This document shows, piece after piece, positions 1 through 64,000 of a DNA stretch of 64,000 bases. A model generated the notes under the pieces. The model was given only the letters and a program-made list of their open reading frames with translations. It had not been told where the DNA came from and did no database searches. Every line of letters begins with the position of its first letter. Positions within the stretch are counted from its first letter, which is position 1. The DNA is from Octopus sinensis (taxonomy: Eukaryota): positions 8,866,001 through 8,930,000 of the forward strand of contig NC_043010.1 in NCBI RefSeq assembly GCF_006345805.1. The letters are read 5' to 3'. The translations under genes and the position numbers were made by a program.

Positions 1-82
1 TTGAACTCAGAACGTAACGACAGACGAAATACCGCTAAGCATTTCGCCCGGCATGCTAACATGTCTGCCAGCTCGCCGCCTT
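1..82 (-). mobile_element. SINE family A, 5' part (cut by window edge)
   Basis: Reverse complement of the family A head AAGGCGGCGAGCTGGCAGA..GTTAGC..GTTCTGAGTTCAA seen complete at 9127-9360 and 36694-36927. Confidence 0.85.
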
Positions 83-811
83 GTATGTATACATATATAA
101 ACACACACACACACAGGCGCACACACACACAGGCGCACACACACACAGACATACACACAGGCACACATACATGAAAAATGACTGAGCAATGTTACAAATT
201 ATTTGTGCTAAGTGTGACACACAATATCTTATTTGAAAATACATAGTTTTATTATGTCTATTTTTATTTTATTGCTTTAGTCAAAAGGAAAGTCCTGATG
301 CTTCGCCGACCCATCCTACCCATATAAACAAGGGATTAATTAATATCCTCACACATAAAATTCACTAACCTTTTTCATAACGAACCCACCTGAGACCACT
401 TTGGGTTCTTTGATAATAAATCACTTACTTTCAAATGTTCATTTTTAAAGCGAAATTTTCAACTACAATTTAATATAAGATTATTTGTAATTTGTTATTG
501 AAAAAATTTACATATTTTTACTAAATTCCTGCAAAATATTTGTTAATCAAAAAGTTAATTGAAATACATAAGCAGCAGTGTAATTTTCGCTAACGATGTA
601 CTCACAGAATGGTTAATATACATTTTTTCCAGAACTTACACCTAACAATTTTGTTATTTACAATGTAAGGTAGTAATTCTCAGATGAGTTGATATGAATT
701 TTTTAAAAATACAATTTAAGGTTTTAGAAAATTTACATTATCATTAATGCTGACATGATTGTGTGGTTAAAAGGTCCATTTACCAACTATATGGTTTTAA
801 GTTCAGTCTCA

Positions 812-1272
812 AAAGAAGACATGGGATGAAGTACTAAAGAATGATTTCAGGGCACTGGACCTTACAGAAGAGATGACAAAGTACTGAGGTATCTAGCACC
901 TTGCTTTACTCAAGAAAACCCGTCCTCCATAGCAGAAGTGTTTAATGCCTTTCCCCCTGACGAGGACGATTGGTCTGCAAAGAACCTTGTGCACGTGAAA
1001 AGCATGTAAAAAGCACTCATGGCAGCACCATGTAAAAGCGCTCATGCAAGAGTCATGTTAAAAGCACCCAGCACACATTGTAAAGTGGGTGGCATTAGGA
1101 AGGGCATCCAGCTATAGAAACCGAGCTAAATCAGATTGGAACCTGGTGCAACTCTTTGGCTTGCCGGCTCTGGTCAAACCCTCCAGCCTGTACCAATGTG
1201 GACATTAAAGGATAATGATGATGATGATGACGGCGATGATGACAACGACGATGATGATGATGATGATGATAT
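812..1272 (+). mobile_element. RTE-clade LINE 3' fragment with (GAT)n tail
   Basis: From 816 reads KTWDEVLKNDFRALDLTEEMTKY*GI*HLALLKKT, resembling the RTE ORF C-terminus (KTW..V..D....L.......DR..W). The 3' UTR has AGGAAGGGCATCCAGC and a (GAT)n tail. Confidence 0.8.
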
Positions 1273-1664
1273 GATGAGGATGATGGTGGTGATGATGATG
1301 CCGATCCAAAGCAGTGGATTATTTTTGAATTTTTCTTAAGGCCAAGACTTATAAAATAGGTTGTCTGGTTTCAGTGGCACACATGTGACCGAAATCACAA
1401 CATACCTCTTAAATGGGACACCAATTTGTTGCATGGTTCAATACCAACAATTTTGTTGGAAGGAGACAATTCAGTTACATCAACCCCAGTATTTGTTCTT
1501 AGGTGGGATTTGAACTCAGAACATAAAAAGTCAAAACAAATGTTGCTAAGCATTTTGTCCAATGCATTAACAATTCTGCCAATTTAACATTTCAAAGTAA
1601 TGGGTTGGAGGAACCATATGAATGTCAGACTGAGGGACAGTGACATAAACACACACACATATGA

Positions 1665-2082
1665 ACATATGATAGGCGTCTTTCAGTTTCCATCTACTAA
1701 ATCTACTCACAAGGCTTTGGTTGGCCCAAGGCTATAGTAGAAGACACTTGCCCAGTGTGCCAAGGTACCATGCAGTGGAACTGAACCTAGAACCATGTGT
1801 TTGGGAAACATGCTTCTTATTTCTTTATTGCCCACGAGGGGCTAAACACAGAGAGAACAAACAAGGACAGACCAAGGGATTAAGTCGATTACATTGACCT
1901 CAGTGTGTAACTGGTACTTAATTTATCGACTCTGAAAGGATGAAAGGCAAAGTTGACCTCGGTGGAATTTGAACTCAGAACGTAATGGCAGACGAAATAC
2001 TGCTAGGCATTTCACCCGGTGTGCTAACGTTTCTCCCAGCTTGCCGCCTTAGAAACATGCTTCTTACCACACAGCCATGCCT
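1665..2082 (-). mobile_element. SINE family B (tRNA-like head) interrupted by a family A SINE
   Basis: Matches family B (CTACCAAATCCACTCACAAGGC..ACCACACAGCCA); split by the insertion at 1820-2051. Confidence 0.8.
1820..2051 (-). mobile_element. SINE family A, full length, with 15-bp TSD
   Basis: TSD GAAACATGCTTCTTA at 1805-1819 and 2052-2066; internal block TTTGCCTTTCATCCTTTC..TCGATAAATTAAGTACCAG (Meta-domain-like) on the minus strand. Confidence 0.9.
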
Positions 2083-2902
2083 TTGAAATGATATTCTTTA
2101 AGTCTTAAGACCAAAATAATCACAGAAAAATTAATTTGTAAACTTAAAATTTTGTTAATTTTCTGAACACAGATGTGTCCCAGAGACTCATCTACTCTTG
2201 TAAGCTACACCTGGCCCTGAAAGGATTGCTTACCTCTCATCTACCTGGTCATTCAGTCTACTAGAAACAGCAACTAAATCACCAAATGACTGTCTAGAGT
2301 TTTATACAATGAATGGTATATTGGATAATGGTAGTCTTTGATGCCCAAAAACAAAAAAATAAAATCAACAAAAACGAAAGACACACAAAAGCAAAAAGAC
2401 GATGGTTACAGCAGGAATGCCTTTGATCAATGTTGACCTAGAGCTAAACGACATCAACAATCACCACCACCACCACCACCGACACCTCAACAACAACAAC
2501 AGCAAGACATATTTCATTAGAAGAATGTACACAAGCACATTATATGTGAATAAAGGATGGGAAGCATATGGCTGTAAATGTCTTTGATCATAGGTCTGCT
2601 TGATCAATGCTGACTTCGGGGCTAAACAACTAAAAAAAAATAAATAAATGAAATAAAACAAAATAAAAAAAAAACAAAAACAAGAAGACTGTAGCATTGT
2701 ATAAAGCAAAATGAAAGTGAAAGTTTGACATATTTGAACCGAGTTTAACTACTGTTAATTGTGATACCTTTTGATCAAGCACAATATCAAATTTGAAACA
2801 AGGTCAAAGTTCACTGAATCTGTAATATTATATGCGTGTTCAAATATTACAGGTACCTACTTTATCAATTTTTCTATAGCTATGTTGAAGACATATATGG
2901 AT

Positions 2903-2930
2903 GATAATAATAATAATAATAATGATAATA

Positions 2931-3019
<89 letters not shown>

Positions 3020-3026
3020 TAATAAT
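2903..3026. repeat. (TAA)n microsatellite
   Basis: About 40 AAT units seen directly. Confidence 0.95.
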
Positions 3027-3037
3027 GGGAAGTTTGG

Positions 3038-3190
3038 GTAAAATTTATCCCTGCAGTTATAGGTGCATTAGAAATTATCCCCATAGATTTGAACAGATGG
3101 ATAGAGGAAATAGGCATAGAACCCAGTTTAGTATAACTCCAGAAAACAGTGTTATTAGGGACAGCTGGGATACTTAGGAGGGTTCTATGA
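3038..3190 (+). mobile_element. R4/Dong-like (restriction-like endonuclease) non-LTR retrotransposon C-terminal fragment
   Basis: Translates VKFIPAVIGALEIIPIDLNRWIEEIGIEPSLV*LQKTVLLGTAGILRRVL*, matching the 'PVVIGALG...LQK..LLGTARILR.VL' end of REL-encoding elements; abuts (TAA)n. Confidence 0.75.
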
Positions 3191-3608
3191 TAAGGGCAAA
3201 GGATTTTGTAACATTTGCAACTCTGAACTCTTCCATATTCTCTTCTCTAAGAATCACCTGGTTAACACACTTATAGAGTGATCTTACAAATGTAAACACT
3301 AGCAGAAACATACCTTTAACTCATATAAGTGATTTATAACAGTCTGTATAGAGTGAACATTTAGTTCACCTTGCACTTTACTTCAATAGAGAAATCTACT
3401 TCCAAGCCTTTGAACATTTTTTCAACCAATATATCCCTCTTTATTTGTTCTCTACATATTATGTCTTTACCCCATCTCTTCCTAGGGTCTGCCTTTGACG
3501 TCAGATCTACTAACGGTTATTTTTCAAAATACTTAATAGCATTCTGTTTATCATTTATGCAGTCATCAAAATTGTTATAATGTCTTGTTGTTGAGATAGG
3601 TTTTCTTT

Positions 3609-3692
3609 CTTTCCTGTTGAGAAGATTACATTATTTTACACTGTTTATTCCTTTGGAATAAAACCAATGTTGTCTTCGAAACATGTCGAAAG
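3609..3692 (+). ncRNA. Type I hammerhead ribozyme-like motif (A6U core, long stem II, GUC site)
   Basis: Stem I CTTTC/GAAAG; core CTGTTGA; stem II GAAGAT/GTCTTC with extensions; GAAA; palindromic stem III ACATGT; cleavage triplet GTC (after 3687). Confidence 0.75.
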
Positions 3693-3744
3693 TAAAAGAA
3701 TAACACTTGCGTTCAACTCCATTTATTTACTTATATATATATTT

Positions 3745-4165
3745 ATCATCATCATCATCATCGTCGTTTAACGTCCGTTCTCCATGCTAGCATGGGTTGG
3801 ACGGTTCGACCGGGGTTCTGGGAAGCCAGAAGGCTGCACCAGGCTCCAGTCTAATCTGGCAATGTTTCTACAGCTGGATGCCCTTCCTAACGCCAACCAC
3901 TCCGTGAGTGTAGTGGGTGCTTTTTACGTGCCACCTGCACAGGTGCCAGGCGGGGCTGGCAACGGCCACGGTCAGATTGGTGTATTTTATGTGCCACCGG
4001 CACGGAAGCCAGTCGAGGCGGTGCTGGCATCGGCCACGAGTCGGATAGTGCTTTTTACGTACCACCAGACCAGGGATCCTGGCTGGTTCAATTCGATTTC
4101 GATTTCGCTTGCCCCAACATGTCTTCACAAGCAAAGGGGGTTGGCATGGGTGCCTGTCGTACGGT
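3745..4165 (-). mobile_element. Family D repeat (RTE-type 3' tail, internal GTGCC..GGCACGTAAAAAGCACC units)
   Basis: (CAT)n-CGTTTAACGTCCG..GGATGCCCTTCCTAACGCCAACCAC on +; same tail as the RTE fragments. Confidence 0.8.
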
Positions 4166-4337
4166 CGCATTGGAGTATTTTACGTGTTAATATATATATA
4201 AATATAAAATACAATGTACATTTAAACACATTAAGAGGTATCCATCATAGGACTCTCTTATGCTAGAAGGAACAGCTAAAGTCCAAACCACTAATTAGGG
4301 ATAAAATCTCGAAGGGAATGAAAAATAAAGAAAACAT

Positions 4338-4406
4338 TTACCATCTATTTCAGACTTTTTTAGCAAATAACATAATTTGCCAGGCGAAGTCTTCATCAAC
4401 AGGTAC
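4338..4406 (-). ncRNA. Degenerate hammerhead-like motif
   Basis: Minus strand: TACCTG-TTGATGA-AGACTT..AAGTCT-GAAA-TAGATGGTA; stem III and cleavage site are damaged. Confidence 0.4.
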
Positions 4407-4562
4407 GCTAAGATTAAACATATAAGTACGAGGCAAATCCAGCATGTACCGCTTGCTTGTACATTTTAATTTTTCAAATCCAATGCACAAGTGCAGTTTT
4501 TTGTTGGCAGCAAAAAAAAATGCCGGTAATTTCTATGAATAATTCTCCAGAAATTATTATAC

Positions 4563-4716
4563 ATAATTAATATCAGCATAATAAGGATTTTAGAAATTTT
4601 TACTACCAGTGGCCTAGTGTATAGAAAAATTAGTCAAGAGATAGCCTATTGATTAATTTTTCTATACACTAGGTAGTTAAAATTTCTAAAATCCTTATTA
4701 CCCTGATATTATTAAT

Positions 4717-4719
<3 letters not shown>
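4563..4719. repeat. Long near-perfect inverted repeat (about 70-bp arms)
   Basis: TAATAAGGATTTTAGAAATTTT..CCTAGTGTATAGAAAAATTAGTCAA pairs with TTGATTAATTTTTCTATACACTAGG..AAAATTTCTAAAATCCTTATTA; 11-nt loop. Confidence 0.9.
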
Positions 4720-4747
<28 letters not shown>

Positions 4748-5131
4748 ATATATGTATATATGTATATATATATGAGTGGCTTCTTTCGGTTTCCATCTAC
4801 CAAATCCACTCTAAAGGTTTTGGGCGGCCTGAGACTGTTGTGGTATTACCATGCAGTGGGACTGAACTCAGTTTCTTATCGCAGAGAGAAGAAAGACAAC
4901 CTTCCAGTCTTTTTGCTAATCACTAAATATCATTTGTTTATTTGATTTCCAATTTGTGTAAATCTTCTTATTATTCTTTGTTACCTGTAGTCATCTCATA
5001 GTACTCATTCGCTCAGTAAATATTTCTTTCATTATTTTATCAGTTTTATGCTCTACCTTTTAATAAACAAACTAAAATGTTTCCTGTTTTCCACAAGGTC
5101 ATTCAGTATGCTAGAAATAGCAGCAATCATG

Positions 5132-5348
5132 TTCTTTTATTCTTTTAGTCATTTATTTGTTTCAGTCATTTGACTGAGGCTATGCTGGGGCACCGCCTTT
5201 AGTCGAGCAAATCGACCCCAGGACTTATTCTTTGTAAGCCTAGTATTTATTCTATTGGTCTCTGTTGCCGAACCGCTAAGTGATGGGGATGTAAATACAC
5301 CAGCATCGGTTGTCAAGCGATGTTGGGGGGATAAACACAGATACACAA

Positions 5349-5387
<39 letters not shown>

Positions 5388-5523
5388 CGACGGGCTTCTT
5401 TCAGTTTCTGTCTACCAAATCCACTCAGAAGGATTTGGTTGGCCCGAGGCTATAGTAGAAGACTGAACCTGGAACCATGTGGTTGGTAAGCAAGCTGCTT
5501 ACCACACAGCCACTCCTGTGCCT
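5132..5523 (-). mobile_element. SINE family B
   Basis: tRNA-like head (AGGC.CAGGAGTGGCTGTGTGGTAAG...GGTTCAGTC), internal (TA)/(TG) tract, tail CAAATGACTGAAACAA. Confidence 0.9.
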
Positions 5524-6714
5524 TGTGGGAATATTCTAAGGAGCATATCATACCAAACAACCATACAAACAAATTGACCCATAATTCATTTTCTCTTTCT
5601 CAAATTATGCCAGTTTAGTGATTTCAAATCATGCCACCTCTGCCTCATATACCTAACCTCCTGGTTACTAGAAATCACATTCAGATTGTCAGAGTGTAGG
5701 ATGAAATCGAATTCAAATTACTCCCAGGGGTAATATGGAACTGACTTCATTTGACCTTCTATGATTTTAGATTATCTCCCCAAATCCTGCCTGAAATGTT
5801 CATTGCCTTGGTGGCAAATAAAATATTTCTTCTGTAAGTGTATACATTAGATACACATGTAAATCACAGAGAAAGTGTATTGGGTGACTGCTTAGTTTAT
5901 TCAAGCTGAAAAAAATCTCATTTAAAAGTGTATGAATATATTTTTTGCATAATAAATGTGTATGAATATATTTTGTTATGTATATGAATATATTTTGTTA
6001 TGTATATAAATATATTTTGTCTATATTTAAAATGTATGTGTATTTATATTTTGTTTTGAATAACATATATTTTGATCGCTGGCAAAAAGAAAGTACTGTG
6101 CTTGTAAACCCTCTTATCCAAATAAGTTTGTTATTAAAAAACAAAAAAAAAAATGTTTTTATGTAAAAATAGCAGACTCAGAATCTCTGATGTTCAAAGT
6201 GTTTCTTTTAAAGGCTTCATAAAAATGTTAGGGGATGTAGTGGAAGGAAACAAAAAAAAAATCATATCATAAAACTTTCTGTTGGTTCTAACGCATGTGA
6301 TTGTATAACATTTCTTTTCTACTGATATTTTATATTTATACAACTTCGATTTAATAACCTATATAAATACGCAACTACAGATGTACAAAGATGAGATATG
6401 ATACTTTTGTTCATTTTTGTTCATCACATGAACTACGATGACGCAAACAGTGGAGGTTTTAGCAAAGGAATTAAGTATTGGAAGTGTAAGGCATAAAAAA
6501 AAGAGGCTTTCTCACAGTGGAAGACTGGCAGGGAATTAAAATTAATTATTTAGTTGAAAAGAATCATGAAAACCACATTTTGCTAAAAATATATTAAAAT
6601 TGGAATTTTAAAAACTTTTCTAGACAATTGTTTTCTATTAGTAAAAGTAACATATTTTCAACTAATCAGCAATCAGCTATATATATATGTATATATATAT
6701 GTGTGTGTACGCCA

Positions 6715-6922
6715 TGTTGATTCGTTAGCTACTGCACGCATTTTTTTTCTCTCCTTCTTTCTGTGTTTTTCTCTCTCTGTGTATCTTTCTGTTGAAGAGC
6801 GTAGGCTCGAAACGTTAAAGACTTGTTTTATTTATATTTCCTGAGCGCCATACTAATACAATTGTTCGTTTGTTTTCCACCTGCCTTCGTCTTTTGTTTA
6901 TTTTCATAAAGCTTCCCGTTAT
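6715..6922 (+). mobile_element. About 210-bp (TA)n-flanked hammerhead-bearing mini-element (putative non-autonomous Penelope-like)
   Basis: Homologous to 23925-24105, 49460-49645 and 59000-59175; flanked by TA-rich microsatellite on both sides. Confidence 0.7.
6784..6821 (+). ncRNA. Minimal type I hammerhead-like motif (A6U core)
   Basis: TCTTT-CTGTTGA-A-GAGC(GTAG)GCTC-GAAA-CG-TT-AAAGA: 5-bp stem I, 4-bp stem II, palindromic ACGT stem III. Confidence 0.7.
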
Positions 6923-6927
6923 ATATG

Positions 6928-6967
<40 letters not shown>

Positions 6968-7177
6968 CATACATACATACATACATACATTACATACATG
7001 CACACACACACACATATATATATACATACATATATATATATATGACAGGCTTCTTTCAGTTTTTGTCAACCAAATCCACTCACAAAGCTTTGGTCCTGCC
7101 AAGGCCATTGTAGAAGACACTTGTCCAGGGTGCCATGCACTGGAACTGAACCCAGTGGTTGGAAAGCTAACTTCTTA

Positions 7178-7560
7178 TTTCTTTATTGCTCACAAGGGGC
7201 TATAAACATAGGAGGGACAAACAAGGACACACAAAGGGATTAAGTAGATTACATTAACTCCAGTGCAAAAGGATGAAAGGCAAAGTCGACATTGGCGGAA
7301 TTTGAACTCAGAACATAACGGCAGACAAAATACCTATTTCTTTACTACCCACAAGGGGCTAAACACAGAGCGGACAAACAAGGACAGACACAGATTAACT
7401 CGATTACATCGACCCCAGTGCATTACTGGTACTTGATTTATCGATCCCGAAAGGAAGAAAGGCAAAGTCGACCTTGGTGGAATTTGAACTCAGAACGTAA
7501 CAGCAGATGAAATACCGCTAAGCATTTCGCCCGGCGTGCTAACGTTTCTGCCAGCCCGCC
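7178..7560 (-). mobile_element. Two tandem family A SINEs nested in a family B SINE (7040-7585)
   Basis: Two ATTTCTTTA..GGCGGAATTTGAACTCAG units; the host resumes at TTCTTACCACACAGCC. Confidence 0.85.
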
Positions 7561-7902
7561 TTCTTACCACACAGCCATGCCTGTGTCTATGCCACCAGAA
7601 CTTTTATTCCTAAAATACACAGCACAAGCTCCAATTCCTTGATCCCTTTAACCATTTTATTACTGTCCCTGTGGCTGCAGTAGTCGTGGTAGTGTGGTAG
7701 AAATAACTAAGGGAAGGATGGACTAAAATAAAAGAATGGTTGAACTAGTATTTAGTTCAGGGCAAATTATTGTTGTTGAAGTTGGTTTTGATGATATTGC
7801 AACTGTTGCTGTAGATAGTAGTCTTAGCTCAGTCTTTAACAAACAAACGTTTTATCATAGCATTCCAGCCATGACCATCTTGTCAATTGCATTTTTTAGG
7901 TA

Positions 7903-8128
7903 TCTCTTTCTCTTTTACTCTTTTATTTGTTTCAGTCATTTGACTGCGGCCATGCTGGAGCACTGGCTTTTTAGTCGAGCAAATCGACCCCGGGACTTAT
8001 TCTTTGTAAGTCCAGTACTTATTCTATCAGTCTCCTTTGCCGAACCGCTAAGTAATGGGGACGTAAACACACCAGCATCGGTTGTCAAGCAATGCTAGGG
8101 GGACAAACACAGACACACAAACACACAC

Positions 8129-8170
<42 letters not shown>

Positions 8171-8333
8171 GACAGGCTTCTTTCAGTTTCTGTCTACCAA
8201 ATCCACTCACAAGGCATTGGTCGGCTCAGGGCTATAGAAGAAGACACTTGACCATGATGCCACGCAGTGGGACTGAACCCGGAACCATGTGGTTGGTTAG
8301 CAAGCTACTTACCACACAGCCACTCCTGCGCCT
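7903..8333 (-). mobile_element. SINE family B, full length
   Basis: Head and tail as in 13600-14025. Confidence 0.9.
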
Positions 8334-8614
8334 ATCTATTTTTTTCTTTTTCATCTAGTTTCAGCTCACGAGCTGTGGCCATGCTGGGGCACTGCCATTT
8401 GGTGTTGCTACATAATTTTACTTCACGAATGCTTTTTAGCAATTGACATTTGGTGCATGAGAGAGTTTGATGCAGCTGCCCTCATCTGCACCTCCTGCTG
8501 TGAAGTTGGTTCATCTGGGACACCTGGCAGGAAGAGGTCCTGCTTTATTTTGAAGACACCTACATCCACCCCGTACAGCTATGTATGTGTCTATTCACAG
8601 TTTTTCTTTAAGGT

Positions 8615-9050
8615 CATCATCATCATCATCATCATCGTTTAACGTCCGCTTTCCATGCTAGCATGGGTTGGACGATTTTGACTGAGGGCTGGCGAACCAG
8701 ATGGCTGCACCAGGCTCCAATCTTGATCTGGCAGAGTTTCTACAGCTGGATGCCCTTCCTAACGCCAACCACTCCGAGAGTGTAGTGGGTGCTTTTTACG
8801 TGCCATCGGCATGAGGGCCAGTCAGGCAGTACTGGCAATGACCTCGCTCGAATCTTTTTACACGTGCCACTGGCACAGGTACCAGTGAAGCGACGTTGGT
8901 AACGATCACGCTCGAATGGTGCCCTTTTACGTGGCACGGTTACGGAAGCCAGTTGGCTGCTCTGGCAACGATCACGCTCGGATGGTGCTCTTGGCACCCT
9001 ACTAGCACAGGCACAAGTGCCAGTAAGGCGATGCTGCTAACGATCATACT
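8615..9050 (-). mobile_element. Family D repeat
   Basis: Near-identical to 63557-63957. Confidence 0.85.
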
Positions 9051-9126
9051 CGTATATTAAGGCAACGCTGGTAACGATCATACTCGTATATTAAGGCAAC
9101 GCTGGTAACGATCATATTCGTATATT

Positions 9127-9360
9127 AAGGTGGCGAGTTGGCAGAAACGTTAGCACGCCGGGCGAAATGCTTAGCGGTATTTCGTCTGTCGTTACGTTGT
9201 GAGTTCAAATTCCGCCGAGGTTGACTTTGCCTTTCATCCTTCCGGGGTCGATAAATTAAGTACCAGTTCCGCACTGGGGTCAATGTAATCGACTTAATAC
9301 CTATGTCTGTCCTTGTTTGTCCCCTCTGTGTTTAGCCCCTTGTGGGTAATAAAGAAATAG
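9127..9360 (+). mobile_element. SINE family A, full length
   Basis: AAGGTGGCGAGTTGGCAGAAACGTTAGC...GAGTTCAAATTCC (B-box-like)...TAAAGAAATAGG. Confidence 0.9.
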
Positions 9361-10489
9361 GTAATGATCATACTCGAATGATAGTTGTGAATCGAGGGAG
9401 ATTAAACTGCTATTTCTGGCAGTGTATTGAACTCCTTATTGCCTCCTGTACTTGTTATTGCCTCAGACTTTAAAGGTGTTGGGAGAATAATCTAAACACG
9501 CATGGAATGAATCAAATTTGATTTTCGAAAATGTTTTGAAATGATGATAAATTACCATTCCTCACTTCCCCTCCCACACTCTGTCATTGTCATCTTGTCT
9601 CTCTCCCTCTGCTTCCTCTCTTTCCAACCTTCCCTTCTTTTACCCTCTCATTTTCTTCCCTCTTCCCTTTCCTCCTGCTTCTTCTCCTCCTTCTCTCTAT
9701 CTCTCCCCCCTTCTCTCTTGTCTCTCTCAGTCTCACAGACATTCAGACACACACATACATTCAGAAATGTATCTCTCTGTAATTAGACAAATTATATATA
9801 TATACTCATTACATGTGATTATGTTTGTATATGTCTGTAAGTGTATATAAATATATATATATATATAAAACATGGATTTAAATGAGGATGTATGCCTAAA
9901 GTCACAAATTAAATCCTATCTATGAAAGTGTGTGTACATGTTAAATATCTATCTATCTGTCTGTCAGTCGGTCAGTTAGTCAGTTTGTCCGTCTGTCTGT
10001 CTGCCTGTCTGCCTGTCTGCCTGTCTATCTATCTATCTATCCATCCATCTATCTATCCATCTATCCATCTATCTATCTATCTATCTATCTATATATATTA
10101 TATATATATATATATTATATATATATATATAAGGTGCAGGAGTGGCTGTGTGGTAAGTAGCTTGCTAACCAACCACATGGTTCCGGGTTCAGTAAAAGAG
10201 TAAAAGAAAAAAGAATAAAAGAATATATATATGTCTGTCTATCTTGCTTCAAGCTGAAACATCCTTTGAGTGTTGGAGCTAATCCTGGTCCCCATATTAT
10301 ATAGGCAAGTGAGTGCACAAGACCCCTACCTCCTGGATGGGACACAGGTCTACCTGAAGATTAACACCTGGAATATCGGCCTACTCACCTAGCCAGCAGG
10401 GTGGTGGCATCATTCAAAAGCTAAAATGATGCAAAGCACATTGTGGCCAGCATTGTATGACAACATCTGATTGTCTGGTCGATCACATG

Positions 10490-10817
10490 TGATATATATA
10501 TATATTTGTATGTATGTATATATGTATATGTGTGTATGTATGTATGTATGTATGTATGTATGTATATATATATATGCATATATATATATGTAAATATGTG
10601 TATATATATGTGTATGTGTGTATATACATACACACACAGACACACATGTATATATATTTATAGATGTATATGCATACATATATATATACATACACACATA
10701 CGCATATATATATATATATATATATATGTTGTATATACACATCTATCTGTGTATCTGTCTCTCTACATCTCTCCCCCCTTTTCTATATATACATCTATTT
10801 ATATATTATACATTCAT

Positions 10818-10848
<31 letters not shown>

Positions 10849-11222
10849 CATATGCCTGCATACATACAGTCATACATACATTCATACATACATAAATACA
10901 TACATACATGCATACATACATACATACATACATACATACATACATACATACATACATACATACATACACACACACATGCATACATACATGCATACATACA
11001 TACATACATACACACACACATACTTACATACATACATACATACATACATACACACACACCATACATACATACACACACACATACATACATACTACATACA
11101 TACACACACACACATACATACATACAACATACACACACACACATATATATATAGACATATGCCTGCATACATACAGTCATACATACATTCATACATACAT
11201 AAATACATACATACATACATAC

Positions 11223-11260
<38 letters not shown>

Positions 11261-12160
11261 GCATAAATACACACACACACATACATACATACATACACAC
11301 ACATACACACACATACACACACACACACACGCATAAATACACACACACACACACACACACCCATGCAAACATTTACAAACATATATATTTAATCCCCAAC
11401 AGATATACATATGCAAGCACAGAGATATAAACCTGAAAATTCGCACACAGACACACAGACACACAATTATATATGAACATATATGTAACACACCTATATA
11501 ATATACTGCACACACACACACACACAACACAATATATATATAGACATATGCCTGCATACATACAGTCATACATACATTCATACATACATAAATACATACA
11601 TACATGCATACATACATACATACATACATACATACATACATACACACACACATACTTACATACATACATACATACACACACACATGCATACATACATGCA
11701 TACATACATACATACATACACACATACATACATACACACACACATACATACATACATACATACATACACACACACATACATACATACATACATACATACA
11801 TACATACACACACACATACATACATACATACATACACAGGAAATACATCATACACATATACACATTAATACATTTATATAAGCAAAGCACAAACACACTC
11901 ACGTGCACACACACACCTACACACATACACACACATACACACACATACACACACACACGCATAAATACACACACACACACACACACCCATGCAAACATTT
12001 ACAAACATATATATTTAATCCCCAACAGATATACATATGCAAGCACAGAGATATAAACCTGAAAATTCGCACACAGACACACAGACACACAATTATATAT
12101 GAACATATATGTAACACACCTATATAATATACTGCACACACACACACACACACACGCATG
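10490..12160. repeat. Compound (TA)/(TACA)/(CA) microsatellite field with higher-order duplications
   Basis: Unique block CCATGCAAACATTTAC..ATACTGCAC at about 11361 and 11987; block GACATATGCCTGCATAC at about 10847, 11154 and 11543. Confidence 0.9.
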
Positions 12161-12489
12161 CACACACGCACATGCGCGTGGATGCATGCAGACAAGTTCA
12201 GCGATCGACAATTGCACACACACACACACTCACAGAAGAAAAACTTTGCCACTGTTAAAGGGGTTTGTGTTACAAAGAGTCAAATGCTTGCTGCTGTTAT
12301 GTGTCACAGCAGTCAGTGTCTGGAGAGAAGGCTTTATTTTTCTCCCCCACCTTGCAGTATTTCTAGTAATTTCTTCATGCTAAGCTGCACAGGAGTTTCT
12401 TTCTTTCTTTCTTCCTTCCTTTCTTTCTTTCTTTCTTTGTCTGTCTGTCTGTTTGTCTGTCTCTCTCTCTCTCTCTCTCCCCTCTGTGT

Positions 12490-12685
12490 GAAAAGCACCC
12501 ATGCTGGCCCCATGTGAAAAAACCCTCAGTACACTCTGTAAAGTGGTTGTCATTATGAAGGGCATCCAGCCATAGAAACCAAACCAAAAACAGCTGACTG
12601 GGGCCTGGTACAGCCCTCCAACCATGCCAGCATGGAAAACAGACATTAAATGATGATGATGATGATGATGATGATGATCATGATG
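12490..12685 (+). mobile_element. RTE-type/family D 3' tail
   Basis: GAAGGGCATCCAGCCATAGAAACC...GACATTAAA(TGA)n. Confidence 0.75.
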
Positions 12686-12729
12686 ACACACACACACACA
12701 CACACACATACAAGTACATATACATATAT

Positions 12730-12897
12730 GGGTGCAGGCGCAACTGTGTAGTAAGAAGCTTGCTTCCAACCACATGGTTCTGGGTTCAGTCCCACAGCTT
12801 GGCACACTAGGCAAGTGTCTTCTACTATAGCCTTGGGTCGACCAAAGCCTTGTGAGTGGATTTGGTAGACAGAAATTCAAAGAAGCCAGTTATATAT

Positions 12898-12938
<41 letters not shown>

Positions 12939-13155
12939 TGTCTGTTTGTCCACGCTACATTGCTTGACAACCGATGTCGGTGTGTTTACATCCCTGTAAT
13001 TTAGCTGTTCAGCAAAAGAGGCTGATAGGATAAGTACTAGGCATACAAGAATAAGTTTTGGAGTTGATTTCTTCAACTCAAAAAAAACCCCTTTAAGGCA
13101 GTGCTCCAGCAAGGCCACAGTCAAATGACTGAAACAAGTAAAACAAATAAAAGAA
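12730..13155 (+). mobile_element. SINE family B (diverged)
   Basis: Head, internal (TG)n, tail AAATGACTGAAACAAGTAAAA. Confidence 0.85.
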
Positions 13156-13164
13156 TATATGGGT

Positions 13165-13480
13165 AGAGCCCTAGTACAGGGGTCTCTGGGTTTTGAGGAG
13201 TGTGGAACCACCTCTCAACTACTATTTGTTTCCAGGTCTATACTGACCCAGAGTAATTGCCCTTTTTAGGGTCCTGGCTATAGGTTAACATGCCTGATTA
13301 TATGGATGGTTATGATTTTACTTAGCTCGTCATGTCTTCTCAAGCACAGCAAACTGCCAGAAGTCTTGGTCCCTTGTGAACTCCTCTATGAGGCCCAGCA
13401 TCTGAAGATCCTTTTTCATCACCATGTACTATGTGTTCCTAAGCCTATCCCTTCCACAGGTTCCCTCCACAATTAGAGTG
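13165..13480 (-). mobile_element. RTE-clade LINE 3' fragment
   Basis: Minus strand reads TLIVEGTCGRDRLRNT*YMVMKKDLQMLGLIEEFTRDQDFWQFAVLEKT. Confidence 0.75.
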
Positions 13481-13599
13481 TAAAATAAAAAAAATCATAT
13501 TGATAAAACTTGTCTCCAAATTGTTATAGCTGTCCCCCAGAGATAACAATATCACAGTGAAAGAACTCAATAAACATGCAGAAGTACAATAACCTATAT

Positions 13600-13771
13600 A
13601 GGCGCAGGAGTGGCTGTGTGGTAAGTAACTTGCTAACCAACCACATGGTTCCAGGTTCAGTCCCACTGCGTGGCACCTTGGGCAAGTGTCTTCTGCTATA
13701 GCCCCGGGCCGACCAATGCCTTGTGAGTGGATTTGGTAGACAGAAACTGAAAGAAGCCTGTCGTATATATG

Positions 13772-13808
<37 letters not shown>

Positions 13809-14025
13809 TTGTGTGTCTGTGTTTGTCCCCCTAGCATTGCTTGACAACCGATGCTGGTGTGTTTACGTCCCCATAACTTAGTGGTTCGGCAAAACAGACC
13901 GATAGAATAAGTACTGGGCTCACAAAGAATAAGTCCCGGGGTCGATTTGCTCGACTAATGGCGGTGCTCCAGCATGGCCGCTATCAAATAACTGAAACAA
14001 GTAAAAGAGTAAAAGAGTAAAGAGT
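13600..14025 (+). mobile_element. SINE family B, full length
   Basis: AGGCGCAGGAGTGGCTGTGTGGTAAG..GGTTCAGTCCCA..; internal microsatellite; (GTAAAAGA)n tail. Confidence 0.92.
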
Positions 14026-14104
14026 ATCTGTTTGCATTGGGACTGTGAAAGGAGCCAAAAAGATTCATTGACATGATTATCAGGAAAACCAAGCTTAAAG
14101 ATCA

Positions 14105-14860
14105 TAAAATATATTTGCCAACTAAATGTGGCAGTCCCATAGAGGACGAAGTTACTGTTGTTTTTAGCCTCAGGAAGACATACCATCCAGCTGGCTAATG
14201 ACACACTGTGTCCGATTGGTACTTGCAAGGGGAGGTCACCGCTCCCATCTCTGGCTTTACGTGATACACACGCACTCAGGTTTCTGGATAGTTACCTGTC
14301 TTCAGTGTGTGATAATCACCAGCTAGTGACAGAAACTCATTCCACTTGAAAAATACTACGCTTTTTCCAGCAGCAAATTGTCGCTGATCTTAAAAATGGA
14401 GAAATAAGCTATATCAAATCTCTGAGCGAGAGGTAAACAGTAACAGTATGGAATTGTAAAATATATTTGCCGACTAAATGTGGCAGTCCCATAGAGGACG
14501 AAGTTACTGTTGTTTTTAGCCTCAGGAAGACATACCATCCAGCTGGCTAATGACACACTGTGTCCGATTGGTACTTGCAAGGGGAGGTCACCATTCCCAT
14601 CTCTGGCTTTACGTGATACACACGCACTCGGGTTTCTGAGTAGTTACCTGTCTTCAGTGTGTGATAATCACCAGCTAGTGACAGAAACTCATTCCACTTG
14701 AAAAATACTACGCTTTTTCCAGCAGCAAATTGTCGCTGATCTTAAAAATGGAGAAATAAGCTATATCAAATCTCTGAGCGAGAGGTAAACAGTAACAGTA
14801 TGGAATTGTAAAATATATTTGCCAACTAAATGTGGCAGTCCCATAGAGGACGATGTTACT
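14105..14860 (+). repeat. Tandem repeat, 352-bp unit x about 2.15, highly structured
   Basis: ATATTTGCC begins at 14111, 14463 and 14815; 6 substitutions between the two full copies. Confidence 0.95.
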
Positions 14861-15139
14861 ACTTATAGAAATACTGAAAAATAATCTCTTTAAATTCCAT
14901 GGTTTATGGGATTGTTATCGAGCACTCTAATGTACATGTGCATAGGCACCTCAGAAATAACTCTTCTGAAGAAAGAAAACAGTAAGAGGATCCACCCTAC
15001 AAGGAAGAGGGCCCAAAAGCAGTTTTGTTCTGCGATCCTACTTACAAGGGCTTGTGCTGCAGCCCTGAAAGCTGTAAGGGGATATGGCATTATTTTTCAG
15101 TGATTCATTAGATCATAGTTCTAATACCTCATCTCTTTT

Positions 15140-15500
15140 TTTTTACTTGTTTCAGTCATTTGATTGTGGCCATGCAGGAGCACCACCTTTAGTCAAGCTA
15201 ATCGACCCCAGGACTTGTTCTTTGTAAGCCTAGTATTTATTCCATCGGTTTCTTTTGCCGAACTACTAAGTTACAGGGACGTAAACACACCAGCATCGGT
15301 TGTCGAGTGATGTTGGGGGACAAACACAAACACACACACACACATATATATGATGGGCTTCTTTCAGTTTCCGTCTACCAAATCCACTCAGAGGGCTTTT
15401 GTCAGCCTGAGGCTATAGTAAAGACACTTGCCCAAGGTGCCACACAGTGGTACTGAACCCAGAACCATGGGGTTCGTAAGCAAGCTACTTACCACACAGC
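15140..15500 (-). mobile_element. SINE family B
   Basis: Homology to family B. Confidence 0.85.
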
Positions 15501-15684
15501 CGGATCTTAAATGCTCACAAAGATGAAGCATTTATGAAATGTTCATGAGATGAGAGACATGGAAAGACAGACACCATTTTTCTCAACCATTTTTTATACC
15601 TTTGCTTCTCATTTTACTGGGATTCACCCTCCTAACCATTTAATGTTAAAAATATCCTATTCTATTTTTTCTTAAATAAAAAAA

Positions 15685-16080
15685 TCTTTATATATAAAAG
15701 TAAGGTGGTGTGCTGTCTGTCTCCTACGATTTAGATTCCTAACTACTCCCACATTTTGCGGTGCAGTTTAACCAAAAGCGGGTATCTTATATTCGTGAAT
15801 CATATCGAGCCCTTCTGGGTATTAGCGCACGTCTACGATGAGTCTACGACTTAAAAAAAAATTTACCATCAACTTTTCCCATTTTTAATGCATTTTTGGC
15901 ATATATAAGGGAAGTAACTCTCTAAAAATTTATTATTAAATCTCAGAACGTAAAAAGCTACAGTAACCCTCCCCCTTTGTGGTTAGCCATATTGAGATGG
16001 CTATTATACTTTACATCTCTAAAAATGCTTATATAGTTATTTCCCTTAGAAACCCGAGCAACGCCGGGCGATACTGCTAG
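15685..16080 (+). mobile_element. Non-autonomous Helitron
   Basis: 5' A|TCTTTATATATAAAA; 3' GC-rich hairpin CCCGAGCAACGCCGGG then CTAG|T; no TSD. Confidence 0.85.
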
Positions 16081-16457
16081 TAATTACTAAAACATTTTAT
16101 ATATTGTAGAAATGAAGTCAATTTATTGCAGAAAAATTCCAACAAAATCTTATATGGACCCTTCTTCAGAACCAGATGCTGTAGAAAATTACTCTTCTTT
16201 CTAGCTGCAAGCAAGGCTGTGTAATTAAGGATTTATAACTGTTGTAATTCTTGGTTCAATCCCACTGCACAGCACATATGTGATTGCTTGCCCTGGATAC
16301 GAATTGCAGCAAGAATCTCCCTCAAACTGCACTTTGCTGTTTGTGATCTTAAAATAAAGAAAGGTCACAATGGATGAATGGTAGTCCAAGACAAACCATT
16401 TCGAATGGACGAGTGTCACATCCGGTAAACCTCAGATCTTAGGTCTACAGAGCAGGG

Positions 16458-16518
16458 ACTGCTACTACTACTACTACTACTACTACTACTATGACTACTA
16501 TTACTACTGCTGCTGCTG

Positions 16519-16549
<31 letters not shown>

Positions 16550-16582
16550 GACTACTATTACTACTGCTGCTGCTGCTGCTGC

Positions 16583-16613
<31 letters not shown>

Positions 16614-17257
16614 GCCACCACAACCTCCACCACCACCACCACCACCACAACCACCATCACCACCACCGCCACCACCACCACCACCACTACTACTGCAACC
16701 ATCACCACCACCACCATCACCACTACCACCACCACCACCACCACTACTACTGCAACCATCATCACCACCACCACCACACTGCAACCATTACCACCCCCAC
16801 CCCCCACCACCACCACTGCAACCATCACCACTGCAACCACCACCACCACCACCACCACTGCAACCACAACCATCACCAATGCAACCACATCACCATCGCT
16901 GCAACCACCACCACTACTGCGACCACTGCTGGTACCACTGCTTGTACTGCTGCTGCAGTTAAGGCTGCCATGGTTACTGCTGCTTCATCTGCCACCAAAA
17001 CTGATTCTAAAATGTGGTTCCTTTCACAACTGCTTCTGCTGCTATCACTACCATAACTACTACTACTACTAATACTACTACTACATTTGTGACCATGGTT
17101 ACTGCAGTAGTACACACTGCAGACCCAGACGCTGTAGCTGCTGCTACCACCACCACCACCACCACCACAACTACTACTACTACTATAGCCACCATCTTCT
17201 ACTGCTGCTGCTGCCACTACTACTACTGCTACTACTACTGCAACTACTACTACTGCA

Positions 17258-17293
<36 letters not shown>

Positions 17294-17385
17294 GCCACCA
17301 TCCTCTACTGCTACTGTTGCTACTACTACTACTACTACCACTACCACTACCACTACTACTACTACTACTACTACTTCTGCTGCAA
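16458..17385. repeat. Compound (CTA)/(CCA)/(CTG) trinucleotide microsatellite
   Basis: Seen directly. Confidence 0.95.
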
Positions 17386-17480
17386 CAGTAGCCCGTTGCT
17401 GTGGTTACTCACAACGTAGCTTCTACTGCTGTGGTTGTTACTCACACTGCTTGGTGATGCAGCAGCCCAGCTTCCTCCTC

Positions 17481-17529
<49 letters not shown>

Positions 17530-17884
17530 ACATCTTCCACCACAATGTTGGACCTCCGACAGAATCCTTAGAATGTTGACCAATCATGCCATGCCGTGTT
17601 TAGGTTCAGAGCCTCATCGTTTTGAGTTCAAATCCTGCCAAGGCTGAATCGATAAATTACCTTTTTTTGAATCCAGAAACAAAGGTATGAAATTGTGAGG
17701 GGAGGAGAAGGGGGGGAAGGGAGCGGGGGTGGTCAGTTGATTAAACAGACCCCCTTCACCCCAGTATATGACTGGTGCTTTATTTTATTGAGCCAGGAAA
17801 AGACGAAAGGCAAAGTGAACCAAGGTAGAATTTGAACTCAGAACGCAAAAGACGGACGAAATGCCACTAAGCGAACGGTGATTC

Positions 17885-18246
17885 TGCTGTAGCTGCTACA
17901 ATTGCTACTACTACTACTACTACTACTAGTACTACTAATGCAATTACTACTAGTACTACTACAGTACCAACTACTACTACTACTACTGCTGCTGCTGCAA
18001 CTACTACAGCTACTACTACAGCATCTACTACTACTACTACTACTAGTACTACTACTGCAATTACTACTAGTACTACTACAGCTACTACTACAGCACCAAC
18101 TACTACTACTACTACTACTACTACTGCTGCTGCTGCTACTACTACTACTACTACTTCTACTACTACTACTACTACTAGTACTACTACAACTACTACTACA
18201 GCAGCATCAACTGCTACTAGTACTACTACTGCAACTATTACAGCCT

Positions 18247-18285
<39 letters not shown>

Positions 18286-18302
18286 TTATCACCACCACCA
18301 CC

Positions 18303-18333
<31 letters not shown>

Positions 18334-18350
18334 TTATTATCACCACCACC

Positions 18351-18420
<70 letters not shown>

Positions 18421-18443
18421 TTATCACCACCACCACCACCACC

Positions 18444-18510
<67 letters not shown>

Positions 18511-18525
18511 ACTACTACTACTACT
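17885..18525. repeat. Compound (CTA)/(CCA) microsatellite
   Basis: Seen directly. Confidence 0.95.
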
Positions 18526-19000
18526 GTTGGTGTCCTTTCGTCCTGTAGAAGTACCCAAGTGCAATAAGCATCTTCAGCGACTGAAGGTTTCTCTATGATC
18601 ACAGTATTTGATATCGGTTCCATATTTTGGCACAAGGCCAGCCAGCAATCTCGGGGAGGGACTAAGTTGATTACATCGACCCCCAGTGCATAACTGATAC
18701 TTATTTTCTCAACCCTGAAAGGATGAAAGGCAAAGGCGACCCCGGCAGAATTTGAACTCAGGACATGAGGACATTCAAACGGTATTTAATCCTGAACTGT
18801 GATTTGATCCTGGGCCATTTTCATTATTTGCAGAGACCTCATACTGTTGCTGTTATTTATCCCTAGTCAATTCTGCTTCAGTAGATCTAAGATCAAAAAC
18901 ATTCCAGCCATGACCATCCACACTTTTGTTTTCGTTTACTTTTTAAGCAGCTCACTTTGCAACCATGTGACCTTGGGTTCAATCCCATTGCATTGCACCT

Positions 19001-19597
19001 GGTTGTGGCGGTGTTGGTGGTGGGGCTGCTATGATAAGTGGTGATGTATCAGAGACATGTTAAAACATTATGACCACAGCCCCACCAAAAAAAAAAAAAA
19101 AAATTAACGTTTTTTTCGATTAGAGTTGACTTCGGCTAAACACCAATAAGAATACAAAAAAAATATGTTTTAAATAAACGAAACGATTCTCTACTAAAAT
19201 TACGATATCTCTTTACTCTTTTCAAATTAAATTCCTTCTCAAGATTATACGAATACGAACGCACACACGCACATATACGTTTGCGAGTGCATGTGTGTGT
19301 GTGTCTGAGCGCACACACCTGCGTGTGTGTGTGCAATGTCAACAAGTTGTCTCCCTTAGACCATAAATTATTTCTTTATTTTTTACCTAAGTTTGTAAAG
19401 TTTTCACTTTTAATCTTAATTGCAAATCCAGCCTCTTCATGTTCGTTCGACCTGTTAGAAACTGTAGCCAAATTTCACTTTGAACAAAACTTAATTAATA
19501 AATACAATTATTATTTTATTTATGCCCCCTTTTCAAGCCTAGCCAAGCTCATGGACTCGGTTTCCTAGTTTCTATGGCGTATGTGTTCCTCCCCAGC
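19001..19597 (+). repeat. Local duplication, copy 1 (copy 2 at 21501-22480)
   Basis: Shared unique sequence, e.g. GCTGCTATGATAAGTGGTGATGTATCAGAGACAT and AAATTACGATATCTCTTTACTC. Confidence 0.85.
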
Positions 19598-19791
19598 TGG
19601 ACGGGGTGCCAGTCCATCGCAGCGTTAGAAAGAGTGAGAGAAAGTTGGGGCGAAAGAGTACAACAGGGGTTGCCACCATCCTCTGACGGAGCCTCGTGAA
19701 GCTTGTAGGTGTTTTCGCTCAATAAACACACACAACGCCCGACCTGGGAATCGAGTCCGCTGCCCTAACCACTGGGCCATTGCTGCCTCCA
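19515..19791 (-). mobile_element. SINE family C (tRNA-Arg-like head, octopus OR-type) with tail Y
   Basis: Minus strand GGAGGC..AATGGCCCAGTGGTTAGGGCAGCGGACTCG; tail ..CCATGAGC..GGCTTGAAAAGGGG. Confidence 0.8.
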
Positions 19792-19854
19792 GTATAAATA
19801 CATAAATAAGTGATATATTAGACTGCCTTGCATGTTCGAAGTCTAGATTATAAA

Positions 19855-20022
19855 CAAATCGACCTCAGGACTTATTCTTAGTATTGTAAGCGCCTAGCAC
19901 TTATTCTATCGTTTATTTTGCCGAACCGCTAAGTTACGGAGACGTAAACTCCCCACCATCGGTTGTCAAGTGATGTTGGAGGGGGGGTACAAACACAGAC
20001 ACACAAACACACAGACACACAA

Positions 20023-20055
<33 letters not shown>

Positions 20056-20233
20056 CATATATACGACAGGCTTCTTTCAGTTTCCGTCTACCAAATCCAC
20101 TCACAAGGCTTTGGTCAGCCCAAAGCTATAGTAGAAGACGAAGACACTTGCCCAAGGTGCCAAGCAGTGGGACTGAACCCGGAACCATGTGGATCGTAAG
20201 CAAGCTACTTACCACACAGCCACTCCTGAGCCT
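19855..20233 (-). mobile_element. SINE family B
   Basis: Homology to family B. Confidence 0.85.
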
Positions 20234-20544
20234 ATGAGATGCGGCTTAGCGGCATTTCAGCTGTCTTTGTGTTCTGAGTTCAAATTCTGTCAAAGTTGAC
20301 TTTGCCGTTTTATCCTTCTGGGGATAATAAAATAAGTACCAGTTGAGAACTGGGGTTCATGAAATCGACCTTCCCCTTCCCCCAAAATTGCTGGCCTTGT
20401 GCCAAAATTCGAAACTAATATATCCTCATATATCTTTCTATTTAAAATGACAGGGTGCGATTTGAGGGAGAGTTGTCTGCTATTTATAGCAGAGCAAGTG
20501 GCTACATTAAAGATTGCCTTGACTGGTGTTGATACTGTTGCTGT

Positions 20545-20928
20545 TGAGCGTAGCGGTCTTTGTCCCAGAGCTCGCAAGATCGCGCCTCTGTAGTGGGAGA
20601 AGTCCGAAACGTGGTCCTTTGCTATTCATAAGACCCGCAGAAGAGAAAGCAGGTCAACCCCCCGACACCGAGAGCATCGACGGATGGATGAATGCGCATC
20701 CAGGCTCAGCGGTTGCGTAGGAAGTCGGGGACAAGAAGCGGGAAGAAAGAGTGAGAGAAAGTTGGAGAGAAAGAGTACAACAGGGGTCGGCGCCATCCCC
20801 TGCTGGAGCCTTGTGGAGCTTTAGCTGTTTTCGCTCAATAAACACACACAACACCCGGTCTGGGAATCGAAACAGCGATCCTCCGACCGCGAGTCTGCTG
20901 CCCTAACCACTGGGCCATTGCGCCTCCA
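20545..20928 (-). mobile_element. SINE family C head with a distinct GC-rich tail
   Basis: Head as at 27963; 3' part unlike the other family C copies. Confidence 0.7.
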
Positions 20929-21002
20929 CTTGTCGTTGCTGTTGATGATGATGTTCTCGTATTTAGTGTTGTTAGTGGTGGTCGTGGTGGTATTGCTGGT
21001 AG

Positions 21003-21427
21003 GGCGATCTTTCGTCTCTAGTAGACCTCTCCGTCGATTTCCGTAAAATAGTTTTTTTCTTTACATATGGGCTTGCGGGAACTTTTGAAGTAATATACAT
21101 ACATATACACATACACCGAGTAAAAAATTTCAGTTATCTCTTTCTTTCACACATTACTCTGTCTCTTCACACATACTAACAGAAGCACTTCACTTACACA
21201 ACATACTGTCCGTCTCCCACACCCCATCAAACACACACACACACACACATGTATATCAATGCTTCCCCTGGACGGTAACTTCAAAAGAATTTCCCTCGTC
21301 ATACAATCGCTTTCTCTTAGTCTCTTTCGCTCTCATTACTTCAAAAGTTCCCGCAAGCCCATGTGTAAAAAAAAAAAATTTTTTTACGGAAATCGACGGA
21401 AAGGTCTACTAGAGACGAAAGATCGCC
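21003..21427. mobile_element. MITE with about 90-bp TIRs and 8-bp TSD (Merlin-like)
   Basis: TIR GGCGATCTTTCGTCTCTAGTAGACCT../..AGGTCTACTAGAGACGAAAGATCGCC; TSD GCTGGTAG at 20995-21002 and 21428-21435. Confidence 0.9.
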
Positions 21428-21681
21428 GCTGGTAGTGTTATTGACTGTTGTGTTGGGCGGCGGTGGTGTTTGTCATGGCATTATTACTGTTACTGATGCT
21501 GGTTGTGGCGATGTTGGTGGTGCTGGTGATGGGGTTGCTGCTGCTATGATAAGTGGTGATGTATCAGAGACATTTATCAACATTCTGACCACGGCCCCCA
21601 CCAAAAAAAAAATAATAAATAATAATAATAAATTAACGTTTTCTCGATTAGAGTTGACTTCGGCGACACACCAATAAGAAT

Positions 21682-21945
21682 ACAAATGTAAATAAACCCA
21701 ATCTGTTTCTTAAACGAGGGACATATTCATACAGCACGGAATGTTGTTTACCTAAATGGACTCCAGCGATTGGTTAAAATTGCCGAATTGCTCGAAATTT
21801 CAGACGAAATATCTTACAACCTATTGAATTTTCTGAATAAAGCCAAGAGAAAAAGATGTTTTATAAACACATTCTGCCAGTATTGGAAGTTTAAAAGTGT
21901 TTAGGTTAACTAGAAATTATGTTACAAAGTGCCGTTCAAACAAAA
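21682..21945 (-). mobile_element. Fragment of the MITE family at 27272-27686
   Basis: Reverse complement of about 27278-27540. Confidence 0.8.
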
Positions 21946-22479
21946 ATTACGATATCTCTTTACTCTTTCAAAATTAAATTCCTTCTCAAGATTACGCGAA
22001 CATGAACGCACACACGCACACAACGCACACACGCACACAACGCACACACGCACACAACGCACACAACGCACACAACGCACACACGCACACAACGCACACA
22101 CGCACACAACGCACACACGCACACAACGCACACACGCACACAACGCACACACGCACACACGCACATATACGCTTGCGAGTGCACGTGCGTGTGTGTCTGA
22201 GCGCACACACTTACGTGTGTGCAATGACAACAAGTTGTCTCCCTTAGACCATAGATTATTTATTTTTTACCATAAGTTTGTAAAGTTTTCTTTTAATCTT
22301 AATTGCAAATCCAGCCTCTTCATGTTCGTTTGACCTGTTAGAAACTGTAGCCAAATTTCACTTTGAACAAAACTTGATTAATAAATGCATTTATTTTTTT
22401 TATGCGCCCTTTTCAAACCTAGCAAGGCTCATGGACCCGGTTTCCTGGTTTCTATGACGTATGTGTTCCCCCCCTCAGC

Positions 22480-22779
22480 TACATTTTGTATTATGTAGCT
22501 TGTTCTCTTTAAGTGAACTGCAAAAAGGCGACACAGCAGTCAAAAAATCGTAATAAATAGGGATTTTCATAGAAAAAGGCACCTTTTTGATGTAAATAAG
22601 TTTTGGTCTTAACATGGTCCGATTTCAATTTTATCTTCAACGGAACGAAGAGCAAGCCTTCTTCTATCATACTCTCAATTTTGGTCAACTTGTGCCGCAG
22701 GGTCTCGGAGGAGATAGTGTTAGTTGAAGGCTACCAAACCTGCCATACACAGACAACTTCAGCTATATATATATAGAGA
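22480..22779 (-). mobile_element. Helitron-like 5' fragment
   Basis: Minus strand begins A|TCTCTATATATATATAGCTGAAGTTGTCTGTG, a typical Helitron 5' end; 3' end not seen. Confidence 0.55.
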
Positions 22780-22816
22780 TATGTATATATATATATATTT
22801 GTAGATATATATATAT

Positions 22817-23212
22817 ACTCTTTTACTTGTTTCAGTCATTTGATTGCGGCCATGCTGGAGCACCGCCTTTAGTTGAGGAAATCAACCCCAGGACTTATTC
22901 TTTGTAAGCCTAGTACTTACTCTATCGGTCTCTTTTGCAGAACCGTTAAGTTACGGGGACATAAACACACCACCATCGGTTGTCAAGCGATGTTGGGGGA
23001 AAAACACAGACACACAAACACACATACATATATATATATACATATATACGACAGACTTCTTTCAGTTTTCCTCTACCAAATCCACTCACAAGGCTTTGGT
23101 CGGGCCGAGTCTATAGCAGAAGACACTTGCCCAAGATGCCACGCAGTGGGACTGAACCCGGAACCATGTGGTTGGTTAGCAAGCTACTTACCACACAGCC
23201 ACTCCTGCACCT
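22817..23212 (-). mobile_element. SINE family B
   Basis: Homology to family B. Confidence 0.9.
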
Positions 23213-23654
23213 ATATATATATATATATATGTAAAATCCTTTCTGCTAAAGGCACAAGGCCTGATATTTGGCAGGTGGGGACTAGCTGATTAAATTGAGC
23301 TCCGTGTTTCATTGGCATTCAACTTATCGACCCCAGAAGGATGGAAAGGTAAAACTTGACCATGGCGGAATTTGAACTCAGAACACAGTGACGGGCAAAA
23401 TACCTGCTAAGCATTTTCGTCCGGCGCCCTAACAATTTTCTGTCTGCTCCACACCTTTGTGTGTGAGTGTGTGCGTGTGTAATAAGAAGTGAAAGAGATT
23501 AATAAAATCAGACAGGTAAAGCACTCAGTGTTAAACGAATTTGGTTTACTATATCAAACAATCAGACACCAATAAATACCGAAAAAAACAAAAATTAACA
23601 TCTAAGATAATATAAGTAATATCGCTTAGAGGAATTTCAACAAATTCAGAGTAT

Positions 23655-23790
23655 AAGATAATAAGAACAAGAATGGAAAAAAATCACATCTTTAATTGGA
23701 GATTACACTCTACAATGCCAATCATCTGTCATCGATGGTGTAATTACCAATTAGACATGTGGTTTTCTCCATTCTTATTCTTGTTGCTTT
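23655..23790 (+). repeat. Imperfect long hairpin (about 50-bp arms)
   Basis: AATAAGAACAAGAATGGA..CACATCTTTAATTGGAGATTACACT pairs with GGTGTAATTACCAATTAGACATGTGG..TCCATTCTTATTCTTGTT. Confidence 0.8.
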
Positions 23791-23809
23791 ATATATGCGT
23801 GTGTGTGTG

Positions 23810-23853
<44 letters not shown>

Positions 23854-23890
23854 ATATATATACACATATATATATATATATGTATGTATG

Positions 23891-23921
<31 letters not shown>

Positions 23922-24014
23922 CGTAGGGAGAGTTTACGAAAAAACAAAAGACGAAGACAGGTGGTGTACAAAACAAACAGATGTATTAGTATGATGCTCA
24001 GGAATAGAAAAAGT

Positions 24015-24050
24015 CTTTTATGTTTCGAGCCTACGCTCTTCTACAGAAAG
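24015..24050 (-). ncRNA. Minimal hammerhead-like motif (A6U core) in (TA)n-flanked mini-element 23925-24105
   Basis: Minus strand CTTT-CTGTAGA-A-GAGC(GTAG)GCTC-GAAA-CA-TA-AAAG. Confidence 0.65.
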
Positions 24051-24120
24051 GGACACAGAAAAAACAAGGAGAGAAAAAAATGTGTGTAGTGGCTAACAAT
24101 CTATTATATATATATATATA

Positions 24121-24159
<39 letters not shown>

Positions 24160-24162
<3 letters not shown>

Positions 24163-24464
24163 GGGTGTTCCTTCTTGAGCCACGCCTGGCTCATAAGGGC
24201 CGGTTTCCCGGTTTCCCTGGCGTATAGGTTCCCCACCTGGATGGGATGCTGGTCTGTTGTAGGTGAGCTGCAAGAAGCAGGAGGAAAGAGTGAGAGAAGG
24301 TTGTGGCGAAAGAGTCAGCAGAAGTTCGCTGTTACCTTCTGTTGGAGCTGTGTGGAGCTTAGGTGTTTCATTCATAAACACACACATTGCCCGGCCTGAG
24401 GTTCGAACCCAAGATCCCTCGACTCGTGAGTCCACTGCTCTACCCACTAGGCCATGTGCCTCCA
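24160..24464 (-). mobile_element. SINE family C-like with tail Y
   Basis: Head GGAGGCACATGGCCTAGTGGGTAGAGCAGTGGACTC on the minus strand; tail CCGGGAAACCGGCCC. Confidence 0.75.
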
Positions 24465-24485
24465 CACACACACACACACGCATAT

Positions 24486-24828
24486 ACTCTTTACTCTTTT
24501 ACTTGTTTCAGTCATTTGACTGCGGCCATGCTGGAGCACCGCCTTTAGTCGAGCAAATCGATCCAGGGACTTATTCTTTGTAAGCCCAGTACTTACTCTA
24601 TTGGTCTCTTTTGCCGAATCGCTAAGTGACGGAGACGTAAACACACCAGCATCTGTTGTCAAGCAATGCTAGGGGACAAACACAGACACACGAACATACA
24701 CGAACATACACATACATATATATGTTTCTGTCTACCAAATCCACTCATAAGGCATTGGTCGGCCTGAGGCTATAGCAGAACCCGGAACCATGTGGTTGGT
24801 TAGCAAGCTACTTACCACACAGCCACTC
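24486..24828 (-). mobile_element. SINE family B (internally deleted)
   Basis: Homology to family B. Confidence 0.85.
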
Positions 24829-24854
24829 CATATATAATTGCACTAAACCTTTTA

Positions 24855-25220
24855 GTTGAGATGACAAAAGACCAAGATATCTGGTGCCTTCCTGGATTTT
24901 AGAAGACCCTTACTCCATAGCAGAAATGTTAAGGCCACTCCCTTTTGTTGGAAGGATTGGCCTACAAGAGTTCTGTGCTGGTGCCACATAAAAAGCATTT
25001 GTTCTAGTGCCACATAAAAGCACTTGTGCGGTGCCACGTAAATGGGCCCTGCACACTCTGTAAAGGGGTTAGCATTAGGAAGGGCATCCAGCCGGGGAAA
25101 CAAACCATGCCAGACGTGACTGGATTCTGGCGCAACTCTCCAGCATGCTAGCTCTGGTCAAACCACCCAATCCATGCTAGCATGGACAACAGACCTTAAA
25201 TGATGATGATGATGATGATG
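24855..25220 (+). mobile_element. RTE-clade LINE 3' fragment
   Basis: EMTKDQDIW..FLDFRRP-like end, AGGAAGGGCATCCAGC, (TGA)n tail; homologous to 812-1272. Confidence 0.75.
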
Positions 25221-25566
25221 TAGATAGGGTTTTAATCCAAGCTGTGTCCCCTTGAAACACATCTCCTTCAATGCTGTATGTAGATGTTGTATTTGTGTGA
25301 GATATGCAAAAGAGTTGAAAAATACTGGAAAATAGATTTTTTTTGTAGGGTACTTATGTATGAATGCAGGATATTGGAAAAAATGATTTTGACATTATTT
25401 TTTCACCATAAGTATTCGATTCTCCATCTGAATAATTTCTATTAGGAGATGCTGTAGATGTTTCTCCTCCATTTACACTTTTGTGACTCCTCTTAATAAA
25501 TGCAATACACACATAATAATAGGGAATAAATAATACCAAAGATTTTTTTCCAGTTGCCTCATTTGA

Positions 25567-25699
25567 TACATACATACCTTCATACATACATACATACATG
25601 CATACATACATACACACATACATACATACATACATACATACATACAAGCATACATACATACATACATACATACATACATGCACATACATACATACATAT

Positions 25700-25730
<31 letters not shown>

Positions 25731-25867
25731 CATACATACATACATACATACATACATACACACATACAAACATACATACATACATACATGCATACATACA
25801 TACATACATACATACATACATACATACATACATACATACATGCATACATACATACATACATACATAT

Positions 25868-25898
<31 letters not shown>

Positions 25899-26061
25899 CA
25901 TACATACATACATACATACATACATACACACATACAAACATACATACATACATACATGCATACATACATACACACATACATACATACATACATACATACA
26001 TACAAGCATACATACATACATACATACATACATACATACATGCACATACATACATACATAT

Positions 26062-26092
<31 letters not shown>

Positions 26093-26241
26093 CATACATA
26101 CATACATACATACATACACACATACAAACATACATACATACATACATGCATACATACATACATACATACATACATACATACATACATACATACATACATA
26201 CATACATACAAGCATGCATACATACATACATACATACATAT

Positions 26242-26272
<31 letters not shown>

Positions 26273-26783
26273 CATACATACATACATACATACATACATA
26301 CACACATACAAACATACATACATACATACATGCATACATACATACAAACATACATACATACATACACACATACACACATACATACATACATACAAGCATA
26401 CATACATACATACATACATACATACATACATACATACATACATGCACATACAAACATACATACGTACATACATACATACATACATACATACATACATACA
26501 AACATACATTCATACATACAAGCATACATACATACATACATACATACATACATGCACATACATACATACATACATACATATATACATACATACATACATA
26601 CATACATACACACATACAAACATACATACATACATACATACACACATACAAACATACATACATACATACACACATACATACATACATACAAGCATACATA
26701 CATACATACATACATACATACATACATACATGCACATACATACATACATACATACATACATACATACATACATACATACATAC
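25567..26783. repeat. 1.2-kb (TACA)n microsatellite with variant units
   Basis: Seen directly; source of the 400-480-aa MYVC/HTYI ORFs. Confidence 0.97.
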
Positions 26784-27271
26784 AGTTCAAATTCCACTGA
26801 GGTCGACTTTGCCTTTCATCCTTTTGGGATCGATAAAATTAGAACCAGTTATGCACTGCGGTCGATGTAGTCAACTTAATCCTTTCCCCCAAATTCGAGG
26901 CCTTGTGCTTCCAGTAGAAAGATTATCATTATTGTTGTTGTAATTATTACTGCGCCTGGATATTATGTACAATAAGCCCCTTATTATTTTGTGTGTGTAT
27001 AAGGTGGCAAACCAGCAGAATTGTTAGCACCCTGGGCCAAATTCTCAATGGCATTTGGTCTGTCTTTACGATCTGAGTTCAGATTTTTGTCGAGATCGAC
27101 TTAGCTTTCCATCTTTCTGGGTGAGATCGATAAAATAAGTACCAGTCGAGCACTTGCGTCAGTATAATCGACTTGGCATCACGTGCGAAATTGTTGGCCT
27201 TGTGTCCCAAAGTAAACCATTATTTTGTGCACGAGTGAAGCTCTGTTTGGAGACATTACAATGCATTAAAT

Positions 27272-27686
27272 GGATCTTTTCGGTTCGAATGGCAGTTTTT
27301 AGCATAATTTCTAGGTAACTAAAAAATTTTTAAATACGTATACTGGTAGAATGTGTTTATAAAACATCTTTTCTCTTGGCTCTATTGAGAAAATTCTATA
27401 GTTTGTAGGATATTTGTTGTTGTTTTTCTTCAATTTCTGCAATTTCAACCAATCACTGACGTCTATTGAGGTAAAAAGCATTCTGTGCCGTATGAATATG
27501 TCCCTCGTTTAAGAAACAGATTGGGTCTATTTACATTTGTGAAGAAAAAAAGGTACCTTCACCCCACCCCTAACCCTAACCCTAAAACAGATTGAAATGC
27601 AATAGATCGATACTAGGGTCATAATTATGGGTGACAATTTCGTATGACACCGCTAGAAAAAACTGACGTTTAAACCGAAAAGATCC
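27272..27686. mobile_element. MITE with 8-bp TSD (Merlin-like), containing (CCCTAA)3
   Basis: TIR GGATCTTTTCGGTT.GAA.GGCAGTTTTT/AAAAACTGACGTTTAAACCGAAAAGATCC; TSD CATTAAAT at 27264-27271 and 27687-27694. Confidence 0.88.
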
Positions 27687-27962
27687 CATTAAATAGATAT
27701 CATTTTATTACTGGTCTTGTTTATTCGATCTAATGAAAGTAAATCTATATTACAAGAAATAGTAGCCAAATCATAATCATGATATTGTCACAGCTTCAAT
27801 ATATTTGACTGTAAGATAAGTTCTATTAGGATTAAACCAAGAGGTTGGAAAACAGGAAGTAGCATTTATTTTGGAGGAGTTATTTCCCTTACATCTGGTC
27901 TTCTTAAAAATTTAAACCCCTTATGTTATTCTTGTTGCAATACACTGTCATATTTGATGGTG

Positions 27963-28347
27963 GAGGCGCAATGGCCCAGTGGTTAGGGCAGCGGACTCGC
28001 GGTCGTAGGATCGCGGTTTCGATTCCCAGACCGGGCGTTGTGAGTGTTTATTGAGCGAAAACACCTAAAAGCTCCACGAGGCTCCGGCAGGGGATGGTGG
28101 TGATCCCTGCTGTACTCTTTCACCACAACTTTCTCTCACTCTTTTTTCCTGTTTCTGTTGTACCTGTATTTCAAAGGGCCGGCCTTGTCACTCTCTGTGT
28201 CACGCTGAATATCCCCGAGAACTACGTTAAGGGTACACGTGTCTGTGGAGTGCTCAGCCACTTACACGTTAATTTCACGAGCAGGCTGTTCCATTGATTG
28301 GATCAACCGGAACCCTCGTTGTCGTAACCGACGGAGTGCTTCCCCCC
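27963..28347 (+). mobile_element. SINE family C (tRNA-Arg-like head) with tail X, full length
   Basis: A box TGGCCCAGTGG, B-box-like GGTTTCGATTCCC; TSD CATATTTGATGGTG at 27949-27962 and 28348-28361. Confidence 0.9.
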
Positions 28348-28627
28348 CATATTTGATGGTGTATTAAAGGACCTTTTTTCCAAAAACATGTCTCAGTCCT
28401 ATATGTGAAGTTGTTCTAAACATTACATGCTTTGATGCCTTAAAAACTTTTCCTTGATTATGTGCATTTGAAATTGGGGTGCATCTTATATGCTCATGTG
28501 TCTCTTATGCCATAGGATGCAGTAATTTTGTTTCAACTAATTATGAAAATAATGAAGAAATTATCAAAATAACTTAGTCATTATTAAGCTGGTGCTTAAA
28601 ACATTAAGTAGCATGAAATTTTAATCG

Positions 28628-28946
28628 AAAGTCAGAAAACAGCACAGCCCCCATGACTTTCGGAAACATTTTTTCACGCTCAGAGTTGCTGAAGCATGGA
28701 ACAAACTGCCTGCATCAGTTGTTGACTGCCATGACACTGCATCCTTTAAGGCCCTCATGCTTTCCGAGATCCGCCGAAACTACACCTGATTGTCCCCCAT
28801 CCATACTCATACACATATGTGTATGTCATGACTCATGCACTGTTCTTTCCCTGACGCTTGTACATTACCCTATGTACTATACATACACTTTAGATGAGTT
28901 GTAGTGCACCTGAGCACTGTACACAATGTTTTATTATTATTATTAT
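28628..28946 (+). mobile_element. CR1-group LINE 3' end
   Basis: 28628-28789 reads KVRKQHSPHDFRKHFFTLRVAEAWNKLPASVVDCHDTASFKALMLSEIRRNYT*, the FF..RV...WN.LP..VV....FK motif of CR1/L2 ORF2 ends; short (TTA)n tail. Confidence 0.85.
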
Positions 28947-29580
28947 TTAATGTAGATAACTTTAAAACGGAATTTACACAATAGGATCAGAAGCATTTTA
29001 CCGTATTTACATTCTGAGTTCAAATCCTATCAAGATTGACTTTGTCTTTCATCCTTGCAGGGTCGATAAAATAAATACCAGTCGAGGAGTGAGTCGATGT
29101 ATTCGACTTAACCTCTTCATCAAAATTACTGACCTTGTGCCAAATTGTGAAACCAATATAATGCTAACGATTCTTCCACCTCGTCACCTTCCGTACTCTA
29201 AAATTCTACCTGCTCACTGCTATGCCCTCTCTTTATTCATGAGTAAACAAACTAGAGTTTGTGACTATATAATTCTTCTTTCCTCATCATGGTGTTGGAT
29301 AAGTTTAAAATGATTAAAAGAAAACAACTTAATTTTATTAATTGTGATAATTTGTCTGTTCTTGTTTCAATCCCTATAGTTTCTTCTGTTTTGCGGTGGT
29401 GAGGGCAGGGTCCCTTTCCAACCTGACTTAATAATTACTGAAAAATTTAATAATCTTTTGTGTGTGTGTGTTTGTTTGTGCATGTGCGTATGTGCTTGCA
29501 TGTGTGTGTGTGTGTATGCACATGTGTATTTGTGTGTGTATGTGCATGTGTTTGTGTATACGTGCTTACATGTGTGTGTG

Positions 29581-29612
<32 letters not shown>

Positions 29613-30513
29613 AAACTCTTTATACTTGTTGATGTAAACTAATGCTTGAACAGCATCTCTTTATGTCAGAACCATAATTTGATAAAACAGAAAGTGGTGG
29701 AAGGAGATGTAGATTGAAATATATACTGGGGATGATGAGTTTAATACACATCAAAGAAGTGCCCCAGTATGGCCACAGTTCAATGACTGAAAACAGTAAG
29801 AGAATATAAAAAAAAAAACTCACATAAAGTATACTATCAGAACAATACAACAGAACACACACACACGCACACACAAACATACACACACACACATACATCC
29901 ACACACACACACACGCACACTGGTATGTATACACATACACATATCAAACATGTTGACAACATACATGCATATAGTTCCAAATATTTCTGTAACCTAGTGG
30001 TTTGGCAAAAGAGACTGATAGAATAAGTCCCAGACTCAAAACGAATAGTACTAGAGTTGATCTGTTCAGTTAAACACTTTAAGGCAATGCTGTAGTATGG
30101 CCATAGTCCAGCGACTGAAGCAAGTAAAACATATAAGAAAATAAAAGAAAACTATTTTCTACATGCAATGAAATCATTCACATACATTCACACATACATG
30201 TACACACACACAGATGCACACGCATACACACACACACATTTACACACATTTATTTACATACATATTTCCCAACAACCACCATACACATGGAGAATTACAT
30301 ACGCAATCCAAAACACAAACACATTCTTGCACATTAAACAGAGTTAATTGGTTGGTCTTTGTGTGACCAGAAGTATCCACCAATAAGCAATTAATTAATT
30401 TATTGATTCGAATAAGTACTTCTCATCTGGAGTCTATATGACCCCCTGGGGGTCCATTTAAGTGTTTTGGGAGTCCATTCAAGCAAAATAGCAAATTGGA
30501 GACCCAATTTGTC

Positions 30514-30701
30514 AGGAGTGGCTGTGTGGTAAGTAGCTTGCTTACCAACCACATGGTTCTGGGTTCAGTCCCACTTCATGGCACCTTGCGCAAGTGTCTT
30601 CTACTATAGCCTCGGGCCGACCAAAGCCTTGTGAGTGGAATTGGTAGACGGAAACTGAAAGAAACCCGTCGTATATATGTATATATATATATATATATGT
30701 A

Positions 30702-30741
<40 letters not shown>

Positions 30742-30964
30742 TGTATGTGTTTGTGTGTCTCCGTGTTTGTCTCCCCAACATTGCTTGACAACCGATGCTG
30801 GTGTGTTTACGTGCCCGTAACTCAGCAGTTCAGCAAAAGGGACCAATAGAATAAGTACTGGGCTTACAAAGAATAAGTCCCGGGGTCGATTTGCTCGACT
30901 AAAGGCAGTGCTCCAGCATGGCCGCAGTCAAATGACTGAAACAAATAAAGGAATAAAAGAGTAA
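30514..30964 (+). mobile_element. SINE family B, nested in a degenerate hAT-like remnant (about 30415-31372)
   Basis: Family B homology; flanks carry repeated GGGGTCCA motifs. Confidence 0.85.
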
Positions 30965-31577
30965 ATGCATTGCTTATTTACTCTCTCATTGTTTTCAATT
31001 AATCACACATTATATTGCAACTTCGAAATTTCAATGGTGTATTTGTATATTTTTAGAATGACAAGACTGAGTAAGTGTGAAAGGTTAGATTTGGTCAGTT
31101 TTAACATAAAGCAGGTAGAATATTTTAGCTGGATATGGTCAGATTAAATGCTCATAGGTTAAGGATCCATGAAAAATTTTGCTCTTGATGTATTTATTGC
31201 AAGAAACAGGTTTCTTTCTCCAACATTTTGCATAATTCAAACTACACAAGTTACTGTATGATAAACAAAACAGGAATTTTGAAAGAAGTATCTAAAAAAC
31301 TAGTATTTAAGCATCGAATGGCTATTGGGGTCCACTAGGAATGAAAGGGATCCATAGGTAAAAAAATGGTTGATTTAAATGAATGATTAACTTAAAAACA
31401 GATGTTGGGTGAAGATGTTGTGGCATTAATGCTTTACCTAAGGGTAACAGTGATATGAAACGGTACATCCAGACAGCCAGAAATTTTATAATTGTGAATT
31501 CTAAGAATGAGTTTACCAGTGTCTGAATTTCAGCCTTGGGTACTCATCAAATAGCGATAGTATATTCTGCTCACATA

Positions 31578-31953
31578 TAGGTACAGGTGTGGCTGCGTGG
31601 TAAAAAGTTTGTTTCTTAACTGCATTGTTTTGGGTTCAGTCCCACTGCATGGCACCTTGGGAAAGTGTCTTCTTCTATAGCCTCGGGCCAACCAAATCCT
31701 TGTGAGTGGATTTGGTTGATGGAAACTGAAAGAAGCCCATCGTTTGTGTGTGTATATGTTTGTCCCCCACCATTGCTTCACAACTGGTGTTGAAGCACTT
31801 ATGTCCCCATAACTTAGCAGTTCGACAAAAGATACCAATAGAATAAGTGTGAGGCTTAAAAAAAAAATAGTACTGATGCTGATTGATTCAACTAAAACAC
31901 CTTCGAGGTGGTGCCCCAGCACGGCCACAGTCTAATGACTGAAGCAAGGAAAA
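31578..31953 (+). mobile_element. SINE family B (older variant)
   Basis: Homology to family B. Confidence 0.8.
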
Positions 31954-32359
31954 GGTATATACCAGTGACATTGAGACTCATTTTCACAGCTGAGTGAACT
32001 GGAGCAACATGAAATAAAGTGTCTTGCTCAAGAACACAACACACAGCCTAGTCCAGAAATTGAACTCACTACCTCATGTTTGTGAGCCCAACGATCTAAC
32101 CACTGAGCCATATGACCAGATATACACAGGCGCATATGACATATATGTATGTGCATGAGTATGCAAATACGCTCATACATAAACATGCAGATCTGCATTT
32201 GAACATGCATGTTCACACACAATGCTGTATAAGTACACACACACACATGAATGCATATTCATATACAGAAACAGTTAAACATTCCCCGTACACATACACA
32301 CACATATAGATAGACAGACAACCAGACAGATGAATAGATAGATCAAAATCAAACCAAAC

Positions 32360-32812
32360 CAAATCAGATATCAGAAAGCAGAACCAAAATCGAAGTCGAT
32401 CAACATCAATGGAAATTGCAGCTGTGATACCAGTGCCGGTGACAAGTAAGCGAACCATCTGATCGTGGCCATTGCCAGCGCCGACCCGACTGGCCTCCAT
32501 GCCGGTGGCACATAAAAAGCACCATCTGTTTGTGGCCATTGCCAGCCTTGCCTGGCTCCCGTGCCGGTGGCACGTAAAAAGCACCATCTGTCCATGGCCA
32601 TTTGCCAGCTCCGTCTGGCACTTGTGCGGGTGGCACATAAAAAGCACCCACTACACTCACGGAGTGGTTGGCGTTAGGAAGGGCATCCAGTCATAGAAAC
32701 ACTGCCAGATCAGACTGGGCCTGATGCAGCCTTCTGGCTTCAGAGAACCCAGTTGAACTGTCCAACCCATCCTAGCATGGAAAGCGGACGCTAAATGATG
32801 ATGATGATGATA
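32360..32812 (+). mobile_element. Family D repeat with an internal array of about 62-bp units
   Basis: Repeated GCCGGTGGCAC(G/A)TAAAAAGCACC; tail GGCGTTAGGAAGGGCATCCAG..(TGA)n. Confidence 0.85.
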
Positions 32813-32880
32813 GATAAATTTATAGACAGGTAGATACATCGATAGATAAACACACACATACACATAAACACATACATATA

Positions 32881-33762
32881 CAAGGTATGGTGAATAAACT
32901 GTCGCCTAAATTACGCAAAAATGAAAATAACACTGAAATCCCATTTTAACATATATTTACCAAAATTATAAAAAAAATATCTTGAAATACTAAAGAGTAA
33001 ATTTATTCAATAAATTCACCATTGGCTTCAGCCATGGTCTCTGGACAACTTTGGAATCTCCTGCAACTTTTCTGGATGGCTTCCTTGTTTAAGTTGGTGA
33101 AAGCTGCCATAATCCTTGCCTTCAGTTCAACTTTGGTGTTACAAGGAGTTTTGTTGGTCTCTCGCTCAACTGTACCCCACCCACAATAATTAAGGGGGTT
33201 GCAGTCTGGGGAGTTAGGTGACCAGATGTTAGGGGTGATGTGGTCGCAGAAATTGTCTGACAGCTACGACTGGGTTCTCCTGCTTGTGTAGCATGGTGCA
33301 AAGTCCTGTTGCCAGAAATAGCATCTTCCAGCAGCAACCTTCTTGACCCAGGGCAGCACTACCACCTCCAGGCACTTAATTGGGGCTTCTCTATTGAATC
33401 TGAGGCTGTGCAGGAAGATGAATGAAGGCATAACATTGCCATCACTAGTGATCACTCCAAACACCAAGATATTGACTGGATGTTTGATTTTTATCACACT
33501 TGGAACATGTCCTCAGACTGCACTGTCCTCAGATTGACACCTAAACACCCTGGAATGTACATGTTTGAGCTTCAGGCACAAATGCCAAGCAGTACAGTAT
33601 GTCGTTTCCAAATTCCTGGCAGAGTGAATTGTGTCATAGTCCTTTTTTTCTTACAGATGGTGCCCAACTGACCCTACTATACTGTGTAGTCGACAAAATC
33701 AAAAACAAACAATGCACATGCACAAAATTAGAATTATAAAATGGCGACAATTTACCCATCGC

Positions 33763-33768
<6 letters not shown>
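32881..33768 (-). mobile_element. Internally deleted Tc1/mariner (DD37D, maT-like) element
   Basis: TIRs CAAGGTATGGTGAATAAACTGTCGCC / GGCGACAATTTACCCATCGCACCCTA flanked by TA. Confidence 0.85.
33003..33497 (-). pseudogene. Transposase catalytic-domain remnant
   Basis: KHPVNILVFGVITSDG..YFWQQDFAPCYTSRRTQS*LSDNFCDHITPNIWSPNSPDCNPLNYCGWGTVE..NGEFIE*; 37 residues separate the QQD Asp from the (mutated to N) third Asp; one internal stop. Confidence 0.85.
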
Positions 33769-33794
<26 letters not shown>

Positions 33795-33815
33795 GATATA
33801 GATATACATATACAT

Positions 33816-34025
33816 CGCAATGGCCTAGTGGTTAGGGCAGCGGACTCGCGGTCGCAGGATCGCGGTTTCGATTCTCAGACTGGGCGTTGTGTGTGTTTAT
33901 TGAGCGAAAACACCTAAAAAAGCTCTATGAGGCTCCGGCAGGGGGTGGTGATCCCTGCTGTACTCTTTCACCACAATGGCGGTGCCCCAGCATGGCCACA
34001 GCTCAAGAGCTGAAACTGGAAAAAC
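33816..34025 (+). mobile_element. SINE family C head joined to a CAGCATGGCCACAGCTC-type tail
   Basis: Head as at 27963; tail as in the minus-strand element at 8345-8400. Confidence 0.7.
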
Positions 34026-34117
34026 AAAAACAAACAAACAAACATACATACATACATAAATACATACATACATACATACATAAATACATACATATATACA
34101 TACATACATACATACAT

Positions 34118-34512
34118 AGGCGCAGGAGTGGCTGTGTGGTAAGTAGCTTGCTTACCAACCACATGGGTCCGGGTTCAGTCCCACTGCGTGGCATCTTGGG
34201 CAAGTGTCTTCTGCTGTAGCCTCGGCCCGACCAATGCCTTGTGAGTGGATTTGGTAGACGGAAACTGAAAGAAGCCTGTTGGATATATGTATATATATAT
34301 GTATGTGTGTGTATGTTTGTGTGTCTGTGTTTGTTCCCCTAGTGATGCTGGTGTGTTTATGTCCCCGTCACTTAGCGGTTCGGCAAAAAGAGACCGATAG
34401 AATAAGTACTGGGCTTACAAAGAATAAGTCCCGGGGTCGAGTTGCTCGATTAAAGGCGGTGCTTCAGCATGGCCACAGTCAAATGACTGAAACAAGTAAA
34501 AGAGTAAAAGAG
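34118..34512 (+). mobile_element. SINE family B
   Basis: Homology to family B. Confidence 0.9.
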
Positions 34513-34638
34513 TATACATACATAAATACATACATACATATCTACATACATATATACATACATACATACCTACATACATACATACATACCTACAAACACA
34601 CACACATACATACATACATACCTATATACATACATACA

Positions 34639-34669
<31 letters not shown>

Positions 34670-35198
34670 GTACGTACATACATACATACATACATACATA
34701 ATTACATACATAAATATACAGATACATGCATACATACATACATACATACATACATACATACATACATACATACATACATACATAAATAAATAAATAAATA
34801 AATACATACACACATACATATAGATTGTTAGAAAAAGAATACACTAGTAATCTCATTTATTTTTATATAATCTTCAAACTCAAGAGTGAAACATGCTTAT
34901 ATCCCTTTATTTTGTAATCTTTTCTTTGTATATAGTTTTCAATAACTGCATTTTGATCAAAACATACAAACTTAAAAACAATAGACAAGCATGCAGGGAA
35001 AAAAATTTATAGAATATGTGGTTTTTGATGTTGTTATTTTTAAGAATTTTACTTCATCTTGAAGGAATGGTGCAAAAGAATATTTTTAGGGAATGCAAAA
35101 GAAAATATTTTAAAATATATATACAACTGCAAAGCATAAAACATACTCTATCAACATGAAGATTTTTCTTTAAACATGCACACACATTCTCTCAGTCT

Positions 35199-35232
<34 letters not shown>

Positions 35233-35369
35233 CTCTCCTTCTCTCTCTCTCACTCACACACACGCATTCACTCACGTACATGTGTACACACAGGCAAAAA
35301 GAAGGAAGAAACTTTCTGTAGAATTAAAAGATTATCCAAATAAAAGAATAATTAAGTACTAAAATACAT

Positions 35370-35377
35370 AATGATGA

Positions 35378-35408
<31 letters not shown>

Positions 35409-35632
35409 TGTTGTTGTGGTGGTGGTGGTGGTGGTGGTCATGATGATGATGAAGAGGAGGAGGAGGAGGAGGAGGAGCAGGAGGCAGAAGAGGAAGAGGA
35501 GGAGAAGAAGACGGAGGAGGAGGAGGAGGAGAAGAAGATGAAGAAGAAGAAGAAGGAGAAGGAGAAGAAGAAGAAGAAGAAGAAGAAGAAGAAGAAGAAG
35601 AAGAAGAAGAAGAAGAAAAAGAAGAAGGAGAG
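35370..35632. repeat. (GAT)/(GGT)/(GGA)/(GAA) compound microsatellite
   Basis: Seen directly. Confidence 0.95.
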
Positions 35633-35903
35633 CAGCAACAATAACAACATAATAACAGGATCTTCTTCAGACTTGAAAAAAATTGGGGGTAAAAAAAAGA
35701 TGGTCGTTGTTGAAAAGCTTGCTTGAGAAAATAATATGGAAAAAAAAATATCTCTATATACACACAGACACACATATAAATACAGATATACTCTCTATAT
35801 ACATACATATACATGCACACACATATATGTATATATATGTATGTATATATATATATATATATATCCTTTGTGTCCTGTTTTTCATTTATTTCATTTCATG
35901 CAT

Positions 35904-35969
<66 letters not shown>

Positions 35970-36271
35970 GTATATATACAAAGGTCATACATGTCTCTAT
36001 GTAGATGGAAATGACACAAGAAATGGCAACTACAAGCAGCGAGATCCAAAGCTTTTTTTTGAAAAGTTATCCTTGAAAAATCCATCTTGAAATTCTTTGC
36101 GAAAGAAAAAAAAGTGCAGAATATGGCAGGATTAATGATTGGCTGTTTGAAAAACAGGAATGCAGTTGAATAGAAAAAAAAAAATTTTGTATGTACATGT
36201 ATAAAGGCATGTGTATGTGATTGTGCACATCAATATATAACACACATATAGGTATGTGTGTGTGTGTGAGT

Positions 36272-36681
36272 TTTTACTCTTTTACTCTTTTACTTGTTTC
36301 AGTCATTTGACTGCGGCCATGCTGGAGCACCGCCTTTTAAATCGAGCAACTCGACCCCGAGACTTATTCTTTTTGTAAGCCCAGTACTTATTCTATCGGT
36401 CTCTTTTTGCCGAACCGCTAAGTAACGGGGACATAAACACACCAGCATCGGTTGTCAAGCAAAGCTAGGGGGACAAACACAGACACACACATGCATATAT
36501 ATATATATACATATATACGACGGGCTTCTTTCAGTTTCCGTCTACCAAATCCACTCACAAAGCTTTGGTCGGCCCGAGGCTATAGTAGAAGACACTTGCC
36601 CAAGGTGCCACGCAGTGGGACTGAACCCAGAACCATGTGGTTGATAAACAAGCTACTTACCACACAGCCACTCCTGCGCCT
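36272..36681 (-). mobile_element. SINE family B
   Basis: Homology to family B. Confidence 0.9.
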
Positions 36682-36693
36682 GCATATAGTTTT

Positions 36694-36927
36694 GAAGGGT
36701 GGCGAGCTGGCAGAAACGTCAGCACGCCGGGCGAAATGCGCAGCCGTATTTTGTCTGTCGTTACGTTCTGAGTTCAAATTCCGCCGAGGTCGACTTTGCC
36801 TTTCATCCTTTCGGGGTCGATAAATAAAGTACCAGTTACGCACTGGGGTCGATATAATCGACTTAATCCCTTTGTCTGTCCTTGTTTGTCCCCTCTATGT
36901 TTAGCCCCTTGTGGGTAGTAAAGAAAT
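36694..36927 (+). mobile_element. SINE family A
   Basis: Homology to 9127-9360; probable TSD ATATAGTT.TGAAG on both sides. Confidence 0.9.
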
Positions 36928-37007
36928 ATATAGTTATGAAGAAATCAAAATGAAGAAGAGAGTGGAAGAAAGCAAGAGGTAGTAATACATATATTCATTC
37001 ATTGATC

Positions 37008-37394
37008 TCTTTTACTCTTTTTACTCTTTTTATCTGTTTCAGTCATTTGGCTGCGGCCATGCTGGAGCACCGCCTATAATCGAGCAAATCGACCCCAGGA
37101 CTTATTCTTTGTAAGCCCAGTACTTATTCTATCGGTCTCTTTTGCTAAGTTATGGCGACATAAACACACCAGCATCAGTTGTCAAGCGATGTTGGGGGGA
37201 CAAACACACACACACAAACACACACACATATACATATATACGATGGGCTTCTTTCAGTTTCTGCCTTCCAAATCCACTCAGAAGGCTTTGGTTGGCCTGA
37301 GGCTATAGTAGAAGACACCTGCCCAAGGTGCCACACAGTGGGACTGAACCCAGAACCATGTGGTTGGTAATCAAGCTACTTACCACACAGCCAC
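37008..37394 (-). mobile_element. SINE family B
   Basis: Homology to family B. Confidence 0.88.
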
Positions 37395-37792
37395 TAAAGG
37401 GTTTCCGTTACTACTTGTCTCCTAAAATGCAGAATTAGTGGGTAGTTTGGTGTTGATTACTTTTGTCAATAATCAACACCGCTTTGTGCTTTTTCCATGT
37501 GATGCACAGAATATAAACCCGTCTGCATGTGCGCATAGATACATAAAGGTCCACTGAATAGCTTCCATCAATCAAATTTACTCTCAAGACATCAGTAAGC
37601 TTAGGGCTGTTGTAGAAATTACCTGCCCATGGCACTGTACCCAGGACTGAACCCCAAAACCACTTGGTTGAGAAGCAAGCTTTTCCTTGCCATACAACCG
37701 CACCTTCACCTTTGTGTGTGTGTGTGTGCATGTATATGCACACATCTGTTACCCTTTCATTAGTGCATCTGAATATTATAGTTATGCACAAA

Positions 37793-38140
37793 CCATCATC
37801 ATCATCGTTTAACGTCTGCTTTCCATGCTAGCATGGGTTGGAAGATTTGACTGAGGACTGGCGAACCAGATGGTTGCACCAGGCTCCAATCTTGATCTGG
37901 CAGAGTTTCTACAGCTGGATGCCCTTCCTGATGCCAACCACTCTGAGAGTGTATTGGGTGCTTTTACGTGCCACTGGCATGAAGGCCAGTCAGGCGGTAC
38001 TAGCAACGGCCTCATTCAAATGGTGTCTTTTATGTGCCACCTGCACTGGCAACGACCTCACTCGAATGTTTTTCACGTACCACTGGCACAAGTACCAGTA
38101 AGGCGACGCTGGTAACGATCACGCACGAATGGTGCTTTTT
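37793..38140 (-). mobile_element. Family D repeat
   Basis: Homology to 8615-9050. Confidence 0.85.
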
Positions 38141-38500
38141 AGAATGACATTGTTGGTGTAAGAAGCTGAATCTGGCCAGTTTGAATATAAAACAAGTAGA
38201 CTATTTGGGCTGGATACGAATGGTTTAAATACTAACGGGGGTTAAGCAGACTACAGCTTGGTCTGTTACAATGGAAACAGATACCAGTGTGTCTGGGGCT
38301 TCCAATTGGCTAAAATTACCCAAAATTTGCAAAAGTTTAAAAGCTATTTACTTTTTATTTATTAATTTGTGGCAAGAATGAATTTCAGTTTCATAATTAG
38401 CATACAAAAAACTGCATCAGAAAAAACCAAATGTGAAGAAAAACTGGAACAAAATTAAGAAAATAGGACACTGTAACAGCAACAGAAGAGATTCCAAAAG

Positions 38501-38546
38501 GGTGGTGGTGGTGGTGGTAGTGGTAGTAGTAGTAGTAGTGGTGGTG

Positions 38547-38591
<45 letters not shown>

Positions 38592-38660
38592 CTGGTGGTG
38601 GTGGTGGTGGTAGTAGTAGTAGTGGTAGTAGTAGTGGTGGTGGTGGTAGTAGTAGTAGTA

Positions 38661-38755
<95 letters not shown>

Positions 38756-38789
38756 GGTGGTGGTGGTGGTGGTGGTAGTAGTAGTAGTA
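38501..38789. repeat. (GTA)/(GTG) microsatellite
   Basis: Seen directly. Confidence 0.95.
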
Positions 38790-39410
38790 TGGGTCTTACA
38801 CTGTGACAATGCATCACTGCTTCACCATTTGTTGGTGATTCCCTACTCTTAGCAGATGGGAGGAATTCAGGTTTAACCCCTCATAACTTTTATATTTTTG
38901 GGGAATTTTCAGAAATCTTTATGGGAATCAGTGTTCTACAACACTGGAATTCACATGATTATAAATCCTGAAAGTTCCACTCTTTTTCAAACTTTTTTAT
39001 TTTCGTTTTTAATCAGAGTTCAGAATATGGATGATATAATAAAGTTTTTTTTGCTTAAATCCTTGCAATGATCACCTTGGGTGCATCATCATTCCATTAA
39101 ATGTGTTTATGAGAAGAAAAATATTGAAAAACATCAATACATGTTGGAATAACAAAGAAACGAGGAAGGTATCAGGTGGTCGTGAGGTGTGCTAAAATAA
39201 TAGCTAAATCGTCATTAGATCACTCAGGAAATTTTTCTTTCCTTTTTTTTTTTTTATAATTGTATGAATTATGTGTAGAAACCGAATTCGCTAAAATTTT
39301 GTGCAAATTCCAGAATAAAACATGGTTATGAGGGGTCCTATGGGGTACTTCAACCAGAATTCCACTGGCAGGCGACACCCTTGCACCACTCAGACGACAA
39401 CCCTCCAGCG

Positions 39411-39620
39411 CTGTGCTTTTCAAACTTTTTGCTGAAGCAGAACCCCAAGGAAACATTCCACTGGCTCGAGGAACCCCTGTGCAATAATTTAATTTTCTTA
39501 TACACACATATCTGCACAGGGGAATTATAAATTACTGTCGATTTAATAACTTCTTGCGGAACCCCTGGCCTGTACTGGCGGAACCCTAAGGTTCCTCAGA
39601 ACCCTGGTTGAAAACCACTG
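39411..39620. mobile_element. hAT (Charlie-like) MITE
   Basis: Ends CTGTGCTTTTCAA / TTGAAAACCACTG; 8-bp TSD CTCCAGCG at 39403-39410 and 39621-39628; subterminal GGAACCC repeats. Confidence 0.88.
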
Positions 39621-41637
39621 CTCCAGCGTATGGGCCTGTCTAGGTAGTCGTTACTGGTAAGGGGAAAATCCTAACTGAACCTCTTTTAGTTGCCTTTTAC
39701 GACACACAGAAGAAGCGTTGGATCTATTCTTTGAAAATGTTAAATTTTTCGCACTTCACTCTTGACTATTAACACTCCTGTCTAAAAGGAGAAGACTGTA
39801 TGCTACAGACACCTCGTATTTCTATCTGTCCCATTCGGAAAGACATCCAGTACTCATAAAGATGAGAGTAAATTTGTATACATCCATTCAAGGGTTTTCA
39901 AAGGTAACTTCATTCAAAACACAACACAACGCAACACACACACACACATACACTCTTTCTCTCTCTCTCTCTTTCACACACACACTCTCTCTCTTCCTTT
40001 CTCTCTCTATCTCTCTCTCTCTCTTTCACACACACACCACTCTCTGTCTTTCGTTCTCTCTCTTTCTCTTTCACACACACACTCTCTCTCTCTCTTTCAC
40101 ACACACACACACACACTCTCTCTCTCTCTTTCACACACACACACTCTCTCTCTCTCTCTTCACCACACACACACACCACACTCTCTCTCTCTCTTTCACA
40201 CACACACACACACACATTCTCTCTCTCTCTCTCTTTCACACACACACAAGCGCGCACACACACACCCTCTTTCTCTCTCTGTCTCTCTCGCAATGCTCTT
40301 AGAAAGAAACCTTATCTTCTTACGCATAAAGACAGACATGCATCGAACCCCAAAAAGACACACGCGCAAAGTCCACAAATACCAATGCCCATTTCCTTAC
40401 ACCCACACACACCTACGCCTACGTGCTTCTATACACATCCACACAACACAAATACACACAAATAATTCCATAAACATCCGTAAACATTTAAACAAAGTTC
40501 TTAAAGTTCTAAGGTAAAAGGTCTAAGGGAAATAACTCATGTCGTTTTTGGCTGACAATGGAGCTGCGCGTCTTTTAAACCAGACGACAGTCGTTTTATC
40601 GTCTGCTTGCTTCAGTCATTAAAATGTGGCCATGCCGAGGCATTGTACTGAAGGGATTAGGACAAACAAATCGACCTCAGTGCTTATCTTTGAAAATCTG
40701 GTAGTTATTTTATCATCTTGTTTTGCTGAACTGCTAAGTTACGGTGGTGGGGGTGTAATCAAATCAACGCCAGTCGTCAAGCAATTGGTGACAGGGACAA
40801 ACACAGACACAGGGGTACACATAAATACATACACATGATAATGCACACACACACACAACACACGCATATATATTATATATATACTTATTATATATAATTT
40901 ATATATTATATATATTTATATATATATATATTATTTATATTATATTTATATATATATTTATTTATATATATATTTATAAATATATATCTATATATATATT
41001 TATATATATATTTATATTTAATATATTTTTTATATTATATATATATATATATTTATATATACATATTTATATACATATTATATATACACATATATATATA
41101 CACATATATATATACACATATATATATACACATATATATATACACATATATATATACACACCACATATATATATATAATATTATCTATATATATTATATA
41201 TATATATATATATAATTATATAACTATGTATGTATGTGTGTGTATATATATATACACACCATACATTTTATATATATATATAATTGATATATATATAAAG
41301 CAGAATAAAATAATAAAACACAAACATTTTTCACCTAAAATATTTTTCTGCATCTTAATTTCCAAAGTATATAACACAGATATACTAAACAATAACATAA
41401 AAAAACAAGAATGTTTTTGCTCCCCGTGAGTGTTGGGATACCTAATTTGAAATTCTGTTCATATTTTTCAGTTTGATCCTCATTTTATGCTGCTGAAAAT
41501 GCCTTTGGTAGTCTAATTTTGCAGTAAGACCTAACACATACAAAGACTAAACGTATGAAGAAGACACTATTTTCTGTCATATACTTAATGTATGTGTATT
41601 GTTAAATGCTTTTAGGTTGCAATATTTCCACCAGACA

Positions 41638-42280
41638 AAGGTGGCGAGCTGGCAGAAACGTTAGCACAGCGGGCAAAATGCTTAGTGGCATTTCGTCTGC
41701 CACTACGTTCTGAGTTCAAATTCCGCCAAGGTCAACTTAGCCTTTCATCCTTTTGGGGTCGATTAAATAAGTACCAGTATAATCGACTTTATCCGTTTGT
41801 CTGTCCTTGCTTGTCCTCTCTGTGTGTAGCCCCTTGTGAGCAGTAAAGAAATAGATATTTTGTCTGTTTTTACATTTTGAGTTACGTTTTGAGTTTACGT
41901 TTTGAGTTCAAATTCCAACGAGGTCAACTTTGCCTTTCATCCTTTTGGAGTTGATAAATTAAGTAACAATTGCGTACTGGGGTCGATCTAATCGACTGGT
42001 CCCCTCCCCAAAAATTTCGGGCCTTGTGCCTAGAGTAGAAGAGAATATTTCATCCAGAGAAAGAAAGATGGTAAGCTGGCGGAATCATTAGCATGCCAGG
42101 TGAAATGCTTAGTGGTAGTTTGTCTGTCTTGAAGTTCTGAGTTCAAATTCTGTCGAGGTTGACTTTGCCTTTCATCCTTTCGGGGTCAATAAATTAAGTA
42201 CCAGTTGCGTACTGGGGTTGACCTAATCAACTAACTCCCATCCCAGAAATTTCGGGCCTTGTGCATAGAACAGAAAAGAA
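41638..42280 (+). mobile_element. Cluster of three family A SINEs
   Basis: Three GAGTTCAAATTC..TTTCATCCTTT blocks. Confidence 0.85.
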
Positions 42281-42391
42281 ACAAATATTTCTTCCAGAGA
42301 AGGTCCCGTTAAATACATACTATGAAACAAATAATAATAACGACAGGTATTGATATTTTGCTGTTATTTCAGCACATTAGTGGTGTAAACG

Positions 42392-42715
42392 TGAAGGTGC
42401 GTGGCATAGTGGTTAGGGGCATTTGGCTCATGATCGTAAAGTCGGGAGTTCAATTCCCGGCGGTGCCTTGTGTCCTTGAGCAAGACACTTTATTTTCACA
42501 TTGCTCCAGTCCACTCAGCTGGCAAAAAAATAGTAGTACCTGTATTTCAAAGGGCCAGCCTTGTCACACTCTGTGTCATGCTGAATCTCCCCGAGAACTA
42601 CATTAAGGGTACACATGTTTGTGGAGTGCTCAGCCACTTGCACGTTAATTTCACGAGCAAGCTGTTCCGTTGATTGGATCAGCTGGGACCCTCGTCATCG
42701 CAACCGACGGTGTGC
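42392..42715 (+). mobile_element. SINE with alternative tRNA-like/CORE-like head and tail X
   Basis: Head GGTGCGTGGCATAGTGGTTAGG..GAGTTCAATTCCC..TGTGTCCTTGAGCAAGACACTT; tail the same type as 28160-28340. Confidence 0.8.
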
Positions 42716-42897
42716 GCCTGTAAGATGTAAACTTGGTTCACCTTTGAGATGAATTCAAACTGCTGGCCCGAAGTATATACAGATTGCATAAAATCTCCCG
42801 ATGTGCAACTGCACTATACATGTAAAACAAAATTCAAATTTTGAATTAGAAGTAGACTCATAATGTAAACATTATAAAAGTTACATACATAATGTAT

Positions 42898-43058
42898 GGC
42901 GCAGGAGTGGCTGTGTGGTAAGTAGCTTGCTAACTAACCACATGGTTCCGGGTTCAGTCCTACTGTGGCATCTTGGGCAGGTGTCTTCTGCCTTAGCCCC
43001 GGGCCGACCAATGCCTTGTGAGTGGATTTGGTAGATGGAAACTGAAAGAAGCCTGTCG

Positions 43059-43103
<45 letters not shown>

Positions 43104-43322
43104 ATATTTGTGTGTCTGTGTTTGTCCCCCCCTAGCATTGCTTGACAACCGATGCTGGTGTGTTTACGTCCCCGTCACTTAGCGGTTCGGCAAAGGAGAC
43201 CAATAGAATAAGTACTGGGCTTACAAAGAATAAGTCCAGGGTCGATTTGCTCGACTAAAGGCGGTGCTCCAGCATGGCCGCAGTCAAATGACTGAAACAA
43301 GTAAAAGAGTAAAAGAGTAAAA
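42898..43322 (+). mobile_element. SINE family B
   Basis: Homology to family B. Confidence 0.9.
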
Positions 43323-43634
43323 CAGAATGTATGTGTGCTGTTAAACGCTTTTAGAATTGTTACTACAACGGACAAAATGCTAAGCAGCATTTCTTTCCGT
43401 TCTTTACATTCTAAGTTCAAATGTTGCCAGGGTAGATTTTGCTTTTCGTTATTTTGGGGTCAAGGAAATAAGTACCAGTTGAGTACTGGGGTTGATGATG
43501 TAATTGACTAAAACCCTCCCCCAAAATTTCAGGCTTTATGCCTGAAAAGATTATCGTCGTCGTTGTCGTCGGCGTCGGCGTCGGTGTCGTCGTCGGCGTC
43601 GGCTTTGTCGTCGTCGTCGTCGTCGTCATCATCG

Positions 43635-43677
<43 letters not shown>

Positions 43678-43700
43678 TATCATTATTATCATTATTATTA

Positions 43701-43747
<47 letters not shown>

Positions 43748-43915
43748 GGAGGCAGTGAGCTGGGAGAATCGTTTGCACACCAGGCAAATGCTTAGCAATA
43801 TTCCATCTGTCTTCACGCACTGAGTTCAAATTTCGCCAAGTTCAGCTTTGCCTTTCATCCTTTTGGGGTTGATAAATTAAGTACCAGTGAAACACTGGTG
43901 TTGATATAATCGACT

Positions 43916-44085
43916 AGGCGTAGGAGTGGCTGTGTGGTAAGTAGCTTGTTTACGAACCACATGGTTCCGGGTTCAGTCCCACTGCATGGCACCTTGGGCA
44001 AGTGTCTTCTACTATAGCCTCAGGTCAACCAAAGCCTTGTGAGTGGATTTGGTAGATGGAAACTGAAAGAAGCTCGTCGTATATG

Positions 44086-44140
<55 letters not shown>

Positions 44141-44365
44141 CGTGTATGTTTGTGTGTCTGTGTTTGTCCCCCTAGCATTGCTTGACAACCGATGCTGGTG
44201 TATTTATGTCCCTGTCACTTAGCGGTTCAGCAACAGAGAACGATAGAATAAGTACTGGGCTTACAAAGAATAAGTCCTGGGGTCGAGTTGCTCGATTAAA
44301 AAAAAAGGCGGTGCTCCAGCATGGCCACTGTCAAATGACTGAAACCAGTAAAAGAGTAAAAGAGA
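43916..44365 (+). mobile_element. SINE family B nested in a family A-like SINE (43748-44412)
   Basis: Family B homology; the host resumes at AGTCTCCTCTCCACAAATTTCAGGCC. Confidence 0.85.
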
Positions 44366-44690
44366 GTAGTCTCCTCTCCACAAATTTCAGGCCTTGTGGC
44401 CTTAGTAGAAAGGATTCTTATTATAATAGTTAAGGCGGTGAGCTGGCAGAATAATTGGTATGAAGGGAGAAAAGCTTAGCAGCATTTCGTTTGTTTTCAC
44501 CTTCTGAGTTCAAGTGCTGCCAGGGTTCACTTTTGCCTTTTACTCTTTCAGGGTTGATAAAATAAGTACCAGTTGATTCCTGGGGGTCGATTTAATCAAT
44601 TTTGTCCCCTCCCCAAAAATTTCAGGCCTTGACCCTATAGTAGAAAGGATTATCCTTATTGTTGTTGTTGTTGTTGGTAGTAGTAGTAAC

Positions 44691-44734
<44 letters not shown>

Positions 44735-45074
44735 TAGTTCTGTTCTCAACAACCCTTCTCACAACTGTATCTGGCCTAGATCACTTCTGTAAGCTGTAGC
44801 CACACAGCCATATCTTTCTACTCCGCTCCAACAAAGATTTTATATTTTATAGCCTTGTGGCAAATGTTAGAAATCAATATGTAAACATGTTTAATATTAA
44901 ACATGGAAAACAAAAAAAAAAAACAAAAAACAAAAAAAAAACAGATAGGTTTATTGGAAACATAAACAATCTTGAAGTTATTCAACAGAAACGGTAGATC
45001 AAATTTAAAACGGGTCTCTGTCATTCTTTCATCAGTTTTAGTGATTGAACTAGGACCATGTTAGGGCACCATAT

Positions 45075-45122
<48 letters not shown>

Positions 45123-45234
45123 ATACCTACCTACCTATCATTCTATCTATCTATCTATCTATCTATATCTATCTATCTATCTATCTATTATCTATCTATT
45201 TATCTATCTATCTATATCTATCTATATCTATCTA

Positions 45235-45275
<41 letters not shown>

Positions 45276-45284
45276 CTCGATCTG

Positions 45285-45324
<40 letters not shown>

Positions 45325-45591
45325 ATCTATCTATCTATCTATCTATCTGTCTTCTGTCTATATCTCTTGTTCTCTTTCTATAATATTCATATGCATATCA
45401 ATCATACGCTATCCAAAATGGAGGTGAACACAATTCCTCCCTGTGAGCAGCTTGAAAAATTGTTAAGATATTAAGATGTTTTTCTCAACATGAAACCCAT
45501 GGTAGACTTAATACACAAATAAAGGAATTTTATCCACCAATGCAGTGTTGAGCACTCATTATTGTTGTTCGGCATTTACATATTTACATAT

Positions 45592-45647
<56 letters not shown>

Positions 45648-45795
45648 ATATGCTCACACACGTATATATGTATGTATACACACACATATACATTATATAA
45701 ACATATATGCATGCATCTAAGGCAGATACATCTATCTTTCTATCTATAATTTATATATATCTATAAAATAATATGTTACAATTACTCAATAGTCA

Positions 45796-45858
45796 AGATA
45801 AAACTCTGAGTTTCAGATGCCGAAGTGGAAATCCACAACTCCATCTCTTCGGTTATCT
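45796..45858 (-). ncRNA. Type I hammerhead-like motif (U4C core)
   Basis: Minus strand AGATAA-CCGAAGA-GATG..(GTGGA/TCCAC)..CATC-T-GAAA-CTCAGAG-TT-TTATCT; 6-bp stem I, 3-bp stem III. Confidence 0.65.
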
Positions 45859-46318
45859 GGCCATCTGAAAAACGCTATGAAAAAACACCGTTATATAAAG
45901 GGAAATTACTGCGTTATAATTCTGCTACTTATATAAATTAAGATTAAAAGTTCATAGTAAACACATAAACATGGTTAGTTATACGCTCACATGTGCACTC
46001 GCGGACCCACGTGCATACTTATACGTCACTATGTAAACATACACATCTTCACTCGCATTATATATATATATAGGCAGAAGAGTGGCTATGTGGTAAGGAC
46101 CTTTCTTCCCAACCACATGGTTCAGAGTTCAGTCCTATGGCATATCACCTTGGGCAAGTCCCTTCTAATGTTGCCTTGGGTTGACCAAAGCCTTGTAAGT
46201 GGATTTGGTGGACAGAAACTAAAAGAGGTTATTTAAGAAAGAAAGGATTATTTGTATTTGCATTTTGCCAAGTATTTCACTTCCAGTCGCTATAATATAA
46301 TATATTAATTTATTTTAA

Positions 46319-46538
46319 TATTTCTTTACTGCCCACAAGGGGCTAAACATAGAGGGGACAAACAAGTGACAAAGTCGATTACATCGACCGCAGTGCAAAA
46401 CTGGTACTTTATTTATCGCCCCGAAAGGATGAAAGGCAAAGTCGACCACGGCGGAATTTGAACTCAGAAAGTAATGACAGACAAAATACCGCTAAGCATT
46501 TCGCCCGGCATGCTAACGTTTCTGCCAGCTCGCCGCCT
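46319..46538 (-). mobile_element. SINE family A
   Basis: Homology to family A. Confidence 0.88.
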
Positions 46539-47275
46539 CATATTTTAAAGTTCCCCTCTCCTAATTACTTTATATTTCTCTCTTTCTCTCGGCCCCTTCA
46601 ACAAACTTTTTAATCATGTAATTCCCATCTTTATGTCTTTAACATTTCTCTCTTTCTCTTCCCCTCTCACTTCCGCTAAGTCTCTCTCTCTCTCTCTCTC
46701 TCTTAACATAACTGCATCCCCTGCTCATCTCTCTTTATCGGCTTTTCTTTAACCTCACCACCAGAACATTACCCTCTGCTAGATATTGTACCCTAAACAT
46801 ATCTCTTTCTCTTTACCTTTCCCTCCCCAACCAACAGGATGTCATTAATGCTACTCTCTCCCTTTTTCTCTCACTGTTTTTTTCTTTCACTCTTTACTTC
46901 TCTCTCCAACTAACCACATGATGCATTTGGTCTTATACCTTTCTCTACTTCGTCTTCACTCCTTTCTTCTCTACTCATACTCCTCACCACTCCCCCTCTC
47001 TTTCTTACACACACTTTTACTCCACTTCTCACTCACTCCTCCTCCACCTCTCTAACTAACTAAAGTATAAAGGAAGAAAGAAAAAGCAGAGAGTGTGCAT
47101 GTGTATATATATATATATATATAATATATATATATTATTTATATATAATATTATTATATATATGTATAAAATTAATCAAACAAGAAAGCACAAAAAAACA
47201 CAACAACGCGAGGACGTGGAACAAATATAGTATTATTGGATGCTCAGGAAAGAAGGAAAGAAGGAAAGAAGGAGG

Positions 47276-47310
47276 GTTTAATGTTTCGAGCGGAGCTCTT
47301 CGTCGGAAAC
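47276..47310 (-). ncRNA. Minimal hammerhead-like motif (U4C core) in (TA)n-adjacent mini-element 47165-47390
   Basis: Minus strand GTTT-CCGACGA-A-GAGC(TCC)GCTC-GAAA-CA-TT-AAAC. Confidence 0.65.
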
Positions 47311-47587
47311 ATAGGAGAAGGAAAGATCCAGAGAGGGAAGACAGAGGAAAAAAAAATCGCCAACGGTACACACGAGGTCACATTTTGAAGTACATACATA
47401 TTTATACACACAGATACACATGTAAAAATCATCACTAATCGGTAGTACAAGAGAAATGAATAAAGTTGAAAAATGCACAAAACATATAAAGATTTATTTT
47501 AATTGTTATATATACATATATATATAGAGATAGAGAGATAGATACACACATATGTACAACACAAACACACATATGCACACACACATG

Positions 47588-47633
<46 letters not shown>

Positions 47634-49420
47634 CTTAACTGGTTTTACATTTGATTTACAAAAGTGTGTGAAGCTGTCTCAAATGGTATCATTTCTGGTT
47701 GTTGTTTCTCATATGTTATGTGCCACTGGCATGGTAACCTTCATGAGCGCCTCCATGAGGCCCAGTGCTTGAACGGTGCTTATCATGTGCCACCTGGATG
47801 GGTGCCAGTCACACAGCACTGACACTGAAGATGGCACAGGCATTTGTGAGTGTGTGTGGGGGAGAGAGAGAGAGTGTGTGTCTGTGTGGGAGAGAGAGAG
47901 AGAGAGTGTGTGTGTGTGTGGGAGAGAGAGTGTGTGTATGTGAGAGAGAGAGAGAGAGAGAGAGAGTGTGTGTGTATGTGTGTGTGTATGTGTGTGTGTG
48001 GGAGAGAGAGAGAGTGTGTATGTGTGGGAGAGAGAGAGAGTGTGTGTGTGGGAGAGAGAGAGAAAGTTAGAGAGAGAGAGAGAGAGTGTATGTGTGGGAG
48101 AGAGAGAGAGAGTGTGTATGTGTGGGAGAGAGAGAGAGAGAGTGTGTGTGTGTGTGTGTGATGGACCTCCACAGTACAGATACCAGAATGTCATGATTTC
48201 AGAATGAGGCAATAATAGAGGACCCTTGTCTAAGGTGCTATGCAAAGGATTTGAGCCATGGAACCATGTCATTGCAGAGTGAATTTATTAACTACACACC
48301 ACTGACTGCACCACCCTATAGCCTGTACCACAGTTGGAATAACTCTGGATGTGCACATGTGTGATATGGCTATTGCATATGTTCAGATATGTGTTTGAGT
48401 GTGTGTGAATAAGCATATAAATAGATAAGATGTCTATGCATGTGTATATGTATACACACACTCACATACCTAAATTTGTATGTATAAAGATGTTTGGGCA
48501 TACGTGTGTGTATGTCATTGTGCATGCGTACCACAATACAGAAACCACAATCTTATACAATACAAGTCGTGTGAATAACCATGTTTGACCTTCATCCGAC
48601 ATAACCCAAGTTAGCTTTTTAAAATCATCTTTTAAGCGAGATAAAAGCTAACTTGAGATATATGTTATCCTTAGCACCACCCAAAATACTTCTTTATTGC
48701 AAAATCAATTCCTAAATTCAATTCTTCAAATACAAGCTTACAAGATCAAGTCTCCATTCATATATTCTATGTGTGTTGGAACCAATACATCAATAAAATT
48801 CACGATAACAAGAAATGTCATTCCGTAGAAAGCTGTAGAAATTCTTTGAAAATTCAGAATTCTTTTTTTCTTCAATTTTTCCACACATTATCACTTTTTC
48901 ACAATTATACAGATATTGTATGCGTTAATCTCAACCAAAATTATTTTCTGTGTGACTCCATCAGATCCAGTCAATGAGTACATAAGAAACCTAACTGCCT
49001 GAAGACGGGGAAGAAAAACTCTGAATAGTGACTCATGAGAAGACAGCATCGAATAACTAAAACACACACATACACACACATGAACACACACGTATATACA
49101 TAATATATAAATGTGTGTGTGTGTGTGTATAGTAATAATATTAATCCAAGGGTGGAATTTATAAATATATTAACGTATTACCATGCATATTTCCACAAAT
49201 CTCATATTTTTCATGATCATAATCCACATTCCTGTTGCAATTTGGAATGATCAGGCTACAGTTGACATTATAACTAAAGCTTTTATATGCATTCTCAAAA
49301 GTGTTTCCCATACACAAACTTGAAGGATGTATATAATATGCATATCATATATACCTATACATAAATGTATATATGTATATATATATATATATATATTACA
49401 TATTACATACATACATACAT

Positions 49421-49461
<41 letters not shown>

Positions 49462-49512
49462 ATCACTACACCATTTTTTATTTATTTTCTCTCCTTATTT
49501 CTTTCTGTGTTC

Positions 49513-49548
49513 CTTTCTGTGGAAGAGCATAGGCTCGAAACATTAAAG
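49513..49548 (+). ncRNA. Minimal hammerhead-like motif (A6U core) in (TA)n-flanked mini-element 49460-49645
   Basis: CTTT-CTGTGGA-A-GAGC(ATAG)GCTC-GAAA-CA-TT-AAAG. Confidence 0.65.
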
Positions 49549-49692
49549 ACTTTTCCACTTCCCCAGCATTAAACTAATACATCTGTTTATTATGTATACC
49601 ACCTGTCTTTGTCTTTTGTTTTTTTTTTGTGAATTCTCCCCCTAAATATATATATATATATATACGTATGTATGTATGCATGTATGTGTGTG

Positions 49693-49737
<45 letters not shown>

Positions 49738-49883
49738 CACATATGTGAAAACATGTGTTTACACATACATATATATGTACACACATACAGTCACGCAAGT
49801 GCATGCATGCACACACACACACACGAGTGGACAAACAGAAGAAAGAGCCACTCAATGAATTTGCTGGGAATTACATGTATTTT

Positions 49884-50007
49884 TAATAACAGTTTAACTC
49901 AGCTCCATATGACTTAAAAGAGACATTTCCTGATATGTGACAAGGTGGACATATCTTATGTGTCAATGAAACTTTAATTCATATGCTGCTCAGTCAAACT
50001 ATTACTA
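49884..50007 (-). repeat. Imperfect long hairpin
   Basis: TAATAACAGTTTAACTCAGCTCCATATGACTTAAA vs TTTAATTCATATGCTGCTCAGTCAAACTATTACTA; inner GATATGT/ACATATC. Confidence 0.75.
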
Positions 50008-50130
50008 TATATGTGCATATGTGTGTGTGTGTGTGCATGTAAACACACACAACACGTGTTGTGTGTATATATATATATATGTATATAATATAGATATATA
50101 TGTATATTATATATATATGTGTTATATATA

Positions 50131-50183
<53 letters not shown>

Positions 50184-50289
50184 GTGTATAATATATAATA
50201 TGTATATAATATAGATGTATATATTATATATATATATTATATGTAACACATGTCCTTGATGTAACACATGTCCTTGTGGAAGCTGTTGT

Positions 50290-50371
50290 GCGCGGCTGAA
50301 GAAGGCCACAGAAATACATTATGCATTGTTATAAATCTGTCTAATAAGGCCCGAAACATATGTACCACCGC
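50290..50371 (+). ncRNA. Type I hammerhead ribozyme with canonical core in (TA)n-flanked element 50243-50487
   Basis: GCGCGG-CTGAAGA-AGGCC..(ACAGA/TCTGT)..GGCCC-GAAA-CATATG-TA-CCACCGC; palindromic stem III ACATATGT; GUA site after 50364. Confidence 0.75.
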
Positions 50372-50529
50372 TGAATCCTTCGCATCATGTTTTTATTTTA
50401 TTTGAATCAATTTACTCCACCACCTACACACCACCAAACGGTATACACAGTGGCTATAATTATCAAGTACTCAACCCGAATTCTATTATATATATATATA
50501 TATATAATATATACATACACACATATACA

Positions 50530-50918
50530 TAGGACACTGAACCTTATGGAGGAGATGACAAGGGACCAAGATATCTGGTGACTTACTGTACTCAAGAAAA
50601 CTGCTGCCCCCCCCCCCCTGCAGAAAAGGGTTGGTCAACAAAAGCCCTGTGCCAGGGCTATATAAAAAGAACTTTTGCTGGCACCCTGTAAAAAGCACTG
50701 GTGCTGGCGCCTAGTAATAGGTCACATGTCTGTGTCATGTAAACACACCTAGCACTCTTTGTAAAGTGGTCGGTGTTAGGATGTGTATCCAGCCATAGAA
50801 AAAGCAAGCCAAATCAGACAGGAACCTGATGAAGGTCTCCGGTTTGCTAGTTCTGTCAACCCATCCAACTCATGCCAGCTTGGAAAGCAGATGTTGAACG
50901 AAGATGATGATAAGATGA
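50530..50918 (+). mobile_element. RTE-clade LINE 3' fragment
   Basis: RTLNLMEEMTRDQDIW*LTVLKKT plus 3' UTR and GAT tail. Confidence 0.75.
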
Positions 50919-50957
50919 TATATACATACGCACATACAGTTGTATGTATGTATGTAA

Positions 50958-50993
<36 letters not shown>

Positions 50994-53037
50994 ATGTATG
51001 TATGTATGTATGTGTGTGTGTGTATGTATGTATGTATGTATGTGTGTATGTATGTATGTATGTGTTTATATATGTATGCATGTTACGGTATACCATAATC
51101 ATCTTATGTATGCCTTAGCTGAATGACTGTAGCTAGTTTTCCTTAAATCTTTAAAAGTGTTTTAGCCCAAAGGCCGCGGCCATGCTGGGGCACCACCGAC
51201 AATGAATAATAATTATAATAATGATAATTCTTTTTACTATAGGCACAAGGCATGAAATTTTAATGGGAGAGGGTTAGTTGACTGCATTGACACCAGTGCT
51301 AAACGGGTACTTATTTCTTTAACCCGAAAGGACGAACGACCCCAGTGGGATTTGAACTCAGAACAGAAAGCTGCAAAAAATGCCACTAAAGGACGTCGAT
51401 GCCAATGTTGCCACCTCCGCCGCCAATGCTGCTGCTGCTGCCCATGATGGCAACAACAATGACGATGATGACCAGTCGGGCAGTGCTGACTACGGCCATG
51501 TTCGGATGGTTCTCTTACGTGCCACCGGCACTGGTATCACAGCTACAAATTCCATTGATGTTGATAGATTGATTATAATAACGAACTTATTGTATACAGT
51601 GTTCTGGTGAACTGCAACTTATGGAAAGGATAAGAGAGGACACAGAAAGCAATAATGTCAAGTAAAGAAGGTCAGCAATGACAGCCAAAAGTCCATGCAT
51701 AATACACAAGATAGAGTACAATAAGACAGAAAAGTGAGTAGTAAAAGAGCTATACAGATGGCAGAATCGTTAGCATGCTGGATGAAAATGCTTTGCAGTA
51801 TTTCATCTGTCTTTACATTCTGAGTTCAAATTTCACTGAAATCGACTTTGCTTTTTATCCCTTCAGGGTTGATAAATTAAGTCGCATCTGATCACTGCAG
51901 TTGATGTAGTTGACTTGGACCCTTTCCCAAAATTGCTAGCCTTGTACCAAAATCTGAAACCAGTGTAATGCTCTGAGTAACCACAACAACACTTGTGTGG
52001 TAAACCTGGCTGTTTGAATTACATATATTGTCTACCTGACCAGCTTTTACAGTTTTAATGTAACCAGTTTTATTTACAAGGTCTTGATTGACTTGTGACA
52101 CTTGTAGAAGATAAGTTGCCCTATGTACCATGCATTGGGATTGAACCTGCATCTGCATTGAACCTGCAAACCTCTCAGCCATTCAGCCACACTTGTAGAC
52201 ATATATGAGCATGCATAAATATGTGTGTATCATTATATACTTGCATATAAGCTTATATACATGCATACATGTATATGTATATACAACCAAAAATATAAGG
52301 AAACAAAAATATATATAAATCATTATATATATGTATGTATAAATATATATACATATGTATATCTATCTATCTATCTATCTATCCATCTATCTTTGTATAT
52401 CAATATCTATATCTATATCAATATATAACCTCCCAAATAATAAGTCACTCATATTATTTTATATCTATCTATACACACACCATATGTGTGTGTGTATATA
52501 TATATATATATGTATACACACACACACACACATATATATATATATGAATATATATATATGTATATACACATATATATATATATATGTATATACATATATA
52601 CACATATATACACATATATATATATAATATATACTAACATACATACACACACACATACATATATACACACACATTTATATATATATATATGTATATATAT
52701 ATATAATATATGTGTGTATGTATGTATGTATATACATATATATACATGTATATACATATATAATATATATACATATATAATATATACTTACATACACACA
52801 CACACACACATATGGACACATGCAACACATACACATGCACACAAACACACATTCCTTATATATCTTTATATATTTGTGTGCAGCAATTATGTGTATGTGT
52901 GTGTGTGTATCAATGCATGTGTGTGCATGACTATGCATGAGGTGTGTGTGCGTCTGAGAGAGAGAGAGAGAAAGAGAGAGGAAGAGAAAGTGCATATGTG
53001 ATTAAGTAGATATTAATGCATGCACGTGTGTGGTTGT

Positions 53038-53079
<42 letters not shown>

Positions 53080-54245
53080 TTGTGTGTGTGTGTGTGTGGT
53101 TGTGTGTGTCTGTTAACATTTGTGTAGATTCATGCATGCTGATATGAAAATGCCATCCGGCATTATTGAAATACATAATAGAATTATTAAGCTATTTTAT
53201 CAAAACTTTCCCCCCTGATGCATATTTCTTCCGTAAGAGAAAAGTTTATCTCTTGCTTTTTCTGCCCAAATAATATTGTCAATTTGTGCTCTCCAAGATT
53301 CTTCTAAACTACCTTCTAGTTCTATTAATCTTTCATGGAAGACTTGGCAACAAATAGTGATCATTTATGATTAAAGGGGAGAGAGAGAGAGAAAGAGAGG
53401 GAGACAGAGAGAGAGAGAAAGCGTGTGTGGGCGGATAGAGAGCAAAAACTAAAGCAAAAAAAAGTAATAATTCAACATCTTTTTAAAATGTTGTTTGAAA
53501 ACTGCTTGCTATACTGAAAAGAAAATTGACAGAAATGTTTAAAAAAAAATGTGTCTAAGCAATTAAAACATTCAATCAAGACTTAACTACTTTAAAAGAT
53601 TAACTGTGAATCCTATTCACTCCTGAAACAAAAACAAATTAGGTCAGATGTACAAGTGGAGCATGTATCTTTTATGCTTTTTTTGTTTTTTATTAATTCA
53701 AATAATAAGCCATGGTGTGCTCTCTGGTTAAAACCTTCATGATCAAACAGCAAGAATGAACTGGAAGATTTAATAAATGTATTTTGGAATGCCACTTGAT
53801 GTACTGCACTTGGCTGTGATGATTATCTATAATTCTTCTGCATGTAGGCATCTGTATTATGATTAATCACTGCCAATTTGTATCCTTAACAGCTTCTTAA
53901 CAACAGCTGGGGCGTGCAAAATCTGAACGATGCGTTGCTTCCTCAGAAAGCCCTATTTCTTCATGGATGAGTCGAGGCATTTTATTTTGCATTATTTTAT
54001 TTCATTTATTTCTCTTTTATTTATTTATTTATTTAGTTGGTCATTTCAGTAATTGGATTGAGGTCATACTCATGCACTGCCAGCAAGACTCTTAGCCAAC
54101 TATAATTGACCCCTGTATATTTAGGTGAGTACGCATTTTTATCAATCTCTATTAAATGGCTAAGGATACCTTGAGTTGCATACCTTTTGTAAGTTACCAT
54201 TTTTAAGGTGGTACTTAATGCAAGGAATATACACAAGAATAAGAT

Positions 54246-54298
<53 letters not shown>

Positions 54299-54526
54299 TA
54301 TATATATATAAAAGATGGAGGTTGAAATAACACAGAAGTAAGTCTAAGACATTTCAGTTTAAGAGGAAATTGAATAAATATGATTTAAAAAATTATATAA
54401 AGAATATATAATTTATATATATCCTTTATATATAATTTATATATATCTTTTATATATAATTTATATATCTTTCATACATAAAAATTTGATTTGTAAAGTT
54501 CTCTAATCTTCTTTTGAGCATGATGG

Positions 54527-54874
54527 CTACCACTGTCGCCTACTGGCACTTGTGCCGGTGGCACGTGAAAAACAATATTCAAGCGAGATCGTAGCCAGTG
54601 CTGCTGGACTGACTCCTGTGCAGGTGGCACATAAAAAAACACCATTTGAACGTGGCCGTTGCCAGTACCACCTGACTGGCCCTAGTGCCAGTGGCATGTA
54701 AGAGCACCCACTACACACTTGGAGTGGTTGGCGTTAAGAAGGGCATCAAGCTGTAGAAACTCTGCCAAATCAGATTGGAGCCTGGTGCAGCCATCTGGAA
54801 TGCCAGTCCTCTGTCAAATCATCCAACTCATGCCAGCATGGAAAGCAGACATTAAACGATGATGATGATGATGA
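54527..54874 (+). mobile_element. Family D repeat
   Basis: GTGCCGGTGGCACG units plus RTE-type tail. Confidence 0.85.
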
Positions 54875-55481
54875 TATATACATATATATATATTTACATG
54901 TTCCAGCTATTTGACTGTGGATGTTGGAGCATCCCCTCGAAGGGTTTTAGTTTGATGAATCAACCCCAGTATTTATGGATTTTTAAGTCCAGTGATTATT
55001 CTATATATCAACATACATACACCCACTCCCACATGCGCATGCACACACACACACACACACACCACACACACATACACACATACACTCACATGCATATACA
55101 CATATGGATGTCAATATTGATACTAACCTATAAAGCAGCAAGGTGGCAGAATTGTTAGCATGCCAGGCAAGTGGCTTGGCATTCCATCCAGTCCTATGTT
55201 CAAATGAAACCAATGTCAACTTTGCCTTTTCATCCTTTTGGGGGTCAGCAAAATAAGTACCGGTGGAGCACTGAGATCAATGTAATCCACTTAGCCCCTC
55301 CCCTGAACTTGAAGCCATTATTATCATGTTGTTTGTGCAAGCTAATTTAGTTCACAGGTATTCTATCTTGAGGTTTAGCAACAACAAGTCTCCTCAAATC
55401 ATAAGAATCTTTCTTAAAATTCTTGCAACATATAGGACAATACATTTCTGCAGGTTGACAATATAAATTTTATTATTATTA

Positions 55482-55536
<55 letters not shown>

Positions 55537-56824
55537 GAGTGAGGGAGTAGTGCATGCCATCAAAGAGACATTGGGGTACAAATATACAAATCCTGATATA
55601 CCCATCATGACTACCCGTCTGAGAAGGGTAAACCAGATACATGCATCACAATCGTATATGCTTAACATGGTGATCTCATATTAAGATAAACAGTTAGAAT
55701 TTTCTTCAGGTCGAGTAGCCCATCCCACTCAAAAGGTCCCTGAATAAGGTTTGTTTAAGGATGCTGAATGAAACACTTGTTTCCATCATCAGCCACTAAG
55801 GGACATGCTCAACTAGTTAAGGTCAAGCAACTGACAAGCAAATCTGTGATATTGAGCAAAATATTTCCTGTAGCCCATCTTTTATATTAAGACAAAACAT
55901 GTACATGATAACACTTCTAATCAGTTAAGATCAAATGCCTTGTTGTTGTTGTTGTTTCTGCTGCTGTTGCAGCAGTTATTGTTGTTGTTGCTGTTGTTGT
56001 TGTTATTTAGTTCTCATCAGCCCTGTTCAATCAGTTCTAGGATCAAAACATTTAAACCGTGACTAATCACATGTTTTTGTATCTGTCAGATTAGAATATC
56101 TCATGTGTCCTTCCATTCTTTAGAGAATAGGTTGTGATTAGAGCAAACTTTGTTTGTTATTTCTAGCAAAGTGTATGACTGGAGACAAAGAATTACCACA
56201 TGTTACATCAGGCTCATAATACTAAACTTAAATTGTGCTGCATGTCAGTAGATGATAGCGAAAGGAAAAACACTGCCTGTCTCTACGTTCAAAATAAAGC
56301 CTGATCTTCAATGAAGCTACGACTGCCCGCTATTTACTGTTATAATGACCAGGTTTCTTTCATGTAAAATCCTTTGATAACATATTTAAACCCCAGTGAT
56401 CCTTTTTAATGACCATTTGGAGATGTTAAGTCTGGTAAACATGACCAAACAACATCCTGGTTCTCATTAGTCCAGTATATCTAGATTCAATGTCCTGCCA
56501 TCGTATGTGTGCGCACATCCACTCGGTTACATAGATGTAGAGTAATATCGAATGGTAGATGCACAAACAGAGACAGAAACACACGCATGTGCATGCACAC
56601 ACACATGCACATATACACGCGCACACAGAGTATACGTGCGTGCACATGTGTTTTTGTGTATTAAGTATATCTCCATACATGCACAAAAATAAATGTGTTG
56701 ACATACATACATATACACATATACATACATATATATACACACACACATATATTTATATATGTATGTATGTGTGCATGCATTTATATAGATATATATATAC
56801 ACACACACACACACATACACACAC

Positions 56825-56873
<49 letters not shown>

Positions 56874-56980
56874 CATATATACATATACATATATATACAT
56901 ACATATATATATATATATAGATATATATATATATAGATATATATATATATATACACACACATATGTATATACATATATAC

Positions 56981-57060
<80 letters not shown>

Positions 57061-57679
57061 ACATATACATACATACACATTCACACACACACACATTAAC
57101 ATATATATATATAAAATGTTCTTTTATTCTTTTATTAGATTGGGTCATTTATCCCTTACTGTGGTTCAAGTTTGTTATACATGCTGTCAGTGAGAAATTT
57201 TAAATAGTAACCACATGGTCATAAGCTCAAATCTTGCCTCACTTAGAGTAACTAAAAAAAACAAAATCCTGCCTGTTTCACTTTGTATGGCCAGAAACAA
57301 ATCAATTTTGATTTCCAGTCTTTGGACTGGTCTCTGTATTGCATGAGAATATCATTGAAATATATCATAATTTCCCTGTTTTGCATCATTTTAGCAACAT
57401 TATTCAACCTGGTGTTATAATTTTCAACAGAAAGTTTCTGGCTCTGTATGTATTTTTGAATTTTTATCTAACTTATTTTTGAATTTCAATAAAGTTCAAT
57501 ATTGCAAAGCCTTCTGTTCCATTGCCTATCCAGAGGTGAGTTTCATGAATTTGGGTAGTATAGTTCACCAGAAAAAACAGACAGAGCAGTTTATATCATC
57601 CTTGCTTTTCTCATAGATATCATCAATGCTATGGAAGTAGGAGATTTGCAGATAAGGGCGATTGTTAAAAAATAAAATA

Positions 57680-57898
57680 AATGCACCCTTTTAAAGCCTA
57701 GCAATGCTCATGGGCCCGGTTTCCCGGTTTCAATGGCGTATGTGCTCCCCAGCTGGATGGGATGCCAGTCCATCACAGCGTTACTCATTTTTGCCAGCTG
57801 AGTGGACTGGAGCAACGTGAAATGAAGTGTTTTGCTCAAGAAACACGCGTTGCCCGGTCCAGGAATCGAAACCACAATCTTACGATCATGATGCTGAG
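57680..57898 (-). mobile_element. SINE with the 42392-type head/CORE-like block and tail Y
   Basis: Minus strand TTGAGCAAAACACTTCATTTCACGTTGCTCCAGTCCACTCAGCTGGC then CCGGGAAACCGGGCCCATGAGC. Confidence 0.75.
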
Positions 57899-58542
57899 AA
57901 TCTATGAGAGTGTCTTTCTTGGTGCAGAAACCCAGGTCATTATTAGAGCAAACAAAAACAAACATTGATTTCCATTATAAAGAAATTGTTGGTTGCTGAA
58001 CCAACAAAGACATCTGTACGTGGTTATTTTTAACCTGATCGAAATGCAAGCTGGAATACACAAAACACAAAAAGAAAAATTTGGATTGCTTGATGAAGTT
58101 AGCAAAAACTGAGAGAAATCTTAAGTGCATATTTTATTTTATAGTTTTTCACTTGTTTGTTTCTATCATTGAACTGCGGTCATGCTGGAACACTGCCAAG
58201 AAAGGTTTCATCAAATGAATTGACTCCGGTACTCATCTTTTAAAGTCTGATTCTTAGTCTATGGTCTCTTTTACTGAGCCACTTACTGGGATGTAAAGGA
58301 ACCAACACTAGTTGCCAAGCGGTGTAGTGGGGAAAAAAACAACACAACACAAACACAATGTCATACACACATACGTTATATATAGATCAGTTACAGCATT
58401 CATTAAAATCAAAGTATATCACCATGTATGACACCGGGAATGGCTGAGTACTTAGCATCAAGCTCACAGTTAAAGCAACTCTTCGTTGTCATTTGTTGGT
58501 AGTATACTGTGAGTATATTGTGTATATATATGTATATATGGT

Positions 58543-58575
<33 letters not shown>

Positions 58576-58802
58576 TACATTGCTTATAAACTCTATATTT
58601 GGAAGGACTCATTTTAAACTCTGTTGGACTTTTGGACTTTACTCATAGGATACTGGAATATTGCATATATACCACTATGCCTATAAAATGGATTTTCAAC
58701 TTTTATACCCATACATATCTTGCATCTTTTTTCTTCCCTCCACCTCACTCTCTATTTTGTATCACATCTAAACTAACTATGACTTAACTATCCTCTCACA
58801 TC

Positions 58803-58854
58803 GTCTCCGATGAAGGGATATTATTAATAAATATCCTAGAAACAGCTGTAAGAC
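58803..58854 (+). ncRNA. Type I hammerhead-like motif (U4C core) in (TA)n-flanked element about 58575-58925
   Basis: GTCT-CCGATGA-A-GGGATATT(ATTAATA)AATATCCT-A-GAAA-CAGCTG-TA-AGAC; palindromic stem III ACAGCTGT; GUA site after 58850. Confidence 0.7.
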
Positions 58855-58934
58855 CTTCTATCTATAAATGCTCTAATATCTATACCTCCTTGGTTTTTTA
58901 TCTTATTACGCAAAAAATTCTTATACATACATAT

Positions 58935-58980
<46 letters not shown>

Positions 58981-58999
58981 TACATACTATATATATGGT

Positions 59000-59175
59000 T
59001 CAAATGTAGAGAAACAAAAGACAAAAACAGATGAGGAAACAACAAGTAGGTGTTTTAGTTTGATGCTCAGGAAGAATGCAAATGTCTCTGACATTTTGAT
59101 CCTACACTCCTTGATAGAAAGGGACGAAAGGAAAAATAGAGAGAGAAAAAATGTGTTGAGATTACATGCACATCT
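59000..59175 (-). mobile_element. Decayed copy of the 6715-6922 mini-element (eroded hammerhead at 59086-59121)
   Basis: Minus strand CTTT-CTATCAA-G-GAGTGTAGGATC-AAAA-TG-TC-AGAG; shares GATGCTCAGGAA on + with 23993-24004. Confidence 0.6.
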
Positions 59176-59944
59176 ATCTATATATATATGTAAATATACA
59201 CACACACACATACACACACACACACATGCATTTCAAATCCAACATTAACCCAAGGTCCAGCCCAAGGTTGATTCCAAATGTGGCATATGTGTAAATAAAG
59301 GACACATGTAGGGCTCAAAACTTACATCAGCTGATTCAGCAGTATTTTATAGATGCATTCTTAGATTATCTCTTATACATATTTGGCAGGCGTCCATAGT
59401 GTTTTTGCCAAGGAAATTCATTTACAAAGCATTGCTTAGCTCATTGCTTTTGCAGAAAACACTTGCCCTAGATGCTGCAGAGTGGGATTGAACCTGTACT
59501 CTCATGTTTGCAAAGTGAACATCTTAACCACACAACCACGCTTGCACCTTATAATGGTAATTTCTTTGTATTACAATAAATTTTCCAAATTTTCCAAATG
59601 TTTCCTCAGCGTCCTATTTTATAACCAGTTTCCCAGGGAAGCAGCATTGTCTTAGAGAATTCAGATGTTGGCAAGAGTTCTTATATAAAAAAAACAAAAC
59701 AAAAAAAAGACCCCCCCCCAAAAAAAAACCAAAAAAAACCAAATGTTTTCTTGGCTTAATTAGACGTGTTGTCAAGTTGGGTTGTCTTTTTATGTAGCAT
59801 ATTGGGCATTCTTCACTATATTCTTCCTTCATCAAAGAGAATTCAAACTAATATCTATCTTCATGGTAGACTGAATCAAAAGCAGTAATTCTAGAAGAGA
59901 TTTTTTCCTTCTTTCTTTCTTTCTTCCTTTCTTTCTTTCCCTGT

Positions 59945-59984
<40 letters not shown>

Positions 59985-60759
59985 ATCTTTTTTCTCAGAG
60001 AAGAAGAAAAAGAAGTGACAACACACTGTAGGTGAGATTTTTCATAAAAACAAGTGTAGAAGCATGAGATTTTTCATTATTAATGATTGCAGGACACACA
60101 CACACACACACACACACACCACACACACACACAAACATGCACGTACACAAACATGCACACACACACACACATAGAAGAACACCCTTGCTACAAAACAGTA
60201 AATGGATACACACATACCTTCATACCTACAAATACACATTACATACCCACACATTGAAGCATGCATACATAGATACATACTCACAGGCACACACGTCAAT
60301 GCACTCACAACACCATCCATATTAAAAAGTGCACAAATTCTCCACACACACATCCACATACACACACGTGCACACACACATATGCTTACTTACACACAGA
60401 CACACACACACATACATACATACATACACACAATCACAACTGCATGCATTTACACAGACATACAGATGTATCCTGAGAAATATCCATGCACAAAAAACCA
60501 GATACACATACTGATATATATGTGCATACACATACACACACATATACAAATATAATTATGTACACATTTTGATCACCTAAATTACTTCATATTTTCATTA
60601 ATGATCAATTAGTACTTCACATCATTTGCCTGTCACAGAGCTCTTCAAAAATTGGCCACATACAGAAATTGAGATTAAACTTTTCAAAAGTAATTTATCA
60701 ACGCATAATTTTTTACAAAAAAAAAAGACAAAATCCATGTCAAAACCAAAATGACATTA

Positions 60760-60803
60760 ACAACAACAACAATAAAAATAATAATTATGATGATGGAGAT
60801 GAA

Positions 60804-60838
<35 letters not shown>

Positions 60839-60876
60839 AATAATGATAATATATTACTAATAATATAATAATAATA

Positions 60877-60909
<33 letters not shown>

Positions 60910-61408
60910 ATGATGATGATGATTAATGATGAATATGATAATAATGATGATAATAATATGATAATAAAATAATATAATAATAATAATAATGATGATCACG
61001 ATGATGATAATAATGATGATGATGATAATAATGAGGAAATAATAATGTATTAATAATATTATAATAATATTAATATAATAATATAATGATGATGATGATG
61101 ATGATAATTATGATAATAATAATGATTAATATATTAATAATAATATAATAAAATGATATATGATATATGATGATGAATGATGATATGATAATAATAATGA
61201 TAATGATATTATTAATAATAATAATGATAATAATAATAATATTAATAATAATAATAATAATCATAATAATGATAATAATGATGATAATAATAATAATAAT
61301 AATATTGATAATAATAGTAATATAACAACAACTATCATCAGCATCATCATGATGATAATTGTTGATGATGTTGTGGTGGTGGTGGTGATGATGATGATGG
61401 TAATGATA
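60760..61408. repeat. Degenerate (TAA)/(TGA) microsatellite
   Basis: Seen directly. Confidence 0.95.
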
Positions 61409-62043
61409 GCAAGAAAAGCGAAAAAAGGAAAAATTCTAAAATTTGATATTTTAAAGCCAGTATCTTCTGGATTTCCCATTAGTTATTCCCATTAGTATGA
61501 AATAGGTACAACTAGAATGTTGCAATGATAGAGATCATGTTTTCAAAGAAAGAGATACAGCCTCATATCACCTGGTATAAAGTACCCTCTCTTTCTCAAA
61601 TAATCTCGCCTTCAACTTGTTGAAGGGCTATTTTTTTACTGCTTGTTTTCCCTATTCATTTCCTGTCTTGCGAGTCACTTGGTGGCCACACTAGTGCCAC
61701 TGGCAGAAGAAACAAAAGCACCCAGTGCACACTGTAAAGTGGTTAGAGGGAGGAAAGGCAGTCAGCTACAGAAACCATGTCAAAGCTGATACTGGACCTC
61801 GATACACTCCTGCAGCACATTAGATACTGTCAAACCATCCAGCCAATGCTAGCTTAGAAAACGGATGTTAAATGACGATGGTCTCACATACACACACACA
61901 CACATGTGTTTCTTAAGGATCATGGCTTAGTTGTTGGGTTATCTGGTTAATCATACAGTCGTGGATTTGTAAACTGGTGTAGCATTGTGACCTTCAGGAC
62001 ATTGCTCCAGTCCACTCCACTGGCACAAAAGAGTAGTATGATA

Positions 62044-62278
62044 CCTATTTCTTTACTACCCACAAGGGGCTAAACACAGAGGGGACAAACAAGGACAGAC
62101 AAATGGATTAAGTCGATTACATCAACTCCAGTGCTTAACTGGTACTTAATTTATCGACCCCAAAAGGATGAAAGGCAAAGTCGACCTCAGCGGAATTTGA
62201 ACTCAGAACGTAGTGGCAGACGAAATACCGCTACACGTTTTGCCTGGCATGCTAACGTTTCTGCCAGCTCGCCGCCTT
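62044..62278 (-). mobile_element. SINE family A
   Basis: Family A homology; TSD TAGTATGATA on both sides. Confidence 0.9.
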
Positions 62279-62579
62279 AGTATGATATCAGTTATTCACA
62301 TTCTGTGTTATTCTGAATCACTCTGTGAACTATGTTAAGCGTACGTGTGACTGTGCAAAATGAGAGAAAGCTTTGATCACAGCTGCCTATTTTGATGAAC
62401 TATATCTCCGAACCCCCAGAAACAGGTGTTGGACTTGTAACACCTTTTTTCCTTCCCTTTAATTTTCTCTGTCGTTTGTACTCTACGTAAGCTGGATCAA
62501 TCTATGTCTTCATACTTAAATATTCATCGTCTAAAAGTCTTCACATTTTATTTTCTCTCATTTGCATGTAGACGTACCC

Positions 62580-62970
62580 TTTTACTTCTTTCAGTCACTT
62601 TGACTGTCACCATGCTGGAGCACCACGTTTAGTTAAACAAATTCATCCTAAGACTTATTCTTTGTAAGCCTAGTACTTATTCTATCAGCATCTTTTGCTG
62701 AACCACTAAGTTACAGGGATGTAAACACACCAACATCAGTTGTCAAGCAATAGTGGGGGGACAAACACTGACATATACCACCCCCCATATACACACACAC
62801 GCACACACATACATATATACACGATGGGATTCTTTTAGTTTCTGTCTACCAAATCCACTCACAAGGCTTTGGTTGGCCCCAGTCTATAGAAAATGACACT
62901 TGCCTAAGGTGCCATGCAGTGTGACTGAACCCAGAACCATGTGGTTGGGCAGCAAGCTTCTTACCACATA
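62580..62970 (-). mobile_element. SINE family B
   Basis: Homology to family B. Confidence 0.85.
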
Positions 62971-63524
62971 CCCAATTCTATATGTATGTATGTATGTAAG
63001 TACTTGGTATCACAGTTGCTAAATCATTTACTCTCAATCAATGTGTCTCTCTTCATATGTCCAAATATATATATATATATTGTGATACAAATAAAATTAA
63101 AGTATCCACAATATTTTTTCTAGCTTGTTTATCCCTATATATTGGGAGAATTCTCCCAATATATCATTGATAACACCAGTTGATCTCTGGATTTTATAAT
63201 CTCTAAAGAGGACACTATATTTTCAACTGACTATATACACACACACACACACACGCATACATATCAATATAATTGTTTTTAAATTTTAAAAACAATATAT
63301 ATCACGTAAAGATTGAATAAAGGACACAATACATGACATAAAGTGACATATCTTTTATAAGAACTGTTCAGTTTAATCTCAGTGTTTTGCCAAGAGTGAT
63401 GAGTCACCCTCAACATAACTTTGAAGTTATATTAACAATTCTAATTAGTTTCATTTGACAAACACTTCAAAATAATGATCAATACTTTGCATAATAAACA
63501 ATCATATACACTTATGCATATGCA

Positions 63525-63556
<32 letters not shown>

Positions 63557-63559
<3 letters not shown>

Positions 63560-63957
63560 TCATCATCATCATCGTTTAACGTCCGCTTTCCATGCTAGCA
63601 TGGGTTGGACATTTTGACTGAGGGCTGGCGAACCAGATGGCTGCACCAGGCTCCAATCTTGATCTGGCAGAGTTTCTACAGCTGGATGCCCTTCTTAATG
63701 CCAACCACTCCGAGAGTGTAGTGGGTGCTTTTTACGTGTCACCGGCACGGGGGCCAGTCAGGTGGTACTGGCAATGACCTAGCTCGAATCTTTTTACACA
63801 TGCCGGTGAAGCGATGTTGGTAACGATCACGCTCGAATGGTGGCATTTTACGTGCCATGGGTACGGAAGCCAGTTGGCTGCTCTGGCAACGATCACGCTT
63901 GGATGCTGCTCTTGGCACCCTACTAGCATGGGCATAAGCGCCAGTAAGGCGACGCTA
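63557..63957 (-). mobile_element. Family D repeat
   Basis: Near-identical to 8615-9050. Confidence 0.88.
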
Positions 63958-64000
63958 AATGGAAATGTGTTTATCTATATAACTATAGCTCTCTATATGC

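Follow-up and report, generated by a model that had tools for sequence, protein, structure and literature searches.

Hammerhead-bearing islands in the Octopus sinensis window

Seven high-copy families, designated A to G, cover the ten hammerhead ribozyme (HHR) sites in the window, as we call the whole stretch of 64,000 nucleotides of Octopus sinensis contig NC_043010.1 that was analyzed. An earlier note on this DNA had listed the sites as hammerhead motifs in small non-coding islands, and its coordinates and strands were correct in all ten cases. Eight of the sites are pseudo-LTRs (pLTRs) at the 3' ends of coding Penelope-like elements (PLEs) from five families (A-E): family A is of the Neptune type and occupies four sites, while the four Hydra-type families B-E account for the sites 3609, 45796, 50290 and 58803. 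The family B copy (3185..3735, plus strand) is the end of a 5'-truncated element, which retains the last 48 codons of a GIY-YIG endonuclease with two in-frame stops, the 3' UTR/pLTR and an HHR (3609-3692) with a private A6U change, and to this copy the term non-coding does not apply. The copies of family D (58576..58925, plus strand) and family E (45748..46059, minus strand) are likewise 5'-truncated PLE ends and contain complete HHRs (58803-58854 and 45796-45858, respectively), that of family E with a CCGAAGA core and a 9-nt near-palindrome. Family C is present as the 3' end of a young element (50256..50486, plus strand), and stem I of its HHR, which starts at 50290, is interrupted by an insertion of 3 nt.

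Of the four family A copies, one is a solo pLTR (6708..6919, plus strand) that is 99.5% identical to the pLTR of the full-length element L244 and carries a complete HHR (6784-6821) with the CUGUUGA core of this family. Two short pLTR copies from diverged subfamilies (23924..24104, minus strand, and approximately 49460..49645, plus strand) have the U6 core and a decayed palindrome, and in the fourth, an old and decayed short copy (approximately 58995..59185, minus strand; site 59086) ending in a (TA)n tract shared with the family D copy, the core is destroyed. Family G, a sister of A, is represented by a short copy with an A6 core (47170..47389, minus strand); the ACGT palindrome is gone from its HHR site (47276-) as it is from 24015- and 49513+. 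The remaining site (4338-) belongs to one unit of the ORF-less, 471-bp tandem retrozyme-like element F (4190..4719, minus strand), which has an inverted 5' piece (4641-4719) and in which a deletion has removed stem III and the cleavage site. HHR homology is therefore present at all ten sites, but the motif is complete in four, the other six being damaged relative to their own family; similarly, the palindromic stem III that had been described is found in all seven families, as palindromes of 4 to 9 nt, but is lost in five of the ten window copies. Two further decayed HHR-like motifs, with cores at 14305 and 14657 on the minus strand and absent from the earlier list, occur one per unit in a 352-bp tandem repeat of 2.1 units (14105..14860, minus strand).

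Frequency and structure of the motifs

A strict CUGANGA descriptor gave no site in the 64-kb window, and a first relaxed descriptor gave two, compared to 0.1 per shuffle in 60 local dinucleotide shuffles. A tuned descriptor, set after the family alignments had been seen, matched four of the ten sites (cores 3614+, 6789+, 45852- and 58807+) versus a mean of 0.03 and a maximum of one in 30 shuffles. A random genome sample contained 12 matches, compared to 1, 0, 0, 0 and 0 in its shuffles and 2 in the reversed sample. Complete motifs occurred at about 20 per Mb in the random sample, and extrapolation from random sampling suggests about 50,000 of them genome-wide. The window density (10 per 64 kb) was about four times that of the random sample (24 per 600 kb), but we claim no hotspot, since the motif library came from the window's own families. 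The association with (TA)n was borne out, as (TA)4 lies at most 260 nt downstream in nine of ten window sites and in 19 of 24 random-sample copies versus 548 of 2820 background positions.

The alignments of families B, C, D, E and G show the core CUGANGA...GAAA...UH together with stems I and II, with U4C in D, E and part of G. Family A lacks the A at core position 6 that defines minimal HHRs, with U in 13,318 exact motifs versus another base in 484, whereas its sister G has A6 in 9,290 exact motifs versus 85 otherwise. Covariation in the A/G alignment comprised one clear compensatory pair, with a score of 0.152 that was reached by 13 of 500 shuffles. Across families the stems differ in sequence yet pair, in matches that had been selected for pairing. 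Minimum-energy folds of monomers and homodimers were mixed, with stems I and II formed in A, B and E, and the intermolecular palindrome in C and D only, and were given no weight. Among the 150 Rfam matches listed of 286, which were microsatellite-driven and almost all to miRNA families, no hammerhead family was found. An apparent between-subfamily conservation of 91% for the HHR versus 61% for the flanks was discarded as circular, because the copies had been chosen by their HHR pattern.

Relation of the families to Penelope-like elements

The link to PLEs and the targeting of (TA)n, both part of the earlier interpretation, are directly supported by the ORFs located upstream of families A-E and by (TA)n observed at the 3' ends. 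Since these are PLE ORFs, eight of the ten sites represent 5'-truncated or solo ends of coding elements. A single ORF for RT plus a C-terminal GIY-YIG domain between pLTRs was observed at full length in A (L244) and E (L153), and RT and EN frames are joined to the same or sister 3' ends in B, C and D. In L244, two pLTRs flank a 1009-codon frame with RVT_1 (E 1.3e-7), Cx4CxxC and a GIY-YIG match (E 0.008) that is below the Pfam cut-off. The family A protein has a DKG motif, a Cx2-5CxxC-type linker and CCHH in EN, and its assignment to Neptune is a call from motifs and layout, not from a tree. L153, a sister subfamily of the window family E copy (87-88% identical), contains 270-bp pLTRs that are 98.9% identical and both carry the HHR, around a 717-codon frame with RWK, DKT, CxCx5C and CxxC-E-N-CxH. 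Both RWK and DKT were found in E, and DKT also in L180, a sister of B, while the recovered sequences of C and D lack the N-terminus; the CxCx5C linker is present in D and E, takes the form CxCx3C in C and is absent in B, while CxxC and CxH surround a conserved E and N, without internal CCHH, in all four families. The assignment of B-E to the Hydra clade derives from these protein motifs and a by-eye comparison with Hydra-1_Obim, not from an RT tree. No Pfam family scored above cut-off for the Hydra-type ORFs, and the family E protein had 979 unnamed homologues. The earlier count of at least six unrelated families was accurate as to number, with seven found, but some are related, G being the sister of A and the proteins of B-E showing 26-42% identity in alignments.

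Several traits of EN+ PLEs were seen, namely partial tandems, an optional 3' tail and inverted 5' pieces, the last of which are common. The 5' ends are widely variable in B, D and E, and truncation is graded into the ORFs in B-E; in family C, more than 1.5 kb at the 3' side is non-coding. In the GCT subfamily of A, the starts of 20 copies fall no more than 5 nt from a single point, and those of 22 no more than 18 nt from it (first 30 copies, contig 1); in a separate sample, 8/9 GCT-type versus 1/21 GTT-type copies were short. Short copies of A match pLTRs from different subfamilies of long elements with ORFs at 96-99.5% identity, which argues that short forms arise repeatedly and not from one master. 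A 5' pLTR was present in 7 of 14 long-ORF A loci, with variable starts, a length of 570-1230 bp and a position away from the hotspot. A fixed TA|CGCC 5' end for all of family A, considered at one stage, proved to be a query-ranking artefact (19 of 2,069 pattern matches) and was replaced by the subfamily-dependent hotspot of the unbiased samples. The AT at this hotspot is a microhomology to (TA)n that could itself favor joining there.

Family G copies share a clustered 5' start, as in A, and no ORF was found within 1.5 kb upstream of the four longest copies (of 30). The 471-bp unit of family F, whose longest ATG frame has 46-93 codons (three loci), forms same-orientation partial tandems in at least six of 20 loci; F is old, with 83-87% identity among copies, and has a U3 core. 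The main 3' end follows the element's own TATA/ATAT in A, B, D, E and F, i.e. in five of five testable families, while 0.8-4.6% of element positions have one. Junctions compatible with the HHR cut site numbered about 17 among about 56 family A loci (hand count in the first 100 of 228 rows, pooling three positions and TA microhomology), next to 7 and 5 in the neighboring two-position classes, and about nine among about 31 family G loci. Only a few of the insertions in A and G begin at the cleavage site, and these show no clear excess.

With respect to a possible host gene, Pfam scans of six unique-sequence frames gave nothing above cut-off. Contigs from four presumed-RNA runs, compared with 18700-25560, yielded no splice joints that could be used, left two candidate exons uncovered, and are uninformative on expression or a host gene.

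Discussion

We estimate a probability of about 0.85 that the ten islands are 3' ends (pseudo-LTRs) of Neptune- and Hydra-type PLEs plus one non-coding passenger, each with a minimal hammerhead motif, and that they were probably inserted at (TA)n by the elements' own endonuclease and RT. The literature already describes PLE ends with minimal HHRs, the targeting of (TA)n and a Hydra element from an octopus that carries this HHR design; further observations here are the U6 core in family A, the TATA-matched 3' ends and the 5' pile-up of short A copies. The earlier reading of the islands as non-autonomous elements or retrozymes applies to F, one of seven families, and perhaps to the short forms of A and G, but not to A-E as families, all of which join PLE ORFs and so differ from non-LTR retrozymes, which have no coding capacity.

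In the mechanism that we propose, the GIY-YIG domain would nick (TA)n, and the nicked strand would pair with UAUA located 40-120 nt downstream of the HHR, so that reverse transcription is primed inside the RNA. In the Hydra families an early stop of copying would result in random 5' truncation, while in part of A, and in G, copying may run off the RNA 5' end at the promoter inside the pLTR (PMC2377424), which would leave solo units of about 215 bp; the same enzymes would be borrowed by family F. The HHR itself may be inherited cargo that cuts only as a dimer or with protein help, and copies that are scattered and decaying probably have no activity. In vitro, the only PLE studied, from a lizard, showed initiation that was internal and not homologous to the cut DNA, and the HHR was unneeded for insertion (PMC11167929). 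A more far-reaching proposal, which we consider possible but rather doubtful, is that the family A HHR, found in at least four subfamilies with only the free position 7 varying, is a working natural U6 variant, and that a pLTR promoter and internal UAUA priming let Neptune elements yield self-propagating 215-bp ribozyme SINEs by RT run-off. If this is true, homology-primed internal initiation would be a general rule for microsatellite-targeting PLEs, unlike the non-homologous initiation of the lizard Poseidon element.

Among the other explanations, chance matches in AT-rich repetitive DNA would fit the empty strict search, the lack of an HHR among the 150 listed of 286 Rfam matches and the weak A/G covariation, but this explanation is refuted by the shuffle counts in the window and the random sample and by the comparison across families, in which the same core recurs with different stems I, stems II and palindromes; in addition, the motif occupies its published place in PLE pLTRs. 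Another reading, related to the earlier suggestion of an effect on pre-mRNA, is that large numbers of host pre-mRNAs are cut by dispersed HHRs, with consequences for gene expression. It draws on the very high density of exact A and G motifs with their common ACGU palindrome and of complete motifs, and pairing between two copies is conceivable where both lie in one long transcript. We regard it as very unlikely and at present unsupported, because no host exon is shown in the window and few copies start at the cleavage site; moreover, six of the ten window motifs are damaged, the window holds no intact same-family pair, single minimal HHRs are reported to show no cleavage and dimers little (PMC4209133), and in the lizard PLE no reads ended at the cleavage site (PMC11167929).

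A better case can be made that most islands are self-propagating non-autonomous mini-elements, i.e. SINE-like solo pLTRs or retrozymes that are their own masters and are mobilised in trans. The tandem, ORF-less units of F are of this kind, most copies in the GCT subfamily of A are short and have a common 5' end, G being similar, a solo copy contains a putative promoter and acquires a tail of (UA)n at its target, and precedents for mini-elements are described in two reports (PMC7229834, bioRxiv 10.64898/2026.07.22.740005). The subfamily-dependent 5' pile-up also fits short copies as their own masters. Nevertheless, the graded truncation into ORFs in B-E and the near-identity of short A copies to the pLTRs of different long subfamilies make this reading improbable for most islands, and we prefer that of PLE 3' ends.

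Metazoan PLE pLTRs carry minimal type I HHRs, present in thousands per genome, mostly as single copies attributed to truncated PLEs, which depend on dimers and show poor cleavage in vitro (Cervera & de la Pena 2014, PMC4209133). The octopus motifs share with them the short stem I, the bulge after A9, the palindromic stem III and the pLTR position, but differ in the fixed U6 of family A, in extra or changed nucleotides next to G12 in D, E and F, and in number, the extrapolated 50,000 complete motifs comparing with 2,000-9,000 reported. Hydra-1_Obim combines this HHR design with a (TA)n preference (Craig et al. 2021, PMC8557442), and the family E protein and HHR layout resemble it by eye. The Hydra-clade likeness extends to RWK, DKT, the CxCx5C linker of D and E, an E and an N framed by CxxC/CxH, insertion into (TA)n and the HHR (PMC8557442); in contrast, the octopus elements fall into four distinct families, C with a changed linker and B without one, full pLTR-ORF-pLTR copies are available for E, and C has its long non-coding 3' region. 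Family A is similar to Neptune PLEs in DKG, YIDD, the Cx4CxxC linker, the CCHH-type GIY-YIG, partial-tandem pLTRs, microsatellite targeting and a layout as in the Neptune rows of Fig. S2 (PMC8557442), but differs in its U6 core and in the 5' hotspot from which solo pLTRs result. Metazoan non-LTR retrozymes resemble family F and the 352-bp repeat, in which each tandem unit lacks an ORF and carries one type I HHR (PMC7229834, bioRxiv 10.64898/2026.07.22.740005), a likeness that excludes A-E; F differs from them in its age and its U3 core. Core position 6 is also changed, and the rest of the core conserved, in the natural A6C HHR of phage Bcep176, which has lower activity in Mg2+ and favors Mn2+ (PMC3088659, PMC7151607); in the octopus it is U, not C, that is fixed, in an animal family of 13,000 copies, and cleavage by U6 is putative. 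Our literature search found no natural U6 hammerhead, while published lists of PLE HHR variants may include one.

In summary, as a census this is a densely populated case of something already in the literature, and its value is that of a test bed. The TATA-matched 3' ends and the 5' hotspot provide concrete predictions on the priming of (TA)n-targeting PLEs and on the origin of solo pseudo-LTRs. The sisters A and G together have about 22,600 exact motifs and are distinguished by a single letter of the catalytic core (U6 versus A6), and young full-length elements exist in the U6 family, so that the question of whether PLE hammerheads must cut becomes directly testable.

Hammerhead motifs in the window and in the genome

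The coordinates and strands that the earlier note gave for ten hammerhead motifs (HHRs) in this microsatellite-rich window were all correct, and the motifs fall into seven families: A (6784+, 24015-, 49513+ and 59086-), B (3609+), C (50290+), D (58803+), E (45796-), F (4338-) and G (47276-), with six of the ten damaged relative to their own family. A strict CUGANGA descriptor found no site in the window and a first relaxed descriptor found 2 (0.1 per shuffle), while a descriptor tuned post hoc on the family alignments (U4C and any base at positions 6 and 7 allowed, 0-2 unpaired bases beside stem II, long loop 2, palindromic stem III) recovered four of the ten sites, where 30 local shuffles averaged 0.03. 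Applied to a random sample of 60 stretches of 10 kb at round coordinates of large contigs (599.7 kb), the tuned descriptor gave 12 matches; five shuffled versions yielded 1, 0, 0, 0 and 0, and the reversed sequence yielded 2. Extrapolation from these large contigs suggests approximately 54,000 complete motifs in the 2.7-Gb genome (Poisson range 28,000-95,000), and homology to the seven families, with 24 matches in the same 599.7 kb, suggests roughly 100,000. The proposed association with (TA)n was likewise borne out, as 9/10 window sites and 19/24 sample copies have (TA)4 in the 260 nt downstream, compared to 548 of 2820 background positions. Other loci of the genome that were analysed matched 67% of the window, and across all analysed loci (1.79 Mb) the descriptor detected more than 12 further HHR types, with other stems and palindromes, outside the seven families.

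Coding and non-autonomous elements

These motifs had been interpreted as parts of non-autonomous mini-elements derived from Penelope-like elements (PLEs). The link to PLEs stands, since families A-E join PLE frames upstream and complete elements were found for A (locus L244) and for a sister of E (locus L153). Based on the open reading frame (ORF) and endonuclease frames of A-E, the layout of the sister family G and the lack of an ORF in F, however, eight of the ten sites represent ends of coding PLEs and the G site probably does so too; the non-autonomous reading holds for F and may extend to short copies of A and G. Genome searches for B-G and an upstream piece of A returned 1,300-2,900 first-look candidates each, which are not copy numbers.

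The sequence upstream of B (3609), C (50290), D (58803) and E (45796) runs into GIY-YIG frames in which CxxC and CxH surround E and N. The window copy of B retains the last 48 codons of this domain, and 5' ends in these four families are graded. L153 consists of (TA)n, a 270-bp pseudo-LTR (pLTR), a 717-codon frame, a second pLTR and (TA)n, with an HHR in each of the pLTRs, which are 98.9% identical to each other. It represents a sister subfamily of E (87-88% identity to the window copy) and carries RWK, DKT and CxCx5C, which are among the Hydra features listed in section 11 of PMC8557442; family B lacks the CxCx5C linker and C has a changed form of it. Compared by eye, the family E protein resembles Hydra-1_Obim of Octopus bimaculoides. 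Long Asn-rich inserts precede the endonuclease in Hydra-type ORFs of B and D (L180, L181, L183, L184), like those described for rotifer Penelope elements. In family C the 3' non-coding region exceeds 1.5 kb (L060 1-1500 and other C loci), and a candidate second, differently ordered HHR-like core may lie ~500 nt upstream of the main core. Three near-identical loci (L059, L061, L062) share one C insertion that includes an inverted 5' piece and adjoins a frame with a RING-like Cys/His pattern, possibly through segmental duplication or as assembly duplicates. At L156 (1-1775), ~477-bp units that each contain an HHR-like core are arrayed both in tandem and inverted beside a family E element.

Family A (6784, 24015, 49513, 59086) has a pyrimidine-rich 3' region and, further upstream, a CCHH-type endonuclease. 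The full element L244, whose 1009-codon frame has RVT_1 (E 1.3e-7) and a Cx4CxxC linker, identifies the family as Neptune-type, and its pLTR is 99.5% identical to the 6784 copy. G (47276) has its HHR and downstream layout in common with A; no ORF was seen within 1.5 kb upstream in the 4 longest of 30 copies. At 58576-59185, a D end (+) and an old A end (-) meet tail to tail in one (TA)n tract, and at L005/L007 and L191/L195 A copies are tandemly duplicated with flanking (TA)n (period ~420-450 bp).

Family F (4338) is a 471-bp unit without ORF. In at least 6 of 20 loci it is arranged in partial tandems of the same orientation, inverted pieces are frequent, and it fits a retrozyme. At 4641-4719, an inverted copy of the unit's first 85 nt creates a long hairpin at the 5' end of the insertion. 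The 352-bp tandem repeat at 14105-14860 (-), with a decayed HHR-like motif per unit that shares 70.5% similarity with an intact HHR type of L065 and L203, is probably another retrozyme family.

Element ends and insertion

In A, B, D, E and F, where longer copies show the continuation, the main 3' end lies directly after the element's own TATA or ATAT, present at only 0.8-4.6% of element positions. In A, B, D and E this end lies 40-120 nt past the cleavage site, and a second, longer end exists in the last three. Such matched ends suggest that nicked (TA)n would pair with the element RNA and thereby prime, which would differ from the lizard Poseidon element, for which PMC11167929 describes internal initiation at two sites without such homology, and an HHR that is protein-assisted and dispensable for insertion.

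A single fixed 5' end throughout family A was rejected as an artefact of query bias; unbiased positional samples show a subfamily-dependent hotspot, the shared start point of short copies. Of the first 30 contig 1 matches, 1/21 GTT-type and 8/9 GCT-type copies begin no more than 17 nt from it, and of the first 30 GCT-type matches, nine of which were already in the former sample, 20 begin within 5 nt and 22 within 18 nt. G starts cluster in like manner in a similarity-ranked set. Since the Penelope promoter is located inside the pLTR (PMC2377424) and rotifer pLTRs are described as having an initiator-like motif (PMC3846280), we favor, at slightly better than even odds (about 55%), run-off at the transcription start as the origin of the A hotspot, and consider self-propagating short masters or microhomology joining less probable. 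The 5' pLTRs of full-length A copies start away from the hotspot, as expected of partial tandems.

Core position 6 and cleavage

Exact matches to the family A pattern number 13,318 when position 6 is U and position 7 is left free, compared to 484 with another base at 6, and all four bases are common at position 7 among the 100 matches listed; in the sister family G, 9,290 matches have A6 and 85 do not. U6 also occurs in full-length, young A elements. Judged from sequence, a free position 7 with the rest fixed fits the pattern expected from selection on the hammerhead fold, and recent common descent would fit too. In a natural A6C variant, cleavage is poor in Mg2+ and improves in Mn2+ (PMC3088659, PMC7151607); our literature search, which did not cover Lunse et al. 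2017, found no report of a U6 HHR.

The earlier suggestion that these HHRs affect host pre-mRNA found no support and is a conjecture of low probability. No host gene could be demonstrated and no intact same-family HHR pair was found in the 64-kb window, and hand counts for A and G gave few insertions that start at the cleavage site, with no clear excess over neighbouring positions. Single min-HHRs are described as not cutting and dimers as cutting little (PMC4209133, PMC6765202), and Xenopus retrozymes as under-represented in introns (bioRxiv 10.64898/2026.07.22.740005).

Comparison with published systems

The HHR finding is real, and the elements are further members of already known kinds. 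Thousands of single min-HHRs per genome were ascribed to truncated PLEs in PMC4209133, one coral was reported to contain over 6,000 HHRs of 16 families (PMC7229834), and the octopus Hydra element of PMC8557442 prefers (TA)n and carries an HHR of the same design as the window elements. An octopus repeat annotation (PMC13282606) includes 31 recently active PLE families, with ribozymes unmentioned in its main text. The parts that merit experiment are the U6 family and the end rules.

Follow-up and report, generated by a model that had tools for sequence, protein, structure and literature searches.

The 352-bp tandem repeat in a 64,000-nucleotide stretch of Octopus sinensis DNA (the window, by which the whole of the analysed stretch is meant) is very probably an aged copy of a dispersed, non-coding family of 352-358-nt units with a type I hammerhead motif on the minus strand. 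The family is likely a non-LTR retrozyme, likely inserted by a Penelope-type reverse transcriptase (RT) and endonuclease, and the second unit of the window locus is likely a recent local duplication, a reading drawn from sequence comparison. It is an added member of a known retrozyme class and brings no new ribozyme; both the class and its link to Penelope have already been published. The window locus itself is predicted to be dead and inactive, and matters little. What the family offers is a directly visible Penelope insertion footprint, found beside a young, intact candidate helper, together with a covariation-supported structure of the whole unit given by three subfamilies. Earlier papers, as far as their available text goes, propose Penelope as the mover of retrozymes from co-occurrence and homology to pseudo-LTRs (pLTRs) only.

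Metazoan non-LTR retrozymes have been described from coral, mussel (350-390 bp) and axolotl (330/350 bp) by Cervera and de la Pena (2020, PMC7229834). In the available portion of that report, their retrozymes resemble the octopus family in the non-coding unit of about 350 bp with a GC content under 50%, in the single type I hammerhead per unit with a short helix III, and in the highly self-paired predicted circle and the co-existing Penelope-like elements (PLEs). The octopus family differs in its arrays of mostly 1-2 units with inverted arms, whereas theirs are long tandem arrays, and in that no target duplication is seen, the family is known from sequence alone and the window copy is predicted to be dead. 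PLEs were named a strong candidate for the retrozyme helper in the same report and likewise in a review (PMC7761336), again in the parts available. Li, Clavereau and Pollet (bioRxiv 10.64898/2026.07.22.740005), in the available part of their preprint, treated retrozymes as non-autonomous PLE derivatives tied to pLTRs and invoked unequal crossover for their local growth. The helper and the mode of local growth proposed here are the same as theirs; their evidence, in that part, consists of co-occurrence and pLTR homology in vertebrates, whereas for the octopus family the evidence is the insertion footprint, with no homology to pLTRs found. No published description of the family was found in the literature, and supplements and repeat libraries may list it.

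The window array and its dispersed family

Tandem Repeats Finder returned a tandem at 14105-14860 with a period of 352, 2.1 copies and 98% identity, confirming the 352-bp x 2.15 layout of the initial annotation. The true span of the element is wider than the array first noted: the whole insertion runs from 14101 to 14861 in minus-strand RNA sense, with its 3' end at 14101 and a truncated 5' end at about 14860-14861. It comprises, all on the minus strand, unit copy 1 (14105-14456, 352 bp), which belongs to old subfamily A and lies about 10% from the family majority; unit copy 2 (14457-14808, 352 bp), which has six differences from copy 1 and is likely the product of local duplication; and a third partial unit of 52 nt (14809-14860), the original 5'-truncated overhang, with the ancestral base at 14854. 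The six differences claimed between the two full copies are exact, namely five A/G and one C/T. The claim that the unit is non-coding also holds, the longest ATG-started frame in the concatemer being 27 aa; longest ATG frames of 27 and 39 aa and GC contents of 45% and 43% agree with the absence of a protein-coding frame and the GC content under 50% expected of retrozymes.

The window insertion has neither a (TA)n flank nor an inverted arm, and no target-site duplication is visible at the locus; elsewhere in the family any such duplication would be masked by the (TA)n flanks. A search for Pol III A and B boxes and an octamer found none, and no LTR-like layout appears in the locus maps of family copies. 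The array is flanked by a SINE-like repeat (13596-14025 and 15141-15501) that is about 430 bp long, has a TA/TG core and gives 20 matches within the window.

The unit is not confined to a single locus, in keeping with the mobile element first suspected: 90 matches on many contigs of its own genome were obtained from the best 40 of 2,155 first-look candidates. Among the matches listed (best 40 of 2,155 candidates scored), the closest other copy is 85% alike, and the 756-bp query likewise found no closer copy among the matches listed. With its tandem units of 352-358 bp on many contigs, the family falls within the 150-450 bp of dispersed tandem retrozymes. In a tree of 101 near-full units, three groups were distinguished, with two units of locus L045 left out of them: the old group A (42 units including those of the window, median 9.7% from their own majority), the old group B (30 units, median 9.0%) and the young group Y (27 units, median 1.5%), the copies of which are 95-98% alike. 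Groups A and B are 93% alike, and Y is 72-73% alike with either. Arrays consist mostly of 1-2 units, the longest seen holding about five; trimers were seen, and group Y includes a 3.2-unit array with a period of 352. Arrays of three to about five units are strictly periodic with no other sequence inside. At L038:1361-3338, an old array of about five units with an inverted arm, the units of which are 17-23% apart, likely represents an original multi-round insertion of subfamily B.

A minus-strand hammerhead within a structured unit

The initial annotation could fit no hammerhead and allowed for an unrecognised self-cleaving motif; the family nevertheless carries an ordinary type I hammerhead on the minus strand, at 14261-14319 in copy 1 and 14613-14671 in copy 2. 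Read in the minus sense, the family order is stem I, CUGAAGA, stem II, GAAA, a short palindromic stem III, GUC and stem I again, with stem II comprising 3-4 pairs closed by a loop of 4-6 nt. Both window motifs are broken in the same manner: copy 1 has CUGAAGA at 14299-14305, GAAA at 14281-14284 and the triplet GUG at 14273-14275, and copy 2 has the corresponding core at 14651-14657, GAAA at 14633-14636 and GUG at 14625-14627. A GUG triplet is not cut by hammerheads, which follow the NUH rule. The window hammerheads also bear A.C mismatches at the first pair of stem I and at one stem II pair. The CACGCACT/AGTGTGTG helix listed in the initial annotation is hammerhead stem I read on the opposite strand. 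Of the three unit-to-unit differences assigned to loops there, two need reassigning, being located on the minus strand in hammerhead stem II as G-U pairs.

A strict check for CUGANGA, GAAA, a UH core and stems I-III in type I order left intact-looking motifs in 21 of the 27 young units, in 14 of 74 old units and in neither of the two window units, and a looser descriptor gave no match in 20,000 dinucleotide shuffles. In 27 old sequences, the hammerhead cells are paired in 88.5% of cases against 10.7-59.6% with slid partners; covariation within these old, decaying copies is not above shuffles. Across the subfamilies, the hammerhead core varies only at its free position (A, G or U), and both sides of stems I and II have changed. 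At the base of stem II, A and B read C.A, and Y reads A-U, U.U or G.U; the C.A of the old subfamilies may weaken cleavage. An imperfect helix II base is shared with the axolotl Amex2 motif, where U.U was reported in the available text of Cervera and de la Pena (PMC7229834). An exact 33-letter hammerhead motif gave only two matches, as expected for an old subfamily. Rfam, with E up to 10, returned no hammerhead or other ribozyme family for the window array, seven old loci or one young intact copy, and nothing at all in the window array, so the type I assignment rests on the descriptor and on covariation. In the giant squid, 235 Rfam hammerhead matches have been reported (PMC6962438, in the part available). 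An HDV-like or type III hammerhead reading of the plus-strand GUCC/GGAC-GAAG segment was considered by eye and rejected; its spacing is wrong, and the base after the GAA-like letters is a private change where the family reads otherwise. Two intact-looking hammerheads one unit apart occur in only 2 of 27 young loci, which suggests that source loci are few among those seen.

The linear fold of the window unit (z -1.31 on the plus strand, -1.45 on the minus strand) does not place this copy clearly above shuffles, and its circular fold gave z -1.79 (plus) and -2.71 (minus) with 40 shuffles each. As circles, also against 40 shuffles, the old majority reached z -5.88 in the ribozyme sense and -6.18 in the antisense, and a natural young unit -7.71 and -6.02; intact units thus form the highly self-paired predicted circle characteristic of retrozymes. 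The consensus fold of the three subfamily majorities contains 107 pairs with an energy of -107.1 on the minus strand, closes across the ends of the unit as a circle and forms a long rod tipped by the hammerhead. Fifteen of the 107 pairs changed on both sides between subfamilies and 13 are broken in some row, compared with 5.5 +/- 2.0 two-sided pairs (maximum 11) in 40 column-shuffle controls, a comparison based on three majorities of which two (A and B) are 93% alike and on a consensus fold that rewards covariation. The antisense (plus) consensus has an energy of -95.9 with 16 two-sided changes. The subfamily consensus being better on the minus strand, the asserted specificity of the fold for the plus strand does not stand. 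The helices first listed are real features of the family; being symmetric, they give no evidence of strand. The underlying idea of a structured mobile RNA of retrozyme type is upheld by the dispersal of the units, by intact units folding far above shuffles and by covariation between subfamilies.

Insertion footprint and a candidate Penelope helper

In the ribozyme sense, the 3' ends of the copies fall at two AT-rich spots, designated the short and the long site, and the fixed ends are 3' ends only when read on the minus strand. Both the query ends and the use of the best 40 of about 2,000 candidates per search bias the following counts: in the old set (44 loci after 17 refetched or duplicate loci were removed), two outward-facing 3' ends were found at 20 loci, the 64 ends dividing into 27 short, 16 long and 21 other, and 8 of the 20 inverted pairs joining one short with one long end; in the young set (27 loci after the removal of three duplicates), 16 loci are inverted in this way, the 43 ends divide into 14 short, 27 long and 2 other, and 13 of the 16 inverted pairs join short with long, the sites being separated by 43-46 nt. 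Among the ends, 27 of the 64 old and 31 of the 43 young are followed by a TA repeat, against 4.9% of random flank positions. The window 3' end at 14101 is the short fixed end, a junction class shared by the 27 short-site ends of the old subfamilies. An inverted 5'-truncated copy, a one-ended tail and a (TA)n target are all present in the family and absent from the window copy.

This arrangement closely follows that of endonuclease PLEs, for which the available text of Craig et al. (2021, PMC8557442) describes 5' truncation, partial tandems, an inverted 5' copy, a one-ended tail of 30-40 bp and (TA)n targets. The family shares the 5' truncation, partial tandems, inverted 5' copies and (TA)n targets, and its one-ended extension measures 43-46 nt against the 30-40 bp of PLEs; unlike endonuclease-bearing PLEs, the unit has no RT or GIY-YIG ORF.

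Young elements with RT and GIY-YIG are present in the genome. One Penelope-like family, represented by L088:2245-4569 on the minus strand with members in L092-L121, has a 775-aa frame with RT and GIY-YIG domains, and the best 40 of its 1,134 candidates are 99-100% alike. Its copies terminate in (TA)n at either of two sites, separated by up to 43 nt: among 32 mapped ends, 9 lie at the short and 18 at the long site, 3 continue into a tandem copy, 1 is cut off where the locus stops and 1 stops earlier. For 8 of the 18 long-site ends, the match extends across a non-TA base as far as 43 nt beyond, and the others blur into the TA run. Its 3' end also displays a variant hammerhead with a CCGA core start and a palindromic stem III, which occurs 31 times in the loci. 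A second young Penelope-like family (L082:674-4374, plus strand) has a 479-aa upstream frame, a 781-aa frame with RT and GIY-YIG, and a tandem period of about 5.9 kb; the descriptor found no hammerhead in it. A comparison of the unit with 60 PLE loci revealed no homology beyond one nested unit, and neither of the two young autonomous families examined matches the unit in sequence.

It is conceivable, though doubtful, that the young subfamily is active as a retrozyme and that a single identifiable young Penelope family in this genome copies it in trans. The two have no sequence in common, but each has two 3' ends spaced about 43 nt and (TA)n as its target; this 43-nt match to the L088-type family stands without a specificity control, since the L082 family ends within a TA run. 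If this reading is true, the Penelope enzyme would choose its passenger by the shape or circularity of the RNA, and unit and enzyme together would offer an in vitro system, ready to use, for retrozyme integration and for the origin of the Penelope tail.

By analogy with the known class, transcripts would arise from multi-unit loci that hold two intact hammerheads, cut themselves to unit length and circularise. A Penelope enzyme, presumed from the observed footprint, would use its GIY-YIG nuclease to nick (TA)n DNA, and its RT would prime at either of the two AT-rich RNA spots, copying more than one unit and often adding an inverted, 5'-truncated second arm. A TA tract immediately upstream of one Penelope element holds an inserted young unit (L088:5436-5772), to the 5' end of which an internal piece of 21 nt has jumped. 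Several Penelope copies adjoin members of a different hammerhead family, which has a stem II of about 54 nt (L088:5850-5930 on the minus strand; L118 and L120).

Origin of the second unit and competing explanations

The two full window units are only 1.7% apart (6/352), yet 32 derived changes relative to the family majority are common to both; at the other old tandem loci (n = 19, stretches of at least 100 nt), units are 7-26% apart. The third partial unit equals copy 1 at unit position 16 and keeps the family base at 14854 (position 46), where both full units are derived. If the insertion first comprised 1.15 units, unequal exchange between its terminal repeats would produce exactly this pattern of shared changes. 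The second unit therefore likely arose when an old 1.15-unit insertion was recently duplicated in place, which fits better than the read-around of a circle first suggested by the 2.15-mer. Less easily fitted is the single-base difference between the two terminal 52-nt pieces of the array, since 10% decay predicts more. In the proposed sequence of events, 1.15 units would have been inserted and then have decayed by about 10%, ribozyme included, the decay being observed, and unequal exchange between the terminal direct repeats of about 55 nt would have extended the array to 2.15 units, as the shared changes suggest.

That a single passage of reverse transcriptase round a circle, itself made from a copy that had already decayed, instead wrote all 2.15 units is very improbable, although the more-than-unit layout and the 98% likeness of the units would suit it, as would the young subfamily, where parts within a locus are 2.0% apart against 2.9% between loci. 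Both window ribozymes are broken identically, so the template would have been unable to cut itself; no source copy above 85% appears among the matches listed; 11 of 32 CpG positions have decayed in both full units; and, had one circle served as template, all three units would carry the derived base at 14854. Local duplication is preferred over this single event. A somewhat less improbable, still unlikely, explanation concerns the family as a whole, in which the unit would be the pLTR of an autonomous Penelope element outside the sampled loci and the copies 5'-truncated stumps of it, not products of a free circular RNA. Autonomous PLEs leave the same insertion footprint, frog retrozymes are related to pLTRs in the available part of the preprint (bioRxiv 10.64898/2026.07.22.740005), and the view of the genome is limited to the best 40 candidates per search. 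Such stumps are, however, hard to reconcile with the strict periodicity of the arrays of three to about five units and with a unit fold that closes across its own ends. The unit contains neither the RT plus GIY-YIG ORF of an autonomous PLE nor any common 5' extension, the 35 free 5' flanks sharing just scattered host repeats at varying offsets (in seven flanks the window's own SINE-like repeat). Only 1 of the 60 PLE loci holds a unit, in opposite orientation inside a TA tract.

The plus-strand circular RNA of the initial annotation, with an unrecognised self-cleaving motif and ADAR-edited templates, is hardly credible as a rival to the minus-strand retrozyme. Its helices are real and the family is structured, and Watson-Crick stems read equally well on both strands, as the 16 two-sided changes of the plus fold illustrate. 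What speaks for the minus strand is the hammerhead there, with a core invariant bar its free position across subfamilies 73% alike, together with fixed ends that are 3' ends in that sense only. Editing by ADAR was put forward to account for the A/G bias. Polarised on the family majority and read on the plus strand, the six differences become four G>A, one C>T and one A>G, with two at CpG and one site near-tied (14 to 12). The window units have as many A>G as T>C changes (5-6 each) and show no ADAR signature; over the 99 units of the subfamilies the two are near equal, one unit having 8 A>G changes. ADAR is not needed. When four assembled contig sets, the RNA status of which is a guess, were compared with an old copy, one 50-nt part of that copy was very deep in all four.
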